IMG/VR virus record: IMGVR_UViG_3300028173_000008
Length of the DNA: 64,000 bases
From: an uncultured virus (IMG/VR IMGVR_UViG_3300028173_000008)
Lineage: Duplodnaviria; Heunggongvirae; Uroviricota; Caudoviricetes
Strand: one strand, 5' to 3'
Made by a program: the position numbers and the translations under genes
The notes under the pieces: model-generated
The model's database searches: none
What the model was told of the DNA's origin: nothing
What the model saw: only the letters and a program-made list of their open reading frames with translations
In this document: positions 1 through 64,000 of the stretch, piece by piece
Numbering within the stretch: position 1 is the first letter of the stretch
Layout of the letters: every line of letters starts with the position of its first letter

Positions 1-449
1 TCAGCGATCCCGGACGTGACCCCCGAGGCCCGGTCATCTCGACCGCCTACATGGGCCTCGTCCGCCCCAAGGACGTGACCGTCAAGGCGGACGACGACGC
101 CTCCGACGCCCGCTGGTTCGACGTGGGCGACCTTCCCGACATGGCCTTCGACCACAACAAGATCCTCGCAGAGGGCCTCAAGCGCCTGCGCTCCAAGCTC
201 CGCTGGCAACCCGTTGGCCTCGGCCTGTTGGACGAGGAGTTCACCCTGACCGAGTTGCAGACCGTGTACGAGATTATCCTCGGCCACCAACTCCACAAGG
301 CCAGCTTCCGCCGCAAGGTGGAGAAGCTGGAGGTGCTCATCGACACCGGCAAGACCCGCAAGGCAGGCCACCGGCCCGCCAAGGTCTACCGCTTTGACAC
401 CCCCGCCTACCTCCAACTGGAGGGGCAGGGCATCGAGTTTGAGGTGTGA
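1..449 (+). CDS. nrtR: NrtR-like Nudix/winged-helix regulator (5' partial)
   Basis: DDASDARWF..LP.MAFDH..IL Nudix end, then EEFTLTELQTVYE.ILG..L.KASFRRK..GHRPAKVYRF NrtR wHTH; next to nadD. Confidence 0.85.
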   Translation, partial: SDPGRDPRGPVISTAYMGLVRPKDVTVKADDDASDARWFDVGDLPDMAFDHNKILAEGLKRLRSKLRWQPVGLGLLDEEFTLTELQTVYEIILGHQLHKASFRRKVEKLEVLIDTGKTRKAGHRPAKVYRFDTPAYLQLEGQGIEFEV

Positions 450-450
450 C

Positions 451-690
451 ATGGGAGACGTCTGCTACCAGCCTTCGGGCAGCACCAAGCCCGCCTGCGG
501 CAACAAGGGCAACCAGACCACCTCGGACATGGGGCAGGCCACCTGTCCTGACTGCTACCGTGTGATGCGGGACGGCTACGACCGTACACAGCTACAGATG
601 GTGGACTACCGGGAGTACGGGGCTTCTCCGCCCACGCCCAGTGAGCCAGAGCCCGAATGGAGCTTCTTCAACCTCGACACGGTGCATTAG
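451..690 (+). CDS. small hypothetical protein (CxxC)
   Basis: ORF packed between neighbouring genes. Confidence 0.5.
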   Translation: MGDVCYQPSGSTKPACGNKGNQTTSDMGQATCPDCYRVMRDGYDRTQLQMVDYREYGASPPTPSEPEPEWSFFNLDTVH

Positions 691-960
691 ATGACTGGAC
701 AGGCAGGAACACCCGACGGCCCTGAGTGCGTGTGCTTGAACTGTGAGAGAGGCGTGCTCAGCAAGGTGTTCCTCCACGAGGAGCAGCAAGGGTTCGTCAT
801 CTTCGCCATGGAGGGGGAGACGGACGGCCTCATCGTCCAGCGTGACCCCCGTGACGGCAAGGCCAAGGTCATGATCGGGCCGGTACGCATCGAGACGCCG
901 CCTACCGTGACGGAAGACCCCGACTGCTACGAGATGGGCAGCTACGGAGGCACCGACTGA
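691..960 (+). CDS. hypothetical protein
   Basis: ORF abutting both neighbours. Confidence 0.55.
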   Translation: MTGQAGTPDGPECVCLNCERGVLSKVFLHEEQQGFVIFAMEGETDGLIVQRDPRDGKAKVMIGPVRIETPPTVTEDPDCYEMGSYGGTD

Positions 961-1532
961 TGTGGCGCTACGGGATCTTCGGGGGCGGCTTCAACCCGCC
1001 ACACCTTGCCCATGTCATGACGGCGGCCTACGCCATCGCACAGCGCAACCTCGAGATCCTGTACGTCAGCCCCTGCGGCCACCACGCCTTCGCCAAGAAC
1101 GACAAGCTGATCCCGTGGGAACACCGGGCCGAGATGTGCCGCAGGGCCTTCGAGGGCTTCGGAGGCACCGTCCGCATCCCCAAGTGGGAGGAGAAGGGCG
1201 ACTACACCTATACGGTCGATCTGCTCCGTGACGTAGCCCGCCACGGGGAACCCCACCTCATCATCGGATCGGACAACTGGGATCTCCGCCACCAGTGGAA
1301 GGGGTGGGACGAGATCCTCGACATCCTTGGCGGGGAGGAGCGCATCCTCGTGGTCCCCCGTCCCGATACCAAGATGGCCGAACAGTTGGGGTGGGCGATG
1401 CCCGACGTTTCATCCACCCGCCTCCGGGAATTGATCGCTGCGGGCAATACGGACGAGGTTCTTAAGTGGGTGCCCCCGTCTGTGGTCGCCTACATCAGAC
1501 ACCACGGTCTCTACGGACACACCACACGATAG
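960..1532 (+). CDS. nadD: nicotinate-nucleotide adenylyltransferase
   Basis: GIFGGGFNPPHLAH, IIGSDN..L.QW, DVSST..R, YIR.HGLY. Confidence 0.9.
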   Translation: MWRYGIFGGGFNPPHLAHVMTAAYAIAQRNLEILYVSPCGHHAFAKNDKLIPWEHRAEMCRRAFEGFGGTVRIPKWEEKGDYTYTVDLLRDVARHGEPHLIIGSDNWDLRHQWKGWDEILDILGGEERILVVPRPDTKMAEQLGWAMPDVSSTRLRELIAAGNTDEVLKWVPPSVVAYIRHHGLYGHTTR

Positions 1533-1575
1533 ACCCCCGACATCACACCAGATCCAACTTTTCTTCCCCGAAGTG

Positions 1576-1603
1576 GGCTTAGGCCCCTCCGGTTTCGGGT
1601 TGA
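1576..1603 (+). promoter_or_regulatory. phage bipartite promoter motif GGCTTAG-N14-GGGTTGA
   Basis: one of at least 15 intergenic copies with the same spacing. Confidence 0.7.
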
Positions 1604-1644
1604 GGGAAAGTAACGGGGAAAGTTCCCCGGCCTGAGAAAAACCC

Positions 1645-1673
1645 TTGACAGGGACCCAGGCTGCCGTTATTCC
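1645..1673 (+). promoter_or_regulatory. sigma70-type promoter of + tRNA operon
   Basis: TTGACA-17-TATTCC; context TGAGAAAA..CCTTGACAGG also found at the - operon. Confidence 0.6.
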
Positions 1674-1720
1674 TTTGAGCAAGTGCCGCCGAATGATCGG
1701 CGAGCGGAGGTTTTGGTTCC

Positions 1721-1879
1721 ATGTTGATCACGACGAAAAACGAACGCAGAAAGCGTCAAGCGCACGGGGCAACCCTGGCGTCGAAGCGCGACTCTCTGTT
1801 CGCAGCAGTCGTGAATCACCAGCCTGCCCCCGCCGCCATTGAGGGTTGTGATGACCCGATGGGGGCACCCGGCGAGTAA
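1721..1879 (+). CDS. 52-aa leader peptide (putative attenuator) MLITTKNERRKRQAHGATLASKRDSLFAAVVNHQPAPAAIEGCDDPMGAPGE
   Basis: GGAGG RBS, ATG 1721, TAA 1877-1879, terminator directly downstream. Confidence 0.75.
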   Translation: MLITTKNERRKRQAHGATLASKRDSLFAAVVNHQPAPAAIEGCDDPMGAPGE

Positions 1880-1903
1880 CCAAGCTCCATAAGTGGACTG
1901 GTG

Positions 1904-1938
1904 AAAGCCGGGTAACCGAAAGGTTCCCCGGCTTTTTT
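1904..1938 (+). terminator. intrinsic terminator (attenuator)
   Basis: AAGCCGGG-TAACC-GAAA-GGTT-CCCCGGCTT-TTTT. Confidence 0.85.
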
Positions 1939-1968
1939 GCTTCTTGGGCCTGAGTTGGAACGTAGGGC

Positions 1969-2014
1969 CTACCCGGTAGCACCGGGAGTTGCGGTCTTTG
2001 ACAACTGAATAGTA
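1969..2014 (+). promoter_or_regulatory. rrn-like boxB hairpin + boxA antitermination site
   Basis: hairpin CCCGGT-agc-ACCGGG then GGTCTTTGACAACTGAATAGTA. Confidence 0.75.
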
Positions 2015-2165
2015 CGTGAAAACGCACCAACGAGGGCAGGGCGGGTCTAGCCCACTCGTCCTGCCCTCATTTTCATAATGAACCCGTGCCCCGGTGGGCA
2101 CGGCCAATCCCCTAACGGGGCAAGGTCAAGCAGGCTCAACACCTGCCACGGGTTCCCATGTTCAT

Positions 2166-2242
2166 GGTGGACGTAGCTCAATAGGTAGAGCCCCGGGTTG
2201 TGATCCCGGTGGTTGCGGGTTCGAAGCCCGTCGTTCACCCCA
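2166..2242 (+). tRNA. tRNA-His(GTG)
   Basis: cloverleaf, G-1:C73, CCA. Confidence 0.9.
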
Positions 2243-2255
2243 TGAGAGGGGCTAA

Positions 2256-2337
2256 GGTCTGGTGTCCCGCACGGAGACGTGCAAAGGCAGCGTCGTCTAG
2301 GGTAGGCCACCCAACGATGACGGCGTTGTACTAGACC
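2256..2337 (+). ncRNA. unassigned structured RNA
   Basis: GGTCTGGT/ACTAGACC closing stem; 11-bp GCAGCGTCGTC/GACGGCGTTGT helix. Confidence 0.45.
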
Positions 2338-2410
2338 ACATTATTCCGGCGAAGCTCATCTGGTAGAGCGGGCGGTTGACAACCGAAGGGTCTTGCCTTA
2401 CTTTGAGGGC

Positions 2411-2821
2411 ATGAACAAGAGCCCTAAAACTATCGGCGAGCGCAGTGAAGGCATGGTGCTGGCAGCCCTCTTGAGGGCGGGCAAGGTTGTGTTGCAACCC
2501 TTCGGGGACAACCAACGGTACGACCTTGTGGTGGATGAGGATGGGAAATTCATCCGGGTCCAGTGCAAGACCGCCCGCTTGAAGAACGGCGCTTTGGCCT
2601 TCGATACATGCTCCTCTCAAACCCATCGGGGGAAGGGGAAGCAAGATTACAGGGGGCAAGCGGACTTGTTTGGGGTCTATTCTCCTGACAGGGACGCCGT
2701 GTACCTTGTACCCGTTGAGGATGTCGGGGTTACCCAAGCCCGACTCAGGCTGTCCAAACCTCGTAATGGCCAATCCAAAGGCGTCCGCTTTGCGGCGGAT
2801 TATCTTCTCGATCTGGGGTAG
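2411..2821 (+). CDS. PD-(D/E)XK endonuclease (I-Ssp6803I/PDDEXK_5-like)
   Basis: GERSE..V...L..PFGDNQRYDLVVD..RVQCKT..Y..ADLFGVY. Confidence 0.85.
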   Translation: MNKSPKTIGERSEGMVLAALLRAGKVVLQPFGDNQRYDLVVDEDGKFIRVQCKTARLKNGALAFDTCSSQTHRGKGKQDYRGQADLFGVYSPDRDAVYLVPVEDVGVTQARLRLSKPRNGQSKGVRFAADYLLDLG

Positions 2822-2884
2822 CTCAATAGGTAGAGCGCCGGTCTGTTAAATCGGTTGTTGAGGGTTCAAGTCCCTCCCCCAGAG
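2812..2884 (+). tRNA. tRNA-Asn(GTT), cassette cargo
   Basis: cloverleaf; ORF stop TAG = positions 8-10. Confidence 0.9.
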
Positions 2885-2931
2885 CTACAAGCTCCTCATG
2901 TTGTGGGTTCGAGTCCCACCGCCGGAGCTTG

Positions 2932-3431
2932 AAGGGCTGGCTGTTCCCTTTCGGGGGTTCAGTCTGTGACGGGCCGTATGGGGTCCGTAGGAAACATCGG
3001 AGCAATCCGGTGGAAGGGGAGTCCTTGTCACAGGCCCCCGCCAGTCACCTCTCGGGGTGGTTGGTCCGTCCATGCAAGCCGTAGGTAGCCCGGTCAGGGC
3101 GGGTCGTCCACCAAAGGCGGCTCTAGTCCCGAGTCTGGGGTTGGCCCCACCGACAGGTGGGTGAAGCATGGCCTGTCAGCGATGGCAGTCATGCGAAGGA
3201 TAGGCGGGGACGCCTTGAGCCAACCAATCCAACTGGACGAAGGAGGATTCCCAAGCGGCAGTCGGTCAGTTTGAGGGGTGGGAGCCCTGAAGGCGGTCGG
3301 CATGTAGAGGGGCGAAGGGTGAAATCCCCGGAGTCCTGAAGACAGGGTAAAGCCCGCCGGGGCGAATACCAGAGGACGTGTTGCATTCCCCTCCTCAAAA
3401 GGGAAGGGAACGACTGGCAGGGCACGCCCTT
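2932..3431 (+). ncRNA. large (~500 nt) structured non-coding RNA
   Basis: no credible ORF; AAGGGC/GCCCTT ends pair; UUCG/GNRA-type hairpins; flanked by tRNAs. Confidence 0.55.
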
Positions 3432-3437
3432 ATGACA

Positions 3438-3510
3438 TGCGAATTAGCTCAGTTGGTAGAGCGCATCCTTCGTAGGGATGAGGTCGTTGGTTCAAGTCCA
3501 ACCCTTGCAA
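3438..3510 (+). tRNA. tRNA-Thr(CGT), imperfect acceptor stem
   Basis: good D, anticodon and T arms; 2 acceptor mismatches. Confidence 0.6.
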
Positions 3511-3845
3511 ACAAAGGAAAGACCCTGCCGGTCTGTGTGGTAAGTGACCTAATCCCGTCCCCGCAAGGGAAGGCGGGCCGGTGAAGCCCCCAAGGTGGAG
3601 CCGGTTGGTGGGAAGCTGAAGCGTAGGGGCGGCCACCCCTGCCGGATGTGGAAAGCCGATGCAGCACAGGCGACGAGGGAAACGCCACCCTCCAACAAAG
3701 GCGGTCACGACTGGCTACCGGGGAGACCCGGTGGACACGGGGAGAACTTGGCGGGGGACCGTCAAGGTAATGCCCTGAGAGGCCGGTTATGAAAACGGGT
3801 AGTCTCACCGTTCCTCATTCTCCCCTCCCTTCGGGGCGGGGACTA
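3511..3845 (+). ncRNA. ~330 nt structured non-coding RNA
   Basis: CCCC-GCAA-GGGG, CCGGG-gaga-CCCGG, CCC-TTCG-GGG hairpins; between tRNAs. Confidence 0.45.
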
Positions 3846-3846
3846 T

Positions 3847-3923
3847 CGGAGAGTAGCGCAGCCTGGTAGCGCACCTGGTTCGGGACCAGGGGGTCGGGGG
3901 TTCGAATCCCCCCTCTCCGACCA
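3847..3923 (+). tRNA. tRNA-Pro(CGG)
   Basis: cloverleaf, CCA. Confidence 0.92.
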
Positions 3924-3955
3924 CGACAGAGACAGCCCGGAGAGACGGGCACCAT

Positions 3956-4029
3956 CGGGATGTGGCGCAGTCTGGCAGCGCACTTGGCTGGGGGCCAAGG
4001 GGCCGTCGGTTCGAATCCGACCATCCCGA
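3956..4029 (+). tRNA. tRNA-Pro(GGG)
   Basis: cloverleaf. Confidence 0.9.
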
Positions 4030-4037
4030 CTTTCAAT

Positions 4038-4108
4038 CCTGACCTAGCTCAATGGCAGAGCGCTCGGCTGTGGACCGGGAGATTCGGGTTCAACTCCCGG
4101 GGTTAGGA
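4038..4108 (+). tRNA. tRNA with GTG anticodon (atypical His, U-1:A73)
   Basis: cloverleaf CCTGACC/GGTTAGG. Confidence 0.7.
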
Positions 4109-4190
4109 CGGACAAGGGCTATGGGGTAGAGGCCGAAGTTGGACGAGGCACATTAGACTGGCTATACTCTCCTCATTAGTAGGAGGTAGC

Positions 4191-4811
4191 ATGTACAAGG
4201 AAGCCACGAAGCAAGAGGCCCTCCGCCTTCGCCAACAGCAGCGCCTTTCCCTTCGAGAGATCCAAGCCCAAACAGGGGTCTCTAAAGGAACCCTCTCCAA
4301 GTGGTTGCAGGGGATGCCGTTAGACAGGGAAGAGGTGCGGGCAAAACTCCGCCTCAATGGAACCAGCAAGGGACGAGCAAAAGCTGACCGGGTTGAATCT
4401 GCCTTACACCGCCGTTTCGGTGTTCCCATGAACAGCCACTACAAGGCTAAGATTGCAGAAGCAGCGATCCTTCTTCGGGCTGGCTTGTTGGGGGTGGATA
4501 CCTACCAGAGCCCCTTTGATGGAGACAAGGCCGACTGGGTGTTTGATGTGAAGGGACGCCTCCTTAAGGTGCAGGTGAAATGGGCGGCCACACCAGCCAA
4601 ACATGGGGCACCACAAGTGAAAGTACGATGTGCCGGGGGCCGTTCTGGACTCCGGTGCTACACGGAGGGGGAATTCGACATTCTTGTAGGATATGACCTT
4701 TACACCGACACTGCCTATGTGTGGACGTGGGATGAGGTGAAGGATTTCACCAGCACTGTTTCCTGTTGGGATGAAGCAGAGGAACGCTGGGACAAGATCA
4801 CGGTCTCATAG
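4191..4811 (+). CDS. HTH + PD-(D/E)XK endonuclease
   Basis: LSLREIQAQTGVSKGTLSKWL HTH; IAEAA..PFDGDKADW..KVQVK..Y.EGEFD. Confidence 0.85.
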   Translation: MYKEATKQEALRLRQQQRLSLREIQAQTGVSKGTLSKWLQGMPLDREEVRAKLRLNGTSKGRAKADRVESALHRRFGVPMNSHYKAKIAEAAILLRAGLLGVDTYQSPFDGDKADWVFDVKGRLLKVQVKWAATPAKHGAPQVKVRCAGGRSGLRCYTEGEFDILVGYDLYTDTAYVWTWDEVKDFTSTVSCWDEAEERWDKITVS

Positions 4812-4879
4812 GGGAGTCAGGAGTCCCCACCTGCCTGTCACGCAGGAGATCCCGGGTTCAAATCCCGGTGGGACCGCCA
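4802..4879 (+). tRNA. tRNA-Asp(GTC), cassette cargo
   Basis: cloverleaf, CCA; ORF stop TAG = positions 8-10. Confidence 0.9.
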
Positions 4880-5050
4880 GAGGAAGCGGGTTCGAGTCCC
4901 GTCTATCCCGCCAATCGCCGGGGGTGAAACCCGGAGGAACACAGTGGAAGCAGCAGGCTCCCCCTCGGGGGAGGCCGTGCAAGCGTAACTCCTGCCGTGG
5001 AAGCTGTGGAAAACCGGGCGAATCCCCACTTGGGACCTTGTGGACACGCA

Positions 5051-5138
5051 GGCTGGGTAGCTCCAATCGGCAGAGCGCTGGGCAACGCTTGCACGGCTTT
5101 GGGCCCAGAGGTAGGGGGTTCGAGTCCTTCCCTGGGTA
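5051..5138 (+). pseudogene. tRNA-like RNA with ~19-21 nt anticodon loop
   Basis: D and T arms intact, CTGGGC/GCCCAG stem, weak acceptor. Confidence 0.55.
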
Positions 5139-5179
5139 CACAAGAAGCGGGATGTCCAAGTTCCAACGGCGATTTTCAT

Positions 5180-5252
5180 GGGGGTGAGGTCTGCTGGGCG
5201 GACGCTGGCTTGTCAGGTCAGAACGGGGAGGGTTCGATTCCCTTCACTCCCG
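5180..5252 (+). tRNA. tRNA-Asp(GTC)
   Basis: cloverleaf. Confidence 0.75.
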
Positions 5253-5256
5253 CTTT

Positions 5257-5329
5257 GGGTCCGTAGTGTTAATGTAGCATCCCTGGCTCTTAACCAGGCG
5301 GGTGGCGGGTTCAAGTCCCCCCGGACTCA
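5257..5329 (+). tRNA. tRNA-Lys(CTT)
   Basis: cloverleaf, atypical D loop. Confidence 0.7.
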
Positions 5330-5344
5330 CTGAAGTGTTTTCAT

Positions 5345-5417
5345 CCCTCCGTGGCGCAATTGGTAGCGCAAACGGCTCTTAACCGTGAGGTTGAAGGTTC
5401 GATTCCTTCCGGGGGGA
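5345..5417 (+). tRNA. tRNA-Lys(CTT)
   Basis: cloverleaf. Confidence 0.88.
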
Positions 5418-5435
5418 CTAGCGTTTGTACTTTGT

Positions 5436-5512
5436 GACCCCGTCGTCTAGTTGGCTAGGACACCAGACTCTCAATCTGGAGATCGCCGGTTCAAACCCGG
5501 TCGGGGTTACCA
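5436..5512 (+). tRNA. tRNA-Glu(CTC)
   Basis: cloverleaf, CCA. Confidence 0.9.
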
Positions 5513-5513
5513 T

Positions 5514-5587
5514 CCTCCCGTAGCTCAGTAGGTAGAGCGGCGGCCCGATAAGCCGTGACAGCGAAGGTTCAATTCCTTTCGGGAGGA
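5514..5587 (+). tRNA. tRNA-Ile(GAT)
   Basis: cloverleaf (C33). Confidence 0.85.
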
Positions 5588-5614
5588 CTAGCAGAGGACT
5601 GTGGTGCTGGTTCA

Positions 5615-5687
5615 GCATAGATAGCTCAATTGGTTGAGCATCGGTCATTCAAACCGACGGTTACAGGTTCGATCCCTGTTCGTTTGC
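5615..5687 (+). pseudogene. degenerate tRNA (TTC loop)
   Basis: D, anticodon and T arms present; acceptor poorly paired; A33. Confidence 0.5.
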
Positions 5688-5721
5688 AACAGCCCGACAC
5701 CCGACCTTCCTCTGCTTCCCT

Positions 5722-5841
5722 CGAACAGTAGCTCAGTGTTGATGTACCCCCGCCAAGTTGCCGGTTGATGAAGCGGAAGGGCATCGATAGGGAGAGCGCC
5801 GGGACACTCGGAGGCCGCTGGTTCAAACCCAGCCTGTTCGA
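5722..5841 (+). ncRNA. tRNA-like RNA with ~53-nt D-loop hairpin insert and no anticodon loop
   Basis: CGAACAG/CTGTTCG acceptor, GCTC/GAGC D stem, CCGGG-ACA-CTCGG, GCTGG-TTCAAAC-CCAGC. Confidence 0.75.
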
Positions 5842-5845
5842 CTTT

Positions 5846-5917
5846 GCGGGCGTAGCTCAGTGGTAGAGCATCGGGTTGCCAATCCGAAGGTCGTGGGTTC
5901 GAATCCCATCGCCCGCT
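5846..5917 (+). tRNA. tRNA-Gly(GCC)
   Basis: cloverleaf. Confidence 0.92.
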
Positions 5918-5921
5918 CTAT

Positions 5922-5995
5922 GGTGTGGTCTTCTAATTGGCTAGGAAATCGGCCTTTCAAGCCGGGGAATGCGGGTTCGAATCCCGTCCACACTA
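5922..5995 (+). tRNA. tRNA-Glu(TTC)
   Basis: cloverleaf. Confidence 0.9.
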
Positions 5996-6168
5996 CAAGA
6001 AGTCCGGTAGCCACCGGACGCGGCCGGAGACACCCCCGGTCGTCAGTCAGGTTGGCATCTGACGAACAGGGTAGCCGATCCCCGGTAATGGGGCGTCGTC
6101 AGGGAGGCGAAAGTAGGGCAACCGAAGGACGGTCTGAAATACATCGTCCGGGTCTTACCCCTGATCAT

Positions 6169-6244
6169 GGGGCCTTAGCTCACTTGGGAGAGCGTCGGGA
6201 TGGCATTCCGAAGGTAGCGGGTTCGATCCCCGCAGGCTCCACCA
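6169..6244 (+). tRNA. tRNA-Ala(GGC)
   Basis: cloverleaf, G3:U70, CCA. Confidence 0.92.
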
Positions 6245-6273
6245 GGGCTTAGTTGCAGATCTATCTGCGTTGA

Positions 6274-6347
6274 TGGGGCGTCGTCCAAAGGCAGGACCCT
6301 GGGTTTTGGTCCCAGTGATGAGGGTTCGAATCCTTCCGCCTCAGCCA
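6274..6347 (+). tRNA. tRNA-Gln(TTG)
   Basis: cloverleaf, CCA. Confidence 0.9.
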
Positions 6348-6361
6348 TTCAAGGAGGTGTC

Positions 6362-7162
6362 ATGAGCAAGATAGTAAAAGGCACCTCCCGGAGCGGTGTA
6401 GGAACTACGTTGGTGGTTCCGCAGCACCGGCTGGTGTTCGACATGGGGGCTCCCCTGGTGGAGTCCTTGGGCGTCCGTAAGGTGTTCATCACCCACGGGC
6501 ACATGGATCACGCAGGGGCTCTGGTGTTCCACGCCAGCACACGGGGAATGATGGGAATGGGGCCGCCCCTGTTCCACGTCCCGGCCTGGATGGAAGCCGA
6601 CCTTCGGGTGATACTGAAGGCCGCCGCCCGCCTCAACGGTGGGGGAGTCCAGTTCGACATGGTCCCCATGGAAGCGGGCAAGAGTCACGATCTGGGAGGG
6701 CCTCGCAGAGTGGTGCCCTTCTACACCGACCACCGGCTACCGTGCCTCGGCTACAAGGTCTACCAGACCCGAAACAAGCTCCGGGATGAGTTCATAGGAC
6801 TTCCCGGAGAGGAGATCGGGCGGCTTCGGAAGGGTGGAACGGAAGTCACCCGTGAGGTAGAAGCCTTGGCACACACGCACGTAGGGGACAGCCGGGTGAC
6901 CGTGCTGGACAAACACCCCGAGGTGTTCCAGTCAGATGTGCTGGTGCTGGAGTGTACGTTCGTGGGCGACTACTCCTTGGAGGAGACCCACAGGCGGGGA
7001 CACACGCACCTGTCCGAACTGGCGGAACGTGCGGAACTGTTCAAGGACGTGAAGGCCGTTGTCCTGACACACTTCTCGATGCGACACAGCGAGAAGGAGG
7101 TCAAGGCGGAGGTCGCCAAGCTCCCCGAGTCCCTTCGGGACAAGATCCACCTCGTTTTCTAG
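6362..7162 (+). CDS. rnz: ribonuclease Z (MBL fold)
   Basis: FITHGHMDH, GDS, LECTF, RGHTH, LTHFSMRH, short exosite. Confidence 0.85.
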   Translation: MSKIVKGTSRSGVGTTLVVPQHRLVFDMGAPLVESLGVRKVFITHGHMDHAGALVFHASTRGMMGMGPPLFHVPAWMEADLRVILKAAARLNGGGVQFDMVPMEAGKSHDLGGPRRVVPFYTDHRLPCLGYKVYQTRNKLRDEFIGLPGEEIGRLRKGGTEVTREVEALAHTHVGDSRVTVLDKHPEVFQSDVLVLECTFVGDYSLEETHRRGHTHLSELAERAELFKDVKAVVLTHFSMRHSEKEVKAEVAKLPESLRDKIHLVF

Positions 7163-7246
7163 CCCCCTCTCGGGGGCATCATTGGGGCATAGCTCAATTG
7201 GTAGAGTACCGTTGAACTTTGTGCGCTTTACCCTTACACTAGAAGC

Positions 7247-7828
7247 ATGGGACGAAAGAGCCACATCTGGGACACACCCCCGGAACGCTTCCGCCAACTG
7301 GTACACACCCACACCACATGGAAAGGGCTCGCATTAGCCCTTGGGATGTCGATCTGTGGGGGGACATTCAAGACCATCCGTAAAAGGATCCAGCAAGATG
7401 GGTTGGACGATCATCATTTGCGAGAGGGGGCCTCAAAACGAGGTGGCCTTTTGGCCGCTAAGAAACAGGAGCAGCCCCTTTCAGAGATCATGGTGAAAGA
7501 TTCTTCCTACTCACGGTACCACCTAAAGGCCCGTCTACTGCGAGACAGGGTGTTGGAAAACAAGTGTGCCATGTGCGGTCTCGATCCTGTTTGGGAAGGA
7601 GATCCCCTCGTGATGGTTCTTGACCACATAAACGGGGAACCCCAAGACCACCGGGCAGGGAATCTGAGGTTGGTCTGCCCCAACTGCAACTCACAGCTTC
7701 CAACCTTTGCAGGTCGGAAAACGAAAAAGGGCGAGGTTCTTTGTGTGGACTGCGGGACACCCATCCACACAAGAAGTACCAGATGTCGTTCATGTAGCGG
7801 CAGGCATCGTTATTTTACTGGGGAGTAA
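7247..7828 (+). CDS. HNH endonuclease
   Basis: CAMCG..LDHING..D.R..NLRLVCPNCNSQ. Confidence 0.9.
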   Translation: MGRKSHIWDTPPERFRQLVHTHTTWKGLALALGMSICGGTFKTIRKRIQQDGLDDHHLREGASKRGGLLAAKKQEQPLSEIMVKDSSYSRYHLKARLLRDRVLENKCAMCGLDPVWEGDPLVMVLDHINGEPQDHRAGNLRLVCPNCNSQLPTFAGRKTKKGEVLCVDCGTPIHTRSTRCRSCSGRHRYFTGE

Positions 7829-7891
7829 CTCAACTGGCAGAGTGCCGTCCTCTGAAGGCGGATGTTGTGGGTTCGAGTCCCACCTCCCCAG
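7819..7891 (+). tRNA. tRNA-Gln(CTG), cassette cargo
   Basis: cloverleaf; ORF stop TAA = positions 8-10. Confidence 0.9.
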
Positions 7892-7962
7892 CCCATAGGT
7901 TGAAGGTTCAAGTCCTTCTGCCCCAGCTATGGCGGGACGCACAGGCAGTGCAGGCCGTCTAA

Positions 7963-8035
7963 CGCAGTGTAGCTCAACAGGTAGAGCGCTGGTCTCATAA
8001 GCCGGAGGTTCCCGGTTCAATTCCGGGCACTGCGA
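7963..8035 (+). tRNA. tRNA-Met(CAT)
   Basis: cloverleaf. Confidence 0.85.
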
Positions 8036-8050
8036 CTACAGCGGTACTAG

Positions 8051-8124
8051 GGCGACGTAGCCAAGTTGGTTAAAGCACTGGTCTGCAAAACCAGAGATCC
8101 CCGGTTCGAATCCGGGCGTCGCCT
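8051..8124 (+). tRNA. tRNA-Cys(GCA)
   Basis: cloverleaf, U73. Confidence 0.9.
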
Positions 8125-8197
8125 CTTTTCGGACGGTAGCTCAGTGGTAGAGCTTCGGTAGCTCTCCTATCAGGAGTCTCATGGTAGGAGGTGGGCT

Positions 8198-8545
8198 GTG
8201 ACAACCATCGTGAAATGTGAGCAGTGCGGCAGGGAGTACGTCCCGGACAGGAAAAAGGGACACCGTGGAACCCTTTGCAACTCTTGTGTGGTCAACACCA
8301 GGAGAGCAAGCGTAAAGGAAAAGGCAGTCTCCTACAAAGGAGGGGCGTGCGCCATCTGCGGTTACGACCGGTGTGCGAGAGCCTTGGGGTTCCACCATAA
8401 GGACCCTGCCAAGAAGGATTTTCCTCTTGGGGCCAACTACACGAGGTCGTGGGACAAACTGAAGGTGGAGTTGGATAAGTGCATCCTCCTCTGCGCCAAC
8501 TGTCACGCTGAAGTTCATGATGGGATGGTTGAACTCGGGGGGTAG
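8198..8545 (+). CDS. HNH endonuclease
   Basis: YKGGACAICGY..ALGFHHKDP..ELDKCILLCANCHAEVH. Confidence 0.9.
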   Translation: MTTIVKCEQCGREYVPDRKKGHRGTLCNSCVVNTRRASVKEKAVSYKGGACAICGYDRCARALGFHHKDPAKKDFPLGANYTRSWDKLKVELDKCILLCANCHAEVHDGMVELGG

Positions 8546-8608
8546 CTCAGTGGCTAGAGCGAACGGCTGATAACCGTTAGGGCGAGGGTTCGAGTCCCTC
8601 TCTCCCGA
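8536..8608 (+). tRNA. tRNA-Ile(GAT), cassette cargo
   Basis: cloverleaf; ORF stop TAG = positions 8-10. Confidence 0.9.
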
Positions 8609-8752
8609 CTTTTACTACCGTGGGGCCGGAGGTTCGAATCCTCCTCGTCCGACCAGTAGGGAAAGGTGGCGGTCTGAGAGCCTGCCGGGTTCTGCAAGGC
8701 CCAATGGTTCAACGTCTGTTGCAGCAGGCCCCGTGCGCCGCCCTGCGTTCAT

Positions 8753-8822
8753 GCCCTCGCCCGTGGATCGGGGCTTTGGTCTTCTAAACCGGAGGTCGAG
8801 GGTTCGATTCCTTCCGGGGGCG
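8753..8822 (+). tRNA. tRNA-Arg(TCT), shortened D arm
   Basis: acceptor, anticodon and T arms canonical. Confidence 0.7.
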
Positions 8823-8881
8823 CTAGTTTGTCTATGGGCAGGGGATGGTAGAGTGGATCGACTCCACGAGGAGATACCGTC

Positions 8882-10054
8882 ATGGGCTACAACGTCCCCG
8901 AACCTTACGCCTCGCTCCTTGCCACGTACCCCGACGTAGCGAACGTCAAGTACGTGTCCCCACCGGATGCTAACCATCTGGAGGGAACGGGGGACGGCTC
9001 ATTGGTCAACCCGTACAGGGGCATCCAGACGGCCATCGATGCTTTTCCGCCCACAGAGATGCCTCCGCCTGACCCGGCGGACATGGGCCCAGAGGATCTG
9101 GTCAACCTGTTCCGGTTCATCGTCGTCAATTCGGGTGTGTACGACGAGAGCCCCATTATCACAGAGGCAGGGCTCTGGTCCTTTCAATCAGCAGGGCAGG
9201 TCCTGCTGATCTCCCCTGTGGCTTTCGCTTACCTGTGGGATCCTGAGCACGAGCCGCCCCCGTCCATTGACGACATGCGGTTCTTCCACCTGAACCCGGA
9301 TGAAACCAAGCTTGACGCTTGGGGCATGTTCATCTTGGACATTCAGCCCCTCTACGGTGCCCCGAAAGACAAGATGATCGGCGGCATCGGCAGGAACGGC
9401 AGCACCGGGGGTCTGCAGATGTGGACCCTTATGGGCGGGATCGTCTACGAGGTGGAAGCACCCCTCGGTGGCTGGACGCACACCCCGTCGCCGTCCATTA
9501 GCTTGAAAGATGTCTACGGCCTGGTACTCGTCCCTGGAGAGAACGGGGATTGGGAAGCCGACATCAACATCGACTGTGACCGAGTCTCGTTCAACTACTT
9601 CGAAGTCCTGGGGCTGGAGAAGTACGACGTCGAGATCCTCAACTCCGCCTTCAGTGGCCTTGAGCAGTACTCTGGACCTGGTGCCCCTATCTACACGCAG
9701 ACCTGCCGGTTCTGGGCCAGCAACTGCAACATCACGGGCGACGTGTTCGTGGCAGACGCCGACATCGTGTTCGACCACGTTTCCATGAGCGGTGGAGACC
9801 TGATTTTCAGGACCTACTGGTCCATCCTGGACTGCAACCTGGACGTCAACGAGTGGGAACACACACAGTCCCCGTCGGGATCGGTCATCATCAACACCTA
9901 CTTCGACGTGAACTCGTGGGGTGCGGCCCTTCCCCTGAACGCCCTGAACGTCTGCGCCACCACCTGTGCGATGAGCAGTTCGGCCCTGTCCAGCTTGCCC
10001 GTCCCACATAGCAACTACGCATCAGTCACGAACAGCGTCGTGATCCCCCCGTAA
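8882..10054 (+). CDS. acidic hypothetical protein (possibly beta-helix/virion)
   Basis: 390-aa ORF with GGAG RBS; GDGSLVNPY..IQ.AIDA motif. Confidence 0.7.
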   Translation: MGYNVPEPYASLLATYPDVANVKYVSPPDANHLEGTGDGSLVNPYRGIQTAIDAFPPTEMPPPDPADMGPEDLVNLFRFIVVNSGVYDESPIITEAGLWSFQSAGQVLLISPVAFAYLWDPEHEPPPSIDDMRFFHLNPDETKLDAWGMFILDIQPLYGAPKDKMIGGIGRNGSTGGLQMWTLMGGIVYEVEAPLGGWTHTPSPSISLKDVYGLVLVPGENGDWEADINIDCDRVSFNYFEVLGLEKYDVEILNSAFSGLEQYSGPGAPIYTQTCRFWASNCNITGDVFVADADIVFDHVSMSGGDLIFRTYWSILDCNLDVNEWEHTQSPSGSVIINTYFDVNSWGAALPLNALNVCATTCAMSSSALSSLPVPHSNYASVTNSVVIPP

Positions 10055-10057
10055 CCT

Positions 10058-10130
10058 GCCCCAGTAGCTCAGTGGATAGAGCATCGGTCTCCTAAACCGA
10101 GGGCCGCAGGTTCGATTCCTGCTTGGGGCA
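10058..10130 (+). tRNA. tRNA-Arg(CCT)
   Basis: cloverleaf. Confidence 0.92.
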
Positions 10131-10164
10131 CTCCCTTCAACAGCACCGCAACAAGGAGAACACC

Positions 10165-10218
10165 ATGGTACTTCGTCTCAAACAGCCGCCGACCCCCATT
10201 CGTTTACTGGGCCGGTAG
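10165..10218 (+). CDS. 17-aa mini-ORF MVLRLKQPPTPIRLLGR ending inside tRNA-Lys
   Basis: AAGGAG RBS; TAG = tRNA positions 8-10. Confidence 0.45.
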   Translation: MVLRLKQPPTPIRLLGR

Positions 10219-10284
10219 CTCAACTGGATAGTCAGCAAGCGGCTTTTAACCGCTAGGTTCCGGGTTCAAGTCCCGGTCGGCCCA
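10209..10284 (+). tRNA. tRNA-Lys(TTT)
   Basis: cloverleaf. Confidence 0.88.
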
Positions 10285-10289
10285 CTATT

Positions 10290-10363
10290 GCGGACGTAGC
10301 CAAGAGGTAAGGCATCGGGCTTCCACCCCGTGAGCGCCGGTTCGATTCCGGTCGTCCGCTCCA
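10290..10363 (+). tRNA. tRNA-Gly(TCC)
   Basis: cloverleaf, CCA. Confidence 0.9.
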
Positions 10364-10404
10364 CCAACAGGGCTTAGGTAGTTCCTCTATTGCGTAGACA
10401 CCCA

Positions 10405-10772
10405 TGGGTAGGATGTCAGCCTCGGTGAAGCTGGGTACGCAGTGGAGGGGCACAAAACGACGCCTGCACCGCCCGTGAGATAGGCCCAAACGGGGAACCG
10501 TCAACCGGGGAGGGGGTGGAAGTCCTCTTGACCCGCCCGGAAGGGTCCTGCGTTGAGCCGTCATCTTGAGGGCGGCCTTGAAGGGCAGCGTAGGTACACC
10601 CCCTGAAGGACGCCCTTTGGCTGGTGCTTGGACTGGCCCCTGTGGATGAGGGTTTGTATCAACCAAGCTGGAAGCGGAGTACTCGTCCCCATTGTTGAAT
10701 CCCACCTTCGGGTGCGGTACTGGACGAGCCGGAAGTACCCCATGGCACGGCGTACTTCCGGCTGTGGGCGTG
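10405..10772 (+). ncRNA. ~370 nt structured non-coding RNA
   Basis: directly after a GGCTTAG promoter; 12-bp AGCCGGAAGTAC/GTACTTCCGGCT helix; no credible ORF. Confidence 0.5.
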
Positions 10773-10773
10773 A

Positions 10774-10845
10774 GGGCGTATAACTCAGCGGAAGAGTGCC
10801 GTCTTGACAAGGCGGAAGTCCCTGGTTCAATCCCAGGTACGCCCA
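10774..10845 (+). tRNA. tRNA-Val(GAC)
   Basis: cloverleaf. Confidence 0.9.
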
Positions 10846-10862
10846 CTGAATCGGAGGGCTAG

Positions 10863-11048
10863 GTGACGAACAAGGACAAGTGGTTCGCAACCTGTATGGT
10901 GTTGATGCTTGTGACAGGCTTCGGTCTTGTGGGGCTTGGCCTCGACTCAACGCTGGCATCGATCTTTGAGGTGGCCGCAGCCGCCATCTGGCTCTTTGGA
11001 GTTCCGAAAGTCAGCCGTAGAGCACACCAGTACATCTACGGCAGGTAG
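10863..11048 (+). CDS. small membrane protein
   Basis: GGAGG RBS, two hydrophobic segments. Confidence 0.6.
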   Translation: MTNKDKWFATCMVLMLVTGFGLVGLGLDSTLASIFEVAAAAIWLFGVPKVSRRAHQYIYGR

Positions 11049-11054
11049 TTTTGG

Positions 11055-11126
11055 CGCGGGGTAGGGAAGTGGCATCCTCCTTGGCTCATAACCAAGGGAT
11101 CGGCGGTTCAAGTCCGCCCCCCGCAA
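11055..11126 (+). tRNA. tRNA-fMet(CAT)
   Basis: CGCGGGG start, C1:A72 mismatch. Confidence 0.8.
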
Positions 11127-11273
11127 CCTCTCGGGCAATCTGACTCGGCCCGTAAGCCCGCCCCACGTCCCCGTCAGGGTGACGAGCACCCGAAAGGGTA
11201 GGGCAACAGGAGCAGACCGTGGGAAGACGCTTTGTACAGCGTCGGAATGCGTCCCGGAGGGACGCCCCACCGT

Positions 11274-11345
11274 GCGGGTGTAGTTCAGGGGTAGAACGTC
11301 AGCTTCCCAAGCTGGATGTCGTGGGTTCGAATCCCATCACCCGCT
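11274..11345 (+). tRNA. tRNA-Gly(CCC)
   Basis: cloverleaf. Confidence 0.92.
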
Positions 11346-11349
11346 CTAT

Positions 11350-11422
11350 GGGGCCTTAGCTCACTTGGGAGAGCGCCGCTTTTGCAAGGCGGAGGTAGCC
11401 GGTTCGATCCCGGCAGGCTCCA
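11350..11422 (+). tRNA. tRNA-Ala(TGC)
   Basis: cloverleaf, G3:U70. Confidence 0.92.
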
Positions 11423-11425
11423 CTA

Positions 11426-11480
11426 TGGGGAGGGCGGGGTGGTCAGGCCCGAAAGGGAGCAGCCATCCTGACCCTACCCA
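11426..11480 (+). ncRNA. ffs: minimal SRP (4.5S) RNA, helix 8 domain
   Basis: GGTCAGGCCC-GAAA-GGGAGCAGCC matches helix-8 GGUCAGGUCCGGAAGGAAGCAGCC; closed by TGGG..CCCA. Confidence 0.85.
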
Positions 11481-11534
11481 CCAGGCTTAGCCTCCCGTTC
11501 ACCTGTGTTGAAGAGGTGGACGACGGAGGACGAC

Positions 11535-11981
11535 ATGAGCGTTACATTTTGGTGCCCCGAAGCTCCCCGAGAGGCCATCGAGACCCCTTGCTGGGGCGAG
11601 TGCGACGAAACCTGCCCCATGTGTCACGGCACCAACGTGACCACGGAACAGGTCAGCCCGCACGAGATGAACCTCGCCAACGCCAACGCCTACAACATCC
11701 TCCTCGCCTTGGGTGTCCAGAGTGACGAATCCATGTGCGGCGGGTGGGAGACCCCCGAGGACATCCGCACCATCAGGGCGGCGATCCTCAAGGCCCGCAA
11801 CGTGACAGGCCGCAGGGAAGGGGCACACCGAGACGCCGAATCCTACGGCGGGCCGGGAACTGGAACCTGCCGGGTCGTTTCGCAGGGCTACACCGACGAG
11901 CAGGTACTCGACCGGCTGACCCGGTTGGACAAGCTCCTCGCCTACGCTTTGGAGAACAGTCACCGGGTGGTTTGGGGATGA
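11535..11981 (+). CDS. hypothetical protein (Zn ribbon)
   Basis: GGAGG RBS, CxxC motifs. Confidence 0.7.
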   Translation: MSVTFWCPEAPREAIETPCWGECDETCPMCHGTNVTTEQVSPHEMNLANANAYNILLALGVQSDESMCGGWETPEDIRTIRAAILKARNVTGRREGAHRDAESYGGPGTGTCRVVSQGYTDEQVLDRLTRLDKLLAYALENSHRVVWG

Positions 11982-12556
11982 GTGCTCACCGTGAGCGTGT
12001 GAAAATGCTCAAGCGGGTCAACGCCCACCAGCAAGTCAACGACCCCTTCTGGTTGTCCGGCTACACCGACGGAAGCCACCATCCCGACACAGGGAAGGGC
12101 GGCGTGGGCCTGTGGGTACGGGACAACGAGACCCGAATCCTCAAGGCTATACCGACCCCTCCGTGGGCTGTGAACTCCAACCTCGTGGAACTGTTCGGGG
12201 TCTGCGCCGCCATTGAGACGGCCCTGACGGAACTCACACAGGAAGCCAACATCCTCGTCATCAAGACGGACAGCCAGAGCACGGCCAACTGGTTCGGCTG
12301 GCAGGGCAACAAGTCCGTACCGAAGCAGCCTGAAGCCCTCGAGATGATGCAGCACGTCCTAGAGCTTGCCACCGACCGCCGAGTGAAGGTGGTCGTCAAG
12401 TGGGTGAAGGGACACCAAGGCACGGGCAGCGTCGTGGGCTACTTGAACAACCGGGTCGACAAGATGGCCCGTGATGCACGACTGAAAGGTGTACCCTCTC
12501 GCTGGTCCTGCCGGGTCAACGAGGAACGCAAGCAAGGGCCTGTAGCTCAACGGTAG
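11978..12556 (+). CDS. rnhA: ribonuclease HI
   Basis: YTDGS, NSNLVEL, KTDSQ, KWVKGH, NNRVDKMA. Confidence 0.85.
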   Translation: MSAHRERVKMLKRVNAHQQVNDPFWLSGYTDGSHHPDTGKGGVGLWVRDNETRILKAIPTPPWAVNSNLVELFGVCAAIETALTELTQEANILVIKTDSQSTANWFGWQGNKSVPKQPEALEMMQHVLELATDRRVKVVVKWVKGHQGTGSVVGYLNNRVDKMARDARLKGVPSRWSCRVNEERKQGPVAQR

Positions 12557-12608
12557 AGCCTCCCGCTCATAACGGGACGGTCGACGGGTTCGACTCCCTC
12601 CGGGCCCA
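12536..12608 (+). tRNA. tRNA(CAT), probably Ile2
   Basis: GGGCCTG acceptor typical of Ile2; overlaps rnhA end. Confidence 0.75.
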
Positions 12609-12658
12609 CTAGCCCCTAAACAGCAAGCAGCAGGGTAGGATAAGGCAGGAGGTGCCTC

Positions 12659-12898
12659 ATGCCGGATCTACCCTACGTGATGCTCACTGGACTCATCCTC
12701 ATGCTGGTCGGTGTTCCCCTCTGGATGTACCGCTCAGAGAAGAAGAAGGTGGAGGCCGGGTGTTGCGGGAAGCCGTGGATCTCCTACTGCCGTGACTCAC
12801 AGGGCGGCATCGGCTTGAACTGTCAGGAGTGCGACAACGGCACTTGGGTATCCTACTACCGCAAGGGCTTCGTTGAGGGCGAACAGCAACCATTCTAG
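12659..12898 (+). CDS. small membrane-anchored protein
   Basis: GGAGG RBS, N-terminal TM. Confidence 0.6.
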   Translation: MPDLPYVMLTGLILMLVGVPLWMYRSEKKKVEAGCCGKPWISYCRDSQGGIGLNCQECDNGTWVSYYRKGFVEGEQQPF

Positions 12899-12968
12899 GC
12901 TCGTAGCTCAGTGGGAGAGCGCCTGCTTCACACGCAGGAAGTCCCCGGTTCAAAACCGGGCGGGCCTA
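12897..12968 (+). tRNA. tRNA-Val(CAC)
   Basis: cloverleaf. Confidence 0.9.
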
Positions 12969-12986
12969 CTTTGAAGGAGGGCTAAC

Positions 12987-13514
12987 ATGGAAAGCACACG
13001 CAGAGGGTTCCTTGCAGGAGCCGCTGGAGTCACAGGTTGGCTCCTGTTCGGCAAGGGTGCCGAAGCCGCAGCGAAGGCCGAGGGCAACCGTGTCCTGCGG
13101 GAGTTCGATGAGGACGTTGAGGGGTTTCCGCATCACGTCATCGAGATGCAGTTGACCTACGACAACCCGATGCTCCAGTTCGACGTGCCACTGCCGGACT
13201 CGGACTTCGATGGCCTACAGATCAGCATCCCAAGGCGTCAGACGGTGGGCCGCCACACGGCGACGGAGCTTGTGGACTACCACAAGCGGAGCCAACCCGA
13301 CGGTGACATCTGGGGGATCATCCGCCAGCGTGTACCCCAGATGGCACAGGCGAGGGTGAAGAATCCCGCCTACGGCGACCACAAGATGCACATCGCCACG
13401 GTGGTGTGCCACTGCCCGAGCGGGATCGAGGTGGGCATGACGGTGTTGCCCGTAGGCGTGACCGTCGAGGACATGCACCTGACCATCCCGGCAACGCTGT
13501 TGCCGCAGTCCTGA
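12987..13514 (+). CDS. hypothetical protein with Tat-like signal
   Basis: STRRGFLAG. Confidence 0.7.
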   Translation: MESTRRGFLAGAAGVTGWLLFGKGAEAAAKAEGNRVLREFDEDVEGFPHHVIEMQLTYDNPMLQFDVPLPDSDFDGLQISIPRRQTVGRHTATELVDYHKRSQPDGDIWGIIRQRVPQMAQARVKNPAYGDHKMHIATVVCHCPSGIEVGMTVLPVGVTVEDMHLTIPATLLPQS

Positions 13515-13532
13515 CAACGCACAAGGCTCCAA

Positions 13533-13608
13533 GGGCGAGTAGCGCAGTGGAAGTAGCACCGGCTTTACAAGCCGTAGGTCGTGGGTTCAATCCCCACCTC
13601 GCCCACCA
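13533..13608 (+). tRNA. tRNA-Val(TAC)
   Basis: cloverleaf, CCA. Confidence 0.85.
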
Positions 13609-13647
13609 TTCAGGCTTAGCCGGACGCCCGTCCGTGTAGAGAACCTC

Positions 13648-13953
13648 ATGAAGCAGGAAACCCAAGAGTGCCCCCTGTGCCACCGTGACTGCCCACAGGC
13701 GATCATGACGGAGCACCACTTGAAGACCCGCAGGGTGGACAAGGACGACACGGCGATGCTGTGCCGGGAGTGCCACAAGACGGTACACGGGCTCTTTGAC
13801 AACAAGGAACTACGGGACTCGTCCAGAGGGCTGGACACGGTCGAGGGGCTGCTTGCAGACCCCTTGATCCGAAAGGCCCTCTCCCACATCAGGAAGCTCC
13901 CGCCCGGTCAGTTCATGCGGATGTATCGGGCCGGACGCCGCAAGAAGCGCTAG
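13648..13953 (+). CDS. small HNH-like protein
   Basis: CPLCHR..TEHHL..LCRECHKTVH. Confidence 0.75.
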   Translation: MKQETQECPLCHRDCPQAIMTEHHLKTRRVDKDDTAMLCRECHKTVHGLFDNKELRDSSRGLDTVEGLLADPLIRKALSHIRKLPPGQFMRMYRAGRRKKR

Positions 13954-13969
13954 ACACCAATCCAAACAT

Positions 13970-14043
13970 GCCCCGGTAGCTCAGTGGATTAGAGCACACC
14001 CCTGCGGAGGGTGGGGTCGGAGGTTCGAATCCTCTCCGGGGTA
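13970..14043 (+). tRNA. tRNA-Arg(GCG)
   Basis: cloverleaf. Confidence 0.88.
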
Positions 14044-14103
14044 CTTGTGCGCCCGTAGCTTTATGGTTTCTCCTCCGGTATTATCCGGGCAACAGGAGGA
14101 ACC

Positions 14104-14616
14104 ATGCCAACCTGCAAGAAATGTGGTGTCTCATTCCCCAACAGGATAACGGTTGAGGGGGGCAGGCGAAACATCTCCAGACGGAAATTCTGCCTGACAT
14201 GTTCCCCTTGGGGGTCTCGAAACCGAAAAGACCTGAGTGCCCCCTCGATTACCAGCGGAGTGAAAACCTGCCCTCGGTGTGGGGACGTGAAGGAACTCAC
14301 TGAGTTCTACACCAGACGGAGAGGTAAGGAGTCCGAGCCTTCCTCCTACTGTAAGGCATGCGCCGCAGAGGAAGCACGGGGACGTATGCGGGCATTGAAA
14401 GCCCGTTGCGTTGAGTACAAGGGAGGCGGGTGCCGGGTTTGTGGGTACTCGAAAAGCCTCGCTGCGTTGGATTTCCATCACAGGGATCCCAAGGAGAAAG
14501 GTTACGGGATTTCGCAGATCCGAGGTTGGAAATTCGAACGGGTAAAGGAAGAATTAGATAAATGTGACCTTCTGTGTCGGAATTGCCACTCAGAGGTTCA
14601 TGACGAGGCCCTGTAA
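14104..14616 (+). CDS. HNH endonuclease
   Basis: YKGGGCRVCGY..ALDFHHRDP..ELDKCDLLCRNCHSEVH. Confidence 0.9.
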   Translation: MPTCKKCGVSFPNRITVEGGRRNISRRKFCLTCSPWGSRNRKDLSAPSITSGVKTCPRCGDVKELTEFYTRRRGKESEPSSYCKACAAEEARGRMRALKARCVEYKGGGCRVCGYSKSLAALDFHHRDPKEKGYGISQIRGWKFERVKEELDKCDLLCRNCHSEVHDEAL

Positions 14617-14679
14617 CCCAGTGGATAGGGTGCCTGACTTCGAATCAGGTTGTCGCAGGTTCGAGTCCTGCCAGGGCCA
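14607..14679 (+). tRNA. tRNA-Arg(TCG), cassette cargo
   Basis: cloverleaf; ORF stop TAA = positions 8-10. Confidence 0.9.
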
Positions 14680-14716
14680 TCAGGTTGGGAGTTCGAATCT
14701 CCCCGGGCGTTCTTTT

Positions 14717-14793
14717 CAGGGGGTAGCTCAGTCTGGCAGAGTCCCGGCCTTGGACGCCGGTTGTCGCGGGTTCGAATCCCGCCTCCCTGACCA
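14717..14793 (+). tRNA. tRNA-Pro(TGG)
   Basis: cloverleaf, CCA. Confidence 0.92.
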
Positions 14794-14893
14794 GCCGTAG
14801 GAAAAGCGTTGATCACGTATTGTTCAGATAGGAGTATGAGGGGGAGTGCCATGACCGGCATGTCGTAATCAACAACCCTCCGAGGAGGCGGAG

Positions 14894-15439
14894 ATGGAAA
14901 CCTTGGTTTTGAGTCAGAGTTACACGCCGATAAGCCGAGTCCCGTGGCAGAAGGCCATCACATGGGTCGTGCTGGATCGTGCCGAAGTCGTAGAAGAGTA
15001 CGACGAGGCCCAGATCCGCTCCGCCTACAAGGTCTTCCCGATGCCGTCGGTTATCCGTCTGCTCCACAACGTGACTGGCTTGTTCCGCAAGGGTGCGAAG
15101 TTCAACCGCAAGAACGTATGGCTCCGTGACAAGGGGAAGTGCCAGTACTGCGGGACCAAGGTCTCCATGTCTGACTTCACGTTCGACCACGTCGTGCCCC
15201 AGTCCAAGGGCGGGCGCACCAAGTGGGAGAACATCGTCGTGGCCTGCTACAAGTGCAACCAGCGGAAGGGTGACCTCACCTTGGAGAAGGCACGGATGCG
15301 CCTGCGTGTCCCGCCGGTAAAGCCGAGGTCGCTGCCCGGTATGGCGTTCCCGACGTTGACGTGGGGAGACAAGATGCCGGAGACGTGGAAGGACTACCTC
15401 GGCTCCTACAGCTACTGGAACCAGTCCCTCAAGGAATGA
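14894..15439 (+). CDS. HNH endonuclease (McrA-like)
   Basis: LRDKGKCQYCG..TFDHVVPQSKGG..WENIVVACYKCNQRKG. Confidence 0.9.
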   Translation: METLVLSQSYTPISRVPWQKAITWVVLDRAEVVEEYDEAQIRSAYKVFPMPSVIRLLHNVTGLFRKGAKFNRKNVWLRDKGKCQYCGTKVSMSDFTFDHVVPQSKGGRTKWENIVVACYKCNQRKGDLTLEKARMRLRVPPVKPRSLPGMAFPTLTWGDKMPETWKDYLGSYSYWNQSLKE

Positions 15440-15444
15440 CCTGG

Positions 15445-15477
15445 CCGGGGTCGGATTCGTCCGACCCCGGTTTCTTT
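15445..15477 (+). terminator. intrinsic terminator
   Basis: CCGGGGTCGGA-TTCG-TCCGACCCCGG-TTTCTTT. Confidence 0.8.
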
Positions 15478-15539
15478 CCTCTACTACCATCGGCTTAGCC
15501 GCCCTACTTCTAGGGTAGAGTCCCATGAGGAGGTGCTGC

Positions 15540-16115
15540 ATGGCCGGACACGATCAACTAGAACTCGACGTCGCCTATCACGGCGGACAGATCATCAACC
15601 TGACCCCCGACGCTGATTGGGTTTCTCTTCGCAAGATCGAGATCCCCTCCAAGAACATCGGATACGACTACGCCCACGAGGAGAAGTCCCGTGGACACAT
15701 CATCGCCGTGCTCCCCTTCAGGGTGTCCTACGTGAGTGGGAACCGTGAGTATCTCATCCGCTCCGAAGTGATCCCGCCGTGGGGCCTCGCTCCGCAAACG
15801 TGTGCCGTCACAGGCTCATGGGACAAGGAAGGCGAAACCTTCGATGAGGTAGCCGTTCGGGAGATGCTGGAGGAGACCGGGTTCACCGTGACCCTCGGCG
15901 AACTGATCGACTTGGGAACCTGCCGGGGCACCAAGGCGCTGGACACCGTCTACCACCTCTACGCCGTGGACACGTCCGGGAAGATCCCGGAGGAACCGAC
16001 AGGTGATGGTTCAGAGATGGAAGCCCTCGCCGGGATGCTTTGGGTAGAGTCGTTGGTGGACGTGGAGGATCCCCTGGTCCCCACGATGTTCCTTCGTCTT
16101 CAGTCCAAGGGGTAG
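15540..16115 (+). CDS. Nudix hydrolase
   Basis: G..DKEGET..EVAVREMLEETG. Confidence 0.85.
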   Translation: MAGHDQLELDVAYHGGQIINLTPDADWVSLRKIEIPSKNIGYDYAHEEKSRGHIIAVLPFRVSYVSGNREYLIRSEVIPPWGLAPQTCAVTGSWDKEGETFDEVAVREMLEETGFTVTLGELIDLGTCRGTKALDTVYHLYAVDTSGKIPEEPTGDGSEMEALAGMLWVESLVDVEDPLVPTMFLRLQSKG

Positions 16116-16118
16116 CGG

Positions 16119-16745
16119 ATGGCTCACAAGATCAAGCCCACAGATATCACCCTCGCCCACAGACGCCCTCCAACGTGGAAGGGCTGGATCCCAACCTTCA
16201 CCGGAGACGGGTTCAACGTCCTGAAACCCGAGGTAGACCAGATCCGATTGGAGGACCTGGCCCACGGCCTCGCCTTCAAGTTCCGGTACGCTGGACAGAC
16301 GACGCCCGTGACGGTCGCCGAGCACTCCATCATGGTTTCAAGGGTGATCGGGATTCTGTGGCCCGAGTCCAAAGAGATGGCGGGCGGCCTACTCCATGAC
16401 TCCTGCCAAGCGTACCTGCACGACATCCAGAGTCCCGTCCGGCGATACGCCCGCATGGATCTCCCCCACGGAGAGAGCATCCCGTGGGACAAGCTAGAGG
16501 CCAAGGTCAACGGGATCATCGCCAAGGCGTTGGGGCTGGAGCCCCGATTCTGGGCCACCGCTACGGTGAAGGCTGCGAACCTGCTGGCAGTAGTGATCGA
16601 ACGCAGGGACTGTGCGGTCCTCTCAAGGCAGACCCGCAAGGGCCTCCCCAAGCTGCCGGAGGAGATCGACCACCTGCATCTGTCCTACTTGTCGCCGGAG
16701 GATGCACAGGAAGCGTTCTTGGCCGAGTACAGCAGCCTGACCTAG
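16119..16745 (+). CDS. HD-domain 5'-deoxynucleotidase-like (YfdR)
   Basis: EDLAHGLA..RYAG..VAEHS..LLHD..AYLHDI.SP. Confidence 0.8.
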   Translation: MAHKIKPTDITLAHRRPPTWKGWIPTFTGDGFNVLKPEVDQIRLEDLAHGLAFKFRYAGQTTPVTVAEHSIMVSRVIGILWPESKEMAGGLLHDSCQAYLHDIQSPVRRYARMDLPHGESIPWDKLEAKVNGIIAKALGLEPRFWATATVKAANLLAVVIERRDCAVLSRQTRKGLPKLPEEIDHLHLSYLSPEDAQEAFLAEYSSLT

Positions 16746-16954
16746 TCCTCTTCCTCTGCCACGTCGACGGTGATCTCCTTCTCAGGGACCAACTCCAACA
16801 GGTCTTCCGCAATATCGCCGATCAGGTCAGCGTTCTCTGCCAGTTGTACCCGCTGAACCACGACGGTCTCTTCCGTCCCTGCGGTAGCGGCCTTCAACAA
16901 GGCCGAGAACTCTTTGAGGAGTGAGATCCTCTTGGCAAGCGCACGCTGGTTCAT
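16742..16954 (-). CDS. hypothetical protein
   Basis: ORF coupled to neighbour. Confidence 0.55.
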   Translation of the reverse strand: MNQRALAKRISLLKEFSALLKAATAGTEETVVVQRVQLAENADLIGDIAEDLLELVPEKEITVDVAEEED

Positions 16955-17409
16955 GGTTCCCCCGTAATGGCTCTGCACGCCGCCCTGAGTGCCCCCTGGA
17001 GCGTTTGCTCTGCGATGTGGGCATCGTCGGGCAGGAACGGCCCCTTGCAGCCCCAGCAGTCATTCTCGGGGCAATCAGGGTCCGTGTAGAACACAGGCTC
17101 GAGACTGAAGGCGTTGGCGTTGTCCAACAGGGCCTCTGCGTCGTTCGCCTCTACGAACAGGTCGGCGTAGGACTGGAGGAGCGTGGCCTTCAGGACAGGG
17201 TCCATGGTGAAGCCCGTCTCACAACACCCCGTGCGGAGGATGCCGAGGCGGCTGTCCCCGTTGTGCTTGCCGTGGATGTAGGAGTGCCGAGTGCAACGAC
17301 CCCACAGGGCGTGCAGGGACGGGAACTCTCCCCGCTTGCACAGGCCGCAGTGAGGCTTGATCTGGTAGCCTACATCCCGAAGGGTCTGGAACTTCATCTC
17401 GTCGGGCAT
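16951..17409 (-). CDS. Cys-rich hypothetical protein
   Basis: GAGGAG RBS. Confidence 0.6.
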   Translation of the reverse strand: MPDEMKFQTLRDVGYQIKPHCGLCKRGEFPSLHALWGRCTRHSYIHGKHNGDSRLGILRTGCCETGFTMDPVLKATLLQSYADLFVEANDAEALLDNANAFSLEPVFYTDPDCPENDCWGCKGPFLPDDAHIAEQTLQGALRAACRAITGEP

Positions 17410-17419
17410 GTTCTCCTCC

Positions 17420-17905
17420 TCAGTACAGGGCGAGCACCACGATAGGCCAGAGGAAGGCCAGATGCCATAGTTGGTCAATGACCAGCACGAGGGACGGGCG
17501 GAACAGGAGCGGGGTCGTGATGAATTCATAGTTGGGGAATATGTCGGTCGGGACTTGGACATCAGTGCCCGTGAAGCTGCCGTCGTCCTCCGGTATCCGC
17601 ATCGAAGTCATGCGGCGGAGGTACTTCGCCCACAGGAACACCACGAGGTAGGTGTCCCCGATGAAGTGGCTGACGTACAGGAGCAGGAAGCCCAACACCA
17701 TCTCCCACGACTCCAGCCCGTACAGGTAGAAAGCCGGGATGAACATCACGGAGTAAATCAGGCAGTGGAGCGCCAGAATCCCGAACTTGTGGGACTTGGC
17801 CTCCGCCATCTTCTCGGTCTGGGTCAGCCAGTCGGCCACGAAATGCCAGAACACGAGGGGGACGAACAGGCCACCCGCTAGTGCGATGGTTTCAAGGGTG
17901 ATCAT
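17420..17905 (-). CDS. membrane protein (DUF3307-like)
   Basis: HFVADW..Q, H..IY, SHF.GD, DQLWH. Confidence 0.75.
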   Translation of the reverse strand: MITLETIALAGGLFVPLVFWHFVADWLTQTEKMAEAKSHKFGILALHCLIYSVMFIPAFYLYGLESWEMVLGFLLLYVSHFIGDTYLVVFLWAKYLRRMTSMRIPEDDGSFTGTDVQVPTDIFPNYEFITTPLLFRPSLVLVIDQLWHLAFLWPIVVLALY

Positions 17906-18246
17906 GGTTTCTCCCTTGGGTGTTCCTCAACGACCACCCCGATGACAGACCCGCAGTAGGATGAGAACACACGCTTGACGTCGCCGTTCCCGAACTGCAT
18001 CAGGCCGTCCTTCAGGAAGATGGCAGGGCCCTGGTAGTGGGTGTCTTGGACGTAGCAGACGGAGGATTGCTCGAACCAGTCTACCCGAGGGTGGCTGGCG
18101 AACCGGACACGCAGGGTCTCCCCGGTGTTCGGGTGTTGGATAGTGGCCCACACATCCTCATCTGCCCGGAGCGCTCGTACCTTGTCCTGCGGCAGGGGGA
18201 AACACTGAGGTTTCTTGTGTCTCTTGTCGTGTCCGGGTTTGGGCAT
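17902..18246 (-). CDS. hypothetical protein
   Basis: ORF in operon. Confidence 0.6.
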   Translation of the reverse strand: MPKPGHDKRHKKPQCFPLPQDKVRALRADEDVWATIQHPNTGETLRVRFASHPRVDWFEQSSVCYVQDTHYQGPAIFLKDGLMQFGNGDVKRVFSSYCGSVIGVVVEEHPREKP

Positions 18247-18247
18247 G

Positions 18248-18976
18248 TCAGCCTCGTAGCTTGGCGAGGATGCCTGGTAGGTCACTCATGGGTCGGAAAG
18301 AGGGCTTCCCCATGCGGTGAGCCATGTAGTTGCAGCCGGGGTGGATCGGATTCGGCCCCACGGCAGGCTTGTCGTCCACGAACTGCCCCGTCCACCCGCA
18401 CTTGGTGCAGATGTACACGTCCAGGTCGGGACAGGCCAACAGGTCGCCCCTGTGGATGAAGTTCTCCGGGGTCTCTCCGTTCTCGAACAGCTTGGTCGCT
18501 GCCAGCACGGCCCAAGCCTTGTCGCTGGAGTGGATCTCCCCGTAGAAGGTCAGGAGGACGTCGGGCCGCACGACCTTCGAACCGTCAGGCAACTCCAGCG
18601 TGGGGTAGTCCCCGACGAAGAAGTCGATGGTCAGGCGGTACTCCGGGTGCTTCTTGTCGTCCACGACCCGCTCGTACCGGCGGAAGTCCTCTGCGCTGGG
18701 CAGGCGGTCGTACTTCGTATTGACCTTCTTGTACCCCAGGACGCTCAGGAGGCCCATGACGGTGCCTACTGCCTCCTTCGGGCAGTGTATGTCCACGTCC
18801 TTGTGATCGTGGGCGTGCTTGCGTTCAGCGTGGCCTGGGGGCGAGAGCAGGTGCCAAGCCCAACCGCCAGAGAACACGACGAAGGGCTTGAGAGGTTCCA
18901 TGTCCGTTGCATAGGCGTCGATCTTGTACTGGTGCCAGCACTCGCCGTACCGCTCAGGGTTGTGTGGATCAGCCAT
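18248..18976 (-). CDS. nucleotidyltransferase-fold protein
   Basis: VFSGGWA..HDHKDVDI..IDFF. Confidence 0.65.
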   Translation of the reverse strand: MADPHNPERYGECWHQYKIDAYATDMEPLKPFVVFSGGWAWHLLSPPGHAERKHAHDHKDVDIHCPKEAVGTVMGLLSVLGYKKVNTKYDRLPSAEDFRRYERVVDDKKHPEYRLTIDFFVGDYPTLELPDGSKVVRPDVLLTFYGEIHSSDKAWAVLAATKLFENGETPENFIHRGDLLACPDLDVYICTKCGWTGQFVDDKPAVGPNPIHPGCNYMAHRMGKPSFRPMSDLPGILAKLRG

Positions 18977-18979
18977 CTG

Positions 18980-19240
18980 TCAATCCTTATCAAACATGCG
19001 GTCGAGCGACCGGCTCATTGAATCCAAGGACTTCGACATCTCCGCCATGGACTCGTCGAACGCTGCGAGGGCCTTCTTGCCCTCCGGGCTCTCCGGGTCG
19101 ATGTCCTTGCCGTTGACACGCAGGACAGTCACCTCGCCGTTCTCTCGAACGACCTTGGTGGAGGTGGACTCGAAAACCTCCCGGTCGATGGGGTTTATGA
19201 CCCTCTTCAGGCGGCGGAAGGCTCGTCCAAGGGCACTCAT
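18980..19240 (-). CDS. hypothetical protein
   Basis: ORF in operon. Confidence 0.55.
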   Translation of the reverse strand: MSALGRAFRRLKRVINPIDREVFESTSTKVVRENGEVTVLRVNGKDIDPESPEGKKALAAFDESMAEMSKSLDSMSRSLDRMFDKD

Positions 19241-20172
19241 TTCAGGGCATCTCCGATCTCTTCCCAAAGGCCGTCGTCGTCCATCGAGGTGCCCGAAAGG
19301 GCGTCCCTCGTGTCCGAGATGACCTCAAGGTCGTCAATGACGGACACGTCTACGAGGTTGTCCACCGTGGTGTCGAGCAGCTTGCTGGACACGTCGGCCA
19401 TACCCGCCGACCGAACCTGCTGGTTCACCTTCTCGATGTGGTGGGCGATGCCTTCGGCCTGTGCCACGGCCAGCCCCTCACGGCGTTCCAGCTTGGGGAT
19501 CGACTCCACCTTGGACTTCAGGGTACGGAGGCGCTCGCTGATCACGATCCGGGTGCTGGGGTCGGCCTCTGCGGCCTGTTCCCGTAGACGCCCGAACTCC
19601 GTCCGCAGGCTGTCCTTGTCCATACGGAGGAGGGCGGCCTTGGCATCCTTGGCCGTGTTGTGCAGGGCCAGCCAGTTGTTGATCATCTCGTCCAGCTTCC
19701 TGATCTGGCTGGTGGAGATCGAACTCTTGCGAACGTCATGCAGCTTGCGGAGTTCGTGGACGACCTCGCACATCCGCAGGAACGTCCGCTTGTGCTCCAT
19801 CGTGCTGTCTTGGTTACGGACTCGCCGGTAACCGCTGTCCGGGTTCAGGTCTAGCTGGTGCCATGCCACGTCTACACCGAACACGGCACCGAGGAACCCA
19901 AGGGATTGATCAGGCTCCAACCCCCACAGGGAGCGGAGGTAGTACCAGCGCTGCTCATCCACGTCCTCGGTCTTGGCGGTCACCGTGAGGAACCGCTGGA
20001 CGAGGGCTAGGTCGGGAAGGATCCACAGGAAGGCGACCTCAATCCCGAGCACCACGAACAACCCCGTCATGCCACCCGAGGCGAGTCCGATGACAATGCC
20101 TCCTGCGAGGAATGACAGGTTGAGCCAATGCGTCAGGAAGGCCATCCGGTAGTTGGGGGTTTTATCGGACAC
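19237..20172 (-). CDS. membrane-anchored coiled-coil protein
   Basis: two N-terminal TMs, helical tail. Confidence 0.7.
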   Translation of the reverse strand: MSDKTPNYRMAFLTHWLNLSFLAGGIVIGLASGGMTGLFVVLGIEVAFLWILPDLALVQRFLTVTAKTEDVDEQRWYYLRSLWGLEPDQSLGFLGAVFGVDVAWHQLDLNPDSGYRRVRNQDSTMEHKRTFLRMCEVVHELRKLHDVRKSSISTSQIRKLDEMINNWLALHNTAKDAKAALLRMDKDSLRTEFGRLREQAAEADPSTRIVISERLRTLKSKVESIPKLERREGLAVAQAEGIAHHIEKVNQQVRSAGMADVSSKLLDTTVDNLVDVSVIDDLEVISDTRDALSGTSMDDDGLWEEIGDALK

Positions 20173-20181
20173 GGGGGCCTC

Positions 20182-21213
20182 CTAAACGCTGATGGTCAAC
20201 TCACCGCCACTGTCAGAAGCCTCTGAGGCGTCACTGATCAGGTGCAGGATCTTGGCTTCCAGACCGGCATACTCCGGCGTGTGCTTCCAGTCCTCCGGCC
20301 TGTTCGCAGGCAGTCGGATGTCGCCAGCGATGGTAGCCGGTCGGGTGGAGAGCACGATGATGCGGTCGGCCAGATCGAGGGCACGGCGCACGTTGTGCGT
20401 CACGAACAGGATAAGGCAGGGGTACTTGTCCCGCAAGCGCACGATGATCTCTTGCATCGCCTTGCTGGACGTCGGGTCGAGGGCGCTGAACGGCTCGTCC
20501 ATGCACAGGATCTTGGGCTCAACGACCAGCGAGGTAGCGAGGCTACACCGCTGCTTCATCCCACCCGAAAGCTGATGCGGGAACTGGTGAAGGGAGTCAC
20601 CCAACCCGACCTCTTTCAGCAGGGTGATGGCCTTGGCCTCGATCTCCTTGTAGGGATCCGAACACGGGATCTTCAGGCGGGTGGCCTCAAAGCGGTCACC
20701 GATGGCCGCTACGAAGTCCTGCGCCACCTCCCAGGGCCAACGGGGCCGGGGGCCGAACAGGAACGGCTTGAAGGAGAGCATGACGTTGCCCAACACGGAC
20801 AGCCACGGGACCAGCACAGGGCTCTGGAACACCGTGACGACGTCGTCGTGCGGGGTCAGCACGGCCTCTCCGTTGATGCAGCACTCGCCCACCGTCGGCA
20901 TCCGAATGCCTCTGGGGTGCATGCCGGACACCATCCGCAGGAGGGTGGACTTGCCGCAGCCGGACGGCCCGAGGATGGCGATGGTCTGGTTGCCCTCCAC
21001 CGTGAAGGTGATGTCCTTGACCACCTCGACCAGTTCGCCGTCGTTCCTGAAGGTCTGCCCGCAGCCCTTGAAGTCCAGCTTCAGGTCGCTGCCCTTGGCC
21101 GCCACGGGGGCGGGAACGGGAGCCGGGGTAGCCGCCACAGGGGCAGCGGGTGCGGCGAAAGCCTCGTCGATGGAGACGTGTCCGTCTCCGGTGTTGTCCG
21201 CTGTGCCGCTCAT
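20182..21213 (-). CDS. ABC transporter ATPase (NitT/TauT family)
   Basis: GPSGCGKST, LSGGMKQR, MDEPFSALD, VTH. Confidence 0.92.
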   Translation of the reverse strand: MSGTADNTGDGHVSIDEAFAAPAAPVAATPAPVPAPVAAKGSDLKLDFKGCGQTFRNDGELVEVVKDITFTVEGNQTIAILGPSGCGKSTLLRMVSGMHPRGIRMPTVGECCINGEAVLTPHDDVVTVFQSPVLVPWLSVLGNVMLSFKPFLFGPRPRWPWEVAQDFVAAIGDRFEATRLKIPCSDPYKEIEAKAITLLKEVGLGDSLHQFPHQLSGGMKQRCSLATSLVVEPKILCMDEPFSALDPTSSKAMQEIIVRLRDKYPCLILFVTHNVRRALDLADRIIVLSTRPATIAGDIRLPANRPEDWKHTPEYAGLEAKILHLISDASEASDSGGELTISV

Positions 21214-22088
21214 GCTTCGCTCCCTTGGTTCAACATCGGGACGACCTTCTTGATGACCCGGAACAGGTAGTCGGAAAGCACCCCGAGGATCAGGATAATG
21301 AGGATCGCAGCGTAGACCCTCGGTGTATTTTGGAACCGCTGTGCGTTGGCTTCCATAGCCCCGAGGCCGGTGGTGACGTTCATCACCTCCGCTGCTACGA
21401 GGTACGTCCACGCTACGCCCGTACACAGGCGGATGCCGTCCCACAGACGGGGCAGCGCTGACGGCAGGACGTAGTACCAGAGCGTTCCCATGGGGCGGAA
21501 CCCCATGTCGACCGCCTTGTCGATGATCAGGGGCGGCACGTTCCTCACGGCGTCAAACGCCGCAGGGATAATGAACACGATGGTGCCGAAGGCGAGGAAG
21601 CTGATCTTCATCTGCTCCTCGATCCCGTAGATCAGGATGAACAGCGGGGCGAAGGCCATGATCGGGGCGTTCCGCATGGGCATCACGAGGGCCTGTAGCA
21701 GACTCTCAAACCACCCGAAGGCCCCCATGAAGATCCCGATGGGGATCCCGAACAGGCACGCCCAAAACAACGCCAAGAAGATGCGCTTCAAGCTGAAGCC
21801 CGCCCCTTGGATTGCGCTGGAGTGGACGAAGGTGTCCCACCCCGGCTGGATGTCCCGCCATTCGCCCTTGGTCCCCTCCACGAGTGTCTGCGGGGGTGCG
21901 TCCACGAACGCTTCCGCCAGCGCCCCGAAGGTTGCCTTGGGGGAAGGGAGGAAGTTGGGATTCACCAGTTCAAGCTTGGTCACGGCTACCCATGCCAGCA
22001 GGAACAGGACAAGCCCCGCGACCGGGAGCACATAGCGCATGCTCCCGGTCGTAGGCGTGCAGATGTACTTCGCAGAGTGGGCCGACAT
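21210..22088 (-). CDS. ABC transporter permease (NitT/TauT)
   Basis: FLPSP, P..AFAPLFI, AWTYLVAAE, GLG. Confidence 0.9.
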   Translation of the reverse strand: MSAHSAKYICTPTTGSMRYVLPVAGLVLFLLAWVAVTKLELVNPNFLPSPKATFGALAEAFVDAPPQTLVEGTKGEWRDIQPGWDTFVHSSAIQGAGFSLKRIFLALFWACLFGIPIGIFMGAFGWFESLLQALVMPMRNAPIMAFAPLFILIYGIEEQMKISFLAFGTIVFIIPAAFDAVRNVPPLIIDKAVDMGFRPMGTLWYYVLPSALPRLWDGIRLCTGVAWTYLVAAEVMNVTTGLGAMEANAQRFQNTPRVYAAILIILILGVLSDYLFRVIKKVVPMLNQGSEA

Positions 22089-22098
22089 GATCGCCCTC

Positions 22099-23784
22099 CT
22101 AGTTGGCCGAAACGAACAGGATCTCGGTGCGGCGGTTCCGTGAACGGCAGTCGGGGGTCTTCAGGTCGCAGAGCGGGTTGTCCTCGCCGTTGCCCTGTGC
22201 CGCAATACGGGCCGGGTCGATGCCCTGCGAGATCAGGTAGTCAACGACCGCCTGCGCCCGCTTGCCCGAGAGGGTCTTGTTGCCGCTGTCACTGCCCACG
22301 TCGTCGGTGTTGCCCTCGACACGGATGCTCATGGCCGTCGCCAGCATCAACTGCGGCAACACCTGACGCTTCAGGATCGAGCGGGACTGCGTGTCGATGG
22401 CGTAGGCACCCGTGTCGAAGTGGATGCTCACCGGCTTGACCAGCTTGGGTGCCGCCGTCTTGGCGACCTGCGGGTTGTAGACCGGCTTCGCCGCTGCCAC
22501 GGGAACCGCTGCCACACCGGACGAGGCGGCGACCTGCTGGCGTCGGGCCATCTCAGCGTCGTACAGGGGCTTCACGATGGCTGCGGTACGCAGACCGTGG
22601 GCGCTGAAGCGCTGCGAGAGGACCGGGGTGCCGTCAGGCTCCGTGTACTCCGACCAGATGCTGTCCGCCTGCTTGTAGACCGTGTCGAAGAGGGGCGCAG
22701 TCCCGCCGAGGCCGAAGAAGGACGTGTTGTCGCCGAGATCGTTCCAGCGGACCCAGTTGAGCGCCTTGAGGGTGCCCTCGTACTTGAGTTCGTCACGGAA
22801 ACGGGGCACGACCGTCGAGATCAGGCGGGCCGCTGCGGGCTTGTCCGCCGTACCTAGCTTGGCACCTTCCATGAAGATCTTCGCCACCTTGCGGGCGATC
22901 TCGGGCTGCTGCTGGAGGAAGTCCTTCTTACCGAGCAGCACGTCGGCGACCAGCGTGTCGGCGTCCTTGGTGCTGAACACACGGTGGGCACCGGGGCGGC
23001 ACTCAAGGGCGAGCGTCACGTCAGGCTCCCACAGGCATGCCACGTCGACCTGCTTCTGACAGAACAGGTTGCGCCCGAACTCCCATGAGTCCATCGAGAA
23101 CTTGGTCTGCTGGCGAAGCTGCCGCACTTCCTGCGGGTTCAGGTCGCTGTTGTTGATCCAGAACTCGTAGACCGTGTGGTCGGGGCTGAACTTCATCATG
23201 GCTGCGCCACGGCTGGCCAGCAGATCACGGGGCGTCTTCACGTTGGCCGCTGCCACACAGGCGTCACCGCCACGGGACCAGTCGATCTGGACGAACGCCT
23301 GCGCTTCGACGCCGGAGCGTGCGTAACCGGGCATGTTCAGGGGCATCTCGTCGACCACCTGCCAAGTGAAGTCGACCTCGCCGGACTGGAGGGCAGCGTT
23401 CTTCTTGTCCGGCTCCTCGATGAAGACGAACTCAAGCTGGATCCCCTCCTTGGCACAGATGGAACCCGGCTGCGTCGTCAGGCCGCCGCAGGCGATGATG
23501 CCCGCCATGTGACCGGGCCACTGCGACAGGGCCACCTTGTAGTGGGTCTTGGGCTGGACGCCGGTCGGCTTGATCGCCGCAGGGGCCTGGACACCCGCCA
23601 CCGCACCGGGGGTCGTCGTGGGGGTCACAGCCGCAGGCTGCGTCGTGGTGGCGGTCGCCGTCGCCGGAGCGGTGGCGGTCGCCGTCTCGGTCGTGGACTC
23701 GTGGAAGAACCCGAAGTACGCACCCGCCGCCGCTCCCGCGACGACTAGGACGAGCAGGATCTTTCCCATCGGCTTGAGCTTCAT
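22099..23784 (-). CDS. substrate-binding protein fused to OmpA C-terminal domain
   Basis: WPGH, DWSRGGD, WEP; FDTG..VEGNTD..N..LS.KRA..NRRTE. Confidence 0.88.
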   Translation of the reverse strand: MKLKPMGKILLVLVVAGAAAGAYFGFFHESTTETATATAPATATATTTQPAAVTPTTTPGAVAGVQAPAAIKPTGVQPKTHYKVALSQWPGHMAGIIACGGLTTQPGSICAKEGIQLEFVFIEEPDKKNAALQSGEVDFTWQVVDEMPLNMPGYARSGVEAQAFVQIDWSRGGDACVAAANVKTPRDLLASRGAAMMKFSPDHTVYEFWINNSDLNPQEVRQLRQQTKFSMDSWEFGRNLFCQKQVDVACLWEPDVTLALECRPGAHRVFSTKDADTLVADVLLGKKDFLQQQPEIARKVAKIFMEGAKLGTADKPAAARLISTVVPRFRDELKYEGTLKALNWVRWNDLGDNTSFFGLGGTAPLFDTVYKQADSIWSEYTEPDGTPVLSQRFSAHGLRTAAIVKPLYDAEMARRQQVAASSGVAAVPVAAAKPVYNPQVAKTAAPKLVKPVSIHFDTGAYAIDTQSRSILKRQVLPQLMLATAMSIRVEGNTDDVGSDSGNKTLSGKRAQAVVDYLISQGIDPARIAAQGNGEDNPLCDLKTPDCRSRNRRTEILFVSAN

Positions 23785-23850
23785 CTCGAACCTCCCTTGC
23801 GAATTGTCTGTCTCACCGTACCGGGGTCATTCCCGGCAGGCACCTTCGGC

Positions 23851-24567
23851 CTAGCCCTTCTGCTGGCCGAAGAAAGTCACGAGCTTGGTGTAACGGACGC
23901 CTTCCTTGGCCGCTGCGGCCTTGGCATCCTCGCCACGCTTGGTCACCGCTGCCGCCCTGTCCTTGGCCGAAACCTGAGACTCGGAGATGTCCTGCATCAC
24001 CTGCTCACGTTCGGACTGGAGGGCGGCGATCTGCGCCTCAAGCGCCTTGATGCGGTCATCGCTGCTGGTCTTCAGGCCCTCGAACTGGCTCTGGATCGCC
24101 GTACAGCGGGTGGCTACGTCCTTGTCGATGAAGGATCCGTACTGGCGCAGGACGTTGACACGCTTCTCAGCGTCCGCCTTGACCGTGGGCTCGTCCCATG
24201 CGTCGTCGGCGGCGTCCATCGCCCGGATCATGGCGAGGCGCTGCGGTTCGGGGAACTGTGCGAGGTTGTCCAGCAGGGTGAGGACGGTGTGGGCCGAGTT
24301 CGCCCCGGTGCCTACCTTGCCTGCGGCGAAGACCTCGTCGAGCGTCCAGTCCAACGCTGTCCGCTTGGGGGCCGGAGGCGCTGCCGGGGCGGCGGGTGCC
24401 GCCTCTACGGGTGCCGTTGGGGTAGCCGTGAAGGCTGCCAGCGGGTCATCGGACACCGCAGGAGCGGCGACCTCGGTCACGTCGGTCGCATCGTCGGGGG
24501 TCTCTTCCGTGTCGTAGTCCACGAACATGGACAGGAACCCGCCCTTCTTTTTCTCTTCACCGGCCAT
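23851..24567 (-). CDS. coiled-coil hypothetical protein
   Basis: GGAGG RBS, first gene after GGCTTAG promoter. Confidence 0.75.
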   Translation of the reverse strand: MAGEEKKKGGFLSMFVDYDTEETPDDATDVTEVAAPAVSDDPLAAFTATPTAPVEAAPAAPAAPPAPKRTALDWTLDEVFAAGKVGTGANSAHTVLTLLDNLAQFPEPQRLAMIRAMDAADDAWDEPTVKADAEKRVNVLRQYGSFIDKDVATRCTAIQSQFEGLKTSSDDRIKALEAQIAALQSEREQVMQDISESQVSAKDRAAAVTKRGEDAKAAAAKEGVRYTKLVTFFGQQKG

Positions 24568-24627
24568 CAGGCACCTCCTCTTGCTCTATCTCTACCCGAA
24601 CCACGAAAGGGCTAAGCCCCCCGAGGG

Positions 24628-25629
24628 TCAGGCATCTTCACTTTTGTCTTCATCAGGGGTGCTCTCGTGCCACCCCATGACATACCCACACGTCTTGCAG
24701 AACCCGTCCCCGTCGTCCTCACAGGCCGAGATCCAGTCCCCATTCATGGCATCATCGTTCTCGAAGGAGCCCTCGCACTTCTCGGGGGCCTCTGCCCTCT
24801 CGGTGCCGTCGTCGTGGTAGAAGAACCGGACGAGGCGGGCGAGTTCCATCAGAGCCGTTTCCCAGTCCGGGCCGCCACAGTCGAGGCGGATGTCGTGACA
24901 GGACTGCCAGCGGTTGTACTTGTTCCACCCCTCCTCCGGGATCATCTCGTTGTCGTCCTCGGAGCGGTCGTACCAGCCTCCGGCTTCGACCCAGACACGG
25001 GACGCATTGTTGCGGGGGTCGTCCACGCCGTCGGAAAGCTCGTCGTGGATGCGCTCCGCCAGCGGGTCGACGTGGTGGAAGGTGGTCTCAACGGACTCGT
25101 AGAACCCGCCGCCGATCCGGTGTACCTCGTCCTGCCAGTCCGGGCCGTCGAACAGCATGGGGACGGCCTTGAGCACGCCCTCCGAGTCCGGCTCCGCCGA
25201 AACGACCTTGTGGCCGGACTTGTCGACGTCCCCGATCTCAATGGGGTCCCCGAAGTAGCTGCCTCCCTCGGGCGGGCAGCGCATCTCGACAGGGTACGTC
25301 CACAGGGGGTGCTCCATCAGCCACTCGACCTCTGCCTTGCGGAGAGGGGCGTCCACGGGGAGCGGGGGAGCCGTCCGGTGGAACGGGAGTTCCTTGAACT
25401 GGAGGTGGGACAGGATGGTCTTCGCCAGACGTTCGGCGTCGTCCGACCGGAGGCCGAACCCCCGAACGGACTCGTCGAAGGACACCATGACGGAGCCCAA
25501 CGCAGGGTTCCATCCAATGGTCAGGTTGAACTGTTGCGGGGCGGCCTGTTTCGGAGCGCCGCCCATCTCAGGGAACAGGGTGATGATCTTGCCGTTCCCG
25601 TTCCCGTTCCCGTTACCCTTGTCCGTCAT
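24628..25629 (-). CDS. hypothetical protein
   Basis: 333-aa ORF. Confidence 0.7.
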   Translation of the reverse strand: MTDKGNGNGNGNGKIITLFPEMGGAPKQAAPQQFNLTIGWNPALGSVMVSFDESVRGFGLRSDDAERLAKTILSHLQFKELPFHRTAPPLPVDAPLRKAEVEWLMEHPLWTYPVEMRCPPEGGSYFGDPIEIGDVDKSGHKVVSAEPDSEGVLKAVPMLFDGPDWQDEVHRIGGGFYESVETTFHHVDPLAERIHDELSDGVDDPRNNASRVWVEAGGWYDRSEDDNEMIPEEGWNKYNRWQSCHDIRLDCGGPDWETALMELARLVRFFYHDDGTERAEAPEKCEGSFENDDAMNGDWISACEDDGDGFCKTCGYVMGWHESTPDEDKSEDA

Positions 25630-25630
25630 G

Positions 25631-25891
25631 CTAGTCTCCGTTTCGGATCCATCTCAGGAGCCGGGGTTCCACTAAACGCCACCAGAGGGTCATGGCTACG
25701 ATACCGAACAGGATGCCTCGGGCGTAATAGTACCGGGCCTCAAGGTTCTCGGACGCCATGTTGGTGTTCATGGTGATCTCGATCCCGGCCTCCGCACCAG
25801 CCATGAAGCCGGTGACGATCATGGCCAGCACCACACCGCACACAACTAGCCCGAACAGACAGGCGCAGGCCGTCCTTTGGAGTTTCGTCAT
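25631..25891 (-). CDS. small membrane protein
   Basis: two TMs. Confidence 0.6.
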   Translation of the reverse strand: MTKLQRTACACLFGLVVCGVVLAMIVTGFMAGAEAGIEITMNTNMASENLEARYYYARGILFGIVAMTLWWRLVEPRLLRWIRNGD

Positions 25892-25894
25892 CCG

Positions 25895-26095
25895 TCACCT
25901 CTGCTTGAAGGCTCTGCCCTTACCGCACAGGAACAGGAAGGTGTCCCCGTCCCGTTCTTGGATCATCAGGTCGAAGTGCAGAGCCAACTCCTCGATCTCG
26001 TGGTACTCAAAGCTCACGTACCCCTCACGGGGCGGAGCCTTCGGGTGGCCCTTCACCTCGGGCCACATCACGACTTTCAGACTGATGTCGTTCAT
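25895..26095 (-). CDS. hypothetical protein
   Basis: start overlaps rtcB stop (TAATG). Confidence 0.55.
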   Translation of the reverse strand: MNDISLKVVMWPEVKGHPKAPPREGYVSFEYHEIEELALHFDLMIQERDGDTFLFLCGKGRAFKQR

Positions 26096-27507
26096 TACTC
26101 CAGCCCCTTGAGGTTGGCGACCGGGAACAGGCGCAGGGTCATCTTGGCGATGCCCTCGTCCTCCAACACCCGGAGCACAGCGTTGAGATCCTTGTAGGCG
26201 TGGCCGCACTCGTCCAGCGGCGTCCGCTCCGAGTTCATGACGATGCCCTCGACGATGGTTCCGTCCGCGCAGACGACACGGGCGTCCCGCATCTCCTCGT
26301 CGATCTCATCGTGGATTGCCCGAAGCTCACGCTTGGCCTCCCCACGTCCCATGAGCCGTCCGGCCCCGTGGTTGACGGAGCAGCCCGTCTTCCTCGTCCC
26401 GGAGAGCGGGAACAGGATCGCAGCCCCGTCCTTCATGGAACCGGGGATCAAGCACGGGTGGCCCGTCTCAGCCCACTTCGTGCGGGCGAGATCCGGGTGT
26501 CCAGCCGGGAAGGCACGGGTCGCCCCCTTGCGGTGAACGAAGCCCTCCGTCAGCGAACCGTCCGGCAGGTAGATGCGCTCCTGCTGGATCAGGTTGTGGC
26601 TGATCTCGTACAGGGTCTCAGACTCAGCCCCTCCGAACACCGTCGCCGTGGCGTCCGCCAGCCCTCTGGCTATGACGTGCCTGTTGGCGATGGCGTAGTT
26701 GGCCGCCGAGTTGTGGTGCGCCCAATACTCCTTCCCGAGATCCTCGTCCATGCGGAGGTAGGACTCCTCCCGTCGCTTGGACTGGAGGCACCGCAATCGG
26801 GCACCCTCGTAGAAGTAGTGGTTGGCCGTGTGCCACCCGTACCCACGGGAGCCGCAGTGCAGCATCAGCCAGACAGAGGAGTCCGTCGGGTCTACCTGCA
26901 TCTCGATGAAGTGGTTCCCACCACCGAGGGATCCCATCTGCGGGACGGCCTTCGGCCACGCCCGGTCGATGCGGTTGGCCTTGAAGTGCGCCGTGTCCAC
27001 ACGCATGAAGACACGCTCGCACTCGTCCGCCGTGACACCCACCGGCTCTCCGCCGTGGGCAAGCATCTCCTGCACGTCCGTCCACCCGTAGGTCGGCATC
27101 TTGACCGGACGGTGCGAACCGAGGCCCGTGGCTACACGCTCCTCAACCGCATGAATCCACTCCAGCCGCTTGGCCGGATCGACGATGTCCGCCGCCTTGA
27201 GGCTCGTCTTCATGTAGAGGACGCCGCACGAGATGTCGTAGCCGGAGCCTGACTGGACCAGCGTGTCGTCGGTCACGATGACGCTGCCGATGGGAACCCC
27301 GAACCCGAAGTGGGTGTCCGGCATCAGGAAGGCGTGAGTCACACCCTTGTAGGATGCGGCCTGTACAGCCTGTGCCCAGAGCCCCTCTTCGGTGGCCTCC
27401 CATAGTTCCTTGGTGAGGAAAGCTGTGACGTCGCACCGCATCCCGGCCCGTGCGGGCAGGACACAGCAGTTGTCAGTCAGCCAGTGGATGTCGTACTTGT
27501 GAGACAT
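26095..27507 (-). CDS. rtcB: RNA 2',3'-cyclic phosphate ligase RtcB
   Basis: MPDTHFGFGVPIG, GYDISCG, LGGGNHFIE, HCGSRG, HN, HRKGAT, HGAGR, DE..HAYKD. Confidence 0.95.
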   Translation of the reverse strand: MSHKYDIHWLTDNCCVLPARAGMRCDVTAFLTKELWEATEEGLWAQAVQAASYKGVTHAFLMPDTHFGFGVPIGSVIVTDDTLVQSGSGYDISCGVLYMKTSLKAADIVDPAKRLEWIHAVEERVATGLGSHRPVKMPTYGWTDVQEMLAHGGEPVGVTADECERVFMRVDTAHFKANRIDRAWPKAVPQMGSLGGGNHFIEMQVDPTDSSVWLMLHCGSRGYGWHTANHYFYEGARLRCLQSKRREESYLRMDEDLGKEYWAHHNSAANYAIANRHVIARGLADATATVFGGAESETLYEISHNLIQQERIYLPDGSLTEGFVHRKGATRAFPAGHPDLARTKWAETGHPCLIPGSMKDGAAILFPLSGTRKTGCSVNHGAGRLMGRGEAKRELRAIHDEIDEEMRDARVVCADGTIVEGIVMNSERTPLDECGHAYKDLNAVLRVLEDEGIAKMTLRLFPVANLKGLE

Positions 27508-27556
27508 GAGTCCCTCCTCGGGTCATCTACACGGAAGCGGAGGGCACTAAGCCCGC

Positions 27557-28567
27557 TCAGGGCTCGACAGGCAAGAACTCAAGGGCAGCGAGGAGGTATT
27601 CGATCAGCTTGTCACGGCCCCATGCGTGGATCGTCATGGACTTGGCGTGGTCTTCGGGGCCCTGCCAGCGACCACTGGATTCGTAGGTCACCTTGTCCCG
27701 CTTCCCGAGATCCCGGAGGTGGTCCACGGCGAACAGGCGTTCCGACTTCATGGACAGGCTGATTACCCGCTTGCGGGGGCCGACCGTGAACTCGGTCTCG
27801 GCGTAGACGAACGTGTACCACGGCTCCGACTTCGTGCTGTCCCCGTAGTACTGGTTGGGGATCACGGTGGGTTCGAAGGTGCGGCCCGACTTGTCCTGCA
27901 CCTCCTTGAACACCCCGGCCCAGAACTCGTCGTGGTTGCGGCGGATCGGGTCAATGATCTCTTCGGTGCGGGCCTCTTCTCGGGGGACGTGCTTCCAGCC
28001 GCCCTCCGTCCCGAGGTAGACACGGAAGATCATTTCCGGCCAGAGCGGCGGGTTCTCGGGGGCGAGGAGCGTCCGGGGGTTGTACTGGACGTACCCGGCA
28101 CGGAACGCTTCGATCAGGGCCTTGCCGTCCACGGGGAGGCGGTTCCCCTCGTCGTCCTCGTACCACTCGCCCACCAGCTTGTGGTCGTCGTTGTACTCGG
28201 ACTTGTAGTGGTAGCCCTTGGCCGGGTCGAGGCCGAATGTCCCAGCGATGGCGTCGGCGTCTTCGTTCTCCTTGGCCTTCTTGAGGGGCATCCAGCCGTC
28301 CATCTCGTAGGCACGGGAAGCGGTGGCCAGCTTGGTGTTGAACCAATCGAACACCGGCTGGAGGAACGTCTCGGTAAAGTCGTCGGGGACGCCCTTCGGA
28401 CCATCCGGGAAGATGGAGAACGTGCTGTAGCCGTTGTTGCTGATCTCCAAGGCACGGAGGCCGCAGGGGCAGAAGTGATGGGCCGAGTAACCGGCTCCCA
28501 TCGTGCAGCCACCTTGTCGCCACTCGTTGCGGCCACAGGTGCAGTTGGGGAGTACTCGTTCAGTCAT
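27557..28567 (-). CDS. hypothetical protein
   Basis: AGGAGG RBS, 336 aa. Confidence 0.7.
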   Translation of the reverse strand: MTERVLPNCTCGRNEWRQGGCTMGAGYSAHHFCPCGLRALEISNNGYSTFSIFPDGPKGVPDDFTETFLQPVFDWFNTKLATASRAYEMDGWMPLKKAKENEDADAIAGTFGLDPAKGYHYKSEYNDDHKLVGEWYEDDEGNRLPVDGKALIEAFRAGYVQYNPRTLLAPENPPLWPEMIFRVYLGTEGGWKHVPREEARTEEIIDPIRRNHDEFWAGVFKEVQDKSGRTFEPTVIPNQYYGDSTKSEPWYTFVYAETEFTVGPRKRVISLSMKSERLFAVDHLRDLGKRDKVTYESSGRWQGPEDHAKSMTIHAWGRDKLIEYLLAALEFLPVEP

Positions 28568-28623
28568 GGGCTCCTCCTATTCAGGGATCCCACACGGAAC
28601 AGGAAGGGGCTAAGCCGGATCCG

Positions 28624-29106
28624 CTACTTGAAGTACACCCGAGGGGTGCCCTCTTTCACGTCCACCGCTTCAAGGACGGCATCCCGCTTGGCTTGATCAG
28701 CCCCGGCGACACGGGTAGCGAGGGTATCACGGGCCTTGTAGGTCACGACCGTGTCGAAGAAGCGGTCGAAGTCATCTCCCAGAATCCCCTTCAAGCCGTC
28801 CATGTCGGCGTCCTTGCGAACGACCGTGTTGGGCTTGGGGATCGAGACCGTACAGCGGGAGCCGTCGTTCCCATCGAAGTGCTCTGCGCCGGGATCTCCC
28901 GCACGGGCCTGTACGGCCAGTTCACGCAGCTTGCCCTTGATGGGTTCCAAGGCTTCCCCGGCCTCTTTGGAGATGCCCGCCAGCTTGTGCCCCAAGGCCA
29001 CAGCCTCCTCGTCCGGCATGGCGGTGAGGAGGCTGGGCAGGGCACGGCGGAGGTCTTCGATGGTACGGATAACCGTGATCAGGTCGGCAGTTTTCGGCGT
29101 GGGCAT
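28624..29106 (-). CDS. hypothetical protein
   Basis: ORF in operon. Confidence 0.65.
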   Translation of the reverse strand: MPTPKTADLITVIRTIEDLRRALPSLLTAMPDEEAVALGHKLAGISKEAGEALEPIKGKLRELAVQARAGDPGAEHFDGNDGSRCTVSIPKPNTVVRKDADMDGLKGILGDDFDRFFDTVVTYKARDTLATRVAGADQAKRDAVLEAVDVKEGTPRVYFK

Positions 29107-29948
29107 CAATCTTCCTCGTAGCAGTGAACGTGGTAGATGCCGGGTGGGCCTTGTGACGCATTCGCCGAGCGAATCCAGACAGCATCCTCACCCTTCGACA
29201 CCACGTTACCGCACTTCTTGCAGATGGCCTTCTGCTGACAGGTGATTCGTTGCGTTTCACCCGACATGCTCGTGGCACCACTCGTCGCCGGTCGGGCGGC
29301 GGGCTTTGAGGGCTTCACGGCAGGCCCCACGACGGTCGAGGGCTGTACCTGCTTGGCGGCAGCGGCGTCGATGTCCTCTTTGGCCAACAGGGTGGACAGC
29401 CGGGACAGGTGAGCCGCCATGGCGTTGAGGCAGCGGTTCTTCACCGCACAGTCGGTGCATACGTCCGACTTGTCCGAGTACGCCCCGTAACAGGGCGTCT
29501 GCTCGATGGCCAGCCCCCGAATGTAGGCGTCGTCGTGGTAATCGTTGCCCTCGTCGTGTCCGGGGGACACCGGCAAGGGCATCGAGGCTACCTGAGTTTT
29601 GTCACCGTCCACGCTGTCCTCCGAGGACTTGGCATCCCGTAGGGACTGTGCCTTGATTACTCCATCCGGGGTCAGCTTCCACGTACCCCGGCCTTCACGG
29701 GCGGCCCAACCCTCTGCGATGAGGGTCTTGAACGCCGCCTGCATCCAACGCACGGTGCTGAAAGCGTTGACCCCTGCGGGCTTTCCGAACTGGTCGATGG
29801 TGATGCCCATGTCCACACAGGTCGGATCGTAGGTGGCCTCGCTTTGGACGGGGACGTCCGGCTTGAACCCGGAGAGCTTCCCCAGAGTCAGGAGCAGCGG
29901 GCTAACGAAGCTCTTGGCGCTAACGGTGTGCTTGGGTGTGCCTCTCAT
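29106..29948 (-). CDS. winged-helix (Mrr_N-like) + Zn-finger protein
   Basis: GRGTWKLTPDG; CxxC pairs. Confidence 0.6.
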   Translation of the reverse strand: MRGTPKHTVSAKSFVSPLLLTLGKLSGFKPDVPVQSEATYDPTCVDMGITIDQFGKPAGVNAFSTVRWMQAAFKTLIAEGWAAREGRGTWKLTPDGVIKAQSLRDAKSSEDSVDGDKTQVASMPLPVSPGHDEGNDYHDDAYIRGLAIEQTPCYGAYSDKSDVCTDCAVKNRCLNAMAAHLSRLSTLLAKEDIDAAAAKQVQPSTVVGPAVKPSKPAARPATSGATSMSGETQRITCQQKAICKKCGNVVSKGEDAVWIRSANASQGPPGIYHVHCYEED

Positions 29949-29949
29949 C

Positions 29950-31188
29950 CTATCGGCCCCCCTTGAACCCGCCGACAGTGGATCCCGGAGGAGCCTTGCC
30001 AACGTCCAGCATGGAGATGTGGGGATCCATGATCTTGATCGCCGATTCCCGGTTCTCCTCGTCGGGTAGCCGGTCGAGCCACGAACGGGAGGCCAGCTTC
30101 AACAGGTTCTTCGGCACCTTGGCAGAGCCGTTGCACTCCAGCATGTCCTCTGCGTGCATCAGGATCGAGCACAGGCCACGGTGGGAGAACTCGCCGTACA
30201 GTTCGCCGTCGAGGATGGCCTCACGGAGCGACTTCGTCACCTTGCCCATCTTCTCGAACAGGGTGTCTCCGACCCGCTGTGCCAGCACCGGGAACTTGGC
30301 CCGGACAATGGACTCCTCGTCCCGCCAGTCCATCCAGCGGAACTGGAAGACCTTCTCAAAGCGGTCGAGCAGGGAGGCGTCGATGGGGTTGGCCGAGATC
30401 ATACGCCCACGTTCGTCGCCCGAACCCGCCGTGTTGCCTGTAGCGGCGACCAGCGTGCCGGGGAGTACCGGGTAGACCTTGCCAGCGGGGCCGTCGATGC
30501 GGCCTTGGATGGAGTCCGTGATGAGGCGGAGGTGTTCGGCCTGTTCCCGGTCGGCCCGGTCGAAGTCAGTGACCAGCATCATGTAAGGGATGCGTCGTCC
30601 GGTAGGGGTGACGAACCCGTCACGCAGGGCCTTGAGGGCCTCGCCCTCTTCCCAATGCGTGCCCGCCTCTGTGAACCCACGGCTGAAGAACCACGCCTCG
30701 ATGTCCGTGCCCGGTTTCACCTGCCGGATCATCGCCGGGGTGCGGGTCAGGTTGCTCCAAGCGTGGAACAGGGCGTCCTTCCCGCTACCGGGAAGCCCCC
30801 ACACGTAGATCGACCGCTTGAAGAACAGGGACACGACAGCGTGCTCCACGTCCTCCCCGAGCAGTCCGTACCGGGGGATCCGGTAATGGTCCGGCATGGG
30901 GAGGCAGTTTTCCACTGGCACGTCCACGTTGACCGGGAACTCGATCCGCCCAAACTTCACCTTCAGGGAGGTGGGCTTGGGCGGGTGCGCCCGCTTGCGG
31001 GGGTTCACAGTCTGCTGGAAGCGGGCATGGAGCCGCTGGCTGACGGTGCCCGCATCCGGGTACGTGTCGAGGTACTTTGATGCTGTCATGCCGTGGGCTT
31101 CCAAGAGGTGGTCCCCCAGGAAGTCCTGCTCTACGTGACCGCAGATCCGGCACTTGAGCCCATCAGGCTTGGTCTTGCTATCCGTCAC
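29950..31188 (-). CDS. MoxR/CobS-like AAA+ ATPase
   Basis: GLPGSGKD, TDFDRA, ATGNT, SLLDRF. Confidence 0.85.
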   Translation of the reverse strand: MTDSKTKPDGLKCRICGHVEQDFLGDHLLEAHGMTASKYLDTYPDAGTVSQRLHARFQQTVNPRKRAHPPKPTSLKVKFGRIEFPVNVDVPVENCLPMPDHYRIPRYGLLGEDVEHAVVSLFFKRSIYVWGLPGSGKDALFHAWSNLTRTPAMIRQVKPGTDIEAWFFSRGFTEAGTHWEEGEALKALRDGFVTPTGRRIPYMMLVTDFDRADREQAEHLRLITDSIQGRIDGPAGKVYPVLPGTLVAATGNTAGSGDERGRMISANPIDASLLDRFEKVFQFRWMDWRDEESIVRAKFPVLAQRVGDTLFEKMGKVTKSLREAILDGELYGEFSHRGLCSILMHAEDMLECNGSAKVPKNLLKLASRSWLDRLPDEENRESAIKIMDPHISMLDVGKAPPGSTVGGFKGGR

Positions 31189-31336
31189 TTGCCCCTCTCG
31201 GTGAGTAGGGTTTCTCGTCCGTCTGCCCCTTCTACCCGTTGCCCCCTTTCGCTAAGCCCCCCGAAGCGTGGGCTTAGGCTTTTCTCGTTCCGGGTAGAAT
31301 GGTCACCGGGTGGTAACTTGCGCCCCGTGAGGTGAC

Positions 31337-34000
31337 ATGGCCAAGCCAGCAGCGAAACAGGAACTCACCCCCGTTGTAAGGGGAGACCGCTACCGACGAA
31401 CCCACAGGGCCTCCGTGATCGGTGTCCTGGGCCGTCAGGCTCCTCCCGTTCTCAGCCGGGGATCCATGTTCTACAACCTTGACCGCTGGACTGCACGGGC
31501 GCTCGTGTCCGAGATGTGCCAGTGGGCCGGGAAGAACAGGGGCTGCACCCCCACAGCGAAGGACGTAGCCGACTGGGTCTCCAAGGCCAACAACATGACC
31601 GCCCCGGAGCGGTGCATCGTCATTGCCAACACACCCGACAAGCTGCCCCTCAAGGTAGCCCTTGGCCTGACCGGCGGGGCGTACCACGAGGCGTTCCACA
31701 CGAAGTACTCCTGCCGCAGACCACTACAGGTGAAGGAGTGCGTGAACTTCATCCTGCCCCGTTGGGCGCTGGTGAAGGACTGGAGTGGGCTCCACAAGGC
31801 CCTCCAAGAGTGGAACAACATCATCGAGGACATACGCATCGAGCGCCGGGGCCGTGAGGACTACGAGGGTTCGCACACGAAGCTGGCCGACTTGCAGGAC
31901 TTCATCCTCGACAAGGAGGCCGCAGGCGTCGAACAGGTGCGCTCCCACGGGGGCAAGCCGGGAGCCTTGTCTGTGATCGTCCGGGCGTTCCGTGACGTGG
32001 GTCTTGGGTACAACACCGAGCGCCAGCGTGAAGCCTTCGCCGAGTACAAGACGGACAACCCGGATGCCGTCGACCTTGTGATGACCGGCCCGCTGACCCC
32101 GATGCTTCAGGACACCATCGATCTGTCCGCCAAGGACGATCTCGGGTGCATCCGACTGGCGATGGACGTCGTTGCCAAGATCGGGGAGTTGGGCGGTATG
32201 GACGAGTCCGACGACAAGGCCCAGGACGGGCAGCACGGCGACGGGATGCAAACGTGCCCCGGTTGTGGCGCACCCGCCTCCAAGATCGTTGTACGGCCCC
32301 TCTCAGACGGCAAGGGAGGCAAGGTTCGGGGCAAGGGCCTCGCTACCTGCACGGCCTGTGGCCATCAGGAAGAGGTCGACGTCAAGAAGAAGTCTGCCGC
32401 CGATAAGGCCAAGGACAAGAAGGACAAGCAGGCGGGCAAGAAGTCCGCACCCGGCCCCAAGTTCGAAGGCTTCGACGAGGACGACTTCGACGATGAAGGC
32501 GACGGTGGGGGCGAAGGTGAGGCCGGTGACGGTCAGGGTGGCTCCGGTTCGTCCGGTGGCAAGTCTGACGGGGACGAGGACGGCGACGGTTCGTCCGGCT
32601 CCGGTGGAGACGAAGACGGCGATGACGACGGGGACGGCTCCGGGTCTGGGAAAGACGGCGATGAGGGTGACGAAGACGGCGACGGTTCCAAGGACGGCAG
32701 CGACAAGGATGGCGATGCTGCCGGTGGCGATGGTGGTGACGGAGACGGGGACGGGGACGACGAGGGCAAGGACGGCAAGGCCGGACAGGGAGCCAATCAG
32801 GGAAGCGCCAGCCAGCACCAAGGCATCGACCAGCCGGACATAGGCCCGGACGGGAGCGACCAGTCGGGCGGGGCCGGGGGGCACCACCACGCCCAAGGCC
32901 CCCACGCAGGCAACGATCACAAGTGGGAGGACGTCGCCGAGCAGGCGTTGAACGACGCACAGTCCGGCAAGGACACCCACGCCCTCGACAACAACAAGGC
33001 GCTGGAGAATGCGGTCAACGCTGCCGAGGACAAGGAAGACTCGGACACGGAGACCGGCGAGGCCCCGTGGAAGCCCTACAATCCGGGCCTCGATGAAGCG
33101 CTGCTGGTTCCTCATTCGGGCCGGGGCCGGGAACACGACATGGCCGAAGCCACGAAGCTGGTCAAGTCCGTTACGTCCGAGTCCGCCTACACGAGAGCCC
33201 GCCTGCGGAACATCGTCCGGGCACTGGAGATGACCAGCACTGTTCATGGCGTACAGCACGGGCGCAACCTGTCCACCCGCTACCTCGTGGACTCCAAGGC
33301 GTGCCTGCGGGGCGGGGAGATGCCGAAGCGTCCCTACTACCGCAAGGGCTTGCAGACGGACATGTCGATGGCGGCAGCGGTTGTCGTGGACGAGTCCGGT
33401 TCGATGAGCGGGTGGCTGGCCGACGCCGCCCGGATCATGATCGCCATCACGGAGCCTCTGGACGCCCTCAACTGCCCGACACTGGCCTTGGGATTCAGGG
33501 ACGGGCGTCGGGGAGGGCGGTACAACGACTACCGGACTGACCCGGACGAGGACGTCAAGAACCGCCTGTACCACCGCCATGAGGGCGTCATCTACGACAT
33601 CTTCAAGCAGTGGCACGAAGGATTCCGCACCGTGAAGTGGCGCTTCGCCAACACGAGGGCCACTGGCGGCACCCCGATGTCCGACGGGATCCAGTACGCC
33701 CTCAACGCCATCTCCCTGCGGAGCGAAGCTCACCGCTTCGTGTTCGTAGTCACGGACGGTTGCCCCAACTACGGGCACGAGGCCGTGATCAAGCGGCAGA
33801 TCCGCCTCGCCAAGCAGGCCAACATCCACGTCGTCGGGGTTGGGATGGGCTACGGAGCCAAGTACGTCGAGGCCCTGTTCGTGGACTCGGTCTACTCCGA
33901 CAAGATCCCCGAGATCCCCAAGGGGCTCGTCGCCAAGATGAACGAACTGGTCGATGCCCGCACGGGACGCCGGGGCATGGTCTACAAAGACAAGGGCTAG
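31337..34000 (+). CDS. CobT-like VWA protein with HExxH and D/G-rich linker
   Basis: HEAFH, NIIEDIRIE, DESGSM, GGTP, VTDG. Confidence 0.85.
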   Translation: MAKPAAKQELTPVVRGDRYRRTHRASVIGVLGRQAPPVLSRGSMFYNLDRWTARALVSEMCQWAGKNRGCTPTAKDVADWVSKANNMTAPERCIVIANTPDKLPLKVALGLTGGAYHEAFHTKYSCRRPLQVKECVNFILPRWALVKDWSGLHKALQEWNNIIEDIRIERRGREDYEGSHTKLADLQDFILDKEAAGVEQVRSHGGKPGALSVIVRAFRDVGLGYNTERQREAFAEYKTDNPDAVDLVMTGPLTPMLQDTIDLSAKDDLGCIRLAMDVVAKIGELGGMDESDDKAQDGQHGDGMQTCPGCGAPASKIVVRPLSDGKGGKVRGKGLATCTACGHQEEVDVKKKSAADKAKDKKDKQAGKKSAPGPKFEGFDEDDFDDEGDGGGEGEAGDGQGGSGSSGGKSDGDEDGDGSSGSGGDEDGDDDGDGSGSGKDGDEGDEDGDGSKDGSDKDGDAAGGDGGDGDGDGDDEGKDGKAGQGANQGSASQHQGIDQPDIGPDGSDQSGGAGGHHHAQGPHAGNDHKWEDVAEQALNDAQSGKDTHALDNNKALENAVNAAEDKEDSDTETGEAPWKPYNPGLDEALLVPHSGRGREHDMAEATKLVKSVTSESAYTRARLRNIVRALEMTSTVHGVQHGRNLSTRYLVDSKACLRGGEMPKRPYYRKGLQTDMSMAAAVVVDESGSMSGWLADAARIMIAITEPLDALNCPTLALGFRDGRRGGRYNDYRTDPDEDVKNRLYHRHEGVIYDIFKQWHEGFRTVKWRFANTRATGGTPMSDGIQYALNAISLRSEAHRFVFVVTDGCPNYGHEAVIKRQIRLAKQANIHVVGVGMGYGAKYVEALFVDSVYSDKIPEIPKGLVAKMNELVDARTGRRGMVYKDKG

Positions 34001-34034
34001 GGCTTAGCCCTTCTTCCAGACGGGTTGGGTATGT

Positions 34035-35255
34035 ATGGAAGCTGACACCCACATCCTGATCCAGTCCGTCTCCAAGGACCCAGTCGTACAGGCCCTGATC
34101 CGGGAGCACCTTGCCAAGAAGGTGAAGTCCCTCATGGGGATCCGTGAGAACTCGGACGACTTCGTTCGGGATCTCAAGGTGTACCTCGGCCCGCAAACCC
34201 TCGTGACGAAGGGCAAGGGTCGCTGGTGGGTATGGGAACTGGAGGGCCTCCGTGTCCGTGCCCGCAAGCAGGCGTGTGAGTTCCTCGTCCCCAAGGGTTC
34301 CAGCGTAGAGGAAGCCTTCAAGGCTTTGGAGGACATCCCTGTCCTCTGGCCCGACCACGACAAGGAACTGCTGACGTGGGATGAGAAGCTGGCCCTCCGC
34401 AAGTTAGGCCACAAGGCTCTCGGACGGTTCCGCCTGCGGATCGGATCTTACCCACAGGACGAACTGAAAGCGTTTGTCATGGGAGTCTGCAACCGGCAGA
34501 TCTGGACGGACAAGGACGTCCGTTCCGCACAGGACATGAGCCTCTGCTTCCCCCTGCTTGCGATGGGGGCACTCAGCATCTCCGACAAGAAGCGGGCGAA
34601 GATTGAGGCCCGTGGATTCCTGCCGCCCGAACCGGGCAAGGAGCCGGAGGAGCCTGAGAGTGACCCGCCCAAGATGCCAAAGCTGCCGACCGACCCTCCG
34701 AAGCCCGAACCACCGGAGCTTCAGGAAGAGGTGATCCTCGACCCGGAGGCCATGTCCGACATCGAACAGCGGATCGGCTGGCAACAGGCCCCGGACAACG
34801 CACGGGCCGAGTACGAGGGCAAGATCAAGCGGCAGAACGAGGTCATCCGGCACGCCAACGACAAGCTGATGCAGGCGTACAAGGAAGAGACCCTCGCTGC
34901 TTGGGAGGCGGCTTGTGCGGGTGTGTTCGACCAGATCAAACAGATCACGGCGGACCACGATAAAGCGGTCGCCGACTACCACACCAGCCGGGAACCTTTG
35001 ATGGCCGAGTACAAGGCCAAGCTGGCCAAGTGGGAACTGGTCAACGCCCGCAGGAGCGAGGCCGAGGGTGCCGCAAACATGCGGTACGCCGAGGACATCG
35101 GCTGCGTCTGGGATTGGTTCGACAAGTGCGCTCCCCGCTCCGTGAACGGGATGCCCATGTTCTTTTCCTTGCGGCTGATGAACCGGGCGGATTGGGAACG
35201 GGCACACAAGGCAATCATGGCTGAAATCAAGAGGCGGCAGTCGTTTACCGTTTGA
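34035..35255 (+). CDS. hypothetical protein
   Basis: 406-aa ORF. Confidence 0.7.
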   Translation: MEADTHILIQSVSKDPVVQALIREHLAKKVKSLMGIRENSDDFVRDLKVYLGPQTLVTKGKGRWWVWELEGLRVRARKQACEFLVPKGSSVEEAFKALEDIPVLWPDHDKELLTWDEKLALRKLGHKALGRFRLRIGSYPQDELKAFVMGVCNRQIWTDKDVRSAQDMSLCFPLLAMGALSISDKKRAKIEARGFLPPEPGKEPEEPESDPPKMPKLPTDPPKPEPPELQEEVILDPEAMSDIEQRIGWQQAPDNARAEYEGKIKRQNEVIRHANDKLMQAYKEETLAAWEAACAGVFDQIKQITADHDKAVADYHTSREPLMAEYKAKLAKWELVNARRSEAEGAANMRYAEDIGCVWDWFDKCAPRSVNGMPMFFSLRLMNRADWERAHKAIMAEIKRRQSFTV

Positions 35256-35338
35256 GGTGGGCTTAGGGCTGGCCGTTCTTGTGTAGAGAAGGTGAACGGG
35301 CCGAAAGGCCCCTGAAGGACGCTTACAAGGAGCACGAA

Positions 35339-35818
35339 ATGGACACCATCCTCACCCCCGAAGTTCGGCTGGCCATCGAGACCGGCATCAAGGACGGCCT
35401 CAAGCAGGTCGCCAAGGCCCAGGGCGACGCCAAGGACTCGGCCTCCCCCGACACGAAGACGAAGGGTCTCGTGATCAACCTCACGCTGGAAGTGGACGAG
35501 TTGGCCGTGGGCCACGACACCGACCGAGCGCCGACGTGCTCGATCCCCCTCCTGCCGACGCTGGCCCTCCTGACCAAGCGCATGGGTGCGACCCGCAAGG
35601 ACGCCCTCGCCATGATCAAGGACGCCATGACCGAGGCCCTCACGCTGGACAAGCCCGCCGCCGCCATCCTGCTCGAAGAGTTCGGCGTGGCCGAGGCCGA
35701 GGAAGCCATCAAGACGCAGGTCATCAACGAACTGCCCCGCACCCCGGTCAAGAAGACCGCCAAGGCCAAGGGCGTGACGATGACCGTGACCGGCGTGGCA
35801 ACCCGCCCGACGGAGTAG
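35339..35818 (+). CDS. hypothetical protein
   Basis: AAGGAG RBS. Confidence 0.7.
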   Translation: MDTILTPEVRLAIETGIKDGLKQVAKAQGDAKDSASPDTKTKGLVINLTLEVDELAVGHDTDRAPTCSIPLLPTLALLTKRMGATRKDALAMIKDAMTEALTLDKPAAAILLEEFGVAEAEEAIKTQVINELPRTPVKKTAKAKGVTMTVTGVATRPTE

Positions 35819-35821
35819 TTG

Positions 35822-36097
35822 ATGCGAGCCACCTACGAACGGGCGGCAGACAAGCGACGACTGATCCGGGTCATGTTCGAACGCCAGACGCCTGATGCCA
35901 GTGCGCCCGTCATCGAGGCGGTGTACGAGGTAAAGTACCCGGAGGACAACTTCATCTGTGATGACACGGCGGTCTTGATCCCCTTGTCCGTCACCCGGAC
36001 GGACACGAAGGAAACCGTTGTGCTCACCGACGAAGAACGGGACGATTGCCATCAGGCGGCAACCGAGAAGGCCGCAGCGATGGCCAACGAGGGGTAA
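35822..36097 (+). CDS. hypothetical protein
   Basis: ORF in operon. Confidence 0.6.
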   Translation: MRATYERAADKRRLIRVMFERQTPDASAPVIEAVYEVKYPEDNFICDDTAVLIPLSVTRTDTKETVVLTDEERDDCHQAATEKAAAMANEG

Positions 36098-36582
36098 TGG
36101 GCGACGGGCTCAAAAGGGTAGCCAAGAACTGCGGCGGCCTCATCGTGAACGACCCGGACGGCAACGTCACCCGGTACGACGCCCAAGGCCGTCTCTACGT
36201 GCGGGGATCCAAGCTCCGCCACATGATGGACAAACCCTCGACCCCCCTCTGGAACCTCACCTCTTACAGCACCGAACTACTGGCCTGCATGGACATTGTG
36301 ATGAGGGCACGGCACGCCTCCGGGCTGTCCAGCGTAGCCTTCCACAAGGAGCGCCTCGGCAAGCAGGACTTCTGTTGGACAAGCTCCAAGCGCCTGTACG
36401 TGTGGGAGTACATCGCCGCCGACGGGACGTTCCTCGGGCGTGTGTTCGCCTCCAAGGAGGGCACCTCACCGGAGGCCGCTACCGTACAGGGTGTGCCTTG
36501 GCCGTCCTTCACCCTTGAACGGGGCAGGCAATTCATGAGAGTCTACATGACCGCCCTTGGGCTGGAGTACCCTGATGCTTGA
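36097..36582 (+). CDS. hypothetical protein
   Basis: TAATG coupling. Confidence 0.6.
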   Translation: MGDGLKRVAKNCGGLIVNDPDGNVTRYDAQGRLYVRGSKLRHMMDKPSTPLWNLTSYSTELLACMDIVMRARHASGLSSVAFHKERLGKQDFCWTSSKRLYVWEYIAADGTFLGRVFASKEGTSPEAATVQGVPWPSFTLERGRQFMRVYMTALGLEYPDA

Positions 36583-36853
36583 GTTCCCGATGAACAAGTT
36601 CCCCAAGCTCTCTCAGGCCGAACTGATGATGGGGCTGCGGAACTGGGAGGATCTGGACGGGGCCGCCTACCTGTTGGGCAGGTCGATGGGGATGTTTGAT
36701 CCCGACGCCAGCTTCCAGACCGACCTGAAGTGGGTCTTCTGGTCCGCCAACCCGACCGGCGACTTCCTGTACCACATGATCTGTGGCCTTGTTGCGATGG
36801 GGATCTGGGAGCAGGACGAGGAAGGGGACAAGGTACGGTGGCACCATGACTGA
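36575..36853 (+). CDS. hypothetical protein
   Basis: ORF in operon. Confidence 0.55.
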   Translation: MLEFPMNKFPKLSQAELMMGLRNWEDLDGAAYLLGRSMGMFDPDASFQTDLKWVFWSANPTGDFLYHMICGLVAMGIWEQDEEGDKVRWHHD

Positions 36854-37259
36854 TCGAGGCTGGCCGAAACAGATCATCATCCTCCGCACCGACCTCGGCA
36901 TGCGGAAGGGCAAGATGGTCGCACAGGGAGCGCACGCCTCCTTGGGCGGGATTCTGGATCACTGCACAGAGGTCGGGGACGGCACCTTCGTGATCGGCCC
37001 CGGACACACAGGGTGGAATTGGGAAGCCGTCAAGCTGTGGCTCTCCGGCAAGTTCACCAAGATCGTGGTCGGGGTGGAGACCGAGCAGGAACTCCTCGAC
37101 CTATACGGTACGGCCCTGCGGGCCGGGATCGCCTGTTTCCTCTGCACCGACGCCGGGGACACTGAGTTCCACGGCGTACCTACGAACACTGCGGTCTGCA
37201 TCGGGCCGGATTTTCCAGACGTGATCGACCCTATCACCGGCCACTTGAGGCTCCTCTAA
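36846..37259 (+). CDS. pth2: peptidyl-tRNA hydrolase Pth2
   Basis: KQIIILRTDLGMRKGKMVAQGAHAS, KIVV, DAGDTE, IGP, ITGHLRLL. Confidence 0.92.
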   Translation: MTDRGWPKQIIILRTDLGMRKGKMVAQGAHASLGGILDHCTEVGDGTFVIGPGHTGWNWEAVKLWLSGKFTKIVVGVETEQELLDLYGTALRAGIACFLCTDAGDTEFHGVPTNTAVCIGPDFPDVIDPITGHLRLL

Positions 37260-37264
37260 CGAGG

Positions 37265-37290
37265 AAAGCCGGACATCGCTGTCCGGCTTT
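37265..37290. terminator. bidirectional terminator
   Basis: AAAGCCGGACA-tcgc-TGTCCGGCTTT between convergent pth2 and ssrA. Confidence 0.75.
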
Positions 37291-37298
37291 CAAGCACT

Positions 37299-37664
37299 TG
37301 GTGGAGGTGCGGGGAATCGAACCCCGGTCCTAAGATGCCTACGCCAACGCACTACGCTCATTTCCCGTGTTTATCCCGCACGGGCAAGGTGCTTCGATCC
37401 TCAACGCACATGCTGCTGTTAGTCATCGCCTTCAGGTAGCCGCCTGCCCGCTATCCTGAACGCCAACCCGTTTCTGCTGTAACCTCACGCCCCGAATCGG
37501 GTGCTCTGACGTGAGAATGAAGCACCAGCACAGTCTTTCGACTACGCTGCCGCCTGCATCGGAAGGGTCTCGTTGGCAATTAAGCCTTTGCCGTCTGTAA
37601 CGCCCGACAGCACTCGGAACGAACGTTTAGCCTCGTACACCCCAGTCGAAACCAGTACACCCCC
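37299..37664 (-). ncRNA. ssrA: tmRNA, tag ANETLPMQAAA*
   Basis: GGGGGTGTACTGGTTTCGAC 5' end; GGTTCGATTCCCCGCACCTCCACCA 3' end; tag at 37577-37542. Confidence 0.95.
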
Positions 37665-37784
37665 AAGTTTTCAAAGAACAGCGTGTCCTTCTATACCATC
37701 AACCCAATAGAAGGATCCTCTAAGCCTACTTCGTGTAGGTGCATGGCGTAGGCTCACGGGGTAGAGTGGATGAGGAGGACGCAC

Positions 37785-38783
37785 ATGAAGATCACATGCT
37801 TCGGTTCCCGAGGTTCGCTTCCGGCCCCGTCCCGTAAGGACTTCAGCACCGTGGAGTTTGGCGGCAACACCAACTGCTTCTTCATCGAGGCAGGGCCTTT
37901 CAAGATCATCGTCGGGTGCGGTTCTGGGGTTTCCATCCTGGGGGACGAACTGATGAAGCGTTGGGTGGAACAGGAGTTCCCCCATCAGCACTTCATCGTC
38001 CTGTTGACGCACTACCACTGGGACCACATCCAAGGGCTCCCGTTCTGCACCCCGTTCTACTTGGCCCACAACACGTTCCACTTCCACGGTCTCCGGCCTT
38101 CCGGTCACGAGGGCGGGGAACGGCTGGCGGACGGCTCGCACCCCAAGACGGTCGTGGAGACGATGCTGTCCCATCAGCAGTCCAACCCGCACTTCCCGGT
38201 GGCCCACGAGTCTCTCCCGGCCCACAAGGAGTACCAGAGCCATGACCGCCAGTTCAGCGAGGCGTTCTGGTACGCCCACGAATGGCACAGGGGTCAGGAG
38301 CAAGACGAGGCCACCCTGTTCCCCCACGGCCCCAGTACGGTGGGCGACAGGCCCGTTGGCGGCCCGGAGAACTGGATCAAGATCACGACCGTCCCGCTGG
38401 AGCACCCGAACGGCTGCCTCGGCTGGGTCATCGAGTACGAGGGCAAGAAGGCGGCGTTCTGCTACGACATGGAACCCTTGCGGTTCCCGAACCAGAAGGT
38501 CTCCAAGCTGGGCCACAACGCCGACCTGATGGTTCTGGACGGTGCCTACACGGAGCAGCAGCTTCAGGGCATGCAGCAAGGCTTCGGCCACGGTTCCCCT
38601 GAATCCTGCATCGAACAGGCCAAGGACTCCGACGCCAAGTTCTGCCTCATCCACCACCACGACCCCAAGCACGACGACGACAAGCTCCGGGAGATGGAAG
38701 CCCACGCACAGGACTATGCCCTTGGGGCGATGTTCCGGGGCCGGGTCGACTTCGCCCGTGAAGGCAACGTCTACGATCTCTGA
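37785..38783 (+). CDS. MBL-fold metallo-hydrolase
   Basis: GSRGSLP, GGNT.C, THYHWDHIQG, HPNG, GFGH, HHDP. Confidence 0.9.
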   Translation: MKITCFGSRGSLPAPSRKDFSTVEFGGNTNCFFIEAGPFKIIVGCGSGVSILGDELMKRWVEQEFPHQHFIVLLTHYHWDHIQGLPFCTPFYLAHNTFHFHGLRPSGHEGGERLADGSHPKTVVETMLSHQQSNPHFPVAHESLPAHKEYQSHDRQFSEAFWYAHEWHRGQEQDEATLFPHGPSTVGDRPVGGPENWIKITTVPLEHPNGCLGWVIEYEGKKAAFCYDMEPLRFPNQKVSKLGHNADLMVLDGAYTEQQLQGMQQGFGHGSPESCIEQAKDSDAKFCLIHHHDPKHDDDKLREMEAHAQDYALGAMFRGRVDFAREGNVYDL

Positions 38784-39320
38784 TCCCCTCACTTTTTAGA
38801 GGTTCACCACCATCACCACCACAACTACGGCAACACCTACGGCAACCCGTGGGGCACCCGCAGCCTCCTGGGTAGTAACAACACCCTCAGTAGCCACAGC
38901 CGCAGCCGTAGCGCCTCCAAGGGCATCGGCAGCGCCACGAAGGGTGCAGGCGGCCAGTCCGTAGACTACGGGTGTAACACCATCGGTGAGAGGAGCATGG
39001 ACTTCGTCGAGGACAGCCTCTGCTCCACCGAGTGTTCGGTGGCAGCGGCGTCGGCCAGCTTCGAGGACGAGGCACCCAGCAGGGGCATCCTCCGGGACGT
39101 CGGCACGAAGTACGGCCACGAGGTCTCTTTCCACACGACCGAGACCACGTTCACCAAGGCCACGGACGCCCCGGTACTCGTCTGCACGCTGCGCTACGCC
39201 ACCCGTGAGCGGCTGGAGACGTGGGGCGTGCCCCTCAAGCCCAAGTCGGGACCGGAAGCGCCCCAGGCGTTCCCTGCGTCCATGGACGGTTGCCCCGCCC
39301 CGAGCGGCTGGAACGGATAA
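38784..39320 (+). pseudogene. open frame in phase with the MBL gene; probable truncated gene
   Basis: no stop between TGA 38783 and 39320; His run; first ATG at 38997. Confidence 0.45.
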
Positions 39321-39373
39321 TCCCATCCTTCTCCCTCTTGCCCCCGGTACAATGGGGGTAGGAGGGAGCCCAC

Positions 39374-39697
39374 ATGTCCAAGTTCACCGTCGACTGTTTC
39401 ACCGAGAAGTCACTCCCGGAGCCGGGGTTCCCTGAGAACACCTACGAGGCGGCCACCGTGCTGGAGGCTGCGGCTGTTGTCCATAACTGCACCCGCAAGC
39501 AGGCCGGGATCAGGATGGTTCAGATCTGGATCGAAGAGCCGGACGACCGAGAGGCCGTCGACACGCTCAAGACGTGCCGGTGTGGGACGAAGGGATGCGA
39601 TACAAAGCGCATTGACCCTGACGAGGTAGCGAAGGCGCTGGGGGCGGAGAAGGCCGTGAAGCCGAAGAACCTGCCCCGCAGGCCGGGGACACGGTAG
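39374..39697 (+). CDS. hypothetical protein
   Basis: GGAGG RBS. Confidence 0.6.
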   Translation: MSKFTVDCFTEKSLPEPGFPENTYEAATVLEAAAVVHNCTRKQAGIRMVQIWIEEPDDREAVDTLKTCRCGTKGCDTKRIDPDEVAKALGAEKAVKPKNLPRRPGTR

Positions 39698-39784
39698 GCG
39701 GAAGCGGAGGGAGTCGAACCCTCAAGGCCGTAAAGCTCGCCTGTTTTCAAGACAGGTGCCGTCGCCACGTCGGCTGGCGCTTCC
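39697..39784 (-). tRNA. tRNA-Ser(TGA)
   Basis: cloverleaf, long variable arm. Confidence 0.9.
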
Positions 39785-39806
39785 AAGTTGAACAGTAGGT
39801 CTTCGT

Positions 39807-39897
39807 TGGCGGAAGGAGGGGGAGTCGAACCCCCAAGGCGCTCATCACGCTCGACCACTTTCCAAGCGGCTGCCATCACCAATTGGCTTGCCCTTCC
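39807..39897 (-). tRNA. tRNA-Ser(GGA)
   Basis: cloverleaf, CCA. Confidence 0.9.
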
Positions 39898-39901
39898 AAA
39901 G

Positions 39902-39988
39902 TGCGACCGGAGGGATTCGAACCCTCACGCCAGTCATTGTTGACACTGGCCCCTCAAGCCAGCGCGTCTACCATTCCGCCACGGTCGC
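39902..39988 (-). tRNA. tRNA-Leu(GAG)
   Basis: cloverleaf. Confidence 0.9.
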
Positions 39989-39993
39989 ATGAG

Positions 39994-40075
39994 TGCTGCC
40001 GGTGGGACTCGAACCCACACACCTCAAGGGCACGGGCCTCTCAGACCCGCATGTCTACCATTCCATCACGACAGC
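39994..40075 (-). tRNA. tRNA-Leu(GAG)
   Basis: cloverleaf. Confidence 0.88.
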
Positions 40076-40078
40076 ATA

Positions 40079-40200
40079 GAAAGCACCCCAGCACGTAGGG
40101 AACCACGGGTTGGTTACCGCTGGCCGCCCACTCCTCCCAGAAGTGCTGCTTCTCTGTGGTCTTGGACACCCCTGATCTACAGCCCCGGCTGGGGTGCCTT
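40079..40200 (-). ncRNA. unassigned ~120 nt hairpin RNA
   Basis: GGCACCCCAGC/GCTGGGGTGCT closing stem. Confidence 0.45.
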
Positions 40201-40290
40201 TGGCGGAAGGACGGGGAGTCGAACCCCGAAGGCCGGTTAAGGCTCGCTGGTTTTCGAAACCAGTGCAGTCGCCCATCTGCTTGCCCTTCC
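40201..40290 (-). tRNA. tRNA-Ser(CGA)
   Basis: cloverleaf, CCA. Confidence 0.9.
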
Positions 40291-40291
40291 A

Positions 40292-40367
40292 TGGAGCGCT
40301 CGCCCGGACTTGAACCGGGGACCACCGGCTTCGGAGGCCGGGACTCTATCCACTGAGCTACGAGCGC
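40292..40367 (-). tRNA. tRNA-Arg(CCG)
   Basis: cloverleaf, CCA. Confidence 0.92.
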
Positions 40368-40370
40368 AAA

Positions 40371-40523
40371 GGTGGGGGAGGTAGGAATCGAACCTACAAT
40401 GCCCTCTCGGGCGGTCTGCTTTACAGGCAGATGTCTATACCTTGCTGAAGTCGCAACAGAGTTCCCGACCGGGGTCAGGATAAGGTCGTCACAACGAGTA
40501 GCGTGACTTTTGACCACTCCCCC
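40371..40523 (-). tRNA. tRNA-Tyr(GTA) with ~68-nt structured D-loop insertion
   Basis: GGGGGAG/CTCCCCC acceptor, TCTGC-CTGTAAA-GCAGA, variable arm, T arm; insert 40442-40509. Confidence 0.8.
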
Positions 40524-40527
40524 ATAG

Positions 40528-40600
40528 AGCCAACGACGGGAATCGAACCCGTAACCCCTTGCTTACCATGCAAGTGCTCTACCGTTGGAGCTACGTTGGC
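40528..40600 (-). tRNA. tRNA-Thr(GGT)
   Basis: cloverleaf. Confidence 0.92.
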
Positions 40601-40618
40601 ATGCTTGAATCAGACAAG

Positions 40619-40690
40619 AGCCCAGTACCGGAGTCGAACCGATGTCAGCGGGTTACAAATCCGCTGCTCTGCCACTTGAGCTAACTGGGC
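40619..40690 (-). tRNA. tRNA-Thr(TGT)
   Basis: cloverleaf. Confidence 0.88.
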
Positions 40691-40723
40691 AAATCAGGTG
40701 CTCTACCGTTGAGCCACGCTAGC
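40691..40723 (-). pseudogene. orphan 5' half of a Thr-type tRNA
   Basis: GCTAGCG-TG-GCTCAACGGTAGAGC-A-CCTGA-TTT fused directly to tRNA-Thr(TGT). Confidence 0.75.
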
Positions 40724-40727
40724 AAAG

Positions 40728-40799
40728 AGCCGAAGGTCGGAATCGAACCGACAACCTGCCGCTTACGAAACGGCTGCTCTACCATTGAGCTACATCGGC
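40728..40799 (-). tRNA. tRNA-Thr(CGT)
   Basis: cloverleaf. Confidence 0.9.
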
Positions 40800-40854
40800 A
40801 AAGTGCGACCGGGGGGAGTCGAACCCCCACGCCTCAAAGGCACCGGATTCTAAG

Positions 40855-40934
40855 TGGCTGAGGTGGGAGTCGAACCCACACGCCCTAAGCGCCCGCCTCT
40901 AAAACGGGTGCGTCTACCGTTCCGCCACTCAGCC
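40855..40934 (-). tRNA. tRNA-Leu(TAG), cassette cargo
   Basis: cloverleaf; ORF stop TGA inside acceptor strand. Confidence 0.88.
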
Positions 40935-41429
40935 TTTTTCTTGTTTGGTCACGGAGGTCAACCCTTTGCTATTACACCACCCAGGTTGTTGGGAGTGGCA
41001 GTTAGGGCACAGGAATCGTAAGTTTTCAGGGCGGTTGTCTAACCAGTCTCGGTTGATGTGGTCCACCTGTAGCATGAGGGGTTTCCCGACCCACACTCCC
41101 TCGATCCCACAAGATTCGCACGCATAGGGCCGCCCACTGTCAAGGAGAGCCCTCCGTAAGCGGTACGCTGCGGTACGCCTCCCTGTGTCCTTCTTTGACA
41201 GGGTAGTTAGCCACGGAGTCTTTCCCGGGCCTCCCTTATGGGCTGTTCCCTTGTTGGATCCTTGACCGTGGAAATGGACTGTGTCGAGTCCGTATTCCCG
41301 TACCTTACGGGTGATGTGCGTTTGTGTCCCGCCCGCCTGTTTCACCCCCAAATCTCGAAGCACGCCCGCCATGGAAGTGTTCTGTTGAACAAGTGGGGCT
41401 AGGATCTCTTTTGTGTAACGTCGTCCCAT
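40929..41429 (-). CDS. HNH endonuclease
   Basis: CESCG..LQVDHINRDWLDNRPENLRFLCPNCHSQ. Confidence 0.9.
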   Translation of the reverse strand: MGRRYTKEILAPLVQQNTSMAGVLRDLGVKQAGGTQTHITRKVREYGLDTVHFHGQGSNKGTAHKGGPGKTPWLTTLSKKDTGRRTAAYRLRRALLDSGRPYACESCGIEGVWVGKPLMLQVDHINRDWLDNRPENLRFLCPNCHSQQPGWCNSKGLTSVTKQEKG

Positions 41430-41496
41430 ACACAGCTTACGGTATAGGCTAGCAACCGGAACCGGCGTGTCTACCGTTTCACCACGGTCGCAAAGG

Positions 41497-42341
41497 ATGA
41501 CCACCCGTAGCCGGGATCCTGTTTTATGGACACATTCATCTAGTGGCCCCTACCCGTCCGCATAGCGCTGCTCACCCGCTCTTGGCCCAACCCCGATGCC
41601 GAGAGCGTTGCCCTGAAAAGAGCTTCTGCATTCCTTGGCGTGTAAGGCCGTGACGTTGGCAGAACAGATTGAGGGACGGGGTCACTTCGTGTTCAGCCCC
41701 GTCAGGAGAACGGACTTTGGGGTAGGGCTGCTTCTTCTTAGTGCGGCTGATCGCCGCCTTTTCCGCTTCCGTTGGGGAAGCCTTCCGACCACCCGATCCC
41801 ACAGCGTTCTTATTGCCCCGCTGCAAAAGTGACAGGGCTTGCTTCGTTTCTTCTGTATGCTTGTAACCCAGGCTGTTGCCTGCTTCTGGGAGGATGTTGT
41901 ACTTCTTGGCTTTCGGGGTCTTGTCCAACCACTCCTGTTCCTTCTCCAAGAGCTTGTCGTGGGCCGCCTGAACAAGCACAAAGAAGCAAATGTCCTCTTC
42001 ACCCCTCTTGGCAAAGGCTCGTTGTAAGGGGGTGTTATGGTGGGTGCCTTTTCGAAGAAGCCTCCCATGTGCTGAGAACCTCTTGTAGAGATCCACTGCG
42101 GACCCGATGTAGAGCTTCCCCGAAGCCCTACTTCTGATGGCATAGACACCGCTCTTACCGTGTAGCGCAGAATAAGGGGTACCTTTCATGGAAGGGTCCA
42201 ATTTCATAGGCCAAAGATACCACGTTCCTGTTTGGGTTGCACCCTCGGAAGTGCGAACGGCCTACGGCCTCCTTCCTTCAGCAGTGGTGTCCCGAGCTTC
42301 CTCACATCCCTTGCGGGGTAGTGCGTGCCCTCAGTGGTCAT
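41497..42341 (-). ncRNA. rnpB: RNase P RNA (reduced), interrupted by GIY-YIG ORF
   Basis: P1 ATGACCAC/GTGGTCAT; P2 GGGCAC/GTGTCC; P4 GAGGA-AGC(U)CGGGA / ACAGGA-TCCCGGCT with bulged U; CGGGTAGG L15-like; CTAGATGAATG. Confidence 0.8.
41572..42207 (-). CDS. GIY-YIG homing endonuclease with NUMOD3-like motif
   Basis: SGVYAI..YIGSA..KRF..H, EKEQ.WLD, YN, HTEETK. Confidence 0.9.
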   Translation of the reverse strand: MKLDPSMKGTPYSALHGKSGVYAIRSRASGKLYIGSAVDLYKRFSAHGRLLRKGTHHNTPLQRAFAKRGEEDICFFVLVQAAHDKLLEKEQEWLDKTPKAKKYNILPEAGNSLGYKHTEETKQALSLLQRGNKNAVGSGGRKASPTEAEKAAISRTKKKQPYPKVRSPDGAEHEVTPSLNLFCQRHGLTRQGMQKLFSGQRSRHRGWAKSG

Positions 42342-42425
42342 GGTGCCAGAGGGGGGACTCGAACCCCCACGCCTCAAGGACAGACGGTTTTGAACCGACC
42401 GCGTCTACCATTCCGCCACTCTGGC
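42341..42425 (-). tRNA. tRNA-Leu(CAA)
   Basis: cloverleaf, CCA. Confidence 0.88.
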
Positions 42426-42433
42426 AAGTAAGT

Positions 42434-42522
42434 TGGTGGAGGAGGTGGGATTCGAACCCACTCACCGCAACGCGGACCAGATTTACAGTCTGGCGTGACT
42501 CTCCAACTTCAACCGCTCCTCC
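42434..42522 (-). tRNA. tRNA-Tyr(GTA)
   Basis: cloverleaf, CCA. Confidence 0.85.
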
Positions 42523-42526
42523 AAAG

Positions 42527-42598
42527 TGGAAAGGGGTGGAATCGAACCACCGACACGGGGATTTTCAGTCCCCTGCTCTACCTCTGAGCTACCCCTCC
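42527..42598 (-). tRNA. tRNA-Phe(GAA)
   Basis: cloverleaf. Confidence 0.9.
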
Positions 42599-42999
42599 AT
42601 GCGTTTCCAGTCCCCGAACTCCTCCTTGCCGCCCCTGCACCCCCAGTCCGAGTCGATGACCAGGCGGGACGAGATCCCGCCACGGGGCCGGAGGTCCGCT
42701 ACGAGGCGCAACCGGGCCGGTTCATAGACCGCCACGAGATCCTCGTAGATGACGTTGATGAGGCGTTCGTAGGAGATCACCTTGGACCTGAAGGCCACCA
42801 CGTACTCCTTGAGTGCCTTCAGTTCGATGATCCAGTCCGCCGGGTAGAAGACCAACGTCAGGTGACCGAAGTCCGGTTGCTGTTTGACGCCCATGAACGT
42901 CAACTCCGGGATCTCCATCCTGATCTCGTACCCGTCTGGGTCGGGGTTCGGCAGCCTCTTCAGCTTGTCCTTCTCCGACCACTTGTCATGCTTGCCCAT
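42589..42999 (-). CDS. queF: QueF-like T-fold protein lacking the catalytic Cys
   Basis: PELTFMGVKQQPDF, IELKALKEY, SYE, PRGGI. Confidence 0.8.
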   Translation of the reverse strand: MGKHDKWSEKDKLKRLPNPDPDGYEIRMEIPELTFMGVKQQPDFGHLTLVFYPADWIIELKALKEYVVAFRSKVISYERLINVIYEDLVAVYEPARLRLVADLRPRGGISSRLVIDSDWGCRGGKEEFGDWKRMEG

Positions 43000-43038
43000 G
43001 TCGTTCCCCCTTGTTGTCCGGGGAACTATACCGATCAG

Positions 43039-43112
43039 TGCCAAGGGGCGGGATCGAACCGCCGACACCCCGGATTTCACCCGAGTGCTCTACCTACCTG
43101 AGCTACCTTGGC
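43039..43112 (-). tRNA. tRNA-Phe(GAA)
   Basis: cloverleaf. Confidence 0.88.
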
Positions 43113-43116
43113 AGAA

Positions 43117-43190
43117 GGCAGAGGTAGTGGGAATCGAACCCACCCGACGGTCGGTTTTGGAGACCAACCCGCTTACCCAGAGCCACCTCT
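43117..43190 (-). tRNA. tRNA-Trp(CCA), short D arm
   Basis: AGAGGTG/TACCTCT, TTGGT-CTCCAAA-ACCGA. Confidence 0.75.
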
Positions 43191-43224
43191 ACAAGAATGT
43201 GCGGGGAATCGAACCGGGGCTTTG

Positions 43225-43680
43225 CTAGCGAATGAACTTGAGGGCTTGGGCGTTGACCATCTTCAGGATGTCACGGGGGGACATGGAGGCGAAGGAGGTC
43301 ATCGACATGGAGTGCGTGCTGGTTTCCTCGTCCTCGATCCCCTTTTCCTCTACATAGACGAACACCCACCACTGTACCTGGTTGCGTTGGAAGTCGGGGG
43401 TGAAGTACGCGATGACGTGGTCCTCACCCGGAGTCGAGGACTGGCTGGGGGAGGGGAGATTCGGGAAAGCGATCTCCACAGTCATCCCCTTCCTGTAAAT
43501 CTCGCCCACATGGTCGGCCTGCGTGGCCTTGCCGACCTTCTTCATCCACTGGAAGAATGCCTTGTGGAACAGACCGATAAGGTCACCCGTTGCCGCCTCT
43601 TTCCGCAGAAGGGGCAGGATGTGCTTGCGGGTTTCAGGTACTTCATGGGCCAGTCTGACCAGTTCGCTTTTAAGATCCAT
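43225..43680 (-). CDS. hypothetical (virion-type N-terminus LVRLAHEVPETRKHILPLLRKEAA)
   Basis: GGAGG RBS. Confidence 0.7.
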   Translation of the reverse strand: MDLKSELVRLAHEVPETRKHILPLLRKEAATGDLIGLFHKAFFQWMKKVGKATQADHVGEIYRKGMTVEIAFPNLPSPSQSSTPGEDHVIAYFTPDFQRNQVQWWVFVYVEEKGIEDEETSTHSMSMTSFASMSPRDILKMVNAQALKFIR

Positions 43681-43722
43681 GGGGTCCTCCTGTGTCCCTA
43701 ATGGAACCTTATAGCCCAAGTA

Positions 43723-43778
43723 GGTGCCAGAGGGGGGACTCGAACCCCCACGCCTCAAGGACAGACGGTTTTGAACCG
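43723..43778. repeat. 56-bp exact direct repeat of 42342-42397
   Basis: GGTGCCAGAGGGGGGACTC...TTTTGAACCG. Confidence 0.9.
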
Positions 43779-43807
43779 GATGCGGCTACCAGTTACGCCA
43801 TCCCGGC
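43723..43807 (-). pseudogene. chimeric tRNA-Leu
   Basis: 3' 56 nt identical to 42342-42397; 5' half does not pair properly with it. Confidence 0.75.
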
Positions 43808-43816
43808 GTATGAAAG

Positions 43817-43902
43817 TGGATGATCAAGGAATCGAACCTTGCTGCCGCGTCAGCGGACCGGGGTTACAGCCCAGCGCAAGCACCAGCTTGACCGTATCAT
43901 CC
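43817..43902 (-). tRNA. tRNA-Tyr(GTA)
   Basis: cloverleaf, atypical D arm. Confidence 0.75.
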
Positions 43903-43905
43903 AGA

Positions 43906-43994
43906 GGCGGAGGGAGAGGGAGTCGAACCCTCAAGGCCGATTAAGGCTCGTCCGGTTAGCAACCGGGTGCAGTCACCGATCTGCTTGCCCCTCC
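43906..43994 (-). tRNA. tRNA-Ser(GCT)
   Basis: cloverleaf. Confidence 0.9.
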
Positions 43995-44005
43995 GTGAAT
44001 TGGAC

Positions 44006-44115
44006 CGGGTCGCTCTTATCGTCTTCCTGGGGCGTTGCCACCCCGCAGACGTTTATCCACGACCAACCGCTGTACAAGCGGCTGCGCTATCCCCCGAGGG
44101 GGAGCCCAACGACCC
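44006..44115 (-). ncRNA. unassigned multibranch RNA
   Basis: GGGTCGTT/AGCGACCC closing stem; CCCCC-tc-GGGGG, CCGCT-tgtac-AGCGG and GGGGTG-gcaa-CGCCCC hairpins. Confidence 0.45.
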
Positions 44116-44119
44116 AAAG

Positions 44120-44202
44120 TGCTGCTGAAAGGAGTCGAACCTTCACGCCCCGAAGGACACTTGGACCTGAACCAAGCGCGTCTACCATTCCGCCACAGCA
44201 GC
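44120..44202 (-). tRNA. tRNA-Leu(CAG)
   Basis: cloverleaf. Confidence 0.92.
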
Positions 44203-44246
44203 AAAGAACGGTGCTGGAAGCTGGGCAACTCCCAGCACCGAAGACC

Positions 44247-44296
44247 TACTATTCAATTGTCAAAGACCCTCTGGCCGCCGCCCTGTGGCAGAGGCC
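44247..44296 (-). promoter_or_regulatory. boxB-like hairpin + boxA
   Basis: GGTCTTTGACAATTGAATAGTA, 21/22 identical to 1993-2014. Confidence 0.75.
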
Positions 44297-44304
44297 CTAA
44301 ACGC

Positions 44305-44338
44305 AAAAAGCCCGCTCCGGGTGTGTCCGGGCGGGCTT
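44305..44338 (-). terminator. intrinsic terminator (attenuator)
   Basis: AAGCCCGCCCGG-acacac-CCGGAGCGGGCTT-TTT. Confidence 0.85.
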
Positions 44339-44360
44339 CCAAGGTCAGCAGATGTTGTGC

Positions 44361-44459
44361 TTACCCCGTTACACCCTCCGGCGCACTCGTGGACAGATAC
44401 GACCAGCCGGTAAGGCTGACGTGCGTCCGCAAGCTGAAGGTTGTAAATAAGGTCTGCAT
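44361..44459 (-). CDS. 32-aa leader peptide (putative attenuator) MQTLFTTFSLRTHVSLTGWSYLSTSAPEGVTG
   Basis: AGGAG RBS, just after promoter, terminator ~22 nt after stop. Confidence 0.78.
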   Translation of the reverse strand: MQTLFTTFSLRTHVSLTGWSYLSTSAPEGVTG

Positions 44460-44483
44460 CTCGGTCTCTCCTGTTCGCCCCTG

Positions 44484-44512
44484 ACGCTAGAGGCCCTTTG
44501 GGCTCCTGTCAA
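44484..44512 (-). promoter_or_regulatory. sigma70-type promoter of - tRNA operon
   Basis: TTGACA-17-TAGCGT. Confidence 0.65.
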
Positions 44513-44554
44513 GGCTTTTCTCACGAAGATCCCCACAGGGGGGCTTCACGTCCG

Positions 44555-44582
44555 TCCACACAGAACAGGAAGGGCCTAAGCC
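44555..44582 (-). promoter_or_regulatory. phage promoter motif GGCTTAG-N14-GTGTGGA
   Basis: motif copy. Confidence 0.65.
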
Positions 44583-44634
44583 CCTTGCCGGTAGATTCGT
44601 TATGAGGCTACTCCAGTAGGACATGGAGGCCCGC

Positions 44635-45234
44635 ATGAGCAAGCACACGAACCGGGTAGCAGCCCGGTATATTAAGAGAGCCGCCAGCGAAGACCGCAAA
44701 CAGTTCGACATGGGCGTCAAGGCCATCGGGACATCGCTCCTGCGGATGAAGGACGTGGTCTTCCTCTGGACAGGGAGGGGAACACCCCCTCCGGGACACG
44801 GGGCAGAGGGCTACGAGTCCCTGGCTGACGTGTACGGCCCTGTGCAGCATGTCGTGAACAAGATCGAGGACCTTGAGAAAGCCTACATCAGCCTCAAGCG
44901 TGTTCGTGTGGCCTCCAAGCGGATGGACCCCAAGTTCAAGCGGGCCGTCATTCCGTTGTTCAAGCGGGCAGGCCTGGATGGCAACGGGCGGTTCAGGAAG
45001 CCCCAACACGGGTACTCCAAGGCGTTGGACATCCTCGCCAAGTTCGAGATCGAACTGGACGACGTCGTGTCGTCCCACCTGTTCAACGGGGACAGCGGGA
45101 CGATCCGGGCGGACCTGGCCTATTCGAACTCAGAGGACCCGTTCTCCCCTGAGTCGATTTCCAACTCGGTGCTGGTCATTTCGTTCACTAAGATGGCCAA
45201 GGACAGCTATGAGGTGCTGGCGTATCTGTCATGA
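44635..45234 (+). CDS. hypothetical (virion-type RVAARY motif)
   Basis: GGAGG RBS. Confidence 0.7.
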   Translation: MSKHTNRVAARYIKRAASEDRKQFDMGVKAIGTSLLRMKDVVFLWTGRGTPPPGHGAEGYESLADVYGPVQHVVNKIEDLEKAYISLKRVRVASKRMDPKFKRAVIPLFKRAGLDGNGRFRKPQHGYSKALDILAKFEIELDDVVSSHLFNGDSGTIRADLAYSNSEDPFSPESISNSVLVISFTKMAKDSYEVLAYLS

Positions 45235-45419
45235 AACGACTGGCCCCGAGGGTACTGGCCGCTATGAAGCAACACCCGGAGTTCAGAGAGTACAAGAAAG
45301 CCCTCATGGGTTGCTGTAGGGCACCGCAAGACAAGGTGATGCGCCGACGGCTGGTCGCCTTCAGTCTCCAGAATCCCAAGTTCCAGCCCATCATCACGGG
45401 GATCCTGGTCAATGCCTGA
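45231..45419 (+). CDS. hypothetical protein
   Basis: ATGA coupling. Confidence 0.55.
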   Translation: MKRLAPRVLAAMKQHPEFREYKKALMGCCRAPQDKVMRRRLVAFSLQNPKFQPIITGILVNA

Positions 45420-45585
45420 GCTTCACCTCTATGACTTCGACGGCACCCTGTTCCGGTCCCCAGAGGAACCGAAGTGGTGGAGCGACGTGTCGAAGAAGAA
45501 CTGGTGGACCTCCGCACCCTCCCTCGATGAGCCCTGTGTCCCCCGGCAGCCAAAGTTCAAGTACACGGGCAAGAACAAGCCCTAG
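45412..45585 (+). pseudogene. truncated HAD phosphatase (RNA-repair HAD-like)
   Basis: MPELHLYDFDGTLFRSP; only 57 aa. Confidence 0.6.
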
Positions 45586-45619
45586 CCCTCATGTCCCACG
45601 CTATCGGGTAGAATGAGGC

Positions 45620-47188
45620 ATGAAGAGCACGCCGAAACATATCAGGCACGGACTCACCGCCCGCAACCCCCTCCTCGAAGGAGCCCTCGCACTGGCCCGT
45701 GCGGTTGCCGTCACCTACGGTCCACATGGGCGTATCGCCTTGTTAGATAGATTCGCAGGGCTTCTCCCCACGAAAGATGGGGTCACAGTGGCGAGGGAGA
45801 TCCAGTTGGAAGGCCCGAGGGCTCTCGGGGCGGACATCCTTAAGTACTCCTGCATAGCCCTGAATGATAAGTGCGGGGACGGAACAACCACCGCCGCCAT
45901 CGTCAGCGCCGCCCTCCTTCGGGAAGGCCACAAGCGGATCGTGGCCGGGGTGGAACCGAGGACGGTTTGCAACGAGTTGCAAACCGCCTCCGAGAGAGCC
46001 ATCGAGGCCATCCGTGAGATGTCCGTCCGGGCCGACAACCAGAAGGACCTGGATCACGTAGCCCGCATCGCCAGCAACGGAGACGATGACGTGGCCCGGT
46101 GCCTCGCTGAAGGTGCCATGGCCGTCGGCAAGGACGGGACGATCTCCATCGAGGACGGCTATGGCACGGAGACCGTGTTGGAGTACAAGGACGGCTTCGA
46201 GTGTGACGCCCGCCTAGCCTCCCACCACTTCCAAGGCCCAGAGGGTGCCCTCAAGTTGGAAGGTGCCCTCGTGGCGGTGGTCAACCAGCCCATCCACCAG
46301 GTGACAGACGTGGTCTCCCTGTTGGAGGAAGCCTCCCAGTGGCCCAACAACCCGCTGCTGATCTTCGCCCCCTCGTTCAGCGGGATGGTCAACATGACCA
46401 TCGGCATGAACATCAAGGCGTCGAACGTCACGGCTTACCCGGTGCTGGCTCCGGGCGTCCACGTCCAGAAGGTCGAGTACCTGAAGGACATCGCCGCCAT
46501 GGCTGGGGCCGTGTTCATTGACCCGGAGGCGGGCCAGAGCGTTAGGAAGTGGCAGCCGGAGTGGTTCGGCTCCTTGCGCCGTGCGACCGTCGGCATGAAG
46601 TCCTCCCTGTTGGAAGGCTATGATGAGCCGGACAAGCAGGCAGCCCGTGACGCACGCATCCGGGAACTGGAGGGCTTGGAGCGCACTACCACCTCTGAGT
46701 TCGACCTGGACAGGATCAAGGAGCGCAAGGCCAAGCTCGCCGACGGCTTCGTGATCCTACGGGTGGGCGGCATCACCGAGTCCGCTATGAAGGAACGCCG
46801 TGCCCGTGTGGAAGACGCCTTTGGAGCCGTCAGGGCGGCCCTCAGAGAGGGCCTGGTTCCCGGTGGCGGCACAGTGTACCTCCGGGCCGCCGAAGCGCTC
46901 ACAGGGGAAGCACGGGGCACAGGGGGCGACATTCTCCGCAAAGCCCTCCAGGCCCCCGCACTGATGTTAGCTGGTAACGCGGGCCTCGACCCTCACGCTG
47001 TCCTGCACCAGATCGCTGAACACGATTCTCCGTGGGGCGGACTAGACGCCCGCACCGGACAAGTAAGGGACCTGTCACAGGACCCCAAGATAGTAGACCC
47101 CACAGCAGTAGCGGTTGAGGTGGTACGTGCCGCCGTGTCCGTTGCTGTAACTCTGCTGACGGTCGAGTGCTCCGTTGGCAAGGCTTAG
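45620..47188 (+). CDS. groL: chaperonin GroEL
   Basis: TYGPHGR, TKDGVTVAREI, GDGTTTA, RVEDA, GLVPGGG, IVDP. Confidence 0.95.
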   Translation: MKSTPKHIRHGLTARNPLLEGALALARAVAVTYGPHGRIALLDRFAGLLPTKDGVTVAREIQLEGPRALGADILKYSCIALNDKCGDGTTTAAIVSAALLREGHKRIVAGVEPRTVCNELQTASERAIEAIREMSVRADNQKDLDHVARIASNGDDDVARCLAEGAMAVGKDGTISIEDGYGTETVLEYKDGFECDARLASHHFQGPEGALKLEGALVAVVNQPIHQVTDVVSLLEEASQWPNNPLLIFAPSFSGMVNMTIGMNIKASNVTAYPVLAPGVHVQKVEYLKDIAAMAGAVFIDPEAGQSVRKWQPEWFGSLRRATVGMKSSLLEGYDEPDKQAARDARIRELEGLERTTTSEFDLDRIKERKAKLADGFVILRVGGITESAMKERRARVEDAFGAVRAALREGLVPGGGTVYLRAAEALTGEARGTGGDILRKALQAPALMLAGNAGLDPHAVLHQIAEHDSPWGGLDARTGQVRDLSQDPKIVDPTAVAVEVVRAAVSVAVTLLTVECSVGKA

Positions 47189-47373
47189 CCCAGTGTTTTC
47201 ACGGGTTGAAGAAGTAGGAGGTGGGAAATGGAAGCACTTGGTTTGACACTCGGAGCCCTTGTCATATTCGGCAAGGCTATCGGCCTGTTCCTGCTCATCT
47301 TCCTCCCCTGTTGGGTGCTGGCACGCCTCGGGAAGGGTTACAAGAGGTGGGAGCGCCGACAGAGGGAGAGCGA

Positions 47374-47814
47374 ATGGTCGATCAAGCTGATCCCGGACTG
47401 ACACCGCCCGCAGAACTGAAGCTCAAGGGCACGAACAACGAACACAAAACCATCGTGGTTGAGGTACGGATCTGCCAGAACCCGAACGGGATGATCTACT
47501 CCTCCCACAACCTACAGGACGCCGGGGACGAACGGGTGTCGAAGGGCATGCTGGGGCATGGCACACAGGCCATCGCTTACGGACTGCTGATCGAAGCCCT
47601 GCGCCGTGAGGCGTACCTGTCCACGCTGGCACAGTTGACCGGGGACAAGGATTTCCTCACCAAGTACAAGGATGGGGACGAGAAAACCCGTGAGGCGTTG
47701 GAGCGCAAGGTGGCCGAAACCCTCCGTCATGTCGTCAACTCCATCATCGAGAAGAACGGCACGGACATGTCGAAGGAAGTCCTGCACATGGCCCTGAAAC
47801 AGATCGGTCGCTAG
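47374..47814 (+). CDS. hypothetical protein
   Basis: GGAG RBS. Confidence 0.65.
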   Translation: MVDQADPGLTPPAELKLKGTNNEHKTIVVEVRICQNPNGMIYSSHNLQDAGDERVSKGMLGHGTQAIAYGLLIEALRREAYLSTLAQLTGDKDFLTKYKDGDEKTREALERKVAETLRHVVNSIIEKNGTDMSKEVLHMALKQIGR

Positions 47815-47862
47815 GTGCTCGCCCGTCAAGTTTCGGGTATCCTATGCAGGAGAGGTGATGTG

Positions 47863-48111
47863 ATGACCAAGTCGAGTGCTGCACTGGCGATCAAACGCCC
47901 GGTCCTGTTCAGGAAGTTCCGGGGCCTCAACGATGAGGATCCGCCTGACGTAGAGACCCCCACAGACCCGCAGGAGGCCATGGAGTTGGGCTACAAGCTC
48001 GGACTCAAGCGTGGGTGGGGCGAGGGACTAGCGGACGGCGTGGACGTTGGGTTGGATGTTGGCGTCGAGGTAGCAGCGGAAGCCGCAGAAGAACCCTTCG
48101 ACGTCAATTAG
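47863..48111 (+). CDS. hypothetical protein
   Basis: GAGG RBS. Confidence 0.55.
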   Translation: MTKSSAALAIKRPVLFRKFRGLNDEDPPDVETPTDPQEAMELGYKLGLKRGWGEGLADGVDVGLDVGVEVAAEAAEEPFDVN

Positions 48112-48374
48112 CCTTTCCTCAACCGTACTCCCCCCTTCAAACGAATAACCAACGACGACGGCACGACGACTCCGTCTTCCGGTCGGCCCATCGGCGGGAC
48201 AACTACTCGAGACTTCGTGCGGTGTGTTCGGAACACGCCCAAGGGGGTTCGGACGGAATCATCCTCTTCCAAGGACAGGAGTGCGTCTGGCAGGCAGAAC
48301 ATGACTGCCCGTACCTGTTCAGCGGGGACACCCGAAAACCGGGCGATCTTCTGTATCAAAAAATCGTATCTCAT
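48108..48374 (-). CDS. HU/IHF-like DNA-binding protein
   Basis: LIQKIA..SG....V.AV, V.TPLGVF, R....P. Confidence 0.65.
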   Translation of the reverse strand: MRYDFLIQKIARFSGVPAEQVRAVMFCLPDALLSLEEDDSVRTPLGVFRTHRTKSRVVVPPMGRPEDGVVVPSSLVIRLKGGVRLRKG

Positions 48375-48485
48375 CTGCACCCTTCCGTAGAGCCCGAGGG
48401 ACTCTCCTACCATACCCTTGGGTTCAATGATCGTCCTATGACGAGGCATAGGTAGAGCGCTCTACGGGACTCTCTGGAGGTCACT

Positions 48486-48935
48486 ATGCCCCAAGGCAAA
48501 CTGTTCAAGATGGCGAGTACGCTCGACGACGCCGTTCTTCGGACTGCCGCACAGGACGAAGATGCACGACGTTTCCTGCTTGCTCTCCACCGGCAGGCCA
48601 AGGGCTGGGACAAGCTCCCGAAGGGCTGGACGCAGGAGAGCGTCAAGAAGTTCTGGTCGTCCCTGACCGGGGACGTGAAGCACAAGGTTACGAAGTGCAT
48701 CAAGGAGATGGACGGGAAGTTCGACGACCCTGGTGCCTTCTGCGCTTCCCTGGCCGACATGGTGACCCCCGGCTGGCGCACCAAGAAGACCGCCTTCAAC
48801 AAGTACAACGCCCCCGAGGTGCTGGCCCAACTGTTCAAGGCCCTTTCCGCCGCCGGGTTGGATGACGCTGTGGCGAACCTCCGGCAACGGAAGGTCCCGC
48901 AGATCGTGGACAAGGCATGGAGGGATCGAGGGTGA
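48486..48935 (+). CDS. hypothetical virion-type protein
   Basis: GGAGG RBS; KMAS/RTAA/KTA motifs. Confidence 0.7.
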   Translation: MPQGKLFKMASTLDDAVLRTAAQDEDARRFLLALHRQAKGWDKLPKGWTQESVKKFWSSLTGDVKHKVTKCIKEMDGKFDDPGAFCASLADMVTPGWRTKKTAFNKYNAPEVLAQLFKALSAAGLDDAVANLRQRKVPQIVDKAWRDRG

Positions 48936-49855
48936 ACAAGCAAGCCGCAGCAGCCGTAGACCCCGTCCGCCAGCGGACTCAGTACACCTGCACTAAAGGG
49001 ATCAACTGGGACGATGCCCCTTTGGGCAAATTGTCTGATGGTGATGTGGCTCGCATGTATAAGGTCGCCCGTCCTGTGGTCTGTAATGCCCGCAATCGAA
49101 GAGGCATCCCGCCCTTCACGTCACGGTATGTAAATGTGGTGTGGGATGATGTTCCTCTTGGTGGTTTTCCAGATGCTGTGCTGGCAAAGGAGCTTGGAGT
49201 GTCCGAGCCCACGGTTTCACGGCATCGTAACCAGAAAGGCATATGCCCCTTCCAGTCAAGGTTCATCACCACTGAGGGGGAGGCTGCACAAAGCTACCCA
49301 GAAGCCCTCATCGATCTTTTTTGGCATGAACAGGACATTGCACATCAATTCCAAGTCCCAATCGGCCCCTACGTGGCTGATTGGGTGGTGGGAAACACCG
49401 TAGTTGAGTACGCAGGGTTCATCGAAAGCCGAACTTTTGGGGACAGGTACCGGGAGAGGCTCGCTGTCAAGGTCTCCTTCTACAAGTCGCAGGGGTGGCA
49501 TGTGCAGGTCATCTACCCCAATGACCTGGAATCTTTCAAGCCCAAAGGTTCGCCTGAAATGACACGGGACATCATCTCAGGAGGTGTTAATTGGTCAGGA
49601 CAACCTCTCGGGAAAATGACGGACATGGATCTTGCATCTCGTCTGGGTGTCGGACAGACGACGGTGTCCCGATGGAGAAACATCTTTGGGATTGCCCCCT
49701 ACAAGAAAAAGAAGCGGGACTGGACTCATGAGCCTCTCGGAAAGATGCCCGACCCGGCACTTGCAGCTCGTTTAGGGGTGAGCAAAGAAACTGTCCGACG
49801 TGCTCGTGTCATGTTCGGGATCCCGTCTTACAGGAGTGTCTGTCATGCAGCGTGA
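48932..49855 (+). CDS. Vsr/DUF559-like endonuclease with repeated HTH modules
   Basis: 4x PLG...D..(L)A HTH-like repeats; PE..FQVPIGPYVADW..VVEYAG; lower GC. Confidence 0.75.
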   Translation: MNKQAAAAVDPVRQRTQYTCTKGINWDDAPLGKLSDGDVARMYKVARPVVCNARNRRGIPPFTSRYVNVVWDDVPLGGFPDAVLAKELGVSEPTVSRHRNQKGICPFQSRFITTEGEAAQSYPEALIDLFWHEQDIAHQFQVPIGPYVADWVVGNTVVEYAGFIESRTFGDRYRERLAVKVSFYKSQGWHVQVIYPNDLESFKPKGSPEMTRDIISGGVNWSGQPLGKMTDMDLASRLGVGQTTVSRWRNIFGIAPYKKKKRDWTHEPLGKMPDPALAARLGVSKETVRRARVMFGIPSYRSVCHAA

Positions 49856-51443
49856 GGCCAAAGCAAACGTGACCCCTGTAAGGCAACGCACTCAATTTTC
49901 GTGCATGAGTTGCTCCATGATGATGTGCCTCAAGGCCAACGGGGTCGACACGAACGAGGACGAGGTGAACCGGGTCATGGGTGCCAAGCCCATGCAGGGT
50001 GCCGCCTGGGAGGAAGCCCTGGCCGCGGCCCAGCACTACGGCATGCGGGCTACCCTCACCGTTCCAGCTACCGTCCAGCAGTTGAAGAAGTGGACTGACC
50101 GGGGCGTCCCCGTGATGATCGCTTGGAACCCCGAAGGCCGGGACTGGTCCCACGCCTCTGTGGTGTTCGACGTGGACGAGGACCTCAACGTCTACGTGGC
50201 CGACCCCAACATCCCGGACCCCGATGAGACCGTCCGCATCGTTCCCAAGGCCGAGTTCTACGGCAAGTGGTACGAGAAGTGGCCGAACTACCTCGTGCGT
50301 CGGCCCGCGATGGCCGTCGAGCGTGAGGTGTCCCCCGAGGGTCGCCAGATGGTCGCCAGCAAGGTGCCCGCCGACGCTGAGCCCGTGAAGGGCACCAAGT
50401 TCTTCGTCTCGAAGAAGCCCTCGAAGAGCCCCTACCGTGGCCAGCCTGAGCAGTTCAAAATCTTCAACGAGCACGGCGGCGTGGTCGGGGGATATCCCGA
50501 CCGGGGTGAAGCCATCGCCAAGGCCAAGAAGATGAAGACGGCCAAGACCCTCATGCAGGTCAAAGTGAAAAACAAGGCCCCTCGTGACCCCGGCGCTGCA
50601 CGCCACGGGAAGCCGGGCGGAGCCGCAGGCGCTCACCACAACCGCGACCGCGACGTGTCCAAAGGGCGGAGCCGCAAGCCCAAGCACAAGAAGCCGATGG
50701 TGGAGCGTGAGGCGTCCCTGTTGGAGAAGCTGGCCCGGATCGACGAGAAGGACATGAACCGGGCCGCCCAACTCCTCCAGTACATGACTGAGAAGGAAGC
50801 GATGAAGCACCTCGTGAAGCAGGGGATGCATCGTCAAAACGCTTTCTTGGCGCTTAAGGCGGGCAAGATCCTCAACAAGGACCATAAGGGGCGCCTCGCC
50901 GCTTCCAAAGAGGCAGGCTACAAGGGGAACCCAGATGGCAAGGACATCTACCCAAACGAGATCGAACACGGGTACGGTGAGCCCATCGCTGGAGGAACTG
51001 ACGTGATGCGACAACTACAGAACAAGCTCATCCATGAACAGGGTGATGCAGTACCACAGCGGCCCGAGAGCCCCCGGATGGCCAGTCAGCTTTCCCTCTC
51101 CTCTGGTAAACCAGACCCCAAGATGACGGCTGCATTGAAGCAACGAGCCGAAAGGAAATTGCTCCGTTCCCGTAGCAAAGGTGATTTTGAGGGGGCATTG
51201 ATGTCGGCTGGTTTCCACGCGAGGAAACACAGCACGACCGCCTTCGTCTATGCAGGCAACAGCTACGGGGCCGGTGTGTGGCGTGTCTCTTTCAAGGCAG
51301 GGGAATACCTGAACCCCATCAACAACACAGGGGTCCGGGTACTGTCAGTGACCCCAGACCTCGACGTGACGGTCTTCCAAATCAAACAACGCCCCAGGAT
51401 GGCCGCCCGTGTGGCCCACCTGTACCTCAAGAGGAGCCAGTAA
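49845..51443 (+). CDS. C39-like cysteine peptidase domain + basic modules
   Basis: Q..QFSC, PVMIAW, HASVV, YVADPN. Confidence 0.75.
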   Translation: MQREAKANVTPVRQRTQFSCMSCSMMMCLKANGVDTNEDEVNRVMGAKPMQGAAWEEALAAAQHYGMRATLTVPATVQQLKKWTDRGVPVMIAWNPEGRDWSHASVVFDVDEDLNVYVADPNIPDPDETVRIVPKAEFYGKWYEKWPNYLVRRPAMAVEREVSPEGRQMVASKVPADAEPVKGTKFFVSKKPSKSPYRGQPEQFKIFNEHGGVVGGYPDRGEAIAKAKKMKTAKTLMQVKVKNKAPRDPGAARHGKPGGAAGAHHNRDRDVSKGRSRKPKHKKPMVEREASLLEKLARIDEKDMNRAAQLLQYMTEKEAMKHLVKQGMHRQNAFLALKAGKILNKDHKGRLAASKEAGYKGNPDGKDIYPNEIEHGYGEPIAGGTDVMRQLQNKLIHEQGDAVPQRPESPRMASQLSLSSGKPDPKMTAALKQRAERKLLRSRSKGDFEGALMSAGFHARKHSTTAFVYAGNSYGAGVWRVSFKAGEYLNPINNTGVRVLSVTPDLDVTVFQIKQRPRMAARVAHLYLKRSQ

Positions 51444-53710
51444 TGGCCGTCAAGCCCCTCACATGGTCCGTAAGCTGGCGGGAGATCGCCGAACGCATCC
51501 TGCTCACCTACGACCTGACCCCCACAGGGAACGGATTGTACCGGGTGAACCTTGATGGCCATTGTTACGGGTCAGCCACCAAAGACAAGGCGGTGGCATG
51601 GGCGCTGGCCGATTTCACGAAGAAGTTGGAGACGGTGATGAAGTCCGTCGCCAAGTCTGCAAGGAGTGATCAGATGAAGAACGCGATGCAGGAACTCCGG
51701 GATCTCGCCGCCAGGTTCACTGAGGGCGAGTCTGTAGACGTGGCCAAGTACCTCCGTGACCACGGCAACCCCGAGGCCGCCGACAAGTGGGAAGCCATGA
51801 ACGAAGAGTACGGCGACCTGCTCAAGAAGGCCGCTAAGAAGCCCCGCCCGGAAGAATACGGCATCGACCCCAGGAAGCATTACGTCTGGGCTGTGGATGA
51901 GGGCGATGCATATGGCCCCTTCAACCCGAAGGATGCCCGGACATTTTTGGACAAGGTCCAGTCGCTGGGGTACAGCGTCCTGATCAAGACCGGCAAGGAA
52001 CTCTTCGACTCCCTGGTGTTCCACAACCGCCTCGACCAAACGACGATCTACCCTCTCCGGGAAGCCCTGAAGAAGTACCGCATCAGGCTCGCTACCGCCT
52101 CTCTAGAGAAGATGGCCTCCTCGATGGAAGAGGGTAAGCTCTACCACTCCACGAAGGTGTCCAGTGACATCGAGGGGTCGTGGTTCTACGCCATCGAGCG
52201 GATGAAGAACGGCAAAATGAAAGGCGTCGTTGTCCACCAAGATGCGGGCCGCAAAGTACCCAACAAGGCGAAGAGCTACATCATCGACAGCCAGTGGGCG
52301 AGCACCGCATGGAAAGAGACCGCCTCCTCCAAGGTCCCTTCCAATGTCATATCCAAGCTCAAGGGTTCGGGCAAGATGGCCTCCGACGTCACCGTCATGT
52401 TAGCGGAGAAGGACGGCAAGCATGTGATGCACAACCTTGCGATGGAAACCCTGGGGAAAATGGCTGCTCTGCTCACAGCCGCCAAGAACACCGAGGGTGA
52501 GTACTGGGGCCGCCGTGCGAAGGACAGTAAGCACGTCAAGATGAAGCCCGCAGAGGCCAAGAAGGTCATCAAGCAGAAGAAAGGGGACGGGAAAGACTGG
52601 CTCGCCGTTTGGTTGGTGCCTCCCGAGTACGTAGACGCCAAGGAGCAGGATTACCGTATCAAGCAGGGTTGGATCAATCCTGTCTGGGAATGGAACCTCG
52701 GTCCTCAGAAGGGTGGGGTCAAGGGACGCACAGCAGCAGCGTCCAACCCACTTCGATGGTCCGTAGACTGGCAAGAGATCGTTGACCGCATCATGGACAC
52801 GTATCCCATTCATCTCACAGGACCGCGTTCCTACGCTGTAGAGAGCCCGTTTGGGTCCGGTGTTCATACACCAGACCTGAATGGAGCTAAGATGTGGGCC
52901 GTAGAAGACTTCGTGAAGCACCTGATGCAAGTGGCCAAGCGAACTCGTGTCAAGCTGGGTAGCACGGCGATGAAGGAACTGGAGAGGATGGCCGACTGGA
53001 AGCCCGGTGAGGTCGACCCTGAAGGTTCGTGGACCGAAGGCGAAGTGTTCACCGACGAAGAGGAGCCCAAACCCGAAGGTTCTATGATCCCCGGTCTGGA
53101 AGAGCGCATGGCCGCCCTGGTCAAGACAGCAGCGGCCCCGTCTGGCCTTTACGGCTACACCAAGCGGGTTCAGGCCGACTGTGAGTCCGCAACCCGCAAG
53201 ATCGCCAAGCGTGCCCTCCTCATCGCCAAGAACGCCTACCGCAAGGATGAGAGGGTGGCGCAGTTCCTGGCCATGCACGCCAAGCGGGCCAAAAGCTCCT
53301 CCGCCCGCATCATCCTGACCGCCCTCAAGGAAATGGCCCCCAAGGTCGCCTCCTACAACGACGACGAAGCCTCGTGGCCCCACATCGCAACGGACAGCCG
53401 GGACGTGATCCTTCAGGCCAAGCGGGCCGGGGTGAGGTCCTACGGGCTGTACGGGTTCCCCACGAAGACTGCCAGCCTCGGCCTGTCCGCCTGCACGCAA
53501 CTCCGTGAGGCCGCAGGGCACGTAGCCTCCGACATGCACGTCCGCCGTGCGGCCAAGCACGCCCTCTACACGGGCTTCCTCAAGCAGCACAGCAAGGAGG
53601 CCAAGTGTCATTACGCACGGCTCCTCCACGCCAGCTACCCGGAGGCCAACACGAAGGTCGCCGCAACCGCACCTTCGACCGTGGCCGGTTGGCTGTCCCA
53701 CGACGAGTAG
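51443..53710 (+). CDS. modular virion-type protein with internal repeats
   Basis: PLTWSVSWREI/PLRWSVDWQEI and GLYGY/GLYGF duplications. Confidence 0.75.
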   Translation: MAVKPLTWSVSWREIAERILLTYDLTPTGNGLYRVNLDGHCYGSATKDKAVAWALADFTKKLETVMKSVAKSARSDQMKNAMQELRDLAARFTEGESVDVAKYLRDHGNPEAADKWEAMNEEYGDLLKKAAKKPRPEEYGIDPRKHYVWAVDEGDAYGPFNPKDARTFLDKVQSLGYSVLIKTGKELFDSLVFHNRLDQTTIYPLREALKKYRIRLATASLEKMASSMEEGKLYHSTKVSSDIEGSWFYAIERMKNGKMKGVVVHQDAGRKVPNKAKSYIIDSQWASTAWKETASSKVPSNVISKLKGSGKMASDVTVMLAEKDGKHVMHNLAMETLGKMAALLTAAKNTEGEYWGRRAKDSKHVKMKPAEAKKVIKQKKGDGKDWLAVWLVPPEYVDAKEQDYRIKQGWINPVWEWNLGPQKGGVKGRTAAASNPLRWSVDWQEIVDRIMDTYPIHLTGPRSYAVESPFGSGVHTPDLNGAKMWAVEDFVKHLMQVAKRTRVKLGSTAMKELERMADWKPGEVDPEGSWTEGEVFTDEEEPKPEGSMIPGLEERMAALVKTAAAPSGLYGYTKRVQADCESATRKIAKRALLIAKNAYRKDERVAQFLAMHAKRAKSSSARIILTALKEMAPKVASYNDDEASWPHIATDSRDVILQAKRAGVRSYGLYGFPTKTASLGLSACTQLREAAGHVASDMHVRRAAKHALYTGFLKQHSKEAKCHYARLLHASYPEANTKVAATAPSTVAGWLSHDE

Positions 53711-53718
53711 GAGGTGCC

Positions 53719-56700
53719 GTGACAGCGACAGATCAGATCCTCCGGCGGGCGGTTGAAGAAGCCGTTGACCTGGAGAAAGAACTCAAGAAAGCGGAGTCCC
53801 TGGTCCCTCAGTCCGTGTGGCTGAAGCTCCGCAAGGCGTTTACCCCCAGGGGTTTGCCGTTCTTCGAGTTCTACATCCTCCTCAAGAGGATCGAGATGGG
53901 CGAAGATGTCCCGGACGACATCCGCAGGATGTTCATGCGGGCCGCCAACCGGCTCCTTCAGATCACCTCCCCCGTAGACGGACGCAACGTCTCTCCGGCC
54001 ATCGCCAATCAGATCGCTGAGATCCGCCCGGAGATGAACATGCTCCTCGGGCGGCTCCTAATGGGCCGGACAGAGGACAACACGACCTGGCGCAAGATCA
54101 CGGAGTTGTTCGTCCCGCTGTTCGTCGCCGTGGCACGGGACAAAGAGGTCTACATCAAGGCCCGCCCCTACGGCCCGAGGCGTTGGGGGATCATCCGCAG
54201 GATGACAGGGAAGCAGGAGAGCGTAGAGAAGCTGCGGGACAACGATCCCGAAGCCTACGCCCTAACCAAAAAGTACAATGCCACGCTGGCCGAGATCGAT
54301 GAGGGCGTCAAAGTACTCATCACCCGTCAGGGCCTGGAACCTGAGACGGGCTTCATCATGGGCCGCCCCGTCCAGTACGGGATCAACCAGGAGACTGGCG
54401 AGAAGCTCATATTCGACCGGGATGGCGACGTCCTGACTCAGGATGAGTATGTCACCAAGCGCCGGGAGAACGCAGAGGCCCGCAAGAAGATGGCGCTCAT
54501 CCCCACCCGCACGGAGGTCCCTGTTCGGGATCTCCTCCGGTTGGACCCCAACGACACTGACCAGCTTCTGGGTGAGATGGAGTGGGTGTCCCTTACAGAT
54601 GACAAGGCCAAACAGGGACGTCTAACCCGCATCTTCCCGGTCAAGCAGAAGCCCACCTTCATCGTGGACGAGGACGGTGACACAGAGGCTCAGTACCACC
54701 CGGTCATCGTGTCCGGGCGGTTCAAGGGCGTCTACCTCGACGACATGGTGAACTCACAGGGCCGCCTCATTGAAGGCACGGCCTACACGTACAGCGCCAC
54801 CACGGGGCACGGCGGTAAGGTCCCCGTCCGCATCGATCCCGCTGACAGGGAGCCCTACGTGACTGTGGCCGACGTGACCACGGTGCGGACGTTCAAAGGC
54901 CGCAAGCTCCGCCAGAAGTCACAGAAGCTCTTCTTGAAGGTGCCCGGGTCCAAGGACTACACGGTGCTCAGGAACGCCCTCAAGGAACTGGCCTGCAACG
55001 TGGGCCGCAAGCGAGGGTGCATCCCAAGCATCACCCACGAGAAGGTGGAGGGCAGCCGTGCGGCAGCCTTCTACCTCGACCCCAAGGACTTCGGCGTCGT
55101 CATGGAGACCCTCCAAGGGATGTCGCTGTCAGCGTCCGCCCTGGAACTGGTCAAGTCCTACTACAAGGACCTCTCCAACGCAGAGGCGGCCACGGCGGAG
55201 GATAACCTTACCAATTACACTGCGGGCAACCTTGGCGGCTTCGTGACCCGCAAGACGGACAGGGAGACGGGCCTCATCAAGCCCTTCGACCTGAACGTGA
55301 TCCAGAAGCAGGCACTGGCCTGGATGGACGCCAACGGCGGGAACGGGGTTCTGGCACCGGAGACGGGCGTGGGTAAGACCCTCATCGCCATCGCAGGGAT
55401 GCAGAAGCTCATCCGGGACGGGCTGGCCGACGAGGATGCCTCCTACACCCGGCCCGACGGCAAAGAGATCCAGACTAACGGACGGTTCCTCTTCGTGTGC
55501 CCGCCTGCCCTCAAGGGCAACCTCCCGAAAGAGATCCGGGCGTTCATCTCGGACTCCAAGGAACTCCGGGCACGGGTAGACATCATCTCGTACTCAGAGT
55601 TCTCCGGGTCGTCCAAGACAGGCAAGCCGCCCTCCCACATCGCTAAGTACTGGAAGCGTCGTCGGTGGAACACGGCCCTCTACGTGGCCATCTACTTCGA
55701 CGAGGCCCACAAGATGCGGAACAGGGAGGCAGGCGCTGCGTCGGCAGCCCTGGACCTGTGGCACCCCCGCAAGATCTGCCTGACCGCCAGCCCTATGGAC
55801 AAGCGCCCCATGGACGCCTACGTCCTGACAGCGATCACGAACAACACGCCCCTGAACGGCCCCTCCATTGAGGCCAAGGACAACCGCAAGGAGATGCGGC
55901 GGTTCAAGGAGCGGTTCTGTGAGACCATCGGTGGCCGCATCGTTGGGGTGAAGACCGACCCCCTCGTCCGCAGGGACCTGCACACATGGGTAAAGCGGAA
56001 CATCTACTACGCCGATAAGCGGAACACAGGGGACGAGCTACCCCCCCTCCAGGCTGAGAACATGGTCGCCGTGATGCCGCCCCAGGTGGAAGACGCCTAC
56101 AGGGCGGTCACCGACCAGTTCGCCTACATGATGAAAGGGCTCGCCACCAGGTTCAAAGACAGGGAGAAAGCGGGGATCTCAGGCCGCCATCCCGACGTAG
56201 AGCGCATCTTCGGCAAGGCGTTCAAGCCCGTCGTCAAGCTGCTCAACGACCTGGCGAACCACCCCGAGATCGCCCTGACGGACATCGCCCACATGATGCG
56301 GACGGAGACGCTCCCCTACCCGGACAAGTTGGGGGACCCGATCCCGCTCCCGCACCAGTTCAAGAGGGCACTCAAGGTCTGGGCTACCAGGTTCTCCCCG
56401 GAGGAGTTGGAGGCGGAGGCCGAACACATCCAGAGTCCGAAGCTCCTGGTGGCCGAAGAGGTCATCCGGGACAAGGTCGATGCCACGGACGGAGCCAGCC
56501 GTGCCCTCCTGTTCACGGACGACACCAGGCTCATCTGGTCGGCGGCCCGTCACATGGCGAAGAAGATCACCGGCTGGCACGCTGTAGCCCTCAAAGACGA
56601 GATCCACTTCATGGACGGGGACGCCCCTATCCAGAAGATCACGTTTGAGATGCCGAGGGACCTCCTGGCCAAGATGAAGCCGGAGAAGCGTGACCAGGTA

Positions 56701-57279
56701 CTCGCCGAGACAGGGGGCGTAACAACGCACACGCTGCCTTTCCATAAGAAGACGTACCGTAGGCACCCCCTGCTCCCTGCGGGCCCCGACAACGTCCATT
56801 ACAAGGCCGACAACTGGCAACAGTTCGTCCTCAAGGAGATCATCACGCCCGACAGGCGGATCAGGACGTTGGCGTTGTACGGCCCGACCTATCAGTACGG
56901 GCACAACCTCCAGGCCTTCGACACGGTCATTCACCTCGACCGGGACGGTTGGAACTCTGAGTCCATGAAGCAGCGGACAGCGAGGGCGTGGCGTCAGGGG
57001 CAAGACCAGCCGGTCGACGAGATCACCATCGACGCAGTCTACGACCCGAACACCCCGGAGGCTCAGACGGAACTTGATGGCACGCTGGACGAGATCCGCA
57101 GGTACTTCCAGGAGATGGACGCTGACGTGTTCAACGCCATCATGCGGGAGGCACAGGGACTGGACCTGGGCGGTGAGTGGGAGGGCCTTGCCCGTCACGA
57201 GTCCTCCAAGACCAGGCTGAACCAGGACATCATGGAACTCATGACTTCGCCCTACGTGGGCCGGGTGAGGGGAGTCTAA
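53719..57279 (+). CDS. SNF2-family helicase-like protein
   Basis: APETGVGKT, DEAH, LTASP, GHNLQ, QRTARAWRQGQ. Confidence 0.88.
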   Translation: MTATDQILRRAVEEAVDLEKELKKAESLVPQSVWLKLRKAFTPRGLPFFEFYILLKRIEMGEDVPDDIRRMFMRAANRLLQITSPVDGRNVSPAIANQIAEIRPEMNMLLGRLLMGRTEDNTTWRKITELFVPLFVAVARDKEVYIKARPYGPRRWGIIRRMTGKQESVEKLRDNDPEAYALTKKYNATLAEIDEGVKVLITRQGLEPETGFIMGRPVQYGINQETGEKLIFDRDGDVLTQDEYVTKRRENAEARKKMALIPTRTEVPVRDLLRLDPNDTDQLLGEMEWVSLTDDKAKQGRLTRIFPVKQKPTFIVDEDGDTEAQYHPVIVSGRFKGVYLDDMVNSQGRLIEGTAYTYSATTGHGGKVPVRIDPADREPYVTVADVTTVRTFKGRKLRQKSQKLFLKVPGSKDYTVLRNALKELACNVGRKRGCIPSITHEKVEGSRAAAFYLDPKDFGVVMETLQGMSLSASALELVKSYYKDLSNAEAATAEDNLTNYTAGNLGGFVTRKTDRETGLIKPFDLNVIQKQALAWMDANGGNGVLAPETGVGKTLIAIAGMQKLIRDGLADEDASYTRPDGKEIQTNGRFLFVCPPALKGNLPKEIRAFISDSKELRARVDIISYSEFSGSSKTGKPPSHIAKYWKRRRWNTALYVAIYFDEAHKMRNREAGAASAALDLWHPRKICLTASPMDKRPMDAYVLTAITNNTPLNGPSIEAKDNRKEMRRFKERFCETIGGRIVGVKTDPLVRRDLHTWVKRNIYYADKRNTGDELPPLQAENMVAVMPPQVEDAYRAVTDQFAYMMKGLATRFKDREKAGISGRHPDVERIFGKAFKPVVKLLNDLANHPEIALTDIAHMMRTETLPYPDKLGDPIPLPHQFKRALKVWATRFSPEELEAEAEHIQSPKLLVAEEVIRDKVDATDGASRALLFTDDTRLIWSAARHMAKKITGWHAVALKDEIHFMDGDAPIQKITFEMPRDLLAKMKPEKRDQVLAETGGVTTHTLPFHKKTYRRHPLLPAGPDNVHYKADNWQQFVLKEIITPDRRIRTLALYGPTYQYGHNLQAFDTVIHLDRDGWNSESMKQRTARAWRQGQDQPVDEITIDAVYDPNTPEAQTELDGTLDEIRRYFQEMDADVFNAIMREAQGLDLGGEWEGLARHESSKTRLNQDIMELMTSPYVGRVRGV

Positions 57280-57521
57280 TGGGCGACCGCTTACCCGAAA
57301 CCATGGCCGAGTGGCAGGAATACATCGATGGGCTACGGGGAGCCGCCTTGTGGTCCAAGGCGGTCAACGCCAACACGCAACTCTTCGCCGACATCTTGCT
57401 GGCGGAAGGTTTCAAGATGGATGACGTGAGGGGCATCGTCACGATGTTCGCCGAACGTCTACTGGTCGATGACCAGCGCCTCCCCGAACACGGGGCCTAC
57501 GACATGCGGTCCCTCGTCTAG
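57279..57521 (+). CDS. hypothetical protein
   Basis: TAATG coupling. Confidence 0.6.
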   Translation: MGDRLPETMAEWQEYIDGLRGAALWSKAVNANTQLFADILLAEGFKMDDVRGIVTMFAERLLVDDQRLPEHGAYDMRSLV

Positions 57522-58882
57522 CACATCAACAGGGAATCCGAACCAGCCTCTTTCACACAGCGGCGGGCCTCCGCCACGATAGAAGCCGCACGGTGGGGGC
57601 TGACGCCCTCCTCGTGAGCGATCTCCTTGACGGTGAACCCACAGACCCGCATGCGGATGATGCCGACGTAGCGCATCCACGCCTTCGGCTTCTTCTCCCG
57701 CACGATGTCCTCGATCCGCTCCATGATCCCTTCGAACTGGATCCAGTCGTCTACGGCGTTGGGGGCGTCCAAGGGTTCAGAGGCGATGTCCATCATTTCG
57801 CCTGCGTGCCCGTCATCGCCACGCTGCCACACGATCCGGGGGTCGGACATGGGAGCCGTAACGACGCCGTGCTGACGCTCCGACTGAGTCCGTGCCCCGT
57901 ACAGTTCCCGTGCGACGGGGTCTTTCCCCTCGTCCCGGATGTCCGTGTAACCGGCCCGGACAGCGTAGGTGGACAGCAGGGAGTCGGGGATCTTCTTGCC
58001 TGCCAGAATCCGCTCTCTCAGGCTGTCACGCTGGATCAACCGCAGGAGACAGTTCTGGACGTGGTCCTCGACCCGGTTCGTGCGGGCTGAGATAGGGAGC
58101 TTCTTCGCCACGGCACCGGCCATCATCTTCATCAGGTCGCCCTGGTGGCCGCCGGTCTCCTTGATCCGCTGACCCAGGAACTCGCCCGTGAGGTTGGCCT
58201 TCTTGGCTCCGGTGAGGCGGCGGGCCTCCTCGATCCCTGCGGTGGTCAGCCGCCACTTGCCGTGTCCGGCCTTTTCCACGTAGGGGATGGCCCGGTCACA
58301 GAGGTTCTTCATGGCCCAACGGGCACGCTCCGGGGCCAGCAGGGTGCCATTGGAAGTCTTCACGTCCCAGCCACGAGGGAGGGCCGCCAAGTCGTACCCC
58401 AGAACCTGGAACACGTCCGGGAGAATCTCCTTGAAACTCAAGGGGTCAGGCTCGTAGTCGGTGGCCTGACCCAGCGCCTTGAGGATGGGTTCGTGGAATA
58501 GGGCGGGGGACGGAGCGGGGAGGGGACGGGGGCACAGCTTCTCGGCGAGGGCTACCCCTGCATCGGTGAGTCCCCACTTGCCACGGTGGCCGGTCAAGAC
58601 CATCGGATTCTGGGAACGCCAGTGGAGGCGACGGTACGAGTACCAGATGCGCCGGTCGAAGCCGTTGGGCTTGTCCCGACCGGGGCGCTGCCAGCCGTCC
58701 TTCGGGTCGCCGTACTGACTGAGGTTGTCCGGGTCGTACCCGGCGTCACGGATCACGTCGGGGAGGATGTCCGCACTAGAGACCAGAATCCCGCTTTTGA
58801 AGTCGGTGGCCTTGCCTAGCTGCTTGATCAGGTGGGGCGTGAACTGTTGGGGAGACGGGAGACAGGGATTCACATTGGTCAT
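57518..58882 (-). CDS. ECF-like sigma factor with two N-terminal winged-helix (Mrr_N-like) domains
   Basis: GKWGLT..G/GKWRLT..G repeats; VEDHVQ region 2; GFTVKEIA..EGVS....SIV..AR region 4. Confidence 0.7.
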   Translation of the reverse strand: MTNVNPCLPSPQQFTPHLIKQLGKATDFKSGILVSSADILPDVIRDAGYDPDNLSQYGDPKDGWQRPGRDKPNGFDRRIWYSYRRLHWRSQNPMVLTGHRGKWGLTDAGVALAEKLCPRPLPAPSPALFHEPILKALGQATDYEPDPLSFKEILPDVFQVLGYDLAALPRGWDVKTSNGTLLAPERARWAMKNLCDRAIPYVEKAGHGKWRLTTAGIEEARRLTGAKKANLTGEFLGQRIKETGGHQGDLMKMMAGAVAKKLPISARTNRVEDHVQNCLLRLIQRDSLRERILAGKKIPDSLLSTYAVRAGYTDIRDEGKDPVARELYGARTQSERQHGVVTAPMSDPRIVWQRGDDGHAGEMMDIASEPLDAPNAVDDWIQFEGIMERIEDIVREKKPKAWMRYVGIIRMRVCGFTVKEIAHEEGVSPHRAASIVAEARRCVKEAGSDSLLMC

Positions 58883-59127
58883 CCGGGGTTCCTCCTTAGG
58901 CAATCGCTCTTTCGAGCATGAGCCTTGGCTGGGTTTCGACCACCAACTTGAACGGGCTTTCTTACGAGCAGGTTGCGGTGGTGGCCTGTGCCTTGAATGT
59001 ACCACGCTCCTGTTGCCTGTCAAGGAAAACGCCATCCTAGATTCTGGAATGATAACAAGAACTTGCACGTCGCTCGGTGTTCGTTCTATACTGGTGTCGT
59101 GGTAGACAGTGCTGAAAGGAAGCCAGC

Positions 59128-60312
59128 ATGACGCTGAACACATTGAAAAGAGACCTGGTGGCCCTCAACCGTGTTGCCCGGGATCTAGCATCCCGTGAGG
59201 CCGCTGCGGTCACCGATACGGACAAGCTGACACACAGGGTGGCCTCCCGCTGGGTGTCCGGTGCGTCCGGTGCCATGCGCCGTGAGTACGACATCATGCT
59301 TCGCCTCCAGACGCTAGAGGGTGCGGCCAACGTCAAGGACGGCATCTGGTGGAAGAAGGGCAAGCGCGGCCTTCCTCTGGCACAGGCGGCGTTTGAGAAG
59401 GCCACAGTAGACCCCGAGTGGTTCTCCACCGGCTACACCCGCATGTATGAGGCGGTCGAGGCCAACGTGGCCCGTACCATCTCGTCGATGGGCCTGCCGG
59501 TCGAGGCGGACGAACTCATCAATCTGACCCTGATGGGCCAGTCGTTGACGAAGGAGGACAAGGCGGCCACGCCGATCCCCCGGTCAGCAGGCAAGACCTT
59601 GAAGAGCGGGATCCTGTCCGGCAAGGAGTCCCCTGTCATGGTCGGCAAGGGTGTCATCGCCTCGTGGATCAAGCAGAAGCTCATTACCCTCAAGCGTGAC
59701 GCCCCTCCCGAACAGGAGATGCCCACGGACGAGGACGGCAAGGACTACGAGTTCGCTGCCCCGAGTGATGAGCCGGAGCCCGAATACAGCACCCCGCATG
59801 AGTTCCTGTCAGCCATCACCTACCGTAAGATGGGTGACCCGTTGGGCAAGAAGTTCCGTGCCTTGATGAAGAAGGCGTTTACCAACAACCGGGACTGGTC
59901 CCCCGCCATGCTGTACTGGCTGGAGCAGGCCGAGAAGGGCCGCTTCGTGCAGAGGAACCAGATGGCCGATTGGGCGAACATCTCACCCGGCAGCTTCTCC
60001 GTGAACTACTGGAAGGCCGCTTGGGCGGCGTTCTTCAAGGAACTGTGGGCCGACAAGAGCCTCCTCAAGGAGATCAAGAAGCGCCTACAGGCCGAGGAAT
60101 TGTTCGACGAGATCGTCAAGCCCGACCTGACCAAGCTCAAGGACGGCAACCCGCTGTCCATCATCCTCCCCCGCAACCGGAACCGTAAAAAGAAGAAGGC
60201 CGACAGGGACATGGTCGAGCACGTCACCACCCGGTGGATGGACGGCAGCATCATCGAGAAAGTCGTCCACCGTCATGTCGCCGAAAGGCCCGACAGCGTC
60301 CCGGTTTCCTGA
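59128..60312 (+). CDS. hypothetical (RVASRW motif)
   Basis: 394-aa ORF. Confidence 0.7.
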   Translation: MTLNTLKRDLVALNRVARDLASREAAAVTDTDKLTHRVASRWVSGASGAMRREYDIMLRLQTLEGAANVKDGIWWKKGKRGLPLAQAAFEKATVDPEWFSTGYTRMYEAVEANVARTISSMGLPVEADELINLTLMGQSLTKEDKAATPIPRSAGKTLKSGILSGKESPVMVGKGVIASWIKQKLITLKRDAPPEQEMPTDEDGKDYEFAAPSDEPEPEYSTPHEFLSAITYRKMGDPLGKKFRALMKKAFTNNRDWSPAMLYWLEQAEKGRFVQRNQMADWANISPGSFSVNYWKAAWAAFFKELWADKSLLKEIKKRLQAEELFDEIVKPDLTKLKDGNPLSIILPRNRNRKKKKADRDMVEHVTTRWMDGSIIEKVVHRHVAERPDSVPVS

Positions 60313-61035
60313 ACCCCACTCATCCTGCCCCCTTACAGCCCCCTCTGTTTCCTTGACGTCGTGCCCTAACGGCGACTACCCTTTGTACTTGGTTCGACCG
60401 ACCGACCTGATCTCTGAAAATGAGACGTACTGTTGCCGCTCCGGTGCCGTTGAGTACTGGTCCCCTTGGGGATCGTGGAAAGCCACTGGAGGCAGAGAGT
60501 CATAGTCCTAATGACTTGGCAGGTATCCGGGTAACCGGAGGGGAAGCCATTGAGCTTTGAGAGCGCCCCCACAGGACGGTCTGTTCTTTGAACATGTCGA
60601 ACCTCGTCATCTGCGGGACTCCTTGGTCCCCTCGATGGTGAAGGTGATTTGAGGTTTGCCCTTTCCGTATGGGAGAGGGCCTGGATGGGAGCCTTCAGGT
60701 GTAACGAGGAACGCACCTGACCCCGGGTAGCCCATCACGGACTGCGGTAGAATGACCCTGACTCTCAGGACCATGATGAGAGAAAAGGGCGTCCGTAGGA
60801 CGACCGGATGATGAGTAGGGATAGCGGTTAAGATTCCAGTGCTTGTTCTCGTCAACGTAGTAGCGACTGCAACGGCAGCCGGAAAATCCAGCGCAGGTTA
60901 CCCCTAGTGGGGCTTGGGCGACGTGTATTAAAAACTCCCAAGTTTGCCTCTCCGCCAAAGTTCCACCCCAATAGTTTCAAGTTTAGACCCCGGCCTCGGT
61001 ATTCTGTGTCTACGGGACCTCTGTAGGAGGGTGCT

Positions 61036-61593
61036 GTGACGATCAGGACATCAGAGTACGAACGCTTCGACACCCGCAAGATGGCTGTGGGCTGCCTGCA
61101 TATCCTGTTAAGCCGTGCTCATGCGGACTTCCCTGGGACTACAAGGGCTGCTCCTGCACGTTGGGTGGTTGTTCAGTTGGCCCCTGGAGGGCCTCTAGCT
61201 CCCGCCTACAAGGGCTACTTCCCCTACAAGGTCATCTGGTACGTCTGGCAAAACGTGGTCGTTCCTGTGCTGGAAGACCCGACCTACCAGATCGTGACAG
61301 AGGACACGACGTCCCTGCGTGTGTCGTTGAACCAAGCCCTGATTGAGGAGGGTGACTACAAGGGGGTGACCGACAAGATCGAAGCAGCCCTGATCGTCCG
61401 TCTCAAGGAACAGGGTATGGTACAACCGGATGCAGAACCGGAGTCGTCCAGCACGCTGGTTGATCCTGTTGCACCCGGGGAGCCTATCGTCCTGCCTGAC
61501 ACAGACCCCATGGACACGGGGGACTCCCTTGTGTGGCCGGAGGGGCACCCCAAGTTGACGTACCCCGAAGTGGATGGAGGCCCCAATGGCTGA
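61036..61593 (+). CDS. hypothetical protein
   Basis: AGGAGG RBS. Confidence 0.65.
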   Translation: MTIRTSEYERFDTRKMAVGCLHILLSRAHADFPGTTRAAPARWVVVQLAPGGPLAPAYKGYFPYKVIWYVWQNVVVPVLEDPTYQIVTEDTTSLRVSLNQALIEEGDYKGVTDKIEAALIVRLKEQGMVQPDAEPESSSTLVDPVAPGEPIVLPDTDPMDTGDSLVWPEGHPKLTYPEVDGGPNG

Positions 61594-61804
61594 CGAGAAG
61601 AAAAAGGTTCCTGTCCCCAAGACGCTCTGGATCAAGTGCCGTGCGAGTGAGAAGTGTGAGGGCAACCAGGCCGAGATCATCATGCAGCGGGCACAGAAGC
61701 CCATGGGTCGTGCTGGGGGAGCCTTCAACCTGGCGGAGCGGGCCGGAAAGCTCATCAGATATCGCTGTACGACCTGCAAGGGCATCTTCCAGATCGGTCA
61801 GTAG
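61586..61804 (+). CDS. small Zn-ribbon protein
   Basis: C..C and CxxC. Confidence 0.6.
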   Translation: MADEKKKVPVPKTLWIKCRASEKCEGNQAEIIMQRAQKPMGRAGGAFNLAERAGKLIRYRCTTCKGIFQIGQ

Positions 61805-61852
61805 GCTCCTCGCCCGCTTTCCTCGGGTAAGATTCCCTTACAGGAGGTAAGC

Positions 61853-62515
61853 GTGGCATCCTGCATATTGCTCCACGGGCCTGGTGCCCGACAAGCCGCA
61901 TACAGCAAGGCCATCGAGGTCGGTCACCTGTCAGGTGATTTCGGGGACACTGAGGAGAAGCGGGCCAAGCCCAAGAAGGACCAGACCCTCTTCTCCCTGA
62001 ATGTCGCCGAAGCCCGTGAAGCGATGGCCCTACTGTTGGACACCCCCCTCTATGACTCCGTCGGTTGCGTCGTCATAGGCCCCGTGGACGAGGCACAAGC
62101 CAAGGCGACCGACGTCCTGCTCAAAGGGATCGAGGAGTTCGCTGAAGGCGTCGTGCAGCCGATCCTGTGGGCCTACGACTATGGCTCAGTGTCCGCTACC
62201 GTGCGCTCCCGGTGCATGGAACAGTGGGTGCCGGGAGCGGGCGAGTCCGACGAGGATGAAGACCTTGTGGCCACGGCGTGGGTCGCGGTGGACAACGCCC
62301 TGTCCGGTGACGTCCACCTAATCCCGTCTGATGTCCAGAAGTTCGCCAAGAAGACCCGGGATGTGCTGTCCTTCTTGAAGGCGTCGGCTGATGCGGTCAG
62401 TACAGACCTGGACTGCCCCAAGAGACGGGCGCTGTGGGAACGGCTACGCAAGGTGGCCTCGCACTACAACCCGACGCCGACGGAGTTGATCTCCGCCTTG
62501 ATGGGGGTGGGCTGA
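61853..62515 (+). CDS. clamp loader delta'-like subunit
   Basis: LLHGPG, ATDVLLKGIEE, TVRSRC. Confidence 0.7.
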   Translation: MASCILLHGPGARQAAYSKAIEVGHLSGDFGDTEEKRAKPKKDQTLFSLNVAEAREAMALLLDTPLYDSVGCVVIGPVDEAQAKATDVLLKGIEEFAEGVVQPILWAYDYGSVSATVRSRCMEQWVPGAGESDEDEDLVATAWVAVDNALSGDVHLIPSDVQKFAKKTRDVLSFLKASADAVSTDLDCPKRRALWERLRKVASHYNPTPTELISALMGVG

Positions 62516-63510
62516 TGGCCAAAGAGAAGAAGGCACCCCCGAAGCTGGTTGCCATCGCAGGCACTGACGGGTTCAACCGTCGCCGTGCCCTCCGTAAGAC
62601 CATCCTCGATCAGGAGAAGGTCGGGTGGCGTGTGTCCTACGCTGACGCCACCGACCCTATGTCCATTTGGGACGCCGCTGCGGCGGACGTGATGTTCGAA
62701 GCCCCGGTGCTGGTGGTCGTAGAGAAGCCCCACAAGGGGAAGCTCGATCTGTACCGTGAGTTCATGAAGCGGGATGAGGGCGAGTCCGTCCTGTTGCTGT
62801 ACGTGGACGGGAAGCTGGACACACGGACCAAGGCGGGCAAAGCGTTCGCCGAGTTCCTGAAGAAAGAGGTGAAGGCCAAACAGATATACGACGAGGCCGA
62901 GTCCCCGTGGAAGCGTGAGGAACTGGCCGTCGAGTTCGTGATCATGGAGGCCAAGGACACCTTCGATAAGAAGATCTCGTTCCCCCTCGCCAGTGGGATC
63001 GTCCAGAGGGTCGGGACAGACAAGGGGCTCATCCACTACGAGTTGCTCAAGATGGCCGAACTGGCCTCCCTGGACGGGTCCACCACCATAGACGGCACGC
63101 ACGTCAAAGGTGGCCTCGCACCTCTAGGGGTGGCCCTCACTACGCCCCTGACGAACGCCCTGTCCCGCAAGGATGGCGTGAAGGTGGCCAAGGTCCTGGA
63201 CCGCATCAAGAAGACGAACAAGGGTGACCCCACGATCTACATCTGCCGGTTGCTGGCCTCCACAGTCTACAGGTGGCTGGGTCCGCTCAGGATGAAGGCG
63301 GAGGGGATCGGGTTCAAGGAGGCCGCCCTCCGGCTGAACATCAACGAGTGGTACTACAAGAACAAGCTCGCCCCACAATCCGCCATGTGGACTCAAGGCG
63401 ACGTGCAGGCTCTGATCGGCAAGCTGGCCCTCACCGAAAGAGACCTTTTGACCGGTGCCTTGAACCCCTGGATGAGTCTGACTGCTCGGCTTCTGGCCTT
63501 CTGTGGGTAG
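62515..63510 (+). CDS. clamp loader delta (HolA)-like subunit
   Basis: KLDTRTK, VGTDKGLIHYELLK; adjacent to delta'. Confidence 0.7.
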   Translation: MAKEKKAPPKLVAIAGTDGFNRRRALRKTILDQEKVGWRVSYADATDPMSIWDAAAADVMFEAPVLVVVEKPHKGKLDLYREFMKRDEGESVLLLYVDGKLDTRTKAGKAFAEFLKKEVKAKQIYDEAESPWKREELAVEFVIMEAKDTFDKKISFPLASGIVQRVGTDKGLIHYELLKMAELASLDGSTTIDGTHVKGGLAPLGVALTTPLTNALSRKDGVKVAKVLDRIKKTNKGDPTIYICRLLASTVYRWLGPLRMKAEGIGFKEAALRLNINEWYYKNKLAPQSAMWTQGDVQALIGKLALTERDLLTGALNPWMSLTARLLAFCG

Positions 63511-63648
63511 GGTGATGCGGAGGGGGTTCGTTTTCCCTTCTATGAGCCCTACTCTGATGGAGTCCATGATGAAAACCCACCCCTCTAATACAGGGTGGTG
63601 CTCGTGCCACCCCCTTGCCCGAGGCGTCTTCGTAGGAGTAGTCACACA

Positions 63649-64000
63649 ATGATTTTCAGTCAGGCTGCCGGTGACCGAAAGGTCCGTGCTTTTTCCTTGT
63701 CCAGTTCGTTCCTTGAGGAGTTCCACGGCAAGCAGCCCAACTGGGGTCCGGTAGGCTATTTCACGTTCAAGCGAACCTACGCCCGTGAGCTACCCGAGGG
63801 TGGCACGGAGGAGTTCTGGCAGACGTGTAAGCGGGTCGTCGAGGGTTGCTTCCAGATCCAGAAGATCCACTGCCGCCGGATGGCCCTCCCGTGGAATGAG
63901 GCCAAGGGCCAGAACTCGGCGCAGGAGATGTTCCGCCGCATGTTCGATTTCAAGTTCACGCCACCGGGGCGTGGCCTGTGGATGATGGGCACGGACGTCG
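63649..64000 (+). CDS. nrdJ: class II ribonucleotide reductase (3' partial)
   Basis: GYFTFKRTYAR..EEFWQTCKRVVEG..FKFTPPGRGLWMMGT. Confidence 0.9.
   Translation, partial: MIFSQAAGDRKVRAFSLSSSFLEEFHGKQPNWGPVGYFTFKRTYARELPEGGTEEFWQTCKRVVEGCFQIQKIHCRRMALPWNEAKGQNSAQEMFRRMFDFKFTPPGRGLWMMGTDV

Follow-up and report, generated by a model that had tools for sequence, protein, structure and literature searches.

The six nuclease genes that end inside a downstream tRNA gene in this phage DNA are best explained, at a probability of about 0.6, as mobile cassettes of a homing-type nuclease and a replacement tRNA lodged in resident tRNA genes, with the stop codons placed within the tRNAs as a by-product of packing. 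The window, meaning the whole stretch of 64,000 nucleotides that was analysed, originates from a marine giant phage, the full record of which comprises 106,830 bases, or about 20% of the genome by CheckV. tRNA and tmRNA genes were called with ARAGORN and Rfam, and stop positions were taken from the ORF list. In the proposed mechanism, a free-standing PD-(D/E)XK or HNH homing-type nuclease gene, fused without a spacer to a tRNA gene, would insert into a resident tRNA gene for the identical amino acid, in the region of its anticodon arm, and the carried tRNA would replace the one destroyed by the insertion. Because a spacer is absent, the nuclease frame would run into the tRNA and terminate as soon as it meets a stop in frame, which in a tRNA is usually the conserved U8-A9-G10/A10 triplet. 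Where the stop falls would thus follow from maximal packing, which would also explain the overlaps of queF, rnhA and a 79-aa ORF.

Nuclease-tRNA cassettes nested in older tRNA genes

Each pair of a nuclease gene and a tRNA gene is nested in an older tRNA gene for the same amino acid; the 5′ half is doubtful for Asp. The components are as follows.

Asn cassette, plus strand
2345..2375: 5′ half of the older tRNA-Asn (acceptor strand, D arm, 5′ strand of the anticodon stem); acceptor pairs 7/7 with 2899-2928
2393..2821: PD-(D/E)XK nuclease ORF, 142 aa, stop TAG at tRNA-Asn positions 8-10; PDDEXK_5, E 7e-37
2812..2885: carried tRNA-Asn(gtt); ARAGORN, Rfam 70.6 bits
2899..2928: 3′ half of the older tRNA-Asn (variable loop, T arm, 3′ acceptor strand, G73)
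Asp cassette, plus strand
4191..4811: HTH plus PD-(D/E)XK nuclease ORF, 206 aa, stop TAG at tRNA-Asp positions 8-10
4802..4879: carried tRNA-Asp(gtc); ARAGORN, Rfam
4880..4913: 3′ half of the older tRNA-Asp (T arm 4886-4902, acceptor strand, G73, CCA)
Gln cassette, plus strand
7183..7213: 5′ half of the older tRNA-Gln; acceptor pairs 7/7 with 7897-7927
7247..7828: HNH nuclease ORF, 193 aa, phrog_10822, stop TAA at tRNA-Gln positions 8-10 (Rfam numbering)
7819..7895: carried tRNA-Gln(ctg); ARAGORN, Rfam
7897..7927: 3′ half of the older tRNA-Gln; Rfam tRNA model 43-71, 5′-truncated, 17.5 bits, E 0.8
Ile cassette, plus strand
8130..8159: 5′ half of the older tRNA-Ile
8198..8545: HNH nuclease ORF, 115 aa, phrog_2255, stop TAG at tRNA-Ile positions 8-10
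8536..8609: carried tRNA-Ile(gat); ARAGORN, Rfam
8617..8656: 3′ half of the older tRNA-Ile (3′ strand of the anticodon stem through CCA); tRNA model 37-71, 5′-truncated, 18.5 bits, E 0.43
Arg cassette, plus strand
14049..14060: 5′ stump of the older tRNA-Arg, 12 bases; pairs 7/7, including one G-T, with the strand past the orphan T arm
14104..14616: HNH nuclease ORF, 170 aa, phrog_2255, stop TAA at tRNA-Arg positions 8-10
14607..14679: carried tRNA-Arg(tcg); ARAGORN, Rfam
14680..14710: 3′ half of the older tRNA-Arg
Leu cassette, minus strand
41461..41491: 5′ half of the older tRNA-Leu, within the long version of the HNH ORF
40929..41429: HNH nuclease ORF, phrog_10822, stop TGA at tRNA-Leu(tag) positions 4-6; the true start is probably the ATG at 41429
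40854..40934: carried tRNA-Leu(tag); ARAGORN, Rfam
40805..40853: 3′ half of the older tRNA-Leu(tag) (anticodon loop, long variable arm, T arm, acceptor strand)

The original prediction had named six nucleases, and all have nuclease-family matches, two to PDDEXK_5 (E 7e-37 and 1.5e-11) and four to HNH PHROGs (E 4e-40, 1e-28, 2e-51 and 7e-48). All six nuclease-linked tRNAs are followed within 70 bases by an orphan T arm and its 3′ acceptor strand, against 1/45 of the other tRNAs (Fisher p 4e-7). A matching orphan 5′ half is located immediately upstream of five of the six nuclease ORFs; upstream of the Asp ORF no convincing match was found, the candidate at 4116-4139 being doubtful. In 5/5 testable cassettes, the acceptor strands of the older halves pair 7/7. 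Discriminator bases and anticodon remnants of the halves fit the isotype of the carried tRNA. In the Asn and Gln cassettes the older tRNA has lost its anticodon loop, at several junctions 7-13 of the older bases are missing, and the cassette junctions show no clean target duplication.

From this anatomy we infer both homing into the older tRNA gene and a replacement role for the carried tRNA. No empty site, i.e., a relative with an uninterrupted older tRNA, was found, so mobility is deduced rather than seen; the remaining copies of the same phage hold every cassette that their loci span. The Asp cassette is identical between strain variants, and the differences listed for them start at 4879, where the carried tRNA has its final base. 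Three tRNAs of the nearest related contig (L004/L047) resemble the old halves more closely than the carried tRNA, with scores of 32 versus 20 for Gln(ctg), 27 versus 22 for Ile(gat) and 26 versus 13 for Asp.

The same pieces might instead be scars of rearrangement, left as duplicated or truncated remnants when breaks made by a resident endonuclease were repaired by recombination among the tRNA genes of the array. T4 SegB sets a precedent, as it cuts tRNA genes at a T-arm motif and amplifies a segment of segB plus tRNA, according to the accounts in PMC2330249 and PMC13096335. Several isoacceptors are duplicated in the array, which also has other orphan tRNA-like pieces (5114-5130, 5817-5833 and 40381-40397), and some junctions share short strings, such as a 6-base string at each end of the Gln insert. 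However, tandem duplication does not nest a complete, different tRNA between the complementary halves of one older tRNA, two matched deletions would be required in each of the six cases, and the carried tRNAs are unlike the older halves along their whole length, not merely at a junction, which makes such an origin unlikely.

Relatives of the cassette nucleases

Homologues of two of the nucleases in other contigs revealed that their partnership with a tRNA is conserved. Among PDDEXK_5 homologues (37-66% identity, in contigs of 38-67% GC), a tRNA-Asn is directly downstream in 9/16 loci, and among homologues of the Leu-cassette HNH a tRNA lies within 60 bases downstream in 21/26 loci. In some of the closest relatives of this HNH, namely L068, L069 and L071/72, the partner is tRNA-Leu(tag). 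The genetic tie between nuclease and tRNA that had been suggested is therefore borne out, since the pairs are kept across deep divergence and, in the window, each pair is one insert inside an older tRNA gene.

The flanking halves are absent from most homologous loci elsewhere, and the 26 loci of Leu-cassette HNH homologues yielded no orphan T arm. Outside the window, two tRNAs combine an abutting ORF of at least 90 aa with an orphan T arm (in L003 and L011), and of these L011 alone yielded a matching 5′ half. This unrelated IMG/VR contig repeats the order of half, PDDEXK gene, tRNA-Asn and half, with 7/7 pairing. In another unrelated IMG/VR contig (L016), a PDDEXK gene alone sits within a tRNA, with 6/7 pairing, and in a third IMG/VR contig (L001) only the 5′ half is present. 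In the relatives' pairs the stop falls at positions 8-10, at another point of the tRNA or shortly before it, about a third of the homologous pairs having the stop 2-12 bases ahead of the tRNA. The conserved trait is the tight abutment of nuclease and tRNA, not the position of the stop.

Stop codons inside tRNAs

All ten stop positions given in the original prediction agree with ARAGORN, Rfam and the ORF list. The stop occupies tRNA positions 8-10 for the ORFs ending at 2821, 4811, 8545, 14616, 42589 and 10218; the TAA at 7828 in tRNA-Gln is at 8-10 from the Rfam start (7819) and at 9-11 from the ARAGORN start (7818). The HNH stop at 40929 lies in the acceptor at positions 4-6 of tRNA-Leu(tag), that of rnhA at 12556 covers positions 19-21 of tRNA-Met, and the stop at 12898 spans positions -1 to +2 of tRNA-Val. 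Outside the cassettes, the overlapping ORFs are the following.

42589..43080, minus strand: QueF-like ORF, stop TAG at positions 8-10 of tRNA-Phe (42526-42598)
11735..12556, plus strand: RNase H (rnhA) ORF, stop TAG at positions 19-21 of tRNA-Met (12536-12609)
12659..12898, plus strand: 79-aa ORF without a known family, stop across the first bases of tRNA-Val (12897-12969)
10123..10218, plus strand: 31-aa mini-ORF, stop at positions 8-10 of tRNA-Lys (10209-)

No tRNA halves were found around the QueF-like or RNase H ORFs. A second tRNA-Phe (43038-43112) is present upstream of the one that the QueF-like ORF enters. The stop of the mini-ORF is placed as claimed, but its status as a gene found no support; any frame open in phase ends there, and it is probably not a gene.

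An alternative is a control switch, in which the stop is retained within the tRNA to let RNase P, by cleaving at +1, produce a nonstop nuclease mRNA, which would lead to tagging by the phage or host tmRNA, message decay and low levels of a toxic nuclease. Nine ORFs of at least 79 aa stop downstream of the RNase P site, the phage has a tmRNA, and all six cassette nucleases overlap their tRNA versus 3/7 of the other genes that precede a tRNA (Fisher p 0.049). Among ORFs of at least 79 aa that overlap a tRNA, 6/9 stop at 8-10 (binomial p = 0.042 against one frame in three), an excess compatible with functional selection as well as with packing. When nuclease-tRNA pairs are pooled, 14/25 overlapping stops are at 8-10 (p 0.016). 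Such a switch was proposed earlier for T4 segB and for the T5 endonucleases F-TflI and F-TflII, the expression of which would be lowered via transcript processing (PMC2330249), and over-expressed SegB is described as toxic (PMC13096335). On the other hand, the same overlap occurs in queF and rnhA, which are not toxic nucleases, and beyond the window only 9/19 overlapping stops are at 8-10, an excess over other frames that is not significant (p = 0.15). In the third of homologous pairs that stop ahead of the tRNA, RNase P cleavage would keep the stop, as it would for T4 segB, which in the RefSeq record ends before tRNA-Arg with a 5-base gap, unlike the window nucleases. The record also has no match to an RNase P RNA, though the host enzyme would serve. 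Taken together, a dedicated switch appears improbable. The idea of a nonstop mRNA is not new, having been published in PMC2330249 and PMC4131195.

Pure reading-frame coincidence, in which ordinary neighbours lost their own stops and met UAG at 8-10 first with no mobile element involved, is already disfavoured and very improbable: a TAG, TAA or TGA is found at 8-10 in 34/51 tRNAs, small meaningless ORFs end there too and non-nuclease genes also overlap, but this leaves unexplained the flanking tRNA halves, the conserved partnerships and an upstream CDS overlapping 9/51 tRNAs here against 250/115,660 in bacterial genomes, as tallied by Hudson, Lau & Williams 2014 (PMC4131195).

The Arg-cassette HNH ORF has a hairpin of -24.2 kcal/mol that contains the ribosome-binding site and start codon (z -4.2). 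Two further results count against the cassette reading: such a hairpin is significant in only 1/6 nucleases, and a promoter scan gave no excess (3 found versus 2.7 expected).

RNA genes of the phage

The following RNA genes were identified.

37299..37664, minus strand: tmRNA gene, tag ANETLPMQAAA; ARAGORN, Rfam 121.5 bits
3371..3811, plus strand: GOLLD RNA enclosing tRNA-Thr(cgt) at 3438-3510; Rfam, 154 bits

The tmRNA with its tag is genuine by both ARAGORN and Rfam. The accompanying claim that the phage encodes RNase P RNA was not supported: there was no match in the window at E<=0.1 or in the 106,830-base record at E<=10. Since CheckV puts the record at only about 20% of the genome, this absence applies to the record rather than to the whole phage. 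The GOLLD RNA was perhaps the source of the claim, which is a guess. A search of the window for group I introns at E<=0.1 gave no match.

Comparison with known systems

In intronless homing, exemplified by T4 SegF and by Aeh1 MobE in nrdA, a nuclease gene and its flanks are copied into an allele without the nuclease. Insertion of a free-standing endonuclease can split a host gene in these cases, where function is preserved by a co-converted resistant sequence or by gene pieces that still work; the window cassettes differ in carrying an entire spare gene. Group I introns with homing endonucleases target tRNA anticodon loops and hold the selfish nuclease within the insert. The cassettes would likewise target the anticodon arm of a tRNA gene, but no intron ribozyme was found in them, and function would return via a second gene, not by splicing.

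T4 SegB, a free-standing GIY-YIG homing endonuclease in a tRNA cluster, adjoins the next tRNA gene, as here. It cuts within tRNA genes and promotes inheritance of the tRNA region, and an RBS hairpin and tRNA maturation are believed to restrain it (PMC2330249, PMC13096335). Its specificity is relaxed towards the T arm of many tRNAs, without isotype preference, in the latter account (PMC13096335). In contrast to the reading of the window as replacement cassettes, the available descriptions of SegB do not include carriage of a replacement tRNA into a split tRNA gene. The logic that maturation of an overlapping t(m)RNA removes the stop and creates a tmRNA substrate matches that of Hudson, Lau & Williams 2014 (PMC4131195), a survey of bacterial chromosomes, where the overlap is rare, that does not treat phage tRNA arrays and has 0 occurrences of the term homing endonuclease.

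In T5, hegC and hegD (annotated as HNH endonuclease) and T5.069 (T5orf172 domain) are nuclease ORFs in a phage tRNA cluster that lie on the same strand as the next tRNA and end within it, as here. The overlaps in RefSeq NC_005859 are 23 bases for hegD with tRNA-Gln2(CUG), 14 for hegC with tRNA-Ser2 and 24 for T5.069 with tRNA-Asn. Unlike in the window, the T5 stops are away from positions 8-10, and the nuclease families are partly different. The layout, already known from T5 and T4, suggests tight packing more than it does a dedicated switch. The T5 record also has a pseudo tRNA-Gln2 and 'tRNA-like' RNAs beside its nuclease genes.

Nuclease-tRNA Cassettes within Older tRNA Genes

The window carries 51 tRNAs as called by ARAGORN, distributed over two arrays. 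At six places in the tRNA cluster, a nuclease ORF abuts the tRNA that follows it, and both are encoded on one strand. Two of these six nucleases are PD-(D/E)XK enzymes (PDDEXK_5 was matched twice), and four are HNH enzymes in two PHROG families. Each nuclease ORF is treated here together with its complete tRNA as a cassette, named after the tRNA carried (Asn, Asp, Gln, Ile, Arg and Leu). A scan for T arms belonging to no tRNA revealed such an orphan arm directly after all six nuclease-linked tRNAs, versus one of the 45 other tRNAs (Fisher p 4e-7), and every orphan arm leads into seven bases of acceptor strand and a discriminator base. Five of the six nuclease ORFs have, a short distance upstream, a matching tRNA 5' piece; it comprises the acceptor strand, U8 and the D arm and in most cases extends into the 5' strand of the anticodon stem.

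Arrays, HNH genes and pieces of older tRNAs in the window (arrays by ARAGORN, HNH ORFs by PHROG match, orphan T arms by the T-arm scan)
2167-14793, plus strand, tRNA array 1
39697-44202, minus strand, tRNA array 2
7247-7828, plus strand, HNH ORF of the Gln cassette
8198-8545, plus strand, HNH ORF of the Ile cassette
14104-14616, plus strand, HNH ORF of the Arg cassette
40929-41504, minus strand, HNH ORF of the Leu cassette
2903-2919, plus strand, orphan T arm, Asn cassette
4886-4902, plus strand, orphan T arm, Asp cassette
7902-7918, plus strand, orphan T arm, Gln cassette
8628-8644, plus strand, orphan T arm, Ile cassette
14687-14703, plus strand, orphan T arm, Arg cassette
40812-40828, minus strand, orphan T arm, Leu cassette
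2345-2375, plus strand, older tRNA-Asn 5' piece
7183-7213, plus strand, older tRNA-Gln 5' piece
8130-8159, plus strand, older tRNA-Ile 5' piece
14049-14060, plus strand, older tRNA-Arg 5' piece
41491-41461, minus strand, older tRNA-Leu 5' piece

The acceptor strands of the upstream and downstream pieces pair 7/7 in all five cases, with one G-T pair each in Ile and Arg; by chance, such pairing is expected at approximately 0.001 per case. The discriminators of the older pieces (G for Asn, Gln and Asp; A for Ile and Leu), as well as the CTTAGAA loop and long variable arm kept by the older Leu piece, fit the isotype of the enclosed complete tRNA. The carried tRNAs score 54-73 bits on the Rfam tRNA model and differ from the older pieces over their entire length. 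Thus, each nuclease gene and its tRNA form an insert within an older tRNA gene. The inserts contain solely the nuclease ORF and the complete tRNA, and the older tRNA is not restored. When the halves were cut out and compared with the Rfam tRNA model, two 3' halves matched weakly (E 0.43 and 0.8) and none of the 5' halves did.

Four of the older tRNAs are broken on the 5' side near position 31 and the older tRNA-Arg at position 12, and the older sequence picks up again between positions 32 and 44; no anticodon loop is left in the Asn and Gln halves. The Asp cassette has a clear 3' half and a doubtful 5' remnant. No flanking tRNA halves were found around queF, rnhA or a 79-aa ORF in the orphan-half scans. 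The long form of the HNH ORF ending at 40929 begins inside the older tRNA-Leu half, and alignment with a paralogue suggests the ATG at 41429 as its real start. Directly upstream of the Leu cassette, a gene for a GIY-YIG plus NUMOD3 endonuclease (41572-42207, minus strand), the seventh homing-type nuclease of the arrays, abuts no tRNA.

Open Reading Frames Ending inside tRNAs

The original prediction had pointed to ORF stops lying inside the downstream tRNA, and all of its coordinates agree with the ORF list and tRNA calls. The stop codon (TAG or TAA) occupies tRNA positions 8-10 for the ORFs ending at 2821, 4811, 8545, 14616 and 42589 and for a mini-ORF ending at 10218. The same placement proposed for the ORF ending at 7828 stands with the Rfam tRNA start (7819) and is one base off with the ARAGORN start (7818). 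The stop of the ORF ending at 40929 takes up positions 4-6 of its tRNA, that of the ORF ending at 12556 positions 19-21, and that of the ORF ending at 12898 spans positions -1 to +2. In addition to the nucleases, the overlapping ORFs include a QueF-like protein and RNase H; the 79-aa ORF and the mini-ORF gave no family match.

A stop triplet is present at positions 8-10 in 34 of the 51 tRNAs, so any frame in that phase ends there, and several meaningless small ORFs do end at these positions. Nine ORFs of 79 aa or more have a same-strand stop within the mature downstream tRNA, six of them at positions 8-10 (p = 0.042 versus one frame in three). More striking than this excess is the overlap rate itself, 9/51 tRNAs, versus 250 upstream same-strand overlaps in 115,660 t(m)RNA genes of bacteria according to a passage of PMC4131195.

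The QueF-like gene (42526-43112 region, minus strand) lies between two different tRNA-Phe(gaa) genes, and its true start is further downstream because the longest ORF begins inside the upstream tRNA-Phe. A gene for an MBL-fold protein (Lactamase_B_2; 6362-7162, plus strand), which may be a tRNA-processing enzyme, lies inside the first array, 20 bases before the older tRNA-Gln half, and in a related contig (L047, 8415-9281) a Lactamase_B_2 gene stops on positions 8-10 of tRNA-Ile(tat).

Nuclease-tRNA Pairs in Relatives and Cultured Phages

Homologues of the Asn-cassette PD-(D/E)XK enzyme share 37-66% identity and occur in IMG/VR contigs of 38-67% G+C. tRNA-Asn(gtt) is directly downstream in 9 of 16 such loci (two of which, L013 and L014, may be one virus), and two more have tRNA-Asn directly upstream. 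The stops in the nine tRNA-Asn-linked loci lie at position 8 (three loci), 9, 13, 37 (two loci), -7 and -2. Homologues of the Leu-cassette HNH enzyme are followed by a tRNA within 60 bases in 21 of 26 loci, and in L068, L069 and L071/72, which belong to the closest relatives, this is tRNA-Leu(tag). Their stops lie at positions 8 or 9 in seven loci (four distinct), elsewhere inside the tRNA in four, and upstream of it in the remainder (-3 to -12 in seven, -46 to -51 in three). The HTH-PD-(D/E)XK protein of the Asp cassette has two relatives; in one of them the stop falls at positions 8-10 of a tRNA-Gly(gcc), and another tRNA-Gly(gcc) lies upstream. A search of IMG/VR gave no relatives of the Gln-cassette HNH. 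Split tRNAs recur at individual loci: the contig L011 (38% G+C) shows the order half, nuclease, tRNA-Asn, half with 7/7 pairing, L016 (70% G+C) has a nuclease without a carried tRNA between two tRNA parts with 6/7 pairing, and L001 has kept the 5' half alone. Flanking halves are absent at most other homologous loci. A megablast of 2000-15000 against the phage collection returned tRNA-sized matches only.

The overlap is also seen in cultured phages. In the RefSeq record of T5 (NC_005859), the overlap with the following tRNA is 23 bases for hegD, 14 for hegC and 24 for T5.069; the PDDEXK homologue of My1 stops at positions 5-7 of tRNA-Ile, the phi-pp2 homologue extends approximately 37 bases into tRNA-Met, and the stop of T4 segB precedes tRNA-Arg with 5 bases between. 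In a pooled tally made by hand over approximately 38 nuclease-tRNA pairs, stops fall at positions 8-10 in 14, elsewhere inside the tRNA in 11, at most 12 bases upstream in 10 and further upstream in three. The share of overlapping stops at 8-10 is 14/25 in the pool (p = 0.016) and 9/19 without the window (p = 0.15). Thus, the partnership of nuclease and tRNA and the missing spacer are conserved, and the stop position is not. The stops that relatives have 6-9 bases before a tRNA could have been remnants of the TAG of an earlier tRNA, but this idea was rejected when the junctions were read. In T5, the T5orf172-domain gene T5.069 (record 33877-34524) overlaps tRNA-Asn, and immediately after this tRNA comes "rna3, putative tRNA-like RNA", which could be a scar comparable to the orphan halves in the window.

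Strain Variation and the Search for Empty Sites

The nearest related contig (L004/L047) has approximately 70% DNA identity in shared stretches. Its tRNAs for Gln(ctg), Ile(gat) and Asp are closer to the older halves (scores 32, 27 and 26) than to the carried tRNAs (20, 22 and 13), with a tie for Asn; these small numbers fit older tRNAs that would be resident and carried tRNAs that would be immigrant.

At the Asp cassette, the window differs from the other copy of the viral record (G000) at 4879, 4887, 4901 and 4912. A contig found in two runs is identical to the window over 4173-4878 and has 44 differences in total; the 40 listed ones fall at 4879-5048, with indels at 4941 and 5064. The two variant patches, 4879-4912 and 4879 to roughly 5064, have their first difference at the final base of the carried tRNA-Asp, as would be expected of a conversion tract that sets in at the edge of the element, although this is a single case. 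Since 4887 C>T and 4901 G>A form a compensating pair in the orphan T stem of the older tRNA-Asp, the variant flank is suggested to have come from a lineage still using that tRNA. Other dense clusters of differences from G000 at 1589-1656 (8 bases), 6949-7039 (9) and 61945-61951 (2), in otherwise identical sequence, look like short recombination patches.

Searches for cassette-less relatives, anchored on a neighbouring 390-aa gene or, in JGI metagenomes, on the MBL-fold gene, gave identical phage copies only or nothing, and an exact search of IMG/VR with the older tRNA-Gln half gave no match. The contigs of four runs over 2000-15000 contained no trustworthy joined, cassette-less form; most apparent joints had sides of 20-23 bases, arising from tRNA similarity to other organisms.

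Proposed Mechanism and Regulation

The anatomy and the comparative pattern are observed; from them, we infer cutting, copying and compensation as the most likely course of events. A gene for a homing-type nuclease and a tRNA gene would together make up the mobile cassette. In a genome without the cassette, the nuclease would cleave the resident tRNA gene at its anticodon arm, and repair would copy the cassette into the cut gene, destroying the resident tRNA gene and the cutting site together, while the carried tRNA would supply the lost function. Because the cassette has no spacer, the nuclease frame ends where it first meets a stop within the tRNA, in most cases U8-A9-G10. In its furthest form, to which we give roughly one chance in eight, each cassette would be a self-compensating selfish element: a homing nuclease inserts in the anticodon arm, destroys the resident tRNA and brings a cleavage-resistant spare of the same isotype, which would drive tRNA turnover in the arrays of giant phages and link every nuclease lineage to a single isotype, and the shared stop makes the pair inseparable and turns maturation of the spare into an off-switch for the nuclease through nonstop decay and the phage tmRNA.

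The original prediction had proposed a control switch, in which tRNA maturation leaves a nonstop mRNA as a tmRNA substrate and could thereby limit expression of a toxic nuclease. This mechanism is an already known hypothesis (PMC2330249; Hudson et al., PMC4131195), and the cassette structure with split older tRNAs is the better-supported finding. RNase P cleavage at +1 would indeed separate the overlapping messages from their stop and lower nuclease output, which may be tolerated or mildly useful, and a tmRNA with the predicted tag is present.

37299-37664, minus strand, tmRNA with tag ANETLPMQAAA
3371-3811, plus strand, GOLLD RNA (154.4 bits, gathering score 150) with embedded tRNA-Thr(cgt) 3438-3510

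The comparative pattern nevertheless speaks against a dedicated switch: overlaps with tRNAs also occur in genes that are not toxic, and in many homologous pairs the stop falls immediately in front of the tRNA. A further premise of the switch, an RNase P RNA encoded by the phage, also fails. No match was obtained within the window at E<=0.1, and the bacterial type A and type B models gave none at E<=10 across the whole record, which represents approximately 20% of the genome; the same models matched in control genomes. Our guess is that the GOLLD RNA was possibly mistaken for RNase P RNA. The Arg-linked HNH gene has its ribosome-binding site and start codon buried in a predicted hairpin of -24.2 kcal/mol (z -4.2). 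Weaker predicted anti-SD/SD pairings at the Asp- and Ile-linked nuclease genes are not better than shuffles, and the remaining three nuclease genes have none predicted. Hexamers resembling -35 elements can be seen by eye at the Asn, Gln and Asp junctions; promoters at insert starts are not claimed, as the scan found 3 sites versus 2.7 expected, with no excess.

A group I intron with a homing endonuclease was rejected, since no Intron_gpI match was found at E<=0.1 and the older Asn and Gln halves lack the anticodon loop. An integrase-borne island was likewise rejected from the bare content of the inserts and the unrestored older tRNA.

The closest known systems are T4 SegB and the T5 Heg enzymes. 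As in those systems, the window shows nucleases of homing families, a position within tRNA clusters and an interrupted or abutted target gene, both older halves flanking five of the six cassettes and the 3' half only flanking Asp. According to passages of PMC2330249, the SegB gene lies in the phage tRNA cluster and its product is established to cut tRNA genes, and the proposal that processing of the transcript lowers expression is made there for segB and extended to the T5 enzymes. Passages of PMC13096335 describe segB as statistically associated with tRNAs without isotype preference and SegB as driving the amplification of a segB-plus-tRNA segment. Full-text word searches of the literature, which are not proof of absence, found no description of an insert of nuclease plus replacement tRNA splitting a tRNA gene. 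The split-tRNA cassettes are a new variation on free-standing homing endonuclease biology.

If the cassette reading holds, selfish nucleases would in part create and renew the tRNA arrays of giant phages by overwriting resident tRNAs with their own copies, and this would account for the duplicated isoacceptors, tRNA fragments and "tRNA-like" RNAs of these arrays. Homing elements are able to spare a host gene by intron splicing, by protein splicing or through co-conversion of resistant sequence, and the cassettes would provide a fourth way. Annotators should not trim ORFs that end inside the tRNAs of phage arrays as if they were errors. A single genome offers six parallel cases for testing the nonstop-mRNA idea, which is not new.

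The Viral Record and Additional RNA Features

The window corresponds to G000:C1:30126-94125, part of a single viral record of 106,830 bases, from which it differs at 30 bases, and has a G+C content of 61.7%. The record is linear by IMG/VR class, and because CheckV estimates it as approximately 20% complete, the window is a piece of a very large phage. The runs containing its sequence are seawater or marine metagenomes. In the single RNA-library run examined (contigs only; DNA carry-over possible), a contig over 2953-3797, at the GOLLD RNA, has a depth of 26, and the remaining long pieces matching the window exactly have depths of 2-3.

A weak match to bacterial small SRP RNA (11412-11499, plus strand; 33.6 bits, gathering score 40, E 0.003) begins within the 3' end of tRNA-Ala 11350-11423. 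Three tRNA-like genes were not called by ARAGORN (5615-5688, plus strand; 43119-43191 and 43818-43902, minus strand); one scores 46.9 bits on the Rfam tRNA model, and the other two, probably long-arm tRNAs, reach approximately 40 bits with the tRNA-Sec model. Away from nuclease genes, orphan T arms in tRNA-like context at about 5050-5145 and 5760-5845 (plus strand) and 40381-40460 (minus strand) may represent either decayed tRNAs or ones whose anticodon loop is enlarged. The tRNA-Leu at 43723-43807 (minus strand) has the anticodon CAA in the window and TAA in G000, with six changes in 12 bases (43762-43773) around the anticodon arm, and is a strain-level anticodon switch.

What the first reader, a model, noticed from the sequence alone, without database searches (positions are those of the whole stretch)
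40371..40523. tRNA-Tyr with a ~68-nt structured domain in the D loop
All four stems are intact. The insert is closed by AAGTC/GACTT and holds the hairpins GTCAC..GTGAC and TCCTGACC-cc-GGTCGGGA. It could be a non-canonical intron (RtcB is encoded) or a permanent extra domain. Two ordinary Tyr tRNAs are also present, so it may be specialised.
Basis: seen in the sequence. Interest (0 to 1): 0.7.

Follow-up and report, generated by a model that had tools for sequence, protein, structure and literature searches.

The report
Phage tyrosine tRNA with oversized D-loop
A giant bacterial virus carries a tyrosine tRNA gene that is textbook-perfect except for about 65 extra bases in one corner loop; it is most likely an uncut tRNA look-alike, but with no diverged relatives or RNA reads a broken gene or a new kind of intron cannot be excluded.

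Summary
The gene is real, on the minus strand (40523 to 40371), inside a jumbo-phage tRNA array. All 20 core pairs are Watson-Crick, every bacterial tRNA-Tyr determinant is present, and 67 nt lie where 1-3 normally separate position 15 from G18G19. Only identical copies were found (4 records), so covariation is untestable; RNA contigs miss the gene. No strict bulge-helix-bulge, Rfam intron or ribozyme match, or splicing endonuclease was found (fragment about 20% complete); one relaxed motif arises in 5.6% of shuffles. The phage has a second tRNA-like RNA with an insert at the same site and no anticodon, and T4 species 1 RNA has this layout. Best reading (0.42): an unspliced, probably chargeable tRNA-Tyr mimic. 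Rivals: recent insertion relic 0.27, novel intron sealed by RtcB 0.18, working as is 0.10. The scan noted the same 153 nt before in another assembly (e1-6018332).

The parts
40517..40523 (-). acceptor stem 5' strand (tRNA positions 1-7; G1)
   Evidence: 7 of 7 Watson-Crick pairs with 40374-40380
40512..40516 (-). U8, G9 and D-stem 5' strand (10-12)
   Evidence: 3 of 3 Watson-Crick pairs with 40433-40435
40509..40511 (-). A13, A14, A15; A15 is the expected Levitt partner of U48
   Evidence: in the window's 51 ARAGORN tRNAs U48 goes with A15 in 21 of 21 cases and G15-U48 never occurs
40442..40508 (-). 67-nt D-loop expansion in place of positions 16-17; two or three hairpins, or one long irregular rod, at nearly equal energy
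   Evidence: three-hairpin fold -54.8, rod -54.7 kcal/mol with the cloverleaf enforced
40488..40507 (-). hairpin H1 (5-6 bp); in the MFE it extends by taking the D-stem 5' strand (nt 9-12 with 37-40)
   Evidence: pair probability 1.0 for H1 and 0.99 for the extension
40463..40480 (-). hairpin H2 (7 bp, 4-nt loop), present in every fold tested
   Evidence: pair probability 0.87-1.0; all folds
40443..40458 (-). hairpin H3 (5 bp, 6-nt loop), weak
   Evidence: pair probability about 0.56
40433..40441 (-). G18 G19, rest of the D loop and D-stem 3' strand
40415..40431 (-). anticodon arm, 5 Watson-Crick pairs, C32 U33 G34 U35 A36 A37 A38 (anticodon at 40422-40424)
40398..40414 (-). long variable arm (4 bp, GAGA loop) ending in U48
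   Evidence: pair probability 1.0
40381..40397 (-). T arm, 5 Watson-Crick pairs, canonical loop
40371..40380 (-). acceptor 3' strand, discriminator A73, then CC (CCA not fully encoded)
5722..5841 (+). second tRNA-like RNA of the same phage: 53-nt hairpin between position 15 and G18, G15-C48 kept, anticodon loop collapsed to 3 nt
42434..42522 (-). tRNA-Tyr(GUA) found by ARAGORN; C8, A48, irregular D stem
43817..43902 (-). third Tyr(GUA) gene; A8, 5-bp D stem with UGGU loop, missed by ARAGORN and Rfam
26095..27507 (-). RtcB RNA ligase (context; 13 kb away)
   Evidence: Pfam PF01139 E 8.5e-86

Best explanation
An unspliced, about 150-nt tRNA-Tyr look-alike. It is transcribed within the minus-strand tRNA array and cut out by the ordinary tRNA end-processing enzymes (inferred from its place, 3 nt from each neighbour). 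The cloverleaf core folds, and the 67 nt hang off D-loop positions 16-17 as a permanent domain (inferred). Host TyrRS, which reads G1-C72, A73, the anticodon and the variable arm, can probably charge it (determinants shown; charging inferred). The bulk next to the elbow makes passage through the ribosome unlikely (inferred), so it would act outside decoding: a stand-in that binds tRNA-Tyr-reading host factors such as an anti-phage tRNA nuclease, TyrRS or a modification enzyme while the phage's two core-remodelled Tyr tRNAs decode. Which partner it serves is not shown.
For: All 20 core pairs Watson-Crick, U8, A14, A15-U48, G18G19 and the T loop kept; only 9 of 51 window tRNAs have all 17 acceptor, anticodon and T pairs Watson-Crick. 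The insert sits at the one D-loop site whose length varies, whereas the endonuclease cassettes beside it break genes in the anticodon loop (HNH). The same phage has a second RNA with an insert at this site that cannot decode, so splicing it would yield nothing usable. T4 species 1 RNA has an acceptor, a T arm and a roughly 60-nt hairpin 5' of a D-loop GG; 728 of 751 matching phage records cover at least 80% of it and 11 of 46 pairs show two-sided changes across three genera. A related phage carries a Tyr-like gene with G33 and a roughly 60-nt variable-region expansion beside a normal Tyr gene (L022). tRNA-Tyr is a target of anti-phage defence (PMC11555353 passages).
Against: No diverged homologue in any scan, so selection on the insert is not shown. 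The insert is not more structured than shuffles (78 of 1000), unlike the T4 insert (5 of 1000); the second phage RNA's insert is also weak (89 of 1000). The MFE breaks the D stem (0.99 for nt 9-12 with 37-40), though shuffled inserts mostly do so too (median D-stem probability 0.002). T4 species 1 RNA has lost its anticodon arm and pairs its insert tip with that loop; no such pairing here (5 bp, reached by 542 of 1000 shuffles). T5 rescue from retron-Eco7 needed a tRNA-Tyr presumed to translate, and purified PtuAB neither cut nor bound tRNA-Tyr in vitro (PMC12819146 passages), which weakens a PtuAB-decoy version. No expression data for this gene.
Confidence: 0.42

Rival explanations
1. A recently inactivated gene: 65 nt of foreign or duplicated DNA landed in the D loop of a normal tRNA-Tyr, the gene became dispensable because two other Tyr(GUA) genes exist, and it has not had time to decay.
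For: Only identical copies exist (4 records); absent from the two related records G001 and G002 as far as they reach; insert no better folded than shuffles; the array is full of broken tRNA halves and endonuclease genes; strains differ at 30 sites in 64 kb, too few to test conservation over 153 nt.
Against: No source for the insert in the 107-kb genome (best BLAST hits 13-16 nt, E 0.19 or worse), among plasmids or phages; no target duplication at its ends, and the internal 12-nt repeat is not significant (95 of 1000); the site is the tolerant 16-17 position, shared with a second RNA of this phage and with T4 species 1 RNA; no mismatch in 20 core pairs.
Confidence: 0.27
2. A true D-loop intron. 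A phage-encoded (or host) metal-independent endonuclease cuts after nt 14 and nt 77 at a bulge-helix-loop-like motif, and the phage RtcB joins the halves to give a working tRNA-Tyr.
For: Removing the insert gives a textbook tRNA-Tyr, more canonical than the phage's other two Tyr genes. One cut pair (14/15 and 77/78) has a 4/4 central helix (D-stem 5' strand with nt 72-75), a 3-nt bulge and a 2-bp outer helix, and leaves A at position 15; this meets the 'four central pairs plus one flanking helix' metric used for Asgard D-arm introns (10.64898/2026.10.13.758758 passages). RtcB is encoded. Lak megaphages have unexplained tRNA introns, one in tRNA-Tyr(GUA) (PMC6784885 passages and Table S6).
Against: 0 of 19 cut pairs give a strict BHB, 1 of 19 a relaxed one, which 278 of 5000 shuffles match. 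That fold costs 12 kcal/mol over the MFE, opens acceptor pair 7-66 and has probability 0.0. It leaves 4 nt between position 15 and G18, seen in 0 of 51 window tRNAs. No EndA domain in G000 or five other fragments, though G000 is about 20% complete. The 14 Lak introns with coordinates start at positions 37-41, none in the D loop. Phage RtcB is explained by tRNA repair. The host is bacterial by the phage's tmRNA and long-arm G1-C72 Tyr; that bacteria lack EndA is recalled.
Confidence: 0.18
3. A translating tRNA that keeps the insert: the domain points away from the elbow face, shields the tRNA from a host nuclease and still passes through the ribosome.
For: All decoding and charging elements are intact; the phage uses UAC heavily (92 UAC against 4 UAU in 3993 codons of 8 ORFs); all three Tyr genes have remodelled D arms, as if under pressure to differ from the host form.
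Against: The ribosome contacts the elbow in all three tRNA sites (PMC4810234, start of abstract only), and bacterial tRNA size is standardised by shared machinery (PMC5389517 passage); I found no paper on a translating tRNA with such a D-loop domain; the MFE breaks the D stem.
Confidence: 0.1

Closest known systems
Phage T4 species 1 RNA (rnaC; GenBank AF158101 misc_RNA 70908-71046)
   Same: Stable small RNA inside a phage tRNA cluster (annotation); acceptor-like stem, canonical T arm, and a roughly 60-nt structured segment 5' of a D-loop GG (my mapping); similar total size (140 against 153 nt).
   Different: T4's insert is one long hairpin, well folded (z -3.4) and nearly invariant across genera; its anticodon arm is replaced by a 10-bp hairpin whose loop matches the insert tip, and its acceptor has two U-U pairs. 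Here the anticodon arm and all Tyr determinants are intact, the insert is weakly folded, and there is no sense-strand sequence similarity (score 11). Its cleavage by RNase III is recalled, not seen in a call.
Bacterial class II tRNA-Tyr(GUA) (Rfam RF00005)
   Same: G1-C72, A73, GUA, long variable arm, U8, A14, G18G19, T loop.
   Different: 67 nt instead of 1-3 between positions 15 and 18; not detected by RF00005 or ARAGORN.
Non-canonical BHB introns in the D arm of archaeal tRNAs (Thermoproteales, Asgard archaea)
   Same: Intervening sequence in the D arm; one relaxed motif with the D-stem 5' strand as central helix.
   Different: No strict BHB; three times the median length reported there (22-23 nt); no EndA found; bacterial host.
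Enigmatic tRNA introns of Lak megaphages (PMC6784885)
   Same: Megaphage tRNA genes, including tRNA-Tyr(GUA), interrupted by 23-141-nt sequences of no known intron class.
   Different: Those start at positions 37-41, not in the D loop (14 of 14 with coordinates); their splicing is not shown in the passages I read.
Bacterial Y RNAs (YrlA) that mimic tRNA
   Same: tRNA-like non-coding RNA near RNA-repair genes (PMC4201824, start of abstract only).
   Different: No TROVE/Ro60 gene in the fragment, no Rfam match; this gene has an open acceptor end and a real anticodon.

Membership tests
Bacterial tRNA-Tyr | G1-C72, A73, GUA anticodon, long variable arm | tested here: met
   determinants from PMC1934993 passages
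Bacterial tRNA-Tyr | conserved core: U8, A14, 15-48 pair, G18G19, T loop | tested here: met
Bacterial tRNA-Tyr | D loop of normal size (1-3 nt between 15 and 18) | tested here: not met
   67 nt; 48 of 51 window tRNAs have 1-3
Bacterial tRNA-Tyr | charged and used in translation | not testable with these tools
   needs an assay
Archaeal-type BHB tRNA intron | strict bulge-helix-bulge at both junctions | tested here: not met
   0 of 19 cut pairs
Archaeal-type BHB tRNA intron | central helix plus one flanking helix (hBH or HBh') | tested here: inconclusive
   1 of 19 cut pairs; 278 of 5000 shuffles; fold probability 0.0; leaves an oversize loop
Archaeal-type BHB tRNA intron | EndA splicing endonuclease available | tested here: inconclusive
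   PF01974 absent from G000 and 5 other fragments; G000 about 20% complete
Archaeal-type BHB tRNA intron | ligated exons in RNA | tested here: inconclusive
   no RNA contig covers the gene
Group I / group II intron or small self-cleaving ribozyme | match to an Rfam model of these classes; size of a catalytic core | tested here: not met
   no such match at E up to 10; 65 nt is below group I and II sizes (recalled)
T4 species 1 RNA (rnaC) | tRNA ends with a structured insert 5' of the D-loop GG | tested here: met
   against 59, 99
T4 species 1 RNA (rnaC) | conserved insert sequence | tested here: not met
   best sense-strand local score 11; no T4-like hit covering the insert among the 20 rows listed
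T4 species 1 RNA (rnaC) | non-decoding anticodon arm whose loop matches the insert tip | tested here: not met
   intact 7-nt GUA loop; best pairing 5 bp, chance level
Lak-type enigmatic phage tRNA intron | position at or next to 37/38 | tested here: not met
   insert is in the D loop; Lak positions 37-41
Conserved structured RNA family | covariation among diverged homologues | tested here: inconclusive
   only identical copies found

The most novel reading that the evidence does not exclude
A bacteriophage tRNA-Tyr whose D-loop intron is cut out by a protein endonuclease at an archaeal-like bulge-helix motif and sealed by the phage's own RtcB: protein-based tRNA splicing at a non-canonical site inside a bacterial cell, giving the phage a tRNA-Tyr that matures only when its own enzymes are present.
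Probability: 0.15. Interest if true: 0.88.

Novelty: new variant of a known kind. Interest (0 to 1): 0.47.

Why it matters
tRNA-shaped RNAs with a D-loop domain have sat unexplained in phage tRNA clusters since T4 species 1 RNA. The two examined here (T4's, and this phage's 5722-5841 RNA) have lost decoding. This one keeps a complete Tyr identity, so it can be assayed with standard tools (charging, suppression, nuclease competition) and may be the intermediate between a working tRNA and such mimics. If it is spliced instead, bacteria infected by this phage would host protein-based tRNA splicing. If it is a relic, it only shows that tRNA finders miss such genes. It is a single sequence without relatives, which limits its present weight.

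Tried and rejected
Homologue searches: exact 3' motif in viral contigs, 2 loci, both identical; Tyr-with-long-D-loop patterns in viral contigs, 16, 24 and 12 loci, of which 2, 2 and 0 were this gene and none a diverged D-loop-insert Tyr (inspected in 22, 31, 32, 60); metagenomes 17 loci, 2 identical; genomes 14 loci, none a tRNA; insert motif 2 loci, the same two contigs. These patterns need a GUC/GAC or RGY/GRC D stem, GG at positions 1-2 and an exact CUGUAAA loop, so relatives with other stems are missed; inserts over 90 nt were not scanned. BLASTN against cultured phages: 0 of 263 matching records cover 80% of the query; insert against plasmids: none. Related phages via the neighbouring hydrolase: 2 non-identical records (55% and 52%), none via GroEL, none cultured. 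Records G001-G005 scanned for unannotated T arms: no D-loop-insert Tyr (G003 lacks its last 1.7 kb and G004 is complete; G003-G005 were picked for odd Tyr genes and are not shown to be related). RNA: 4 runs, all contigs; X1 holds 239 nt of the phage tmRNA and two 151-nt pieces at 40910-41298, but nothing covers 40371-40523 and no joint lies there; this is no evidence either way. No sigma-70 promoter-like site in 39400-44700 (0 found, 1.1 expected). No TyrRS or TROVE in the fragments; 46 + 32 selected ORFs scanned in Pfam gave no splicing endonuclease (short ORFs and overlapping frames were left out). Internal direct repeat (95 of 1000 shuffles), pairing of the insert with the anticodon loop and a REP-like origin of hairpin H2 (7 copies of the 9-mer in the genome) were rejected as chance. 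A 17-nt gapped antisense match between nt 10-29 and the invariant core of T4 rnaC (1 of 2000 shuffles) was spotted after the fact, includes tRNA-body bases and is on the wrong strand for homology; I treat it as unexplained chance. My first constrained folds had an off-by-one acceptor and were redone. Paper searches for a phage D-loop insert found no description; the old T4 species 1 papers are not in the library, and supplements of the bioRxiv preprint could not be seen.

Full report
Setting. The window lies in a 106,830-nt linear virus record judged about 20% complete, 62% G+C. It holds 51 ARAGORN tRNAs and a tmRNA, a GOLLD RNA, RtcB, Pth2, a QueF-like protein, an RNase Z-like hydrolase below cut-off, and HNH, GIY-YIG and PD-(D/E)XK endonuclease genes among the tRNAs. 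The finding lies on the minus strand, between tRNA-Thr(GGU) and tRNA-Arg(CCG), 3 nt from each.

The observation. Read from 40523 down to 40371 the 153 nt give a 7-bp acceptor stem, 3-bp D stem, 5-bp anticodon stem with a CUGUAAA loop, a 4-bp variable arm and a 5-bp T arm, all Watson-Crick, with A73. G1-C72, A73, the anticodon and the long variable arm are the bacterial Tyr determinants (PMC1934993, passages). Only 1 of 213,630 positions in the genome fits as a 5' partner, the real one, so the frame is not chance. ARAGORN and Rfam miss it; after in-silico D-loop deletions ARAGORN calls a tRNA in 129 of 135 variants. Four records hold the gene, all identical over it, so it is not a one-off assembly error, though they need not be independent. 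The window differs from the laid genome at 30 sites, none in the gene; at that density this says nothing about conservation.

Where the insert lies. Position 48 is U. In the window's 51 tRNAs U48 goes with A15 in 21 of 21 cases and never with G15. A13 A14 A15 on the 5' side therefore fit as the native loop, and 67 nt (40508-40442) stand where 48 of 51 tRNAs have 1-3. One alternative, an insert starting after A14 with nt 78 as A15, also keeps this pair.

The insert's fold. The closing-helix fold is -49.2 kcal/mol; the MFE is -61.3; with the cloverleaf enforced the best fold is -57.2, and three-hairpin and rod folds tie at -54.8 and -54.7. Only H2 is common to all. The MFE lets nt 9-12 pair with 37-40, breaking the D stem (probability 0.99), but shuffled inserts also leave the 3-bp D stem mostly unpaired in this model (median 0.002), so this is a weak objection. 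The whole gene has z -3.51; the insert alone z -1.52, 78 of 1000, and 72 of 500 insert shuffles fold the gene as well. 'Structured domain' is thus plausible but not shown.

The other Tyr genes. 42434-42522 has C8 and A48; 43817-43902 has A8 and a 5-bp D stem with a UGGU loop. Similar long-D-stem Tyr genes occur in other viral contigs (L005, L013). The gene with the insert has the most canonical core of the three, which counts for the intron reading and also fits an ancestral gene displaced by variants.

Intron tests. Rfam gives no intron or ribozyme at E up to 10. Of 19 cut pairs that leave A14, purine 15 and 1-4 nt before G18, none forms a strict BHB and one (14/15, 77/78) forms a central helix plus a 2-bp outer helix; 278 of 5000 shuffled inserts do as well. 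That class is the metric used for Asgard D-arm introns (10.64898/2026.10.13.758758, passages), so I count it as a borderline signal. Against it: -48.9 kcal/mol, probability 0.0, acceptor pair 7-66 opened, and a product with 4 nt before G18, seen in 0 of 51 tRNAs. EndA is absent from G000 and five other fragments, which cannot exclude it from the unseen 80%. RtcB in jumbo phages is described as a tRNA repair ligase (PMC7824862, passages). Lak phage tRNA introns, one in tRNA-Tyr, start at 37-41 in all 14 Table S6 rows with coordinates, of 15 rows found (PMC6784885, passages and supplement).

Precedent for a permanent domain. T4 species 1 RNA is annotated as a small stable RNA in the tRNA cluster. 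By my mapping it has an acceptor-like stem, a roughly 60-nt hairpin 5' of a GG, a non-decoding arm and a T arm. It is widespread (728 of 751 matching records cover at least 80%) and shows two-sided changes in 11 of 46 pairs over three genera. It shares no sense-strand sequence with this insert. This phage's own 5722-5841 RNA has a 53-nt hairpin between G15 and G18, keeps G15-C48 and a perfect acceptor and T arm, and has a 3-nt anticodon loop; splicing would not make it a tRNA. A related phage (L022, 52% identity in the neighbouring hydrolase) has, beside a normal Tyr gene, a 133-nt Tyr-like gene with G33 and an expanded variable region. Other agents of this scan noted several D-loop-expanded phage tRNA look-alikes; I did not test those.

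Relatives and expression. Seven collection scans by pattern, three by neighbouring proteins and BLAST searches found no diverged copy (limits under Tried and rejected). The related record G001 ends inside the cluster and has no match to the Tyr pattern; G002 has the syntenic Thr and Ser genes without this gene. RNA contigs do not cover it.

Mechanism. Shown: intact frame, Tyr identity, insert site, neighbours, RtcB. Inferred: co-transcription and end processing, folding of the core, charging, exclusion from the ribosome (the elbow is contacted in all three sites, PMC4810234, start of abstract), and a stand-in role. tRNA-Tyr is depleted by retron-Eco7 PtuAB and T5 phages answer with their own tRNA-Tyr (PMC11555353, passages), which gives a motive for three differently built Tyr genes; but that rescue was presumed to need translation, and PtuAB did not cut or bind tRNA-Tyr in vitro (PMC12819146, passages), so no partner can be named. 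I also read passages of PMC12445682, PMC5389517, PMC10690425 and PMC9693318; none described this architecture.

Verdict. Unspliced Tyr mimic 0.42, recent relic 0.27, novel intron 0.18, translating as is 0.10. It works like T4 species 1 RNA in layout but fails membership on sequence and on the anticodon arm; it is not a member of any intron class tested. New variant of a known kind; interest 0.47, held down by being a singleton already noted once in this scan.

Noticed in passing
window 5722-5841 (+): tRNA-like RNA with perfect acceptor and T arms, 53-nt hairpin between G15 and G18 and a 3-nt anticodon loop; ARAGORN misreads it as Ser with an intron; no full-length match among cultured phages.
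   Followed up: partly
window 43817-43902 (-): Tyr(GUA) gene with A8, 5-bp D stem, UGGU loop and C38, missed by ARAGORN and Rfam; similar long-D-stem Tyr genes in L005 and L013.
   Followed up: partly
   Followed up: partly
window 40690-40723 (-): Orphan 5' half of a tRNA ending in the anticodon loop, fused to the start of tRNA-Thr(UGU).
   Followed up: no
window 43762-43773: The Leu gene reads CAA in the window but UAA in the laid genome and two other assemblies; the window's version copies the Leu(CAA) gene at 42341. Other clustered differences at 1589-1656, 4879-4912, 6949-7039: strain recombination or assembly chimera.
   Followed up: partly
L022 about 7858-7994 (-): 133-nt Tyr-like gene (G33, GUA) with a roughly 60-nt variable-region expansion holding a small hairpin whose loop region is the complement of the normal Tyr anticodon loop.
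   Followed up: partly
L108 about 12825-12925 (+): tRNA-Gly(GCC) frame with a hairpin of about 27 nt in the anticodon loop, like the Lak introns; also a 148-nt tRNA-framed RNA near L108 3047.
   Followed up: no
L100 about 7590-7815 (-): 222-nt RNA framed by a Gly-like acceptor, D arm and T arm, with a large folded middle.
   Followed up: no
L012 about 500-600 on the locus (-); G005: Tyr(GUA) gene with almost no D arm and a long variable region.
   Followed up: no
window 40495-40514 against L066 (T4 rnaC): 17-nt gapped antisense match to the invariant core of T4 species 1 RNA, 1 of 2000 shuffles; found after the fact, no explanation.
   Followed up: partly
window 42589-43080 (-), 6362-7162 (+), 36783-37259 (+): QueF-II-type preQ1 synthase, RNase Z-like hydrolase and archaeal-type Pth2 inside or beside the tRNA arrays.
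   Followed up: no
window 43995-44115 (-): Unannotated 120-nt multi-hairpin segment between Leu(CAG) and Ser(GCU), -54.5 kcal/mol, no shuffle control run.
   Followed up: no

Follow-up and report, generated by a model that had tools for sequence, protein, structure and literature searches.

Homing-endonuclease ORFs that reside in group I introns can overlap the structure of the ribozyme. SegB, a GIY-YIG endonuclease, is encoded by a free-standing gene in the tRNA cluster of T-even phages (PMC13096335). For RNase P, the type T RNAs of the Thermoproteaceae are natural RNAs of about 200 nt without most of the specificity domain (S-domain) (PMC3579882), and type A RNAs engineered to consist of the catalytic domain (C-domain) only still cleave pre-tRNA, with reduced efficiency (PMC5839562). 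Neither a phage-encoded RNase P RNA nor an ORF within such an RNA turned up in a literature search that lay largely outside the subscription journals, and in a megaphage paper tRNAs and a tmRNA are reported as the only detections of Rfam models (PMC8172020).

The locus analyzed here occupies 42341-41497 on the minus strand of a 64,000-nt stretch (the window) of IMG/VR record IMGVR_UViG_3300028173_000008, a marine giant-phage fragment. The RNase P RNA-like gene found there measures about 205 nt; it is situated within a phage tRNA array, and an insert of about 640 nt splits it (Table 1). Its best explanation, in which we have high confidence, is an RNase P RNA gene that is encoded by the phage, lacks the S-domain and has received an intron-less GIY-YIG gene. 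The RNA is identified as RNase P because uninterrupted phage homologues match Rfam RNase P models and a family model matches both halves, and the ORF is identified as a homing endonuclease by its Pfam and PDB matches. The central statement of the original prediction, a phage RNase P RNA with a GIY-YIG ORF inside, is backed by the same evidence, and from comparison of sequences we hold this identity very probable indeed. It builds on the homology of the RNA, the fold of its family, the insertion site, the I-TevI-like endonuclease domain and the survival of all helices between the halves, each of which could be demonstrated. P1, P2, P4 with its bulged U, an L15-like GGU and CUAGAUGAAUG had been recognized on both sides of a 636-nt ORF and were indeed found there, at the very coordinates given and on the minus strand, and the estimate of about 210 nt of remaining RNA agrees with the roughly 205 nt left when about 640 is subtracted from 845. 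The 3' end of tRNA-Leu(CAA) adjoins or overlaps the first P1 base of the RNase P-like RNA; the HNH ORF overlaps the P1 3' strand if it starts at GTG 41504, as in the ORF list, but an internal ATG located 25 codons downstream of this GTG is probably the better start.

Table 1. Features of the split RNase P RNA-like gene and its immediate neighbors (window coordinates).
Feature	Position	Strand	Basis
tRNA-Leu(CAA), CCA encoded	42341..42425	-	ARAGORN; Rfam tRNA 54.2 bits
5' half, putative mini RNase P RNA	42228..42341	-	R1 match and pairs
P1	42341-42334 with 41504-41497	-	8/8 pairs
P2	42330-42325 with 41533-41528	-	6/6 pairs
P3 hairpin, GCAA loop	~42323-42303	-	
CR-I and P4 5' strand	42303-42290	-	
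P4	42298-42290 with 41516-41509	-	8/8 pairs, U42295 bulged
P5	42289-42286 with GGUG 42243-42240	-	4/4 pairs
P6	42284-42280 with 41572-41568 (3' strand in L17)	-	5/5 pairs
Hairpin replacing S-domain, about 30-40 nt	42276-42247	-	likewise in aligned relatives
P15	42236-42234 with 41550-41548	-	3/3 pairs
J15/16 AAACAG	42233-42228	-	
Insert, ~640 nt	41588..42227	-	abutting R1 model ranges
GIY-YIG ORF, 636 nt, 211 aa	41572..42207	-	ORF list, Pfam, PDB
3' half, putative mini RNase P RNA	41497..41587	-	R1 match and pairs
P16	41587-41584 with 41559-41556	-	3/4 pairs, one G-A mismatch
P17	41580-41577 with 41567-41564	-	4/4 pairs
L17 GGUGAGCAG	41576-41568	-	
L15/16 loop GGGUA	41555-41551	-	
J18/2 CUAGAUGAAUG	41543-41533	-	
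HNH homing-endonuclease-type ORF, directly downstream	40929..41504	-	Pfam HNH 30.3 bits, HNH_3 26 bits

Uninterrupted versions of the gene are present in other phages, at 24 viral loci and 10 metagenome loci. A distant blastn match led to a 205-nt homologue in LR756502.1, a 642-kb uncultured phage, which matches Rfam RNaseP_arch from end to end (32.4 bits, E 1.2e-6). Among 20 further viral loci, 12 give end-to-end matches to RNase P models in which the S-domain is skipped, eight to RF00010 (46-72 bits, E 3e-11 to 7e-20) and another four to RF00373 (24-49 bits), and eight have no RNase P match at E up to 0.01; over 21 loci there are 13 such end-to-end matches, at 24-72 bits and all below the gathering thresholds. 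About 140 model positions, those of the S-domain, are skipped in each of these alignments, and the one for relative L265 assigns P15, P16 and P17. The homologue search used a two-motif pattern; patterns of 14-16 bases gave mostly chance matches among the matches listed.

The relatives also support a common fold. Across 19 uninterrupted homologues, and leaving out P1 and P3, where the alignment is poor, 89.5% of the cells of a P2/P4/P5/P6/P15/P16/P17 structure are paired, compared to 31-41% when the strands are slid. Both sides have changed in 30 of the 38 pairs, and the covariation score is 0.615 against 0.186 for shuffled alignments, with none of 500 shuffles scoring as high. P4 stands out with 98.7% of cells paired and changes on both sides in six of its eight pairs, and its bulged form was recovered independently by RNAalifold; in P2 both sides have changed in five of six pairs. 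From these 19 homologues, with the window excluded, we built a covariance model (R1), trimmed to 167 positions. In bacterial and archaeal genomes R1 matched 11 loci among at least 80 matched by the pattern, all at 40.5 bits or less and mostly 290-400 nt long, the size of ordinary cellular RNase P RNA, and no compact, high-scoring locus was among the matches listed. These RNAs could tentatively be regarded as a previously undescribed family of phage-borne RNase P RNAs without an S-domain.

Applied to the window, R1 matches the 5' half at 42304-42226 (61.5 bits, E 3.1e-17, model positions 1-85, cut at the 3' end) and the 3' half at 41590-41506 (45.6 bits, E 3.1e-13, model positions 80-167, cut at the 5' end), so that the two model ranges abut at positions 80-85. 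All 30 base pairs that reach across the insert, in P1, P2, P4 with its bulged U, P15 and the helix that from its position we take to be P6, are standard, compared to 10-13 after the 3' strands have been shifted by 1-3 bases and to a mean of 10.8 (sd 2.4, maximum 19) in 2000 shuffles of the 3' half. The pairing is therefore far beyond chance, as is also indicated by the match of an independent family model to both halves, and every conserved ribozyme position is intact in the split gene. Rfam gives no RNase P match on the window at the gathering threshold, none in 41300-42500 at E up to 10, none on either flank scanned by itself, and none to RF00010 on the whole 106.8-kb record; its models can neither bridge the insert nor score the halves alone.

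In the unconstrained minimum free energy (MFE) fold of the 861-nt RNA the halves stay apart, with none of the 21 nested core pairs formed, and when the core is enforced the ORF is not closed by a terminal stem. A candidate closing stem between UUUGGCC in the leader and GGCCAAG at the ORF end was rejected: it is missing from the constrained MFE fold, it competes with P16, and its seven pairs between two 20-nt stretches are within chance and carry no evidential weight.

The insert lies in the catalytic domain, between J15/16 and P16 at the base of the latter, with borders ambiguous by 1-2 G, and comprises most of the GIY-YIG ORF, preceded by a leader of 20 nt. The original prediction had placed the ORF at the site of the specificity domain, but the family-model alignments show that this site, between the P5 strands, holds a hairpin. 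It had also read the final GGGTGA codons as the P5 3' strand, which in fact lies upstream of the ORF. The last five codons, stop included, are instead native ribozyme sequence belonging to the 5' strands of P16 and P17 and to L17, and the P6 3' strand begins with the stop-codon A (41572). In relatives, insertions are likewise seen in the distal part of this arm, namely a 33-nt hairpin in L259 compared to L257 and about 150 nt in L233.

The ORF matches Pfam GIY-YIG PF01541 with 43.7 bits (E 3.5e-11, cut-off 22.6) and NUMOD3 with 19.6 bits, under the cut-off of 20.4. Residues 18-106 align with residues 2-92 of I-TevI, in its catalytic domain (1mk0/1ln0, E 1.8e-11), and the alignment includes the conserved GIY, YIG, Arg, Glu and Asn positions. 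With a G+C content of 0.55 (GC3 0.63) against 0.61 for the window, the ORF gives a weak hint of recent arrival. No RNase P half was found at 50 viral loci encoding relatives of the endonuclease (at most 46% identity; best E 0.95) or around the LR745208.1 locus, its best match in a phage record, and this lineage of nucleases is thus not seen to specialize on the RNase P gene.

An endonuclease gene of the free-standing GIY-YIG type has thus very probably inserted without an intron at the J15/16-P16 junction; its frame continues into the ribozyme, and its UGA stop is supplied by the conserved L17 loop. In one possible mechanism, the whole tRNA array, ORF included, would form one transcript from which the nuclease would be translated, and the nuclease might spread by cutting uninterrupted copies in related phages. 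The ribozyme halves could dock via P1, P2, P4, P6 and P15, around the looped-out ORF or after the ORF has been cut away, and together with the host RnpA protein could trim phage pre-tRNAs. Neither a sigma-70-like promoter nor a terminator-like site was found within 40800-42700, which would be consistent with co-transcription with the tRNAs. No match to phage rnpA (PF00825) was present in the 106.8-kb record, about 20% of the genome.

Introns are the usual home of homing endonucleases in RNA genes, which speaks for an insert that is a self-splicing intron, group I or similar, whose removal would leave an intact ribozyme. However, no intron family was found in 41300-42500 in an Rfam scan at E up to 10, in agreement with the earlier remark that no intron core is evident. 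Only 20 nt of insert also precede the ATG, and no insert sequence follows the ORF, which ends inside native ribozyme sequence, so an intron core of about 200 nt would need to fit wholly within the coding sequence, and we consider an intron very improbable. The flanks might otherwise be ordinary spacers of the tRNA array around a free-standing endonuclease gene, with a likeness to RNase P that arose by chance. This would agree with the absence of Rfam matches in the window and with the occurrence of free-standing GIY-YIG genes such as SegB in phage tRNA clusters (PMC13096335), but it is refuted by the R1 matches to the flanks with their abutting model ranges and by the long-range pairing, and we assign it practically no probability.

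If the gene is a split RNase P RNA gene, as we prefer, the ribozyme must either work around an insert of about 640 bases or have just been knocked out. In the latter case the endonuclease insertion killed it, leaving a fresh pseudogene with undecayed halves, and the phage uses the RNase P of its host, a reading to which we give close to an even chance. The insert sits beside the L15/16 loop, which binds CCA, and away from any helix tip, which counts against retained activity, and P16 contains a mismatch. Folding does not unite the halves, the G+C of the ORF is under that of the phage, and many phages with tRNA arrays manage without an RNase P RNA of their own. The copies, moreover, are without variation: the stretch including the insert is 100% identical in two other viral contigs, metagenome contig L365 has the same sequence with the same scores, and contigs from four seawater or marine runs span both insert junctions with no differences. 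With every copy seen being the same, there is no sign of selection after the insertion. On the other side stand the conserved positions and 30 inter-half pairs, which are all intact, the wide distribution of the genotype (20 runs from 17 studies), and the lack of an intact second copy in the 106.8-kb, 73-kb and 48.6-kb records, each about 9-20% of the genome. DNA contigs of the four runs, from which rare variants are dropped, contain no joint across the insert, and no RNA dataset holding the stretch was among the 20 runs. No empty-site allele was found in this lineage, whose specific 23-mer was detected in no viral contigs other than the two identical ones; even the nearest relative, L383, is divergent, and the best matches of the two halves among the relatives compared give no clear sign of flank co-conversion. 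Judged from sequence features, a split RNA that is still catalytically useful seems to us somewhat less than evenly probable. The fuller proposal, in which one transcript would be both endonuclease messenger and working RNase P, with its core around the unspliced insert or in two pieces, and would represent the first case of a protein gene within a natural RNase P RNA, from a family serving giant-phage tRNA arrays, is possible but on balance doubtful.

It appears that phages with large tRNA arrays encode a minimal RNase P RNA of their own, which standard annotation misses because it scores under the Rfam thresholds, and this raises the question of why a virus brings its own tRNA-processing enzyme. 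A natural, covarying ribozyme that consists only of the catalytic domain would be a minimal system for studying substrate recognition without the S-domain. An intron-less homing endonuclease gene in a trans-acting ribozyme further tests how much foreign sequence a fold can bear, and conserved ribozyme sequence may here serve as a homing target.

Compared to known RNase P RNAs, the split gene keeps a type-A-like catalytic domain, comprising P1-P6 and P15-P17. It shares with bacterial class A RNA (RF00010) P1-P3, P4 with the bulged U, the CR-I and CR-V sequences, P5, J5/15, P15 with a GGGUA-type loop, P16, P17 with the L17-J5/7 (P6) pseudoknot, and J18/2. It differs in that the S-domain (P7-P14) of the phage family is reduced to a single hairpin of about 30-60 nt, that the phage RNAs are 180-260 nt long and score below the gathering threshold of 100 bits, and that the phage genes lie inside tRNA arrays, the one in the window being interrupted by a protein-coding gene. 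Type T RNA (RF02357) resembles the phage RNA in being natural, about 200 nt long and without most of the S-domain, but it is archaeal, uses archaeal proteins and has another core sequence. On the window RF02357 gives only a noise match inside the ORF (14.3 bits, E 2), and in the relatives the clan competition, which lists the best match per clan, is won by RF00010 or RF00373. Engineered C-domain-only RNAs are laboratory constructs, whereas the phage family is a natural, covarying lineage. As in group I introns, a ribozyme gene contains a nuclease ORF whose 3' end and stop come from the folded ribozyme, but the host ribozyme here is RNase P rather than a self-splicing RNA and nothing excises the ORF from the RNA. 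The nuclease belongs to the same enzyme family as I-TevI and the Seg endonucleases, of which Seg is also intron-less and found in a phage tRNA cluster; Seg genes, however, lie between genes, whereas the ORF described here lies inside a structured RNA gene.

Our data indicate that the minus-strand gene at 42341-41497 belongs to a phage-borne family of RNase P RNAs that lack the specificity domain (S-domain, P7-P14), as judged by R1, a covariance model (167 positions, 27 pairs, CR-I through P4 3') made from 19 uninterrupted homologues with the window excluded. On the 5' flank cut at the insert, R1 matches 42304-42226 (61.5 bits, E 3.1e-17, model positions 1-85), and on the 3' flank cut in the same way it matches 41590-41506 (45.6 bits, E 3.1e-13, model positions 80-167); the whole window gives the same two places at 48.4 bits (E 3.7e-11) and 34.9 bits (E 1e-7). 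The parts of R1 covered by the separate flanks adjoin, which places the insert (~640 nt long, with a border ambiguity of 1-2 G) after J15/16 (AAACAG, last base 42228) and before the 5' strand of P16. These matches, together with those of the ORF to Pfam PF01541 and I-TevI, bear out the original prediction of a phage RNase P RNA carrying a GIY-YIG ORF, and P1, P2, P4 with its bulged U, the GGGUA loop and CUAGAUGAAUG were likewise found where it had put them, on either side of the 636-nt ORF. It had also set the ORF at the S-domain site and read the last codons as the 3' strand of P5; instead, a hairpin occupies the S-domain site, and the codons overlap the P16 and P17 5' strands and the loop L17.

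Features of the split RNA and its surroundings in the window
Feature	Coordinates	Strand	Remarks
GOLLD RNA	3371-3811	+	154.4 bits (gathering 150)
tmRNA	37299-37664	-	121.5 bits; tag peptide ANETLPMQAAA
tRNA-Leu(CAA), CCA encoded	ends 42341 (first base of P1)	-	
P1	42341-42334 / 41504-41497	-	8/8 pairs
P2	42330-42325 / 41533-41528	-	6/6 pairs
P4, U42295 bulged	42298-42290 / 41516-41509	-	8/8 pairs
Hairpin at S-domain site	42276-42247	-	
P5 3' strand	42243-42240	-	
GIY-YIG ORF, 636 nt	42207-41572	-	Pfam PF01541 43.7 bits, E 3.5e-11
P16 5' strand GGCC	41587-41584	-	R1 alignment
GGGUA loop	41555-41551	-	
CUAGAUGAAUG	41543-41533	-	
HNH ORF	40929-41504	-	30.3 bits; directly after ribozyme

The two halves fit each other across the insert. 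All 30 bridging pairs are standard (P1 8/8, P2 6/6, P4 8/8, P6 5/5, P15 3/3), compared with 10-13 when the partners are slid and with 10.8 +/- 2.4, never above 19, when the 3' half is shuffled 2000 times. P16 forms 3 of its 4 pairs, with a single G-A mismatch, and the structural elements other than the insertion site are unchanged. Rfam gave no RNase P match at gathering in the whole window, at E up to 10 in 41300-42500, or in either flank excised separately, and RF00010 found none over the entire 106,830-base record.

The family itself was reached through its uninterrupted members. With distant settings, blastn of phage records returned a single match to the 5' flank, in the 642-kb uncultured phage LR756502.1, where an uninterrupted 205-nt homologue aligns to the full length of Rfam RNaseP_arch with the S-domain skipped (32.4 bits, E 1.2e-6). 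A two-motif pattern scan of IMG/VR yielded 46 loci, about half of them homologous by eye. When 20 of these pattern-matched loci were scanned with Rfam, 12 had an RNase P match, eight to RF00010 (46.2-71.7 bits, E 3e-11 to 7e-20) and four to RF00373 (23.9-48.6 bits), while the remaining 8/20 had none at E up to 0.01. All 12 alignments run end to end, skip ~140 S-domain positions and score below gathering. The fold was tested on a MAFFT alignment of the 19 uninterrupted homologues, the window left out, from which RNAalifold unaided recovers P4 with its bulge, P5, P15 and P16. Our manual structure comprises P2, P4, P5, the S-domain-replacing stem, P15, P16, P17, plus a pseudoknot that pairs the P17 loop with the bases immediately downstream of P5 and which by its position we take to be P6 of type A RNAs; P1 and P3 align poorly and were left out of the family pair counts. 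Standard pairs occupy 89.5% of cells (31-41% with partners slid 1-3 columns), 30 of the 38 pairs change on both sides (17-24 in slid controls), and the covariation score of 0.615 was reached in none of 500 shuffles (mean 0.186). The family fold, as read from this alignment, is the catalytic domain (C-domain) of type A architecture with a single hairpin replacing P7-P14. The unpaired bases of that hairpin (columns 110-162 of A2, the alignment of these RNAs) are conserved family-wide, GGAG after the 5' strand and UCG..UA..AC before the 3' strand, and the hairpin may stand in, in minimal form, for a lost contact.

At E up to 0.001, R1 matches 24 of the 46 viral loci, two of which (L263 and L264) are the same phage as the window; it also matches three viral loci found earlier (L001, L051, L078). 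Of all these R1-matching loci, 19 are its training set and match by construction. Members outside the training set (L250, L078, L259, L224, L255) score 73-159 bits, and L233 matches in two pieces (52.5 and 32.5 bits). Among the 80 metagenome loci listed are at least 10 compact members (80.6-158.7 bits, 156-181 nt), one of them the window's phage, and at least seven long low scorers (21-41 bits, 287-398 nt), a length that would suit cellular RNase P RNAs. The 80 pattern-matched loci listed from bacterial and archaeal genomes hold at least 11 matches, all at or below 40.5 bits, and no compact high scorer is among the matches listed. Only the window's phage has a protein gene in the RNA, again among the matches listed. 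Shorter additions do occur: in L259 (1300-1531) a 33-nt hairpin separates P16 from P17, which is missing from the near relative L257 (1186-1384), and the P16-P17 arm of L233 (1300-1614) is lengthened by ~150 AT-rich bases that contain no ORF. The distal part of this arm is expandable, a hot spot for length change.

The inserted GIY-YIG gene sits where P16 starts and has no intron around it. Residues 18-106 of the ORF align with the I-TevI catalytic domain (PDB 1mk0, 1ln0; E 1.8e-11) across the GIY, YIG, Arg, Glu and Asn positions, and a NUMOD3 match (19.6 bits) falls slightly below the Pfam cut-off. Relatives in phage records and IMG/VR reach at most 46% identity, and no RNase P half lies near them at 50 related viral loci or at the best phage-record match locus. 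That no intron core would be evident had been predicted correctly: Rfam at E up to 10 finds no intron family in 41300-42500, only 20 nt separate the ribozyme 5' half from the ATG, and the last five codons and stop are supplied by native ribozyme sequence (P16 5', P17 5' and L17), the UGA (41574-41572) lying within the conserved loop GGUGAGCAG, where its A opens the 3' strand of P6. The HNH ORF follows the ribozyme directly, so that two nuclease genes, each of another family, stand back to back in the tRNA array; the listed GTG start of the HNH ORF overlaps the P1 3' strand.

The window (bases 30126-94125 of the 106,830-base IMG/VR record) comes from a record ~20% complete by CheckV, implying a genome of about half a megabase. 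Its tmRNA and 51 tRNA genes, in two arrays, are a measure of the translation machinery aboard; a tRNA-Thr(CGU) gene (3438-3510) embedded within the GOLLD RNA heads the plus-strand array. By ARAGORN and Rfam ends, some tRNA genes of both arrays encode the CCA end, including the tRNA-Leu abutting the ribozyme, and others do not, which bears on a ribozyme with a CCA-pairing GGU loop but without an S-domain. Relatives keep similar company, with tRNA genes within 1.3 kb in 11 of the 20 scanned loci and RNA-end-to-next-tRNA gaps of 0-6 nt in L265 (1128-1488, -), L248 (1261-1543), L243 (1260-1592) and L241 (1248-1568); in L265 the upstream tRNA ends where the mini RNase P RNA starts. Given such tight flanks, the RNA 3' end could come from RNase P cutting the next tRNA and the 5' end from tRNA 3' processing. 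Rfam tRNA-Sec matches in arrays beside the RNA (L224 2469-2563, +, 64.3 bits, gathering 47; L240 308-389 and L243 2465-2546, both below gathering) could represent a selenocysteine tRNA of the phage, or else long-arm tRNAs. Neither a sigma-70-like promoter nor a terminator-like site was found within 40800-42700, which fits one long transcript and lends no support to a separately transcribed 3' half. The window's array would be transcribed as a single precursor, in which 3' processing of the abutting tRNA-Leu would set the RNA 5' end and from which the nuclease would be translated. The nuclease may spread by cleaving copies that lack the insert when related phages infect the same cell, the conserved ribozyme sequence offering a stable target, and the ribozyme with host RnpA would trim phage pre-tRNAs.

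Continued use of the split ribozyme, as a single molecule or as two pieces, is possible though somewhat doubtful, and fresh inactivation by the insertion is about as likely, if short of probable. In favour of use, the core is complete and so is P6, the relatives' P16-P17 arm tolerates insertions, and no second RNase P RNA copy was found in the 106.8-kb, 73-kb and 48.6-kb records, which are genome fragments, as is the 106.8-kb record in which no rnpA was found. Engineered type A RNAs without P16-P17 remain active. C-domain-only constructs also cleave, according to PMC5839562. The genotype is widespread as well: the stretch is present in 20 seawater or marine metagenome runs from 17 studies (at least 75% of sampled words; all DNA), two more viral contigs, one of 73 kb and one of 48.6 kb, match it at 100% identity across 2.6-3.0 kb, insert included, metagenome contig L365 gives the identical pair of R1 scores, and contigs of four runs bridge both junctions with 0 differences and show no joint across the insert. 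Contigs drop rare variants, so an allele with an empty site may still exist. On the other side, the copies do not vary, and selection is therefore not readable from them. Inactivation is favoured by an insert proximal to P16, beside the CCA-binding loop, by the P16 mismatch, by thermodynamic folding, which does not bring the halves together, and by a ribosome terminating in L17, which would mask P16, P17 and P6; the ORF G+C of 0.55, below the 0.61 of the window, is a weak sign of recent arrival. Removal of the insert by splicing, which would restore an uninterrupted RNA, is very improbable given the lack of any intron family at E up to 10.

A search of full-text literature, with most subscription journals outside it, turned up no account of an RNase P RNA encoded by a phage, nor of one that houses a gene. 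A megaphage paper has Rfam models picking up tRNAs and a tmRNA only (PMC8172020), and a review describes the RNase P-like RNA of camelpox virus as inactive in vitro (PMC3001073). The phage RNA is a homologue of the catalytic domain in bacterial type A RNase P RNA and would work in a similar way, and it differs from RF00010 in lacking the S-domain and scoring below gathering; we would class it as a new S-domain-less variant. Archaeal type T RNAs are a parallel case (PMC3579882), and laboratory C-domain constructs are another parallel. The neighbourhood resembles that of SegB in T-even tRNA clusters (PMC13096335). Group I intron endonuclease ORFs likewise lie within a ribozyme and have their ends encoded by the folded RNA; here, however, the host ribozyme is RNase P, which is unable to splice itself out.
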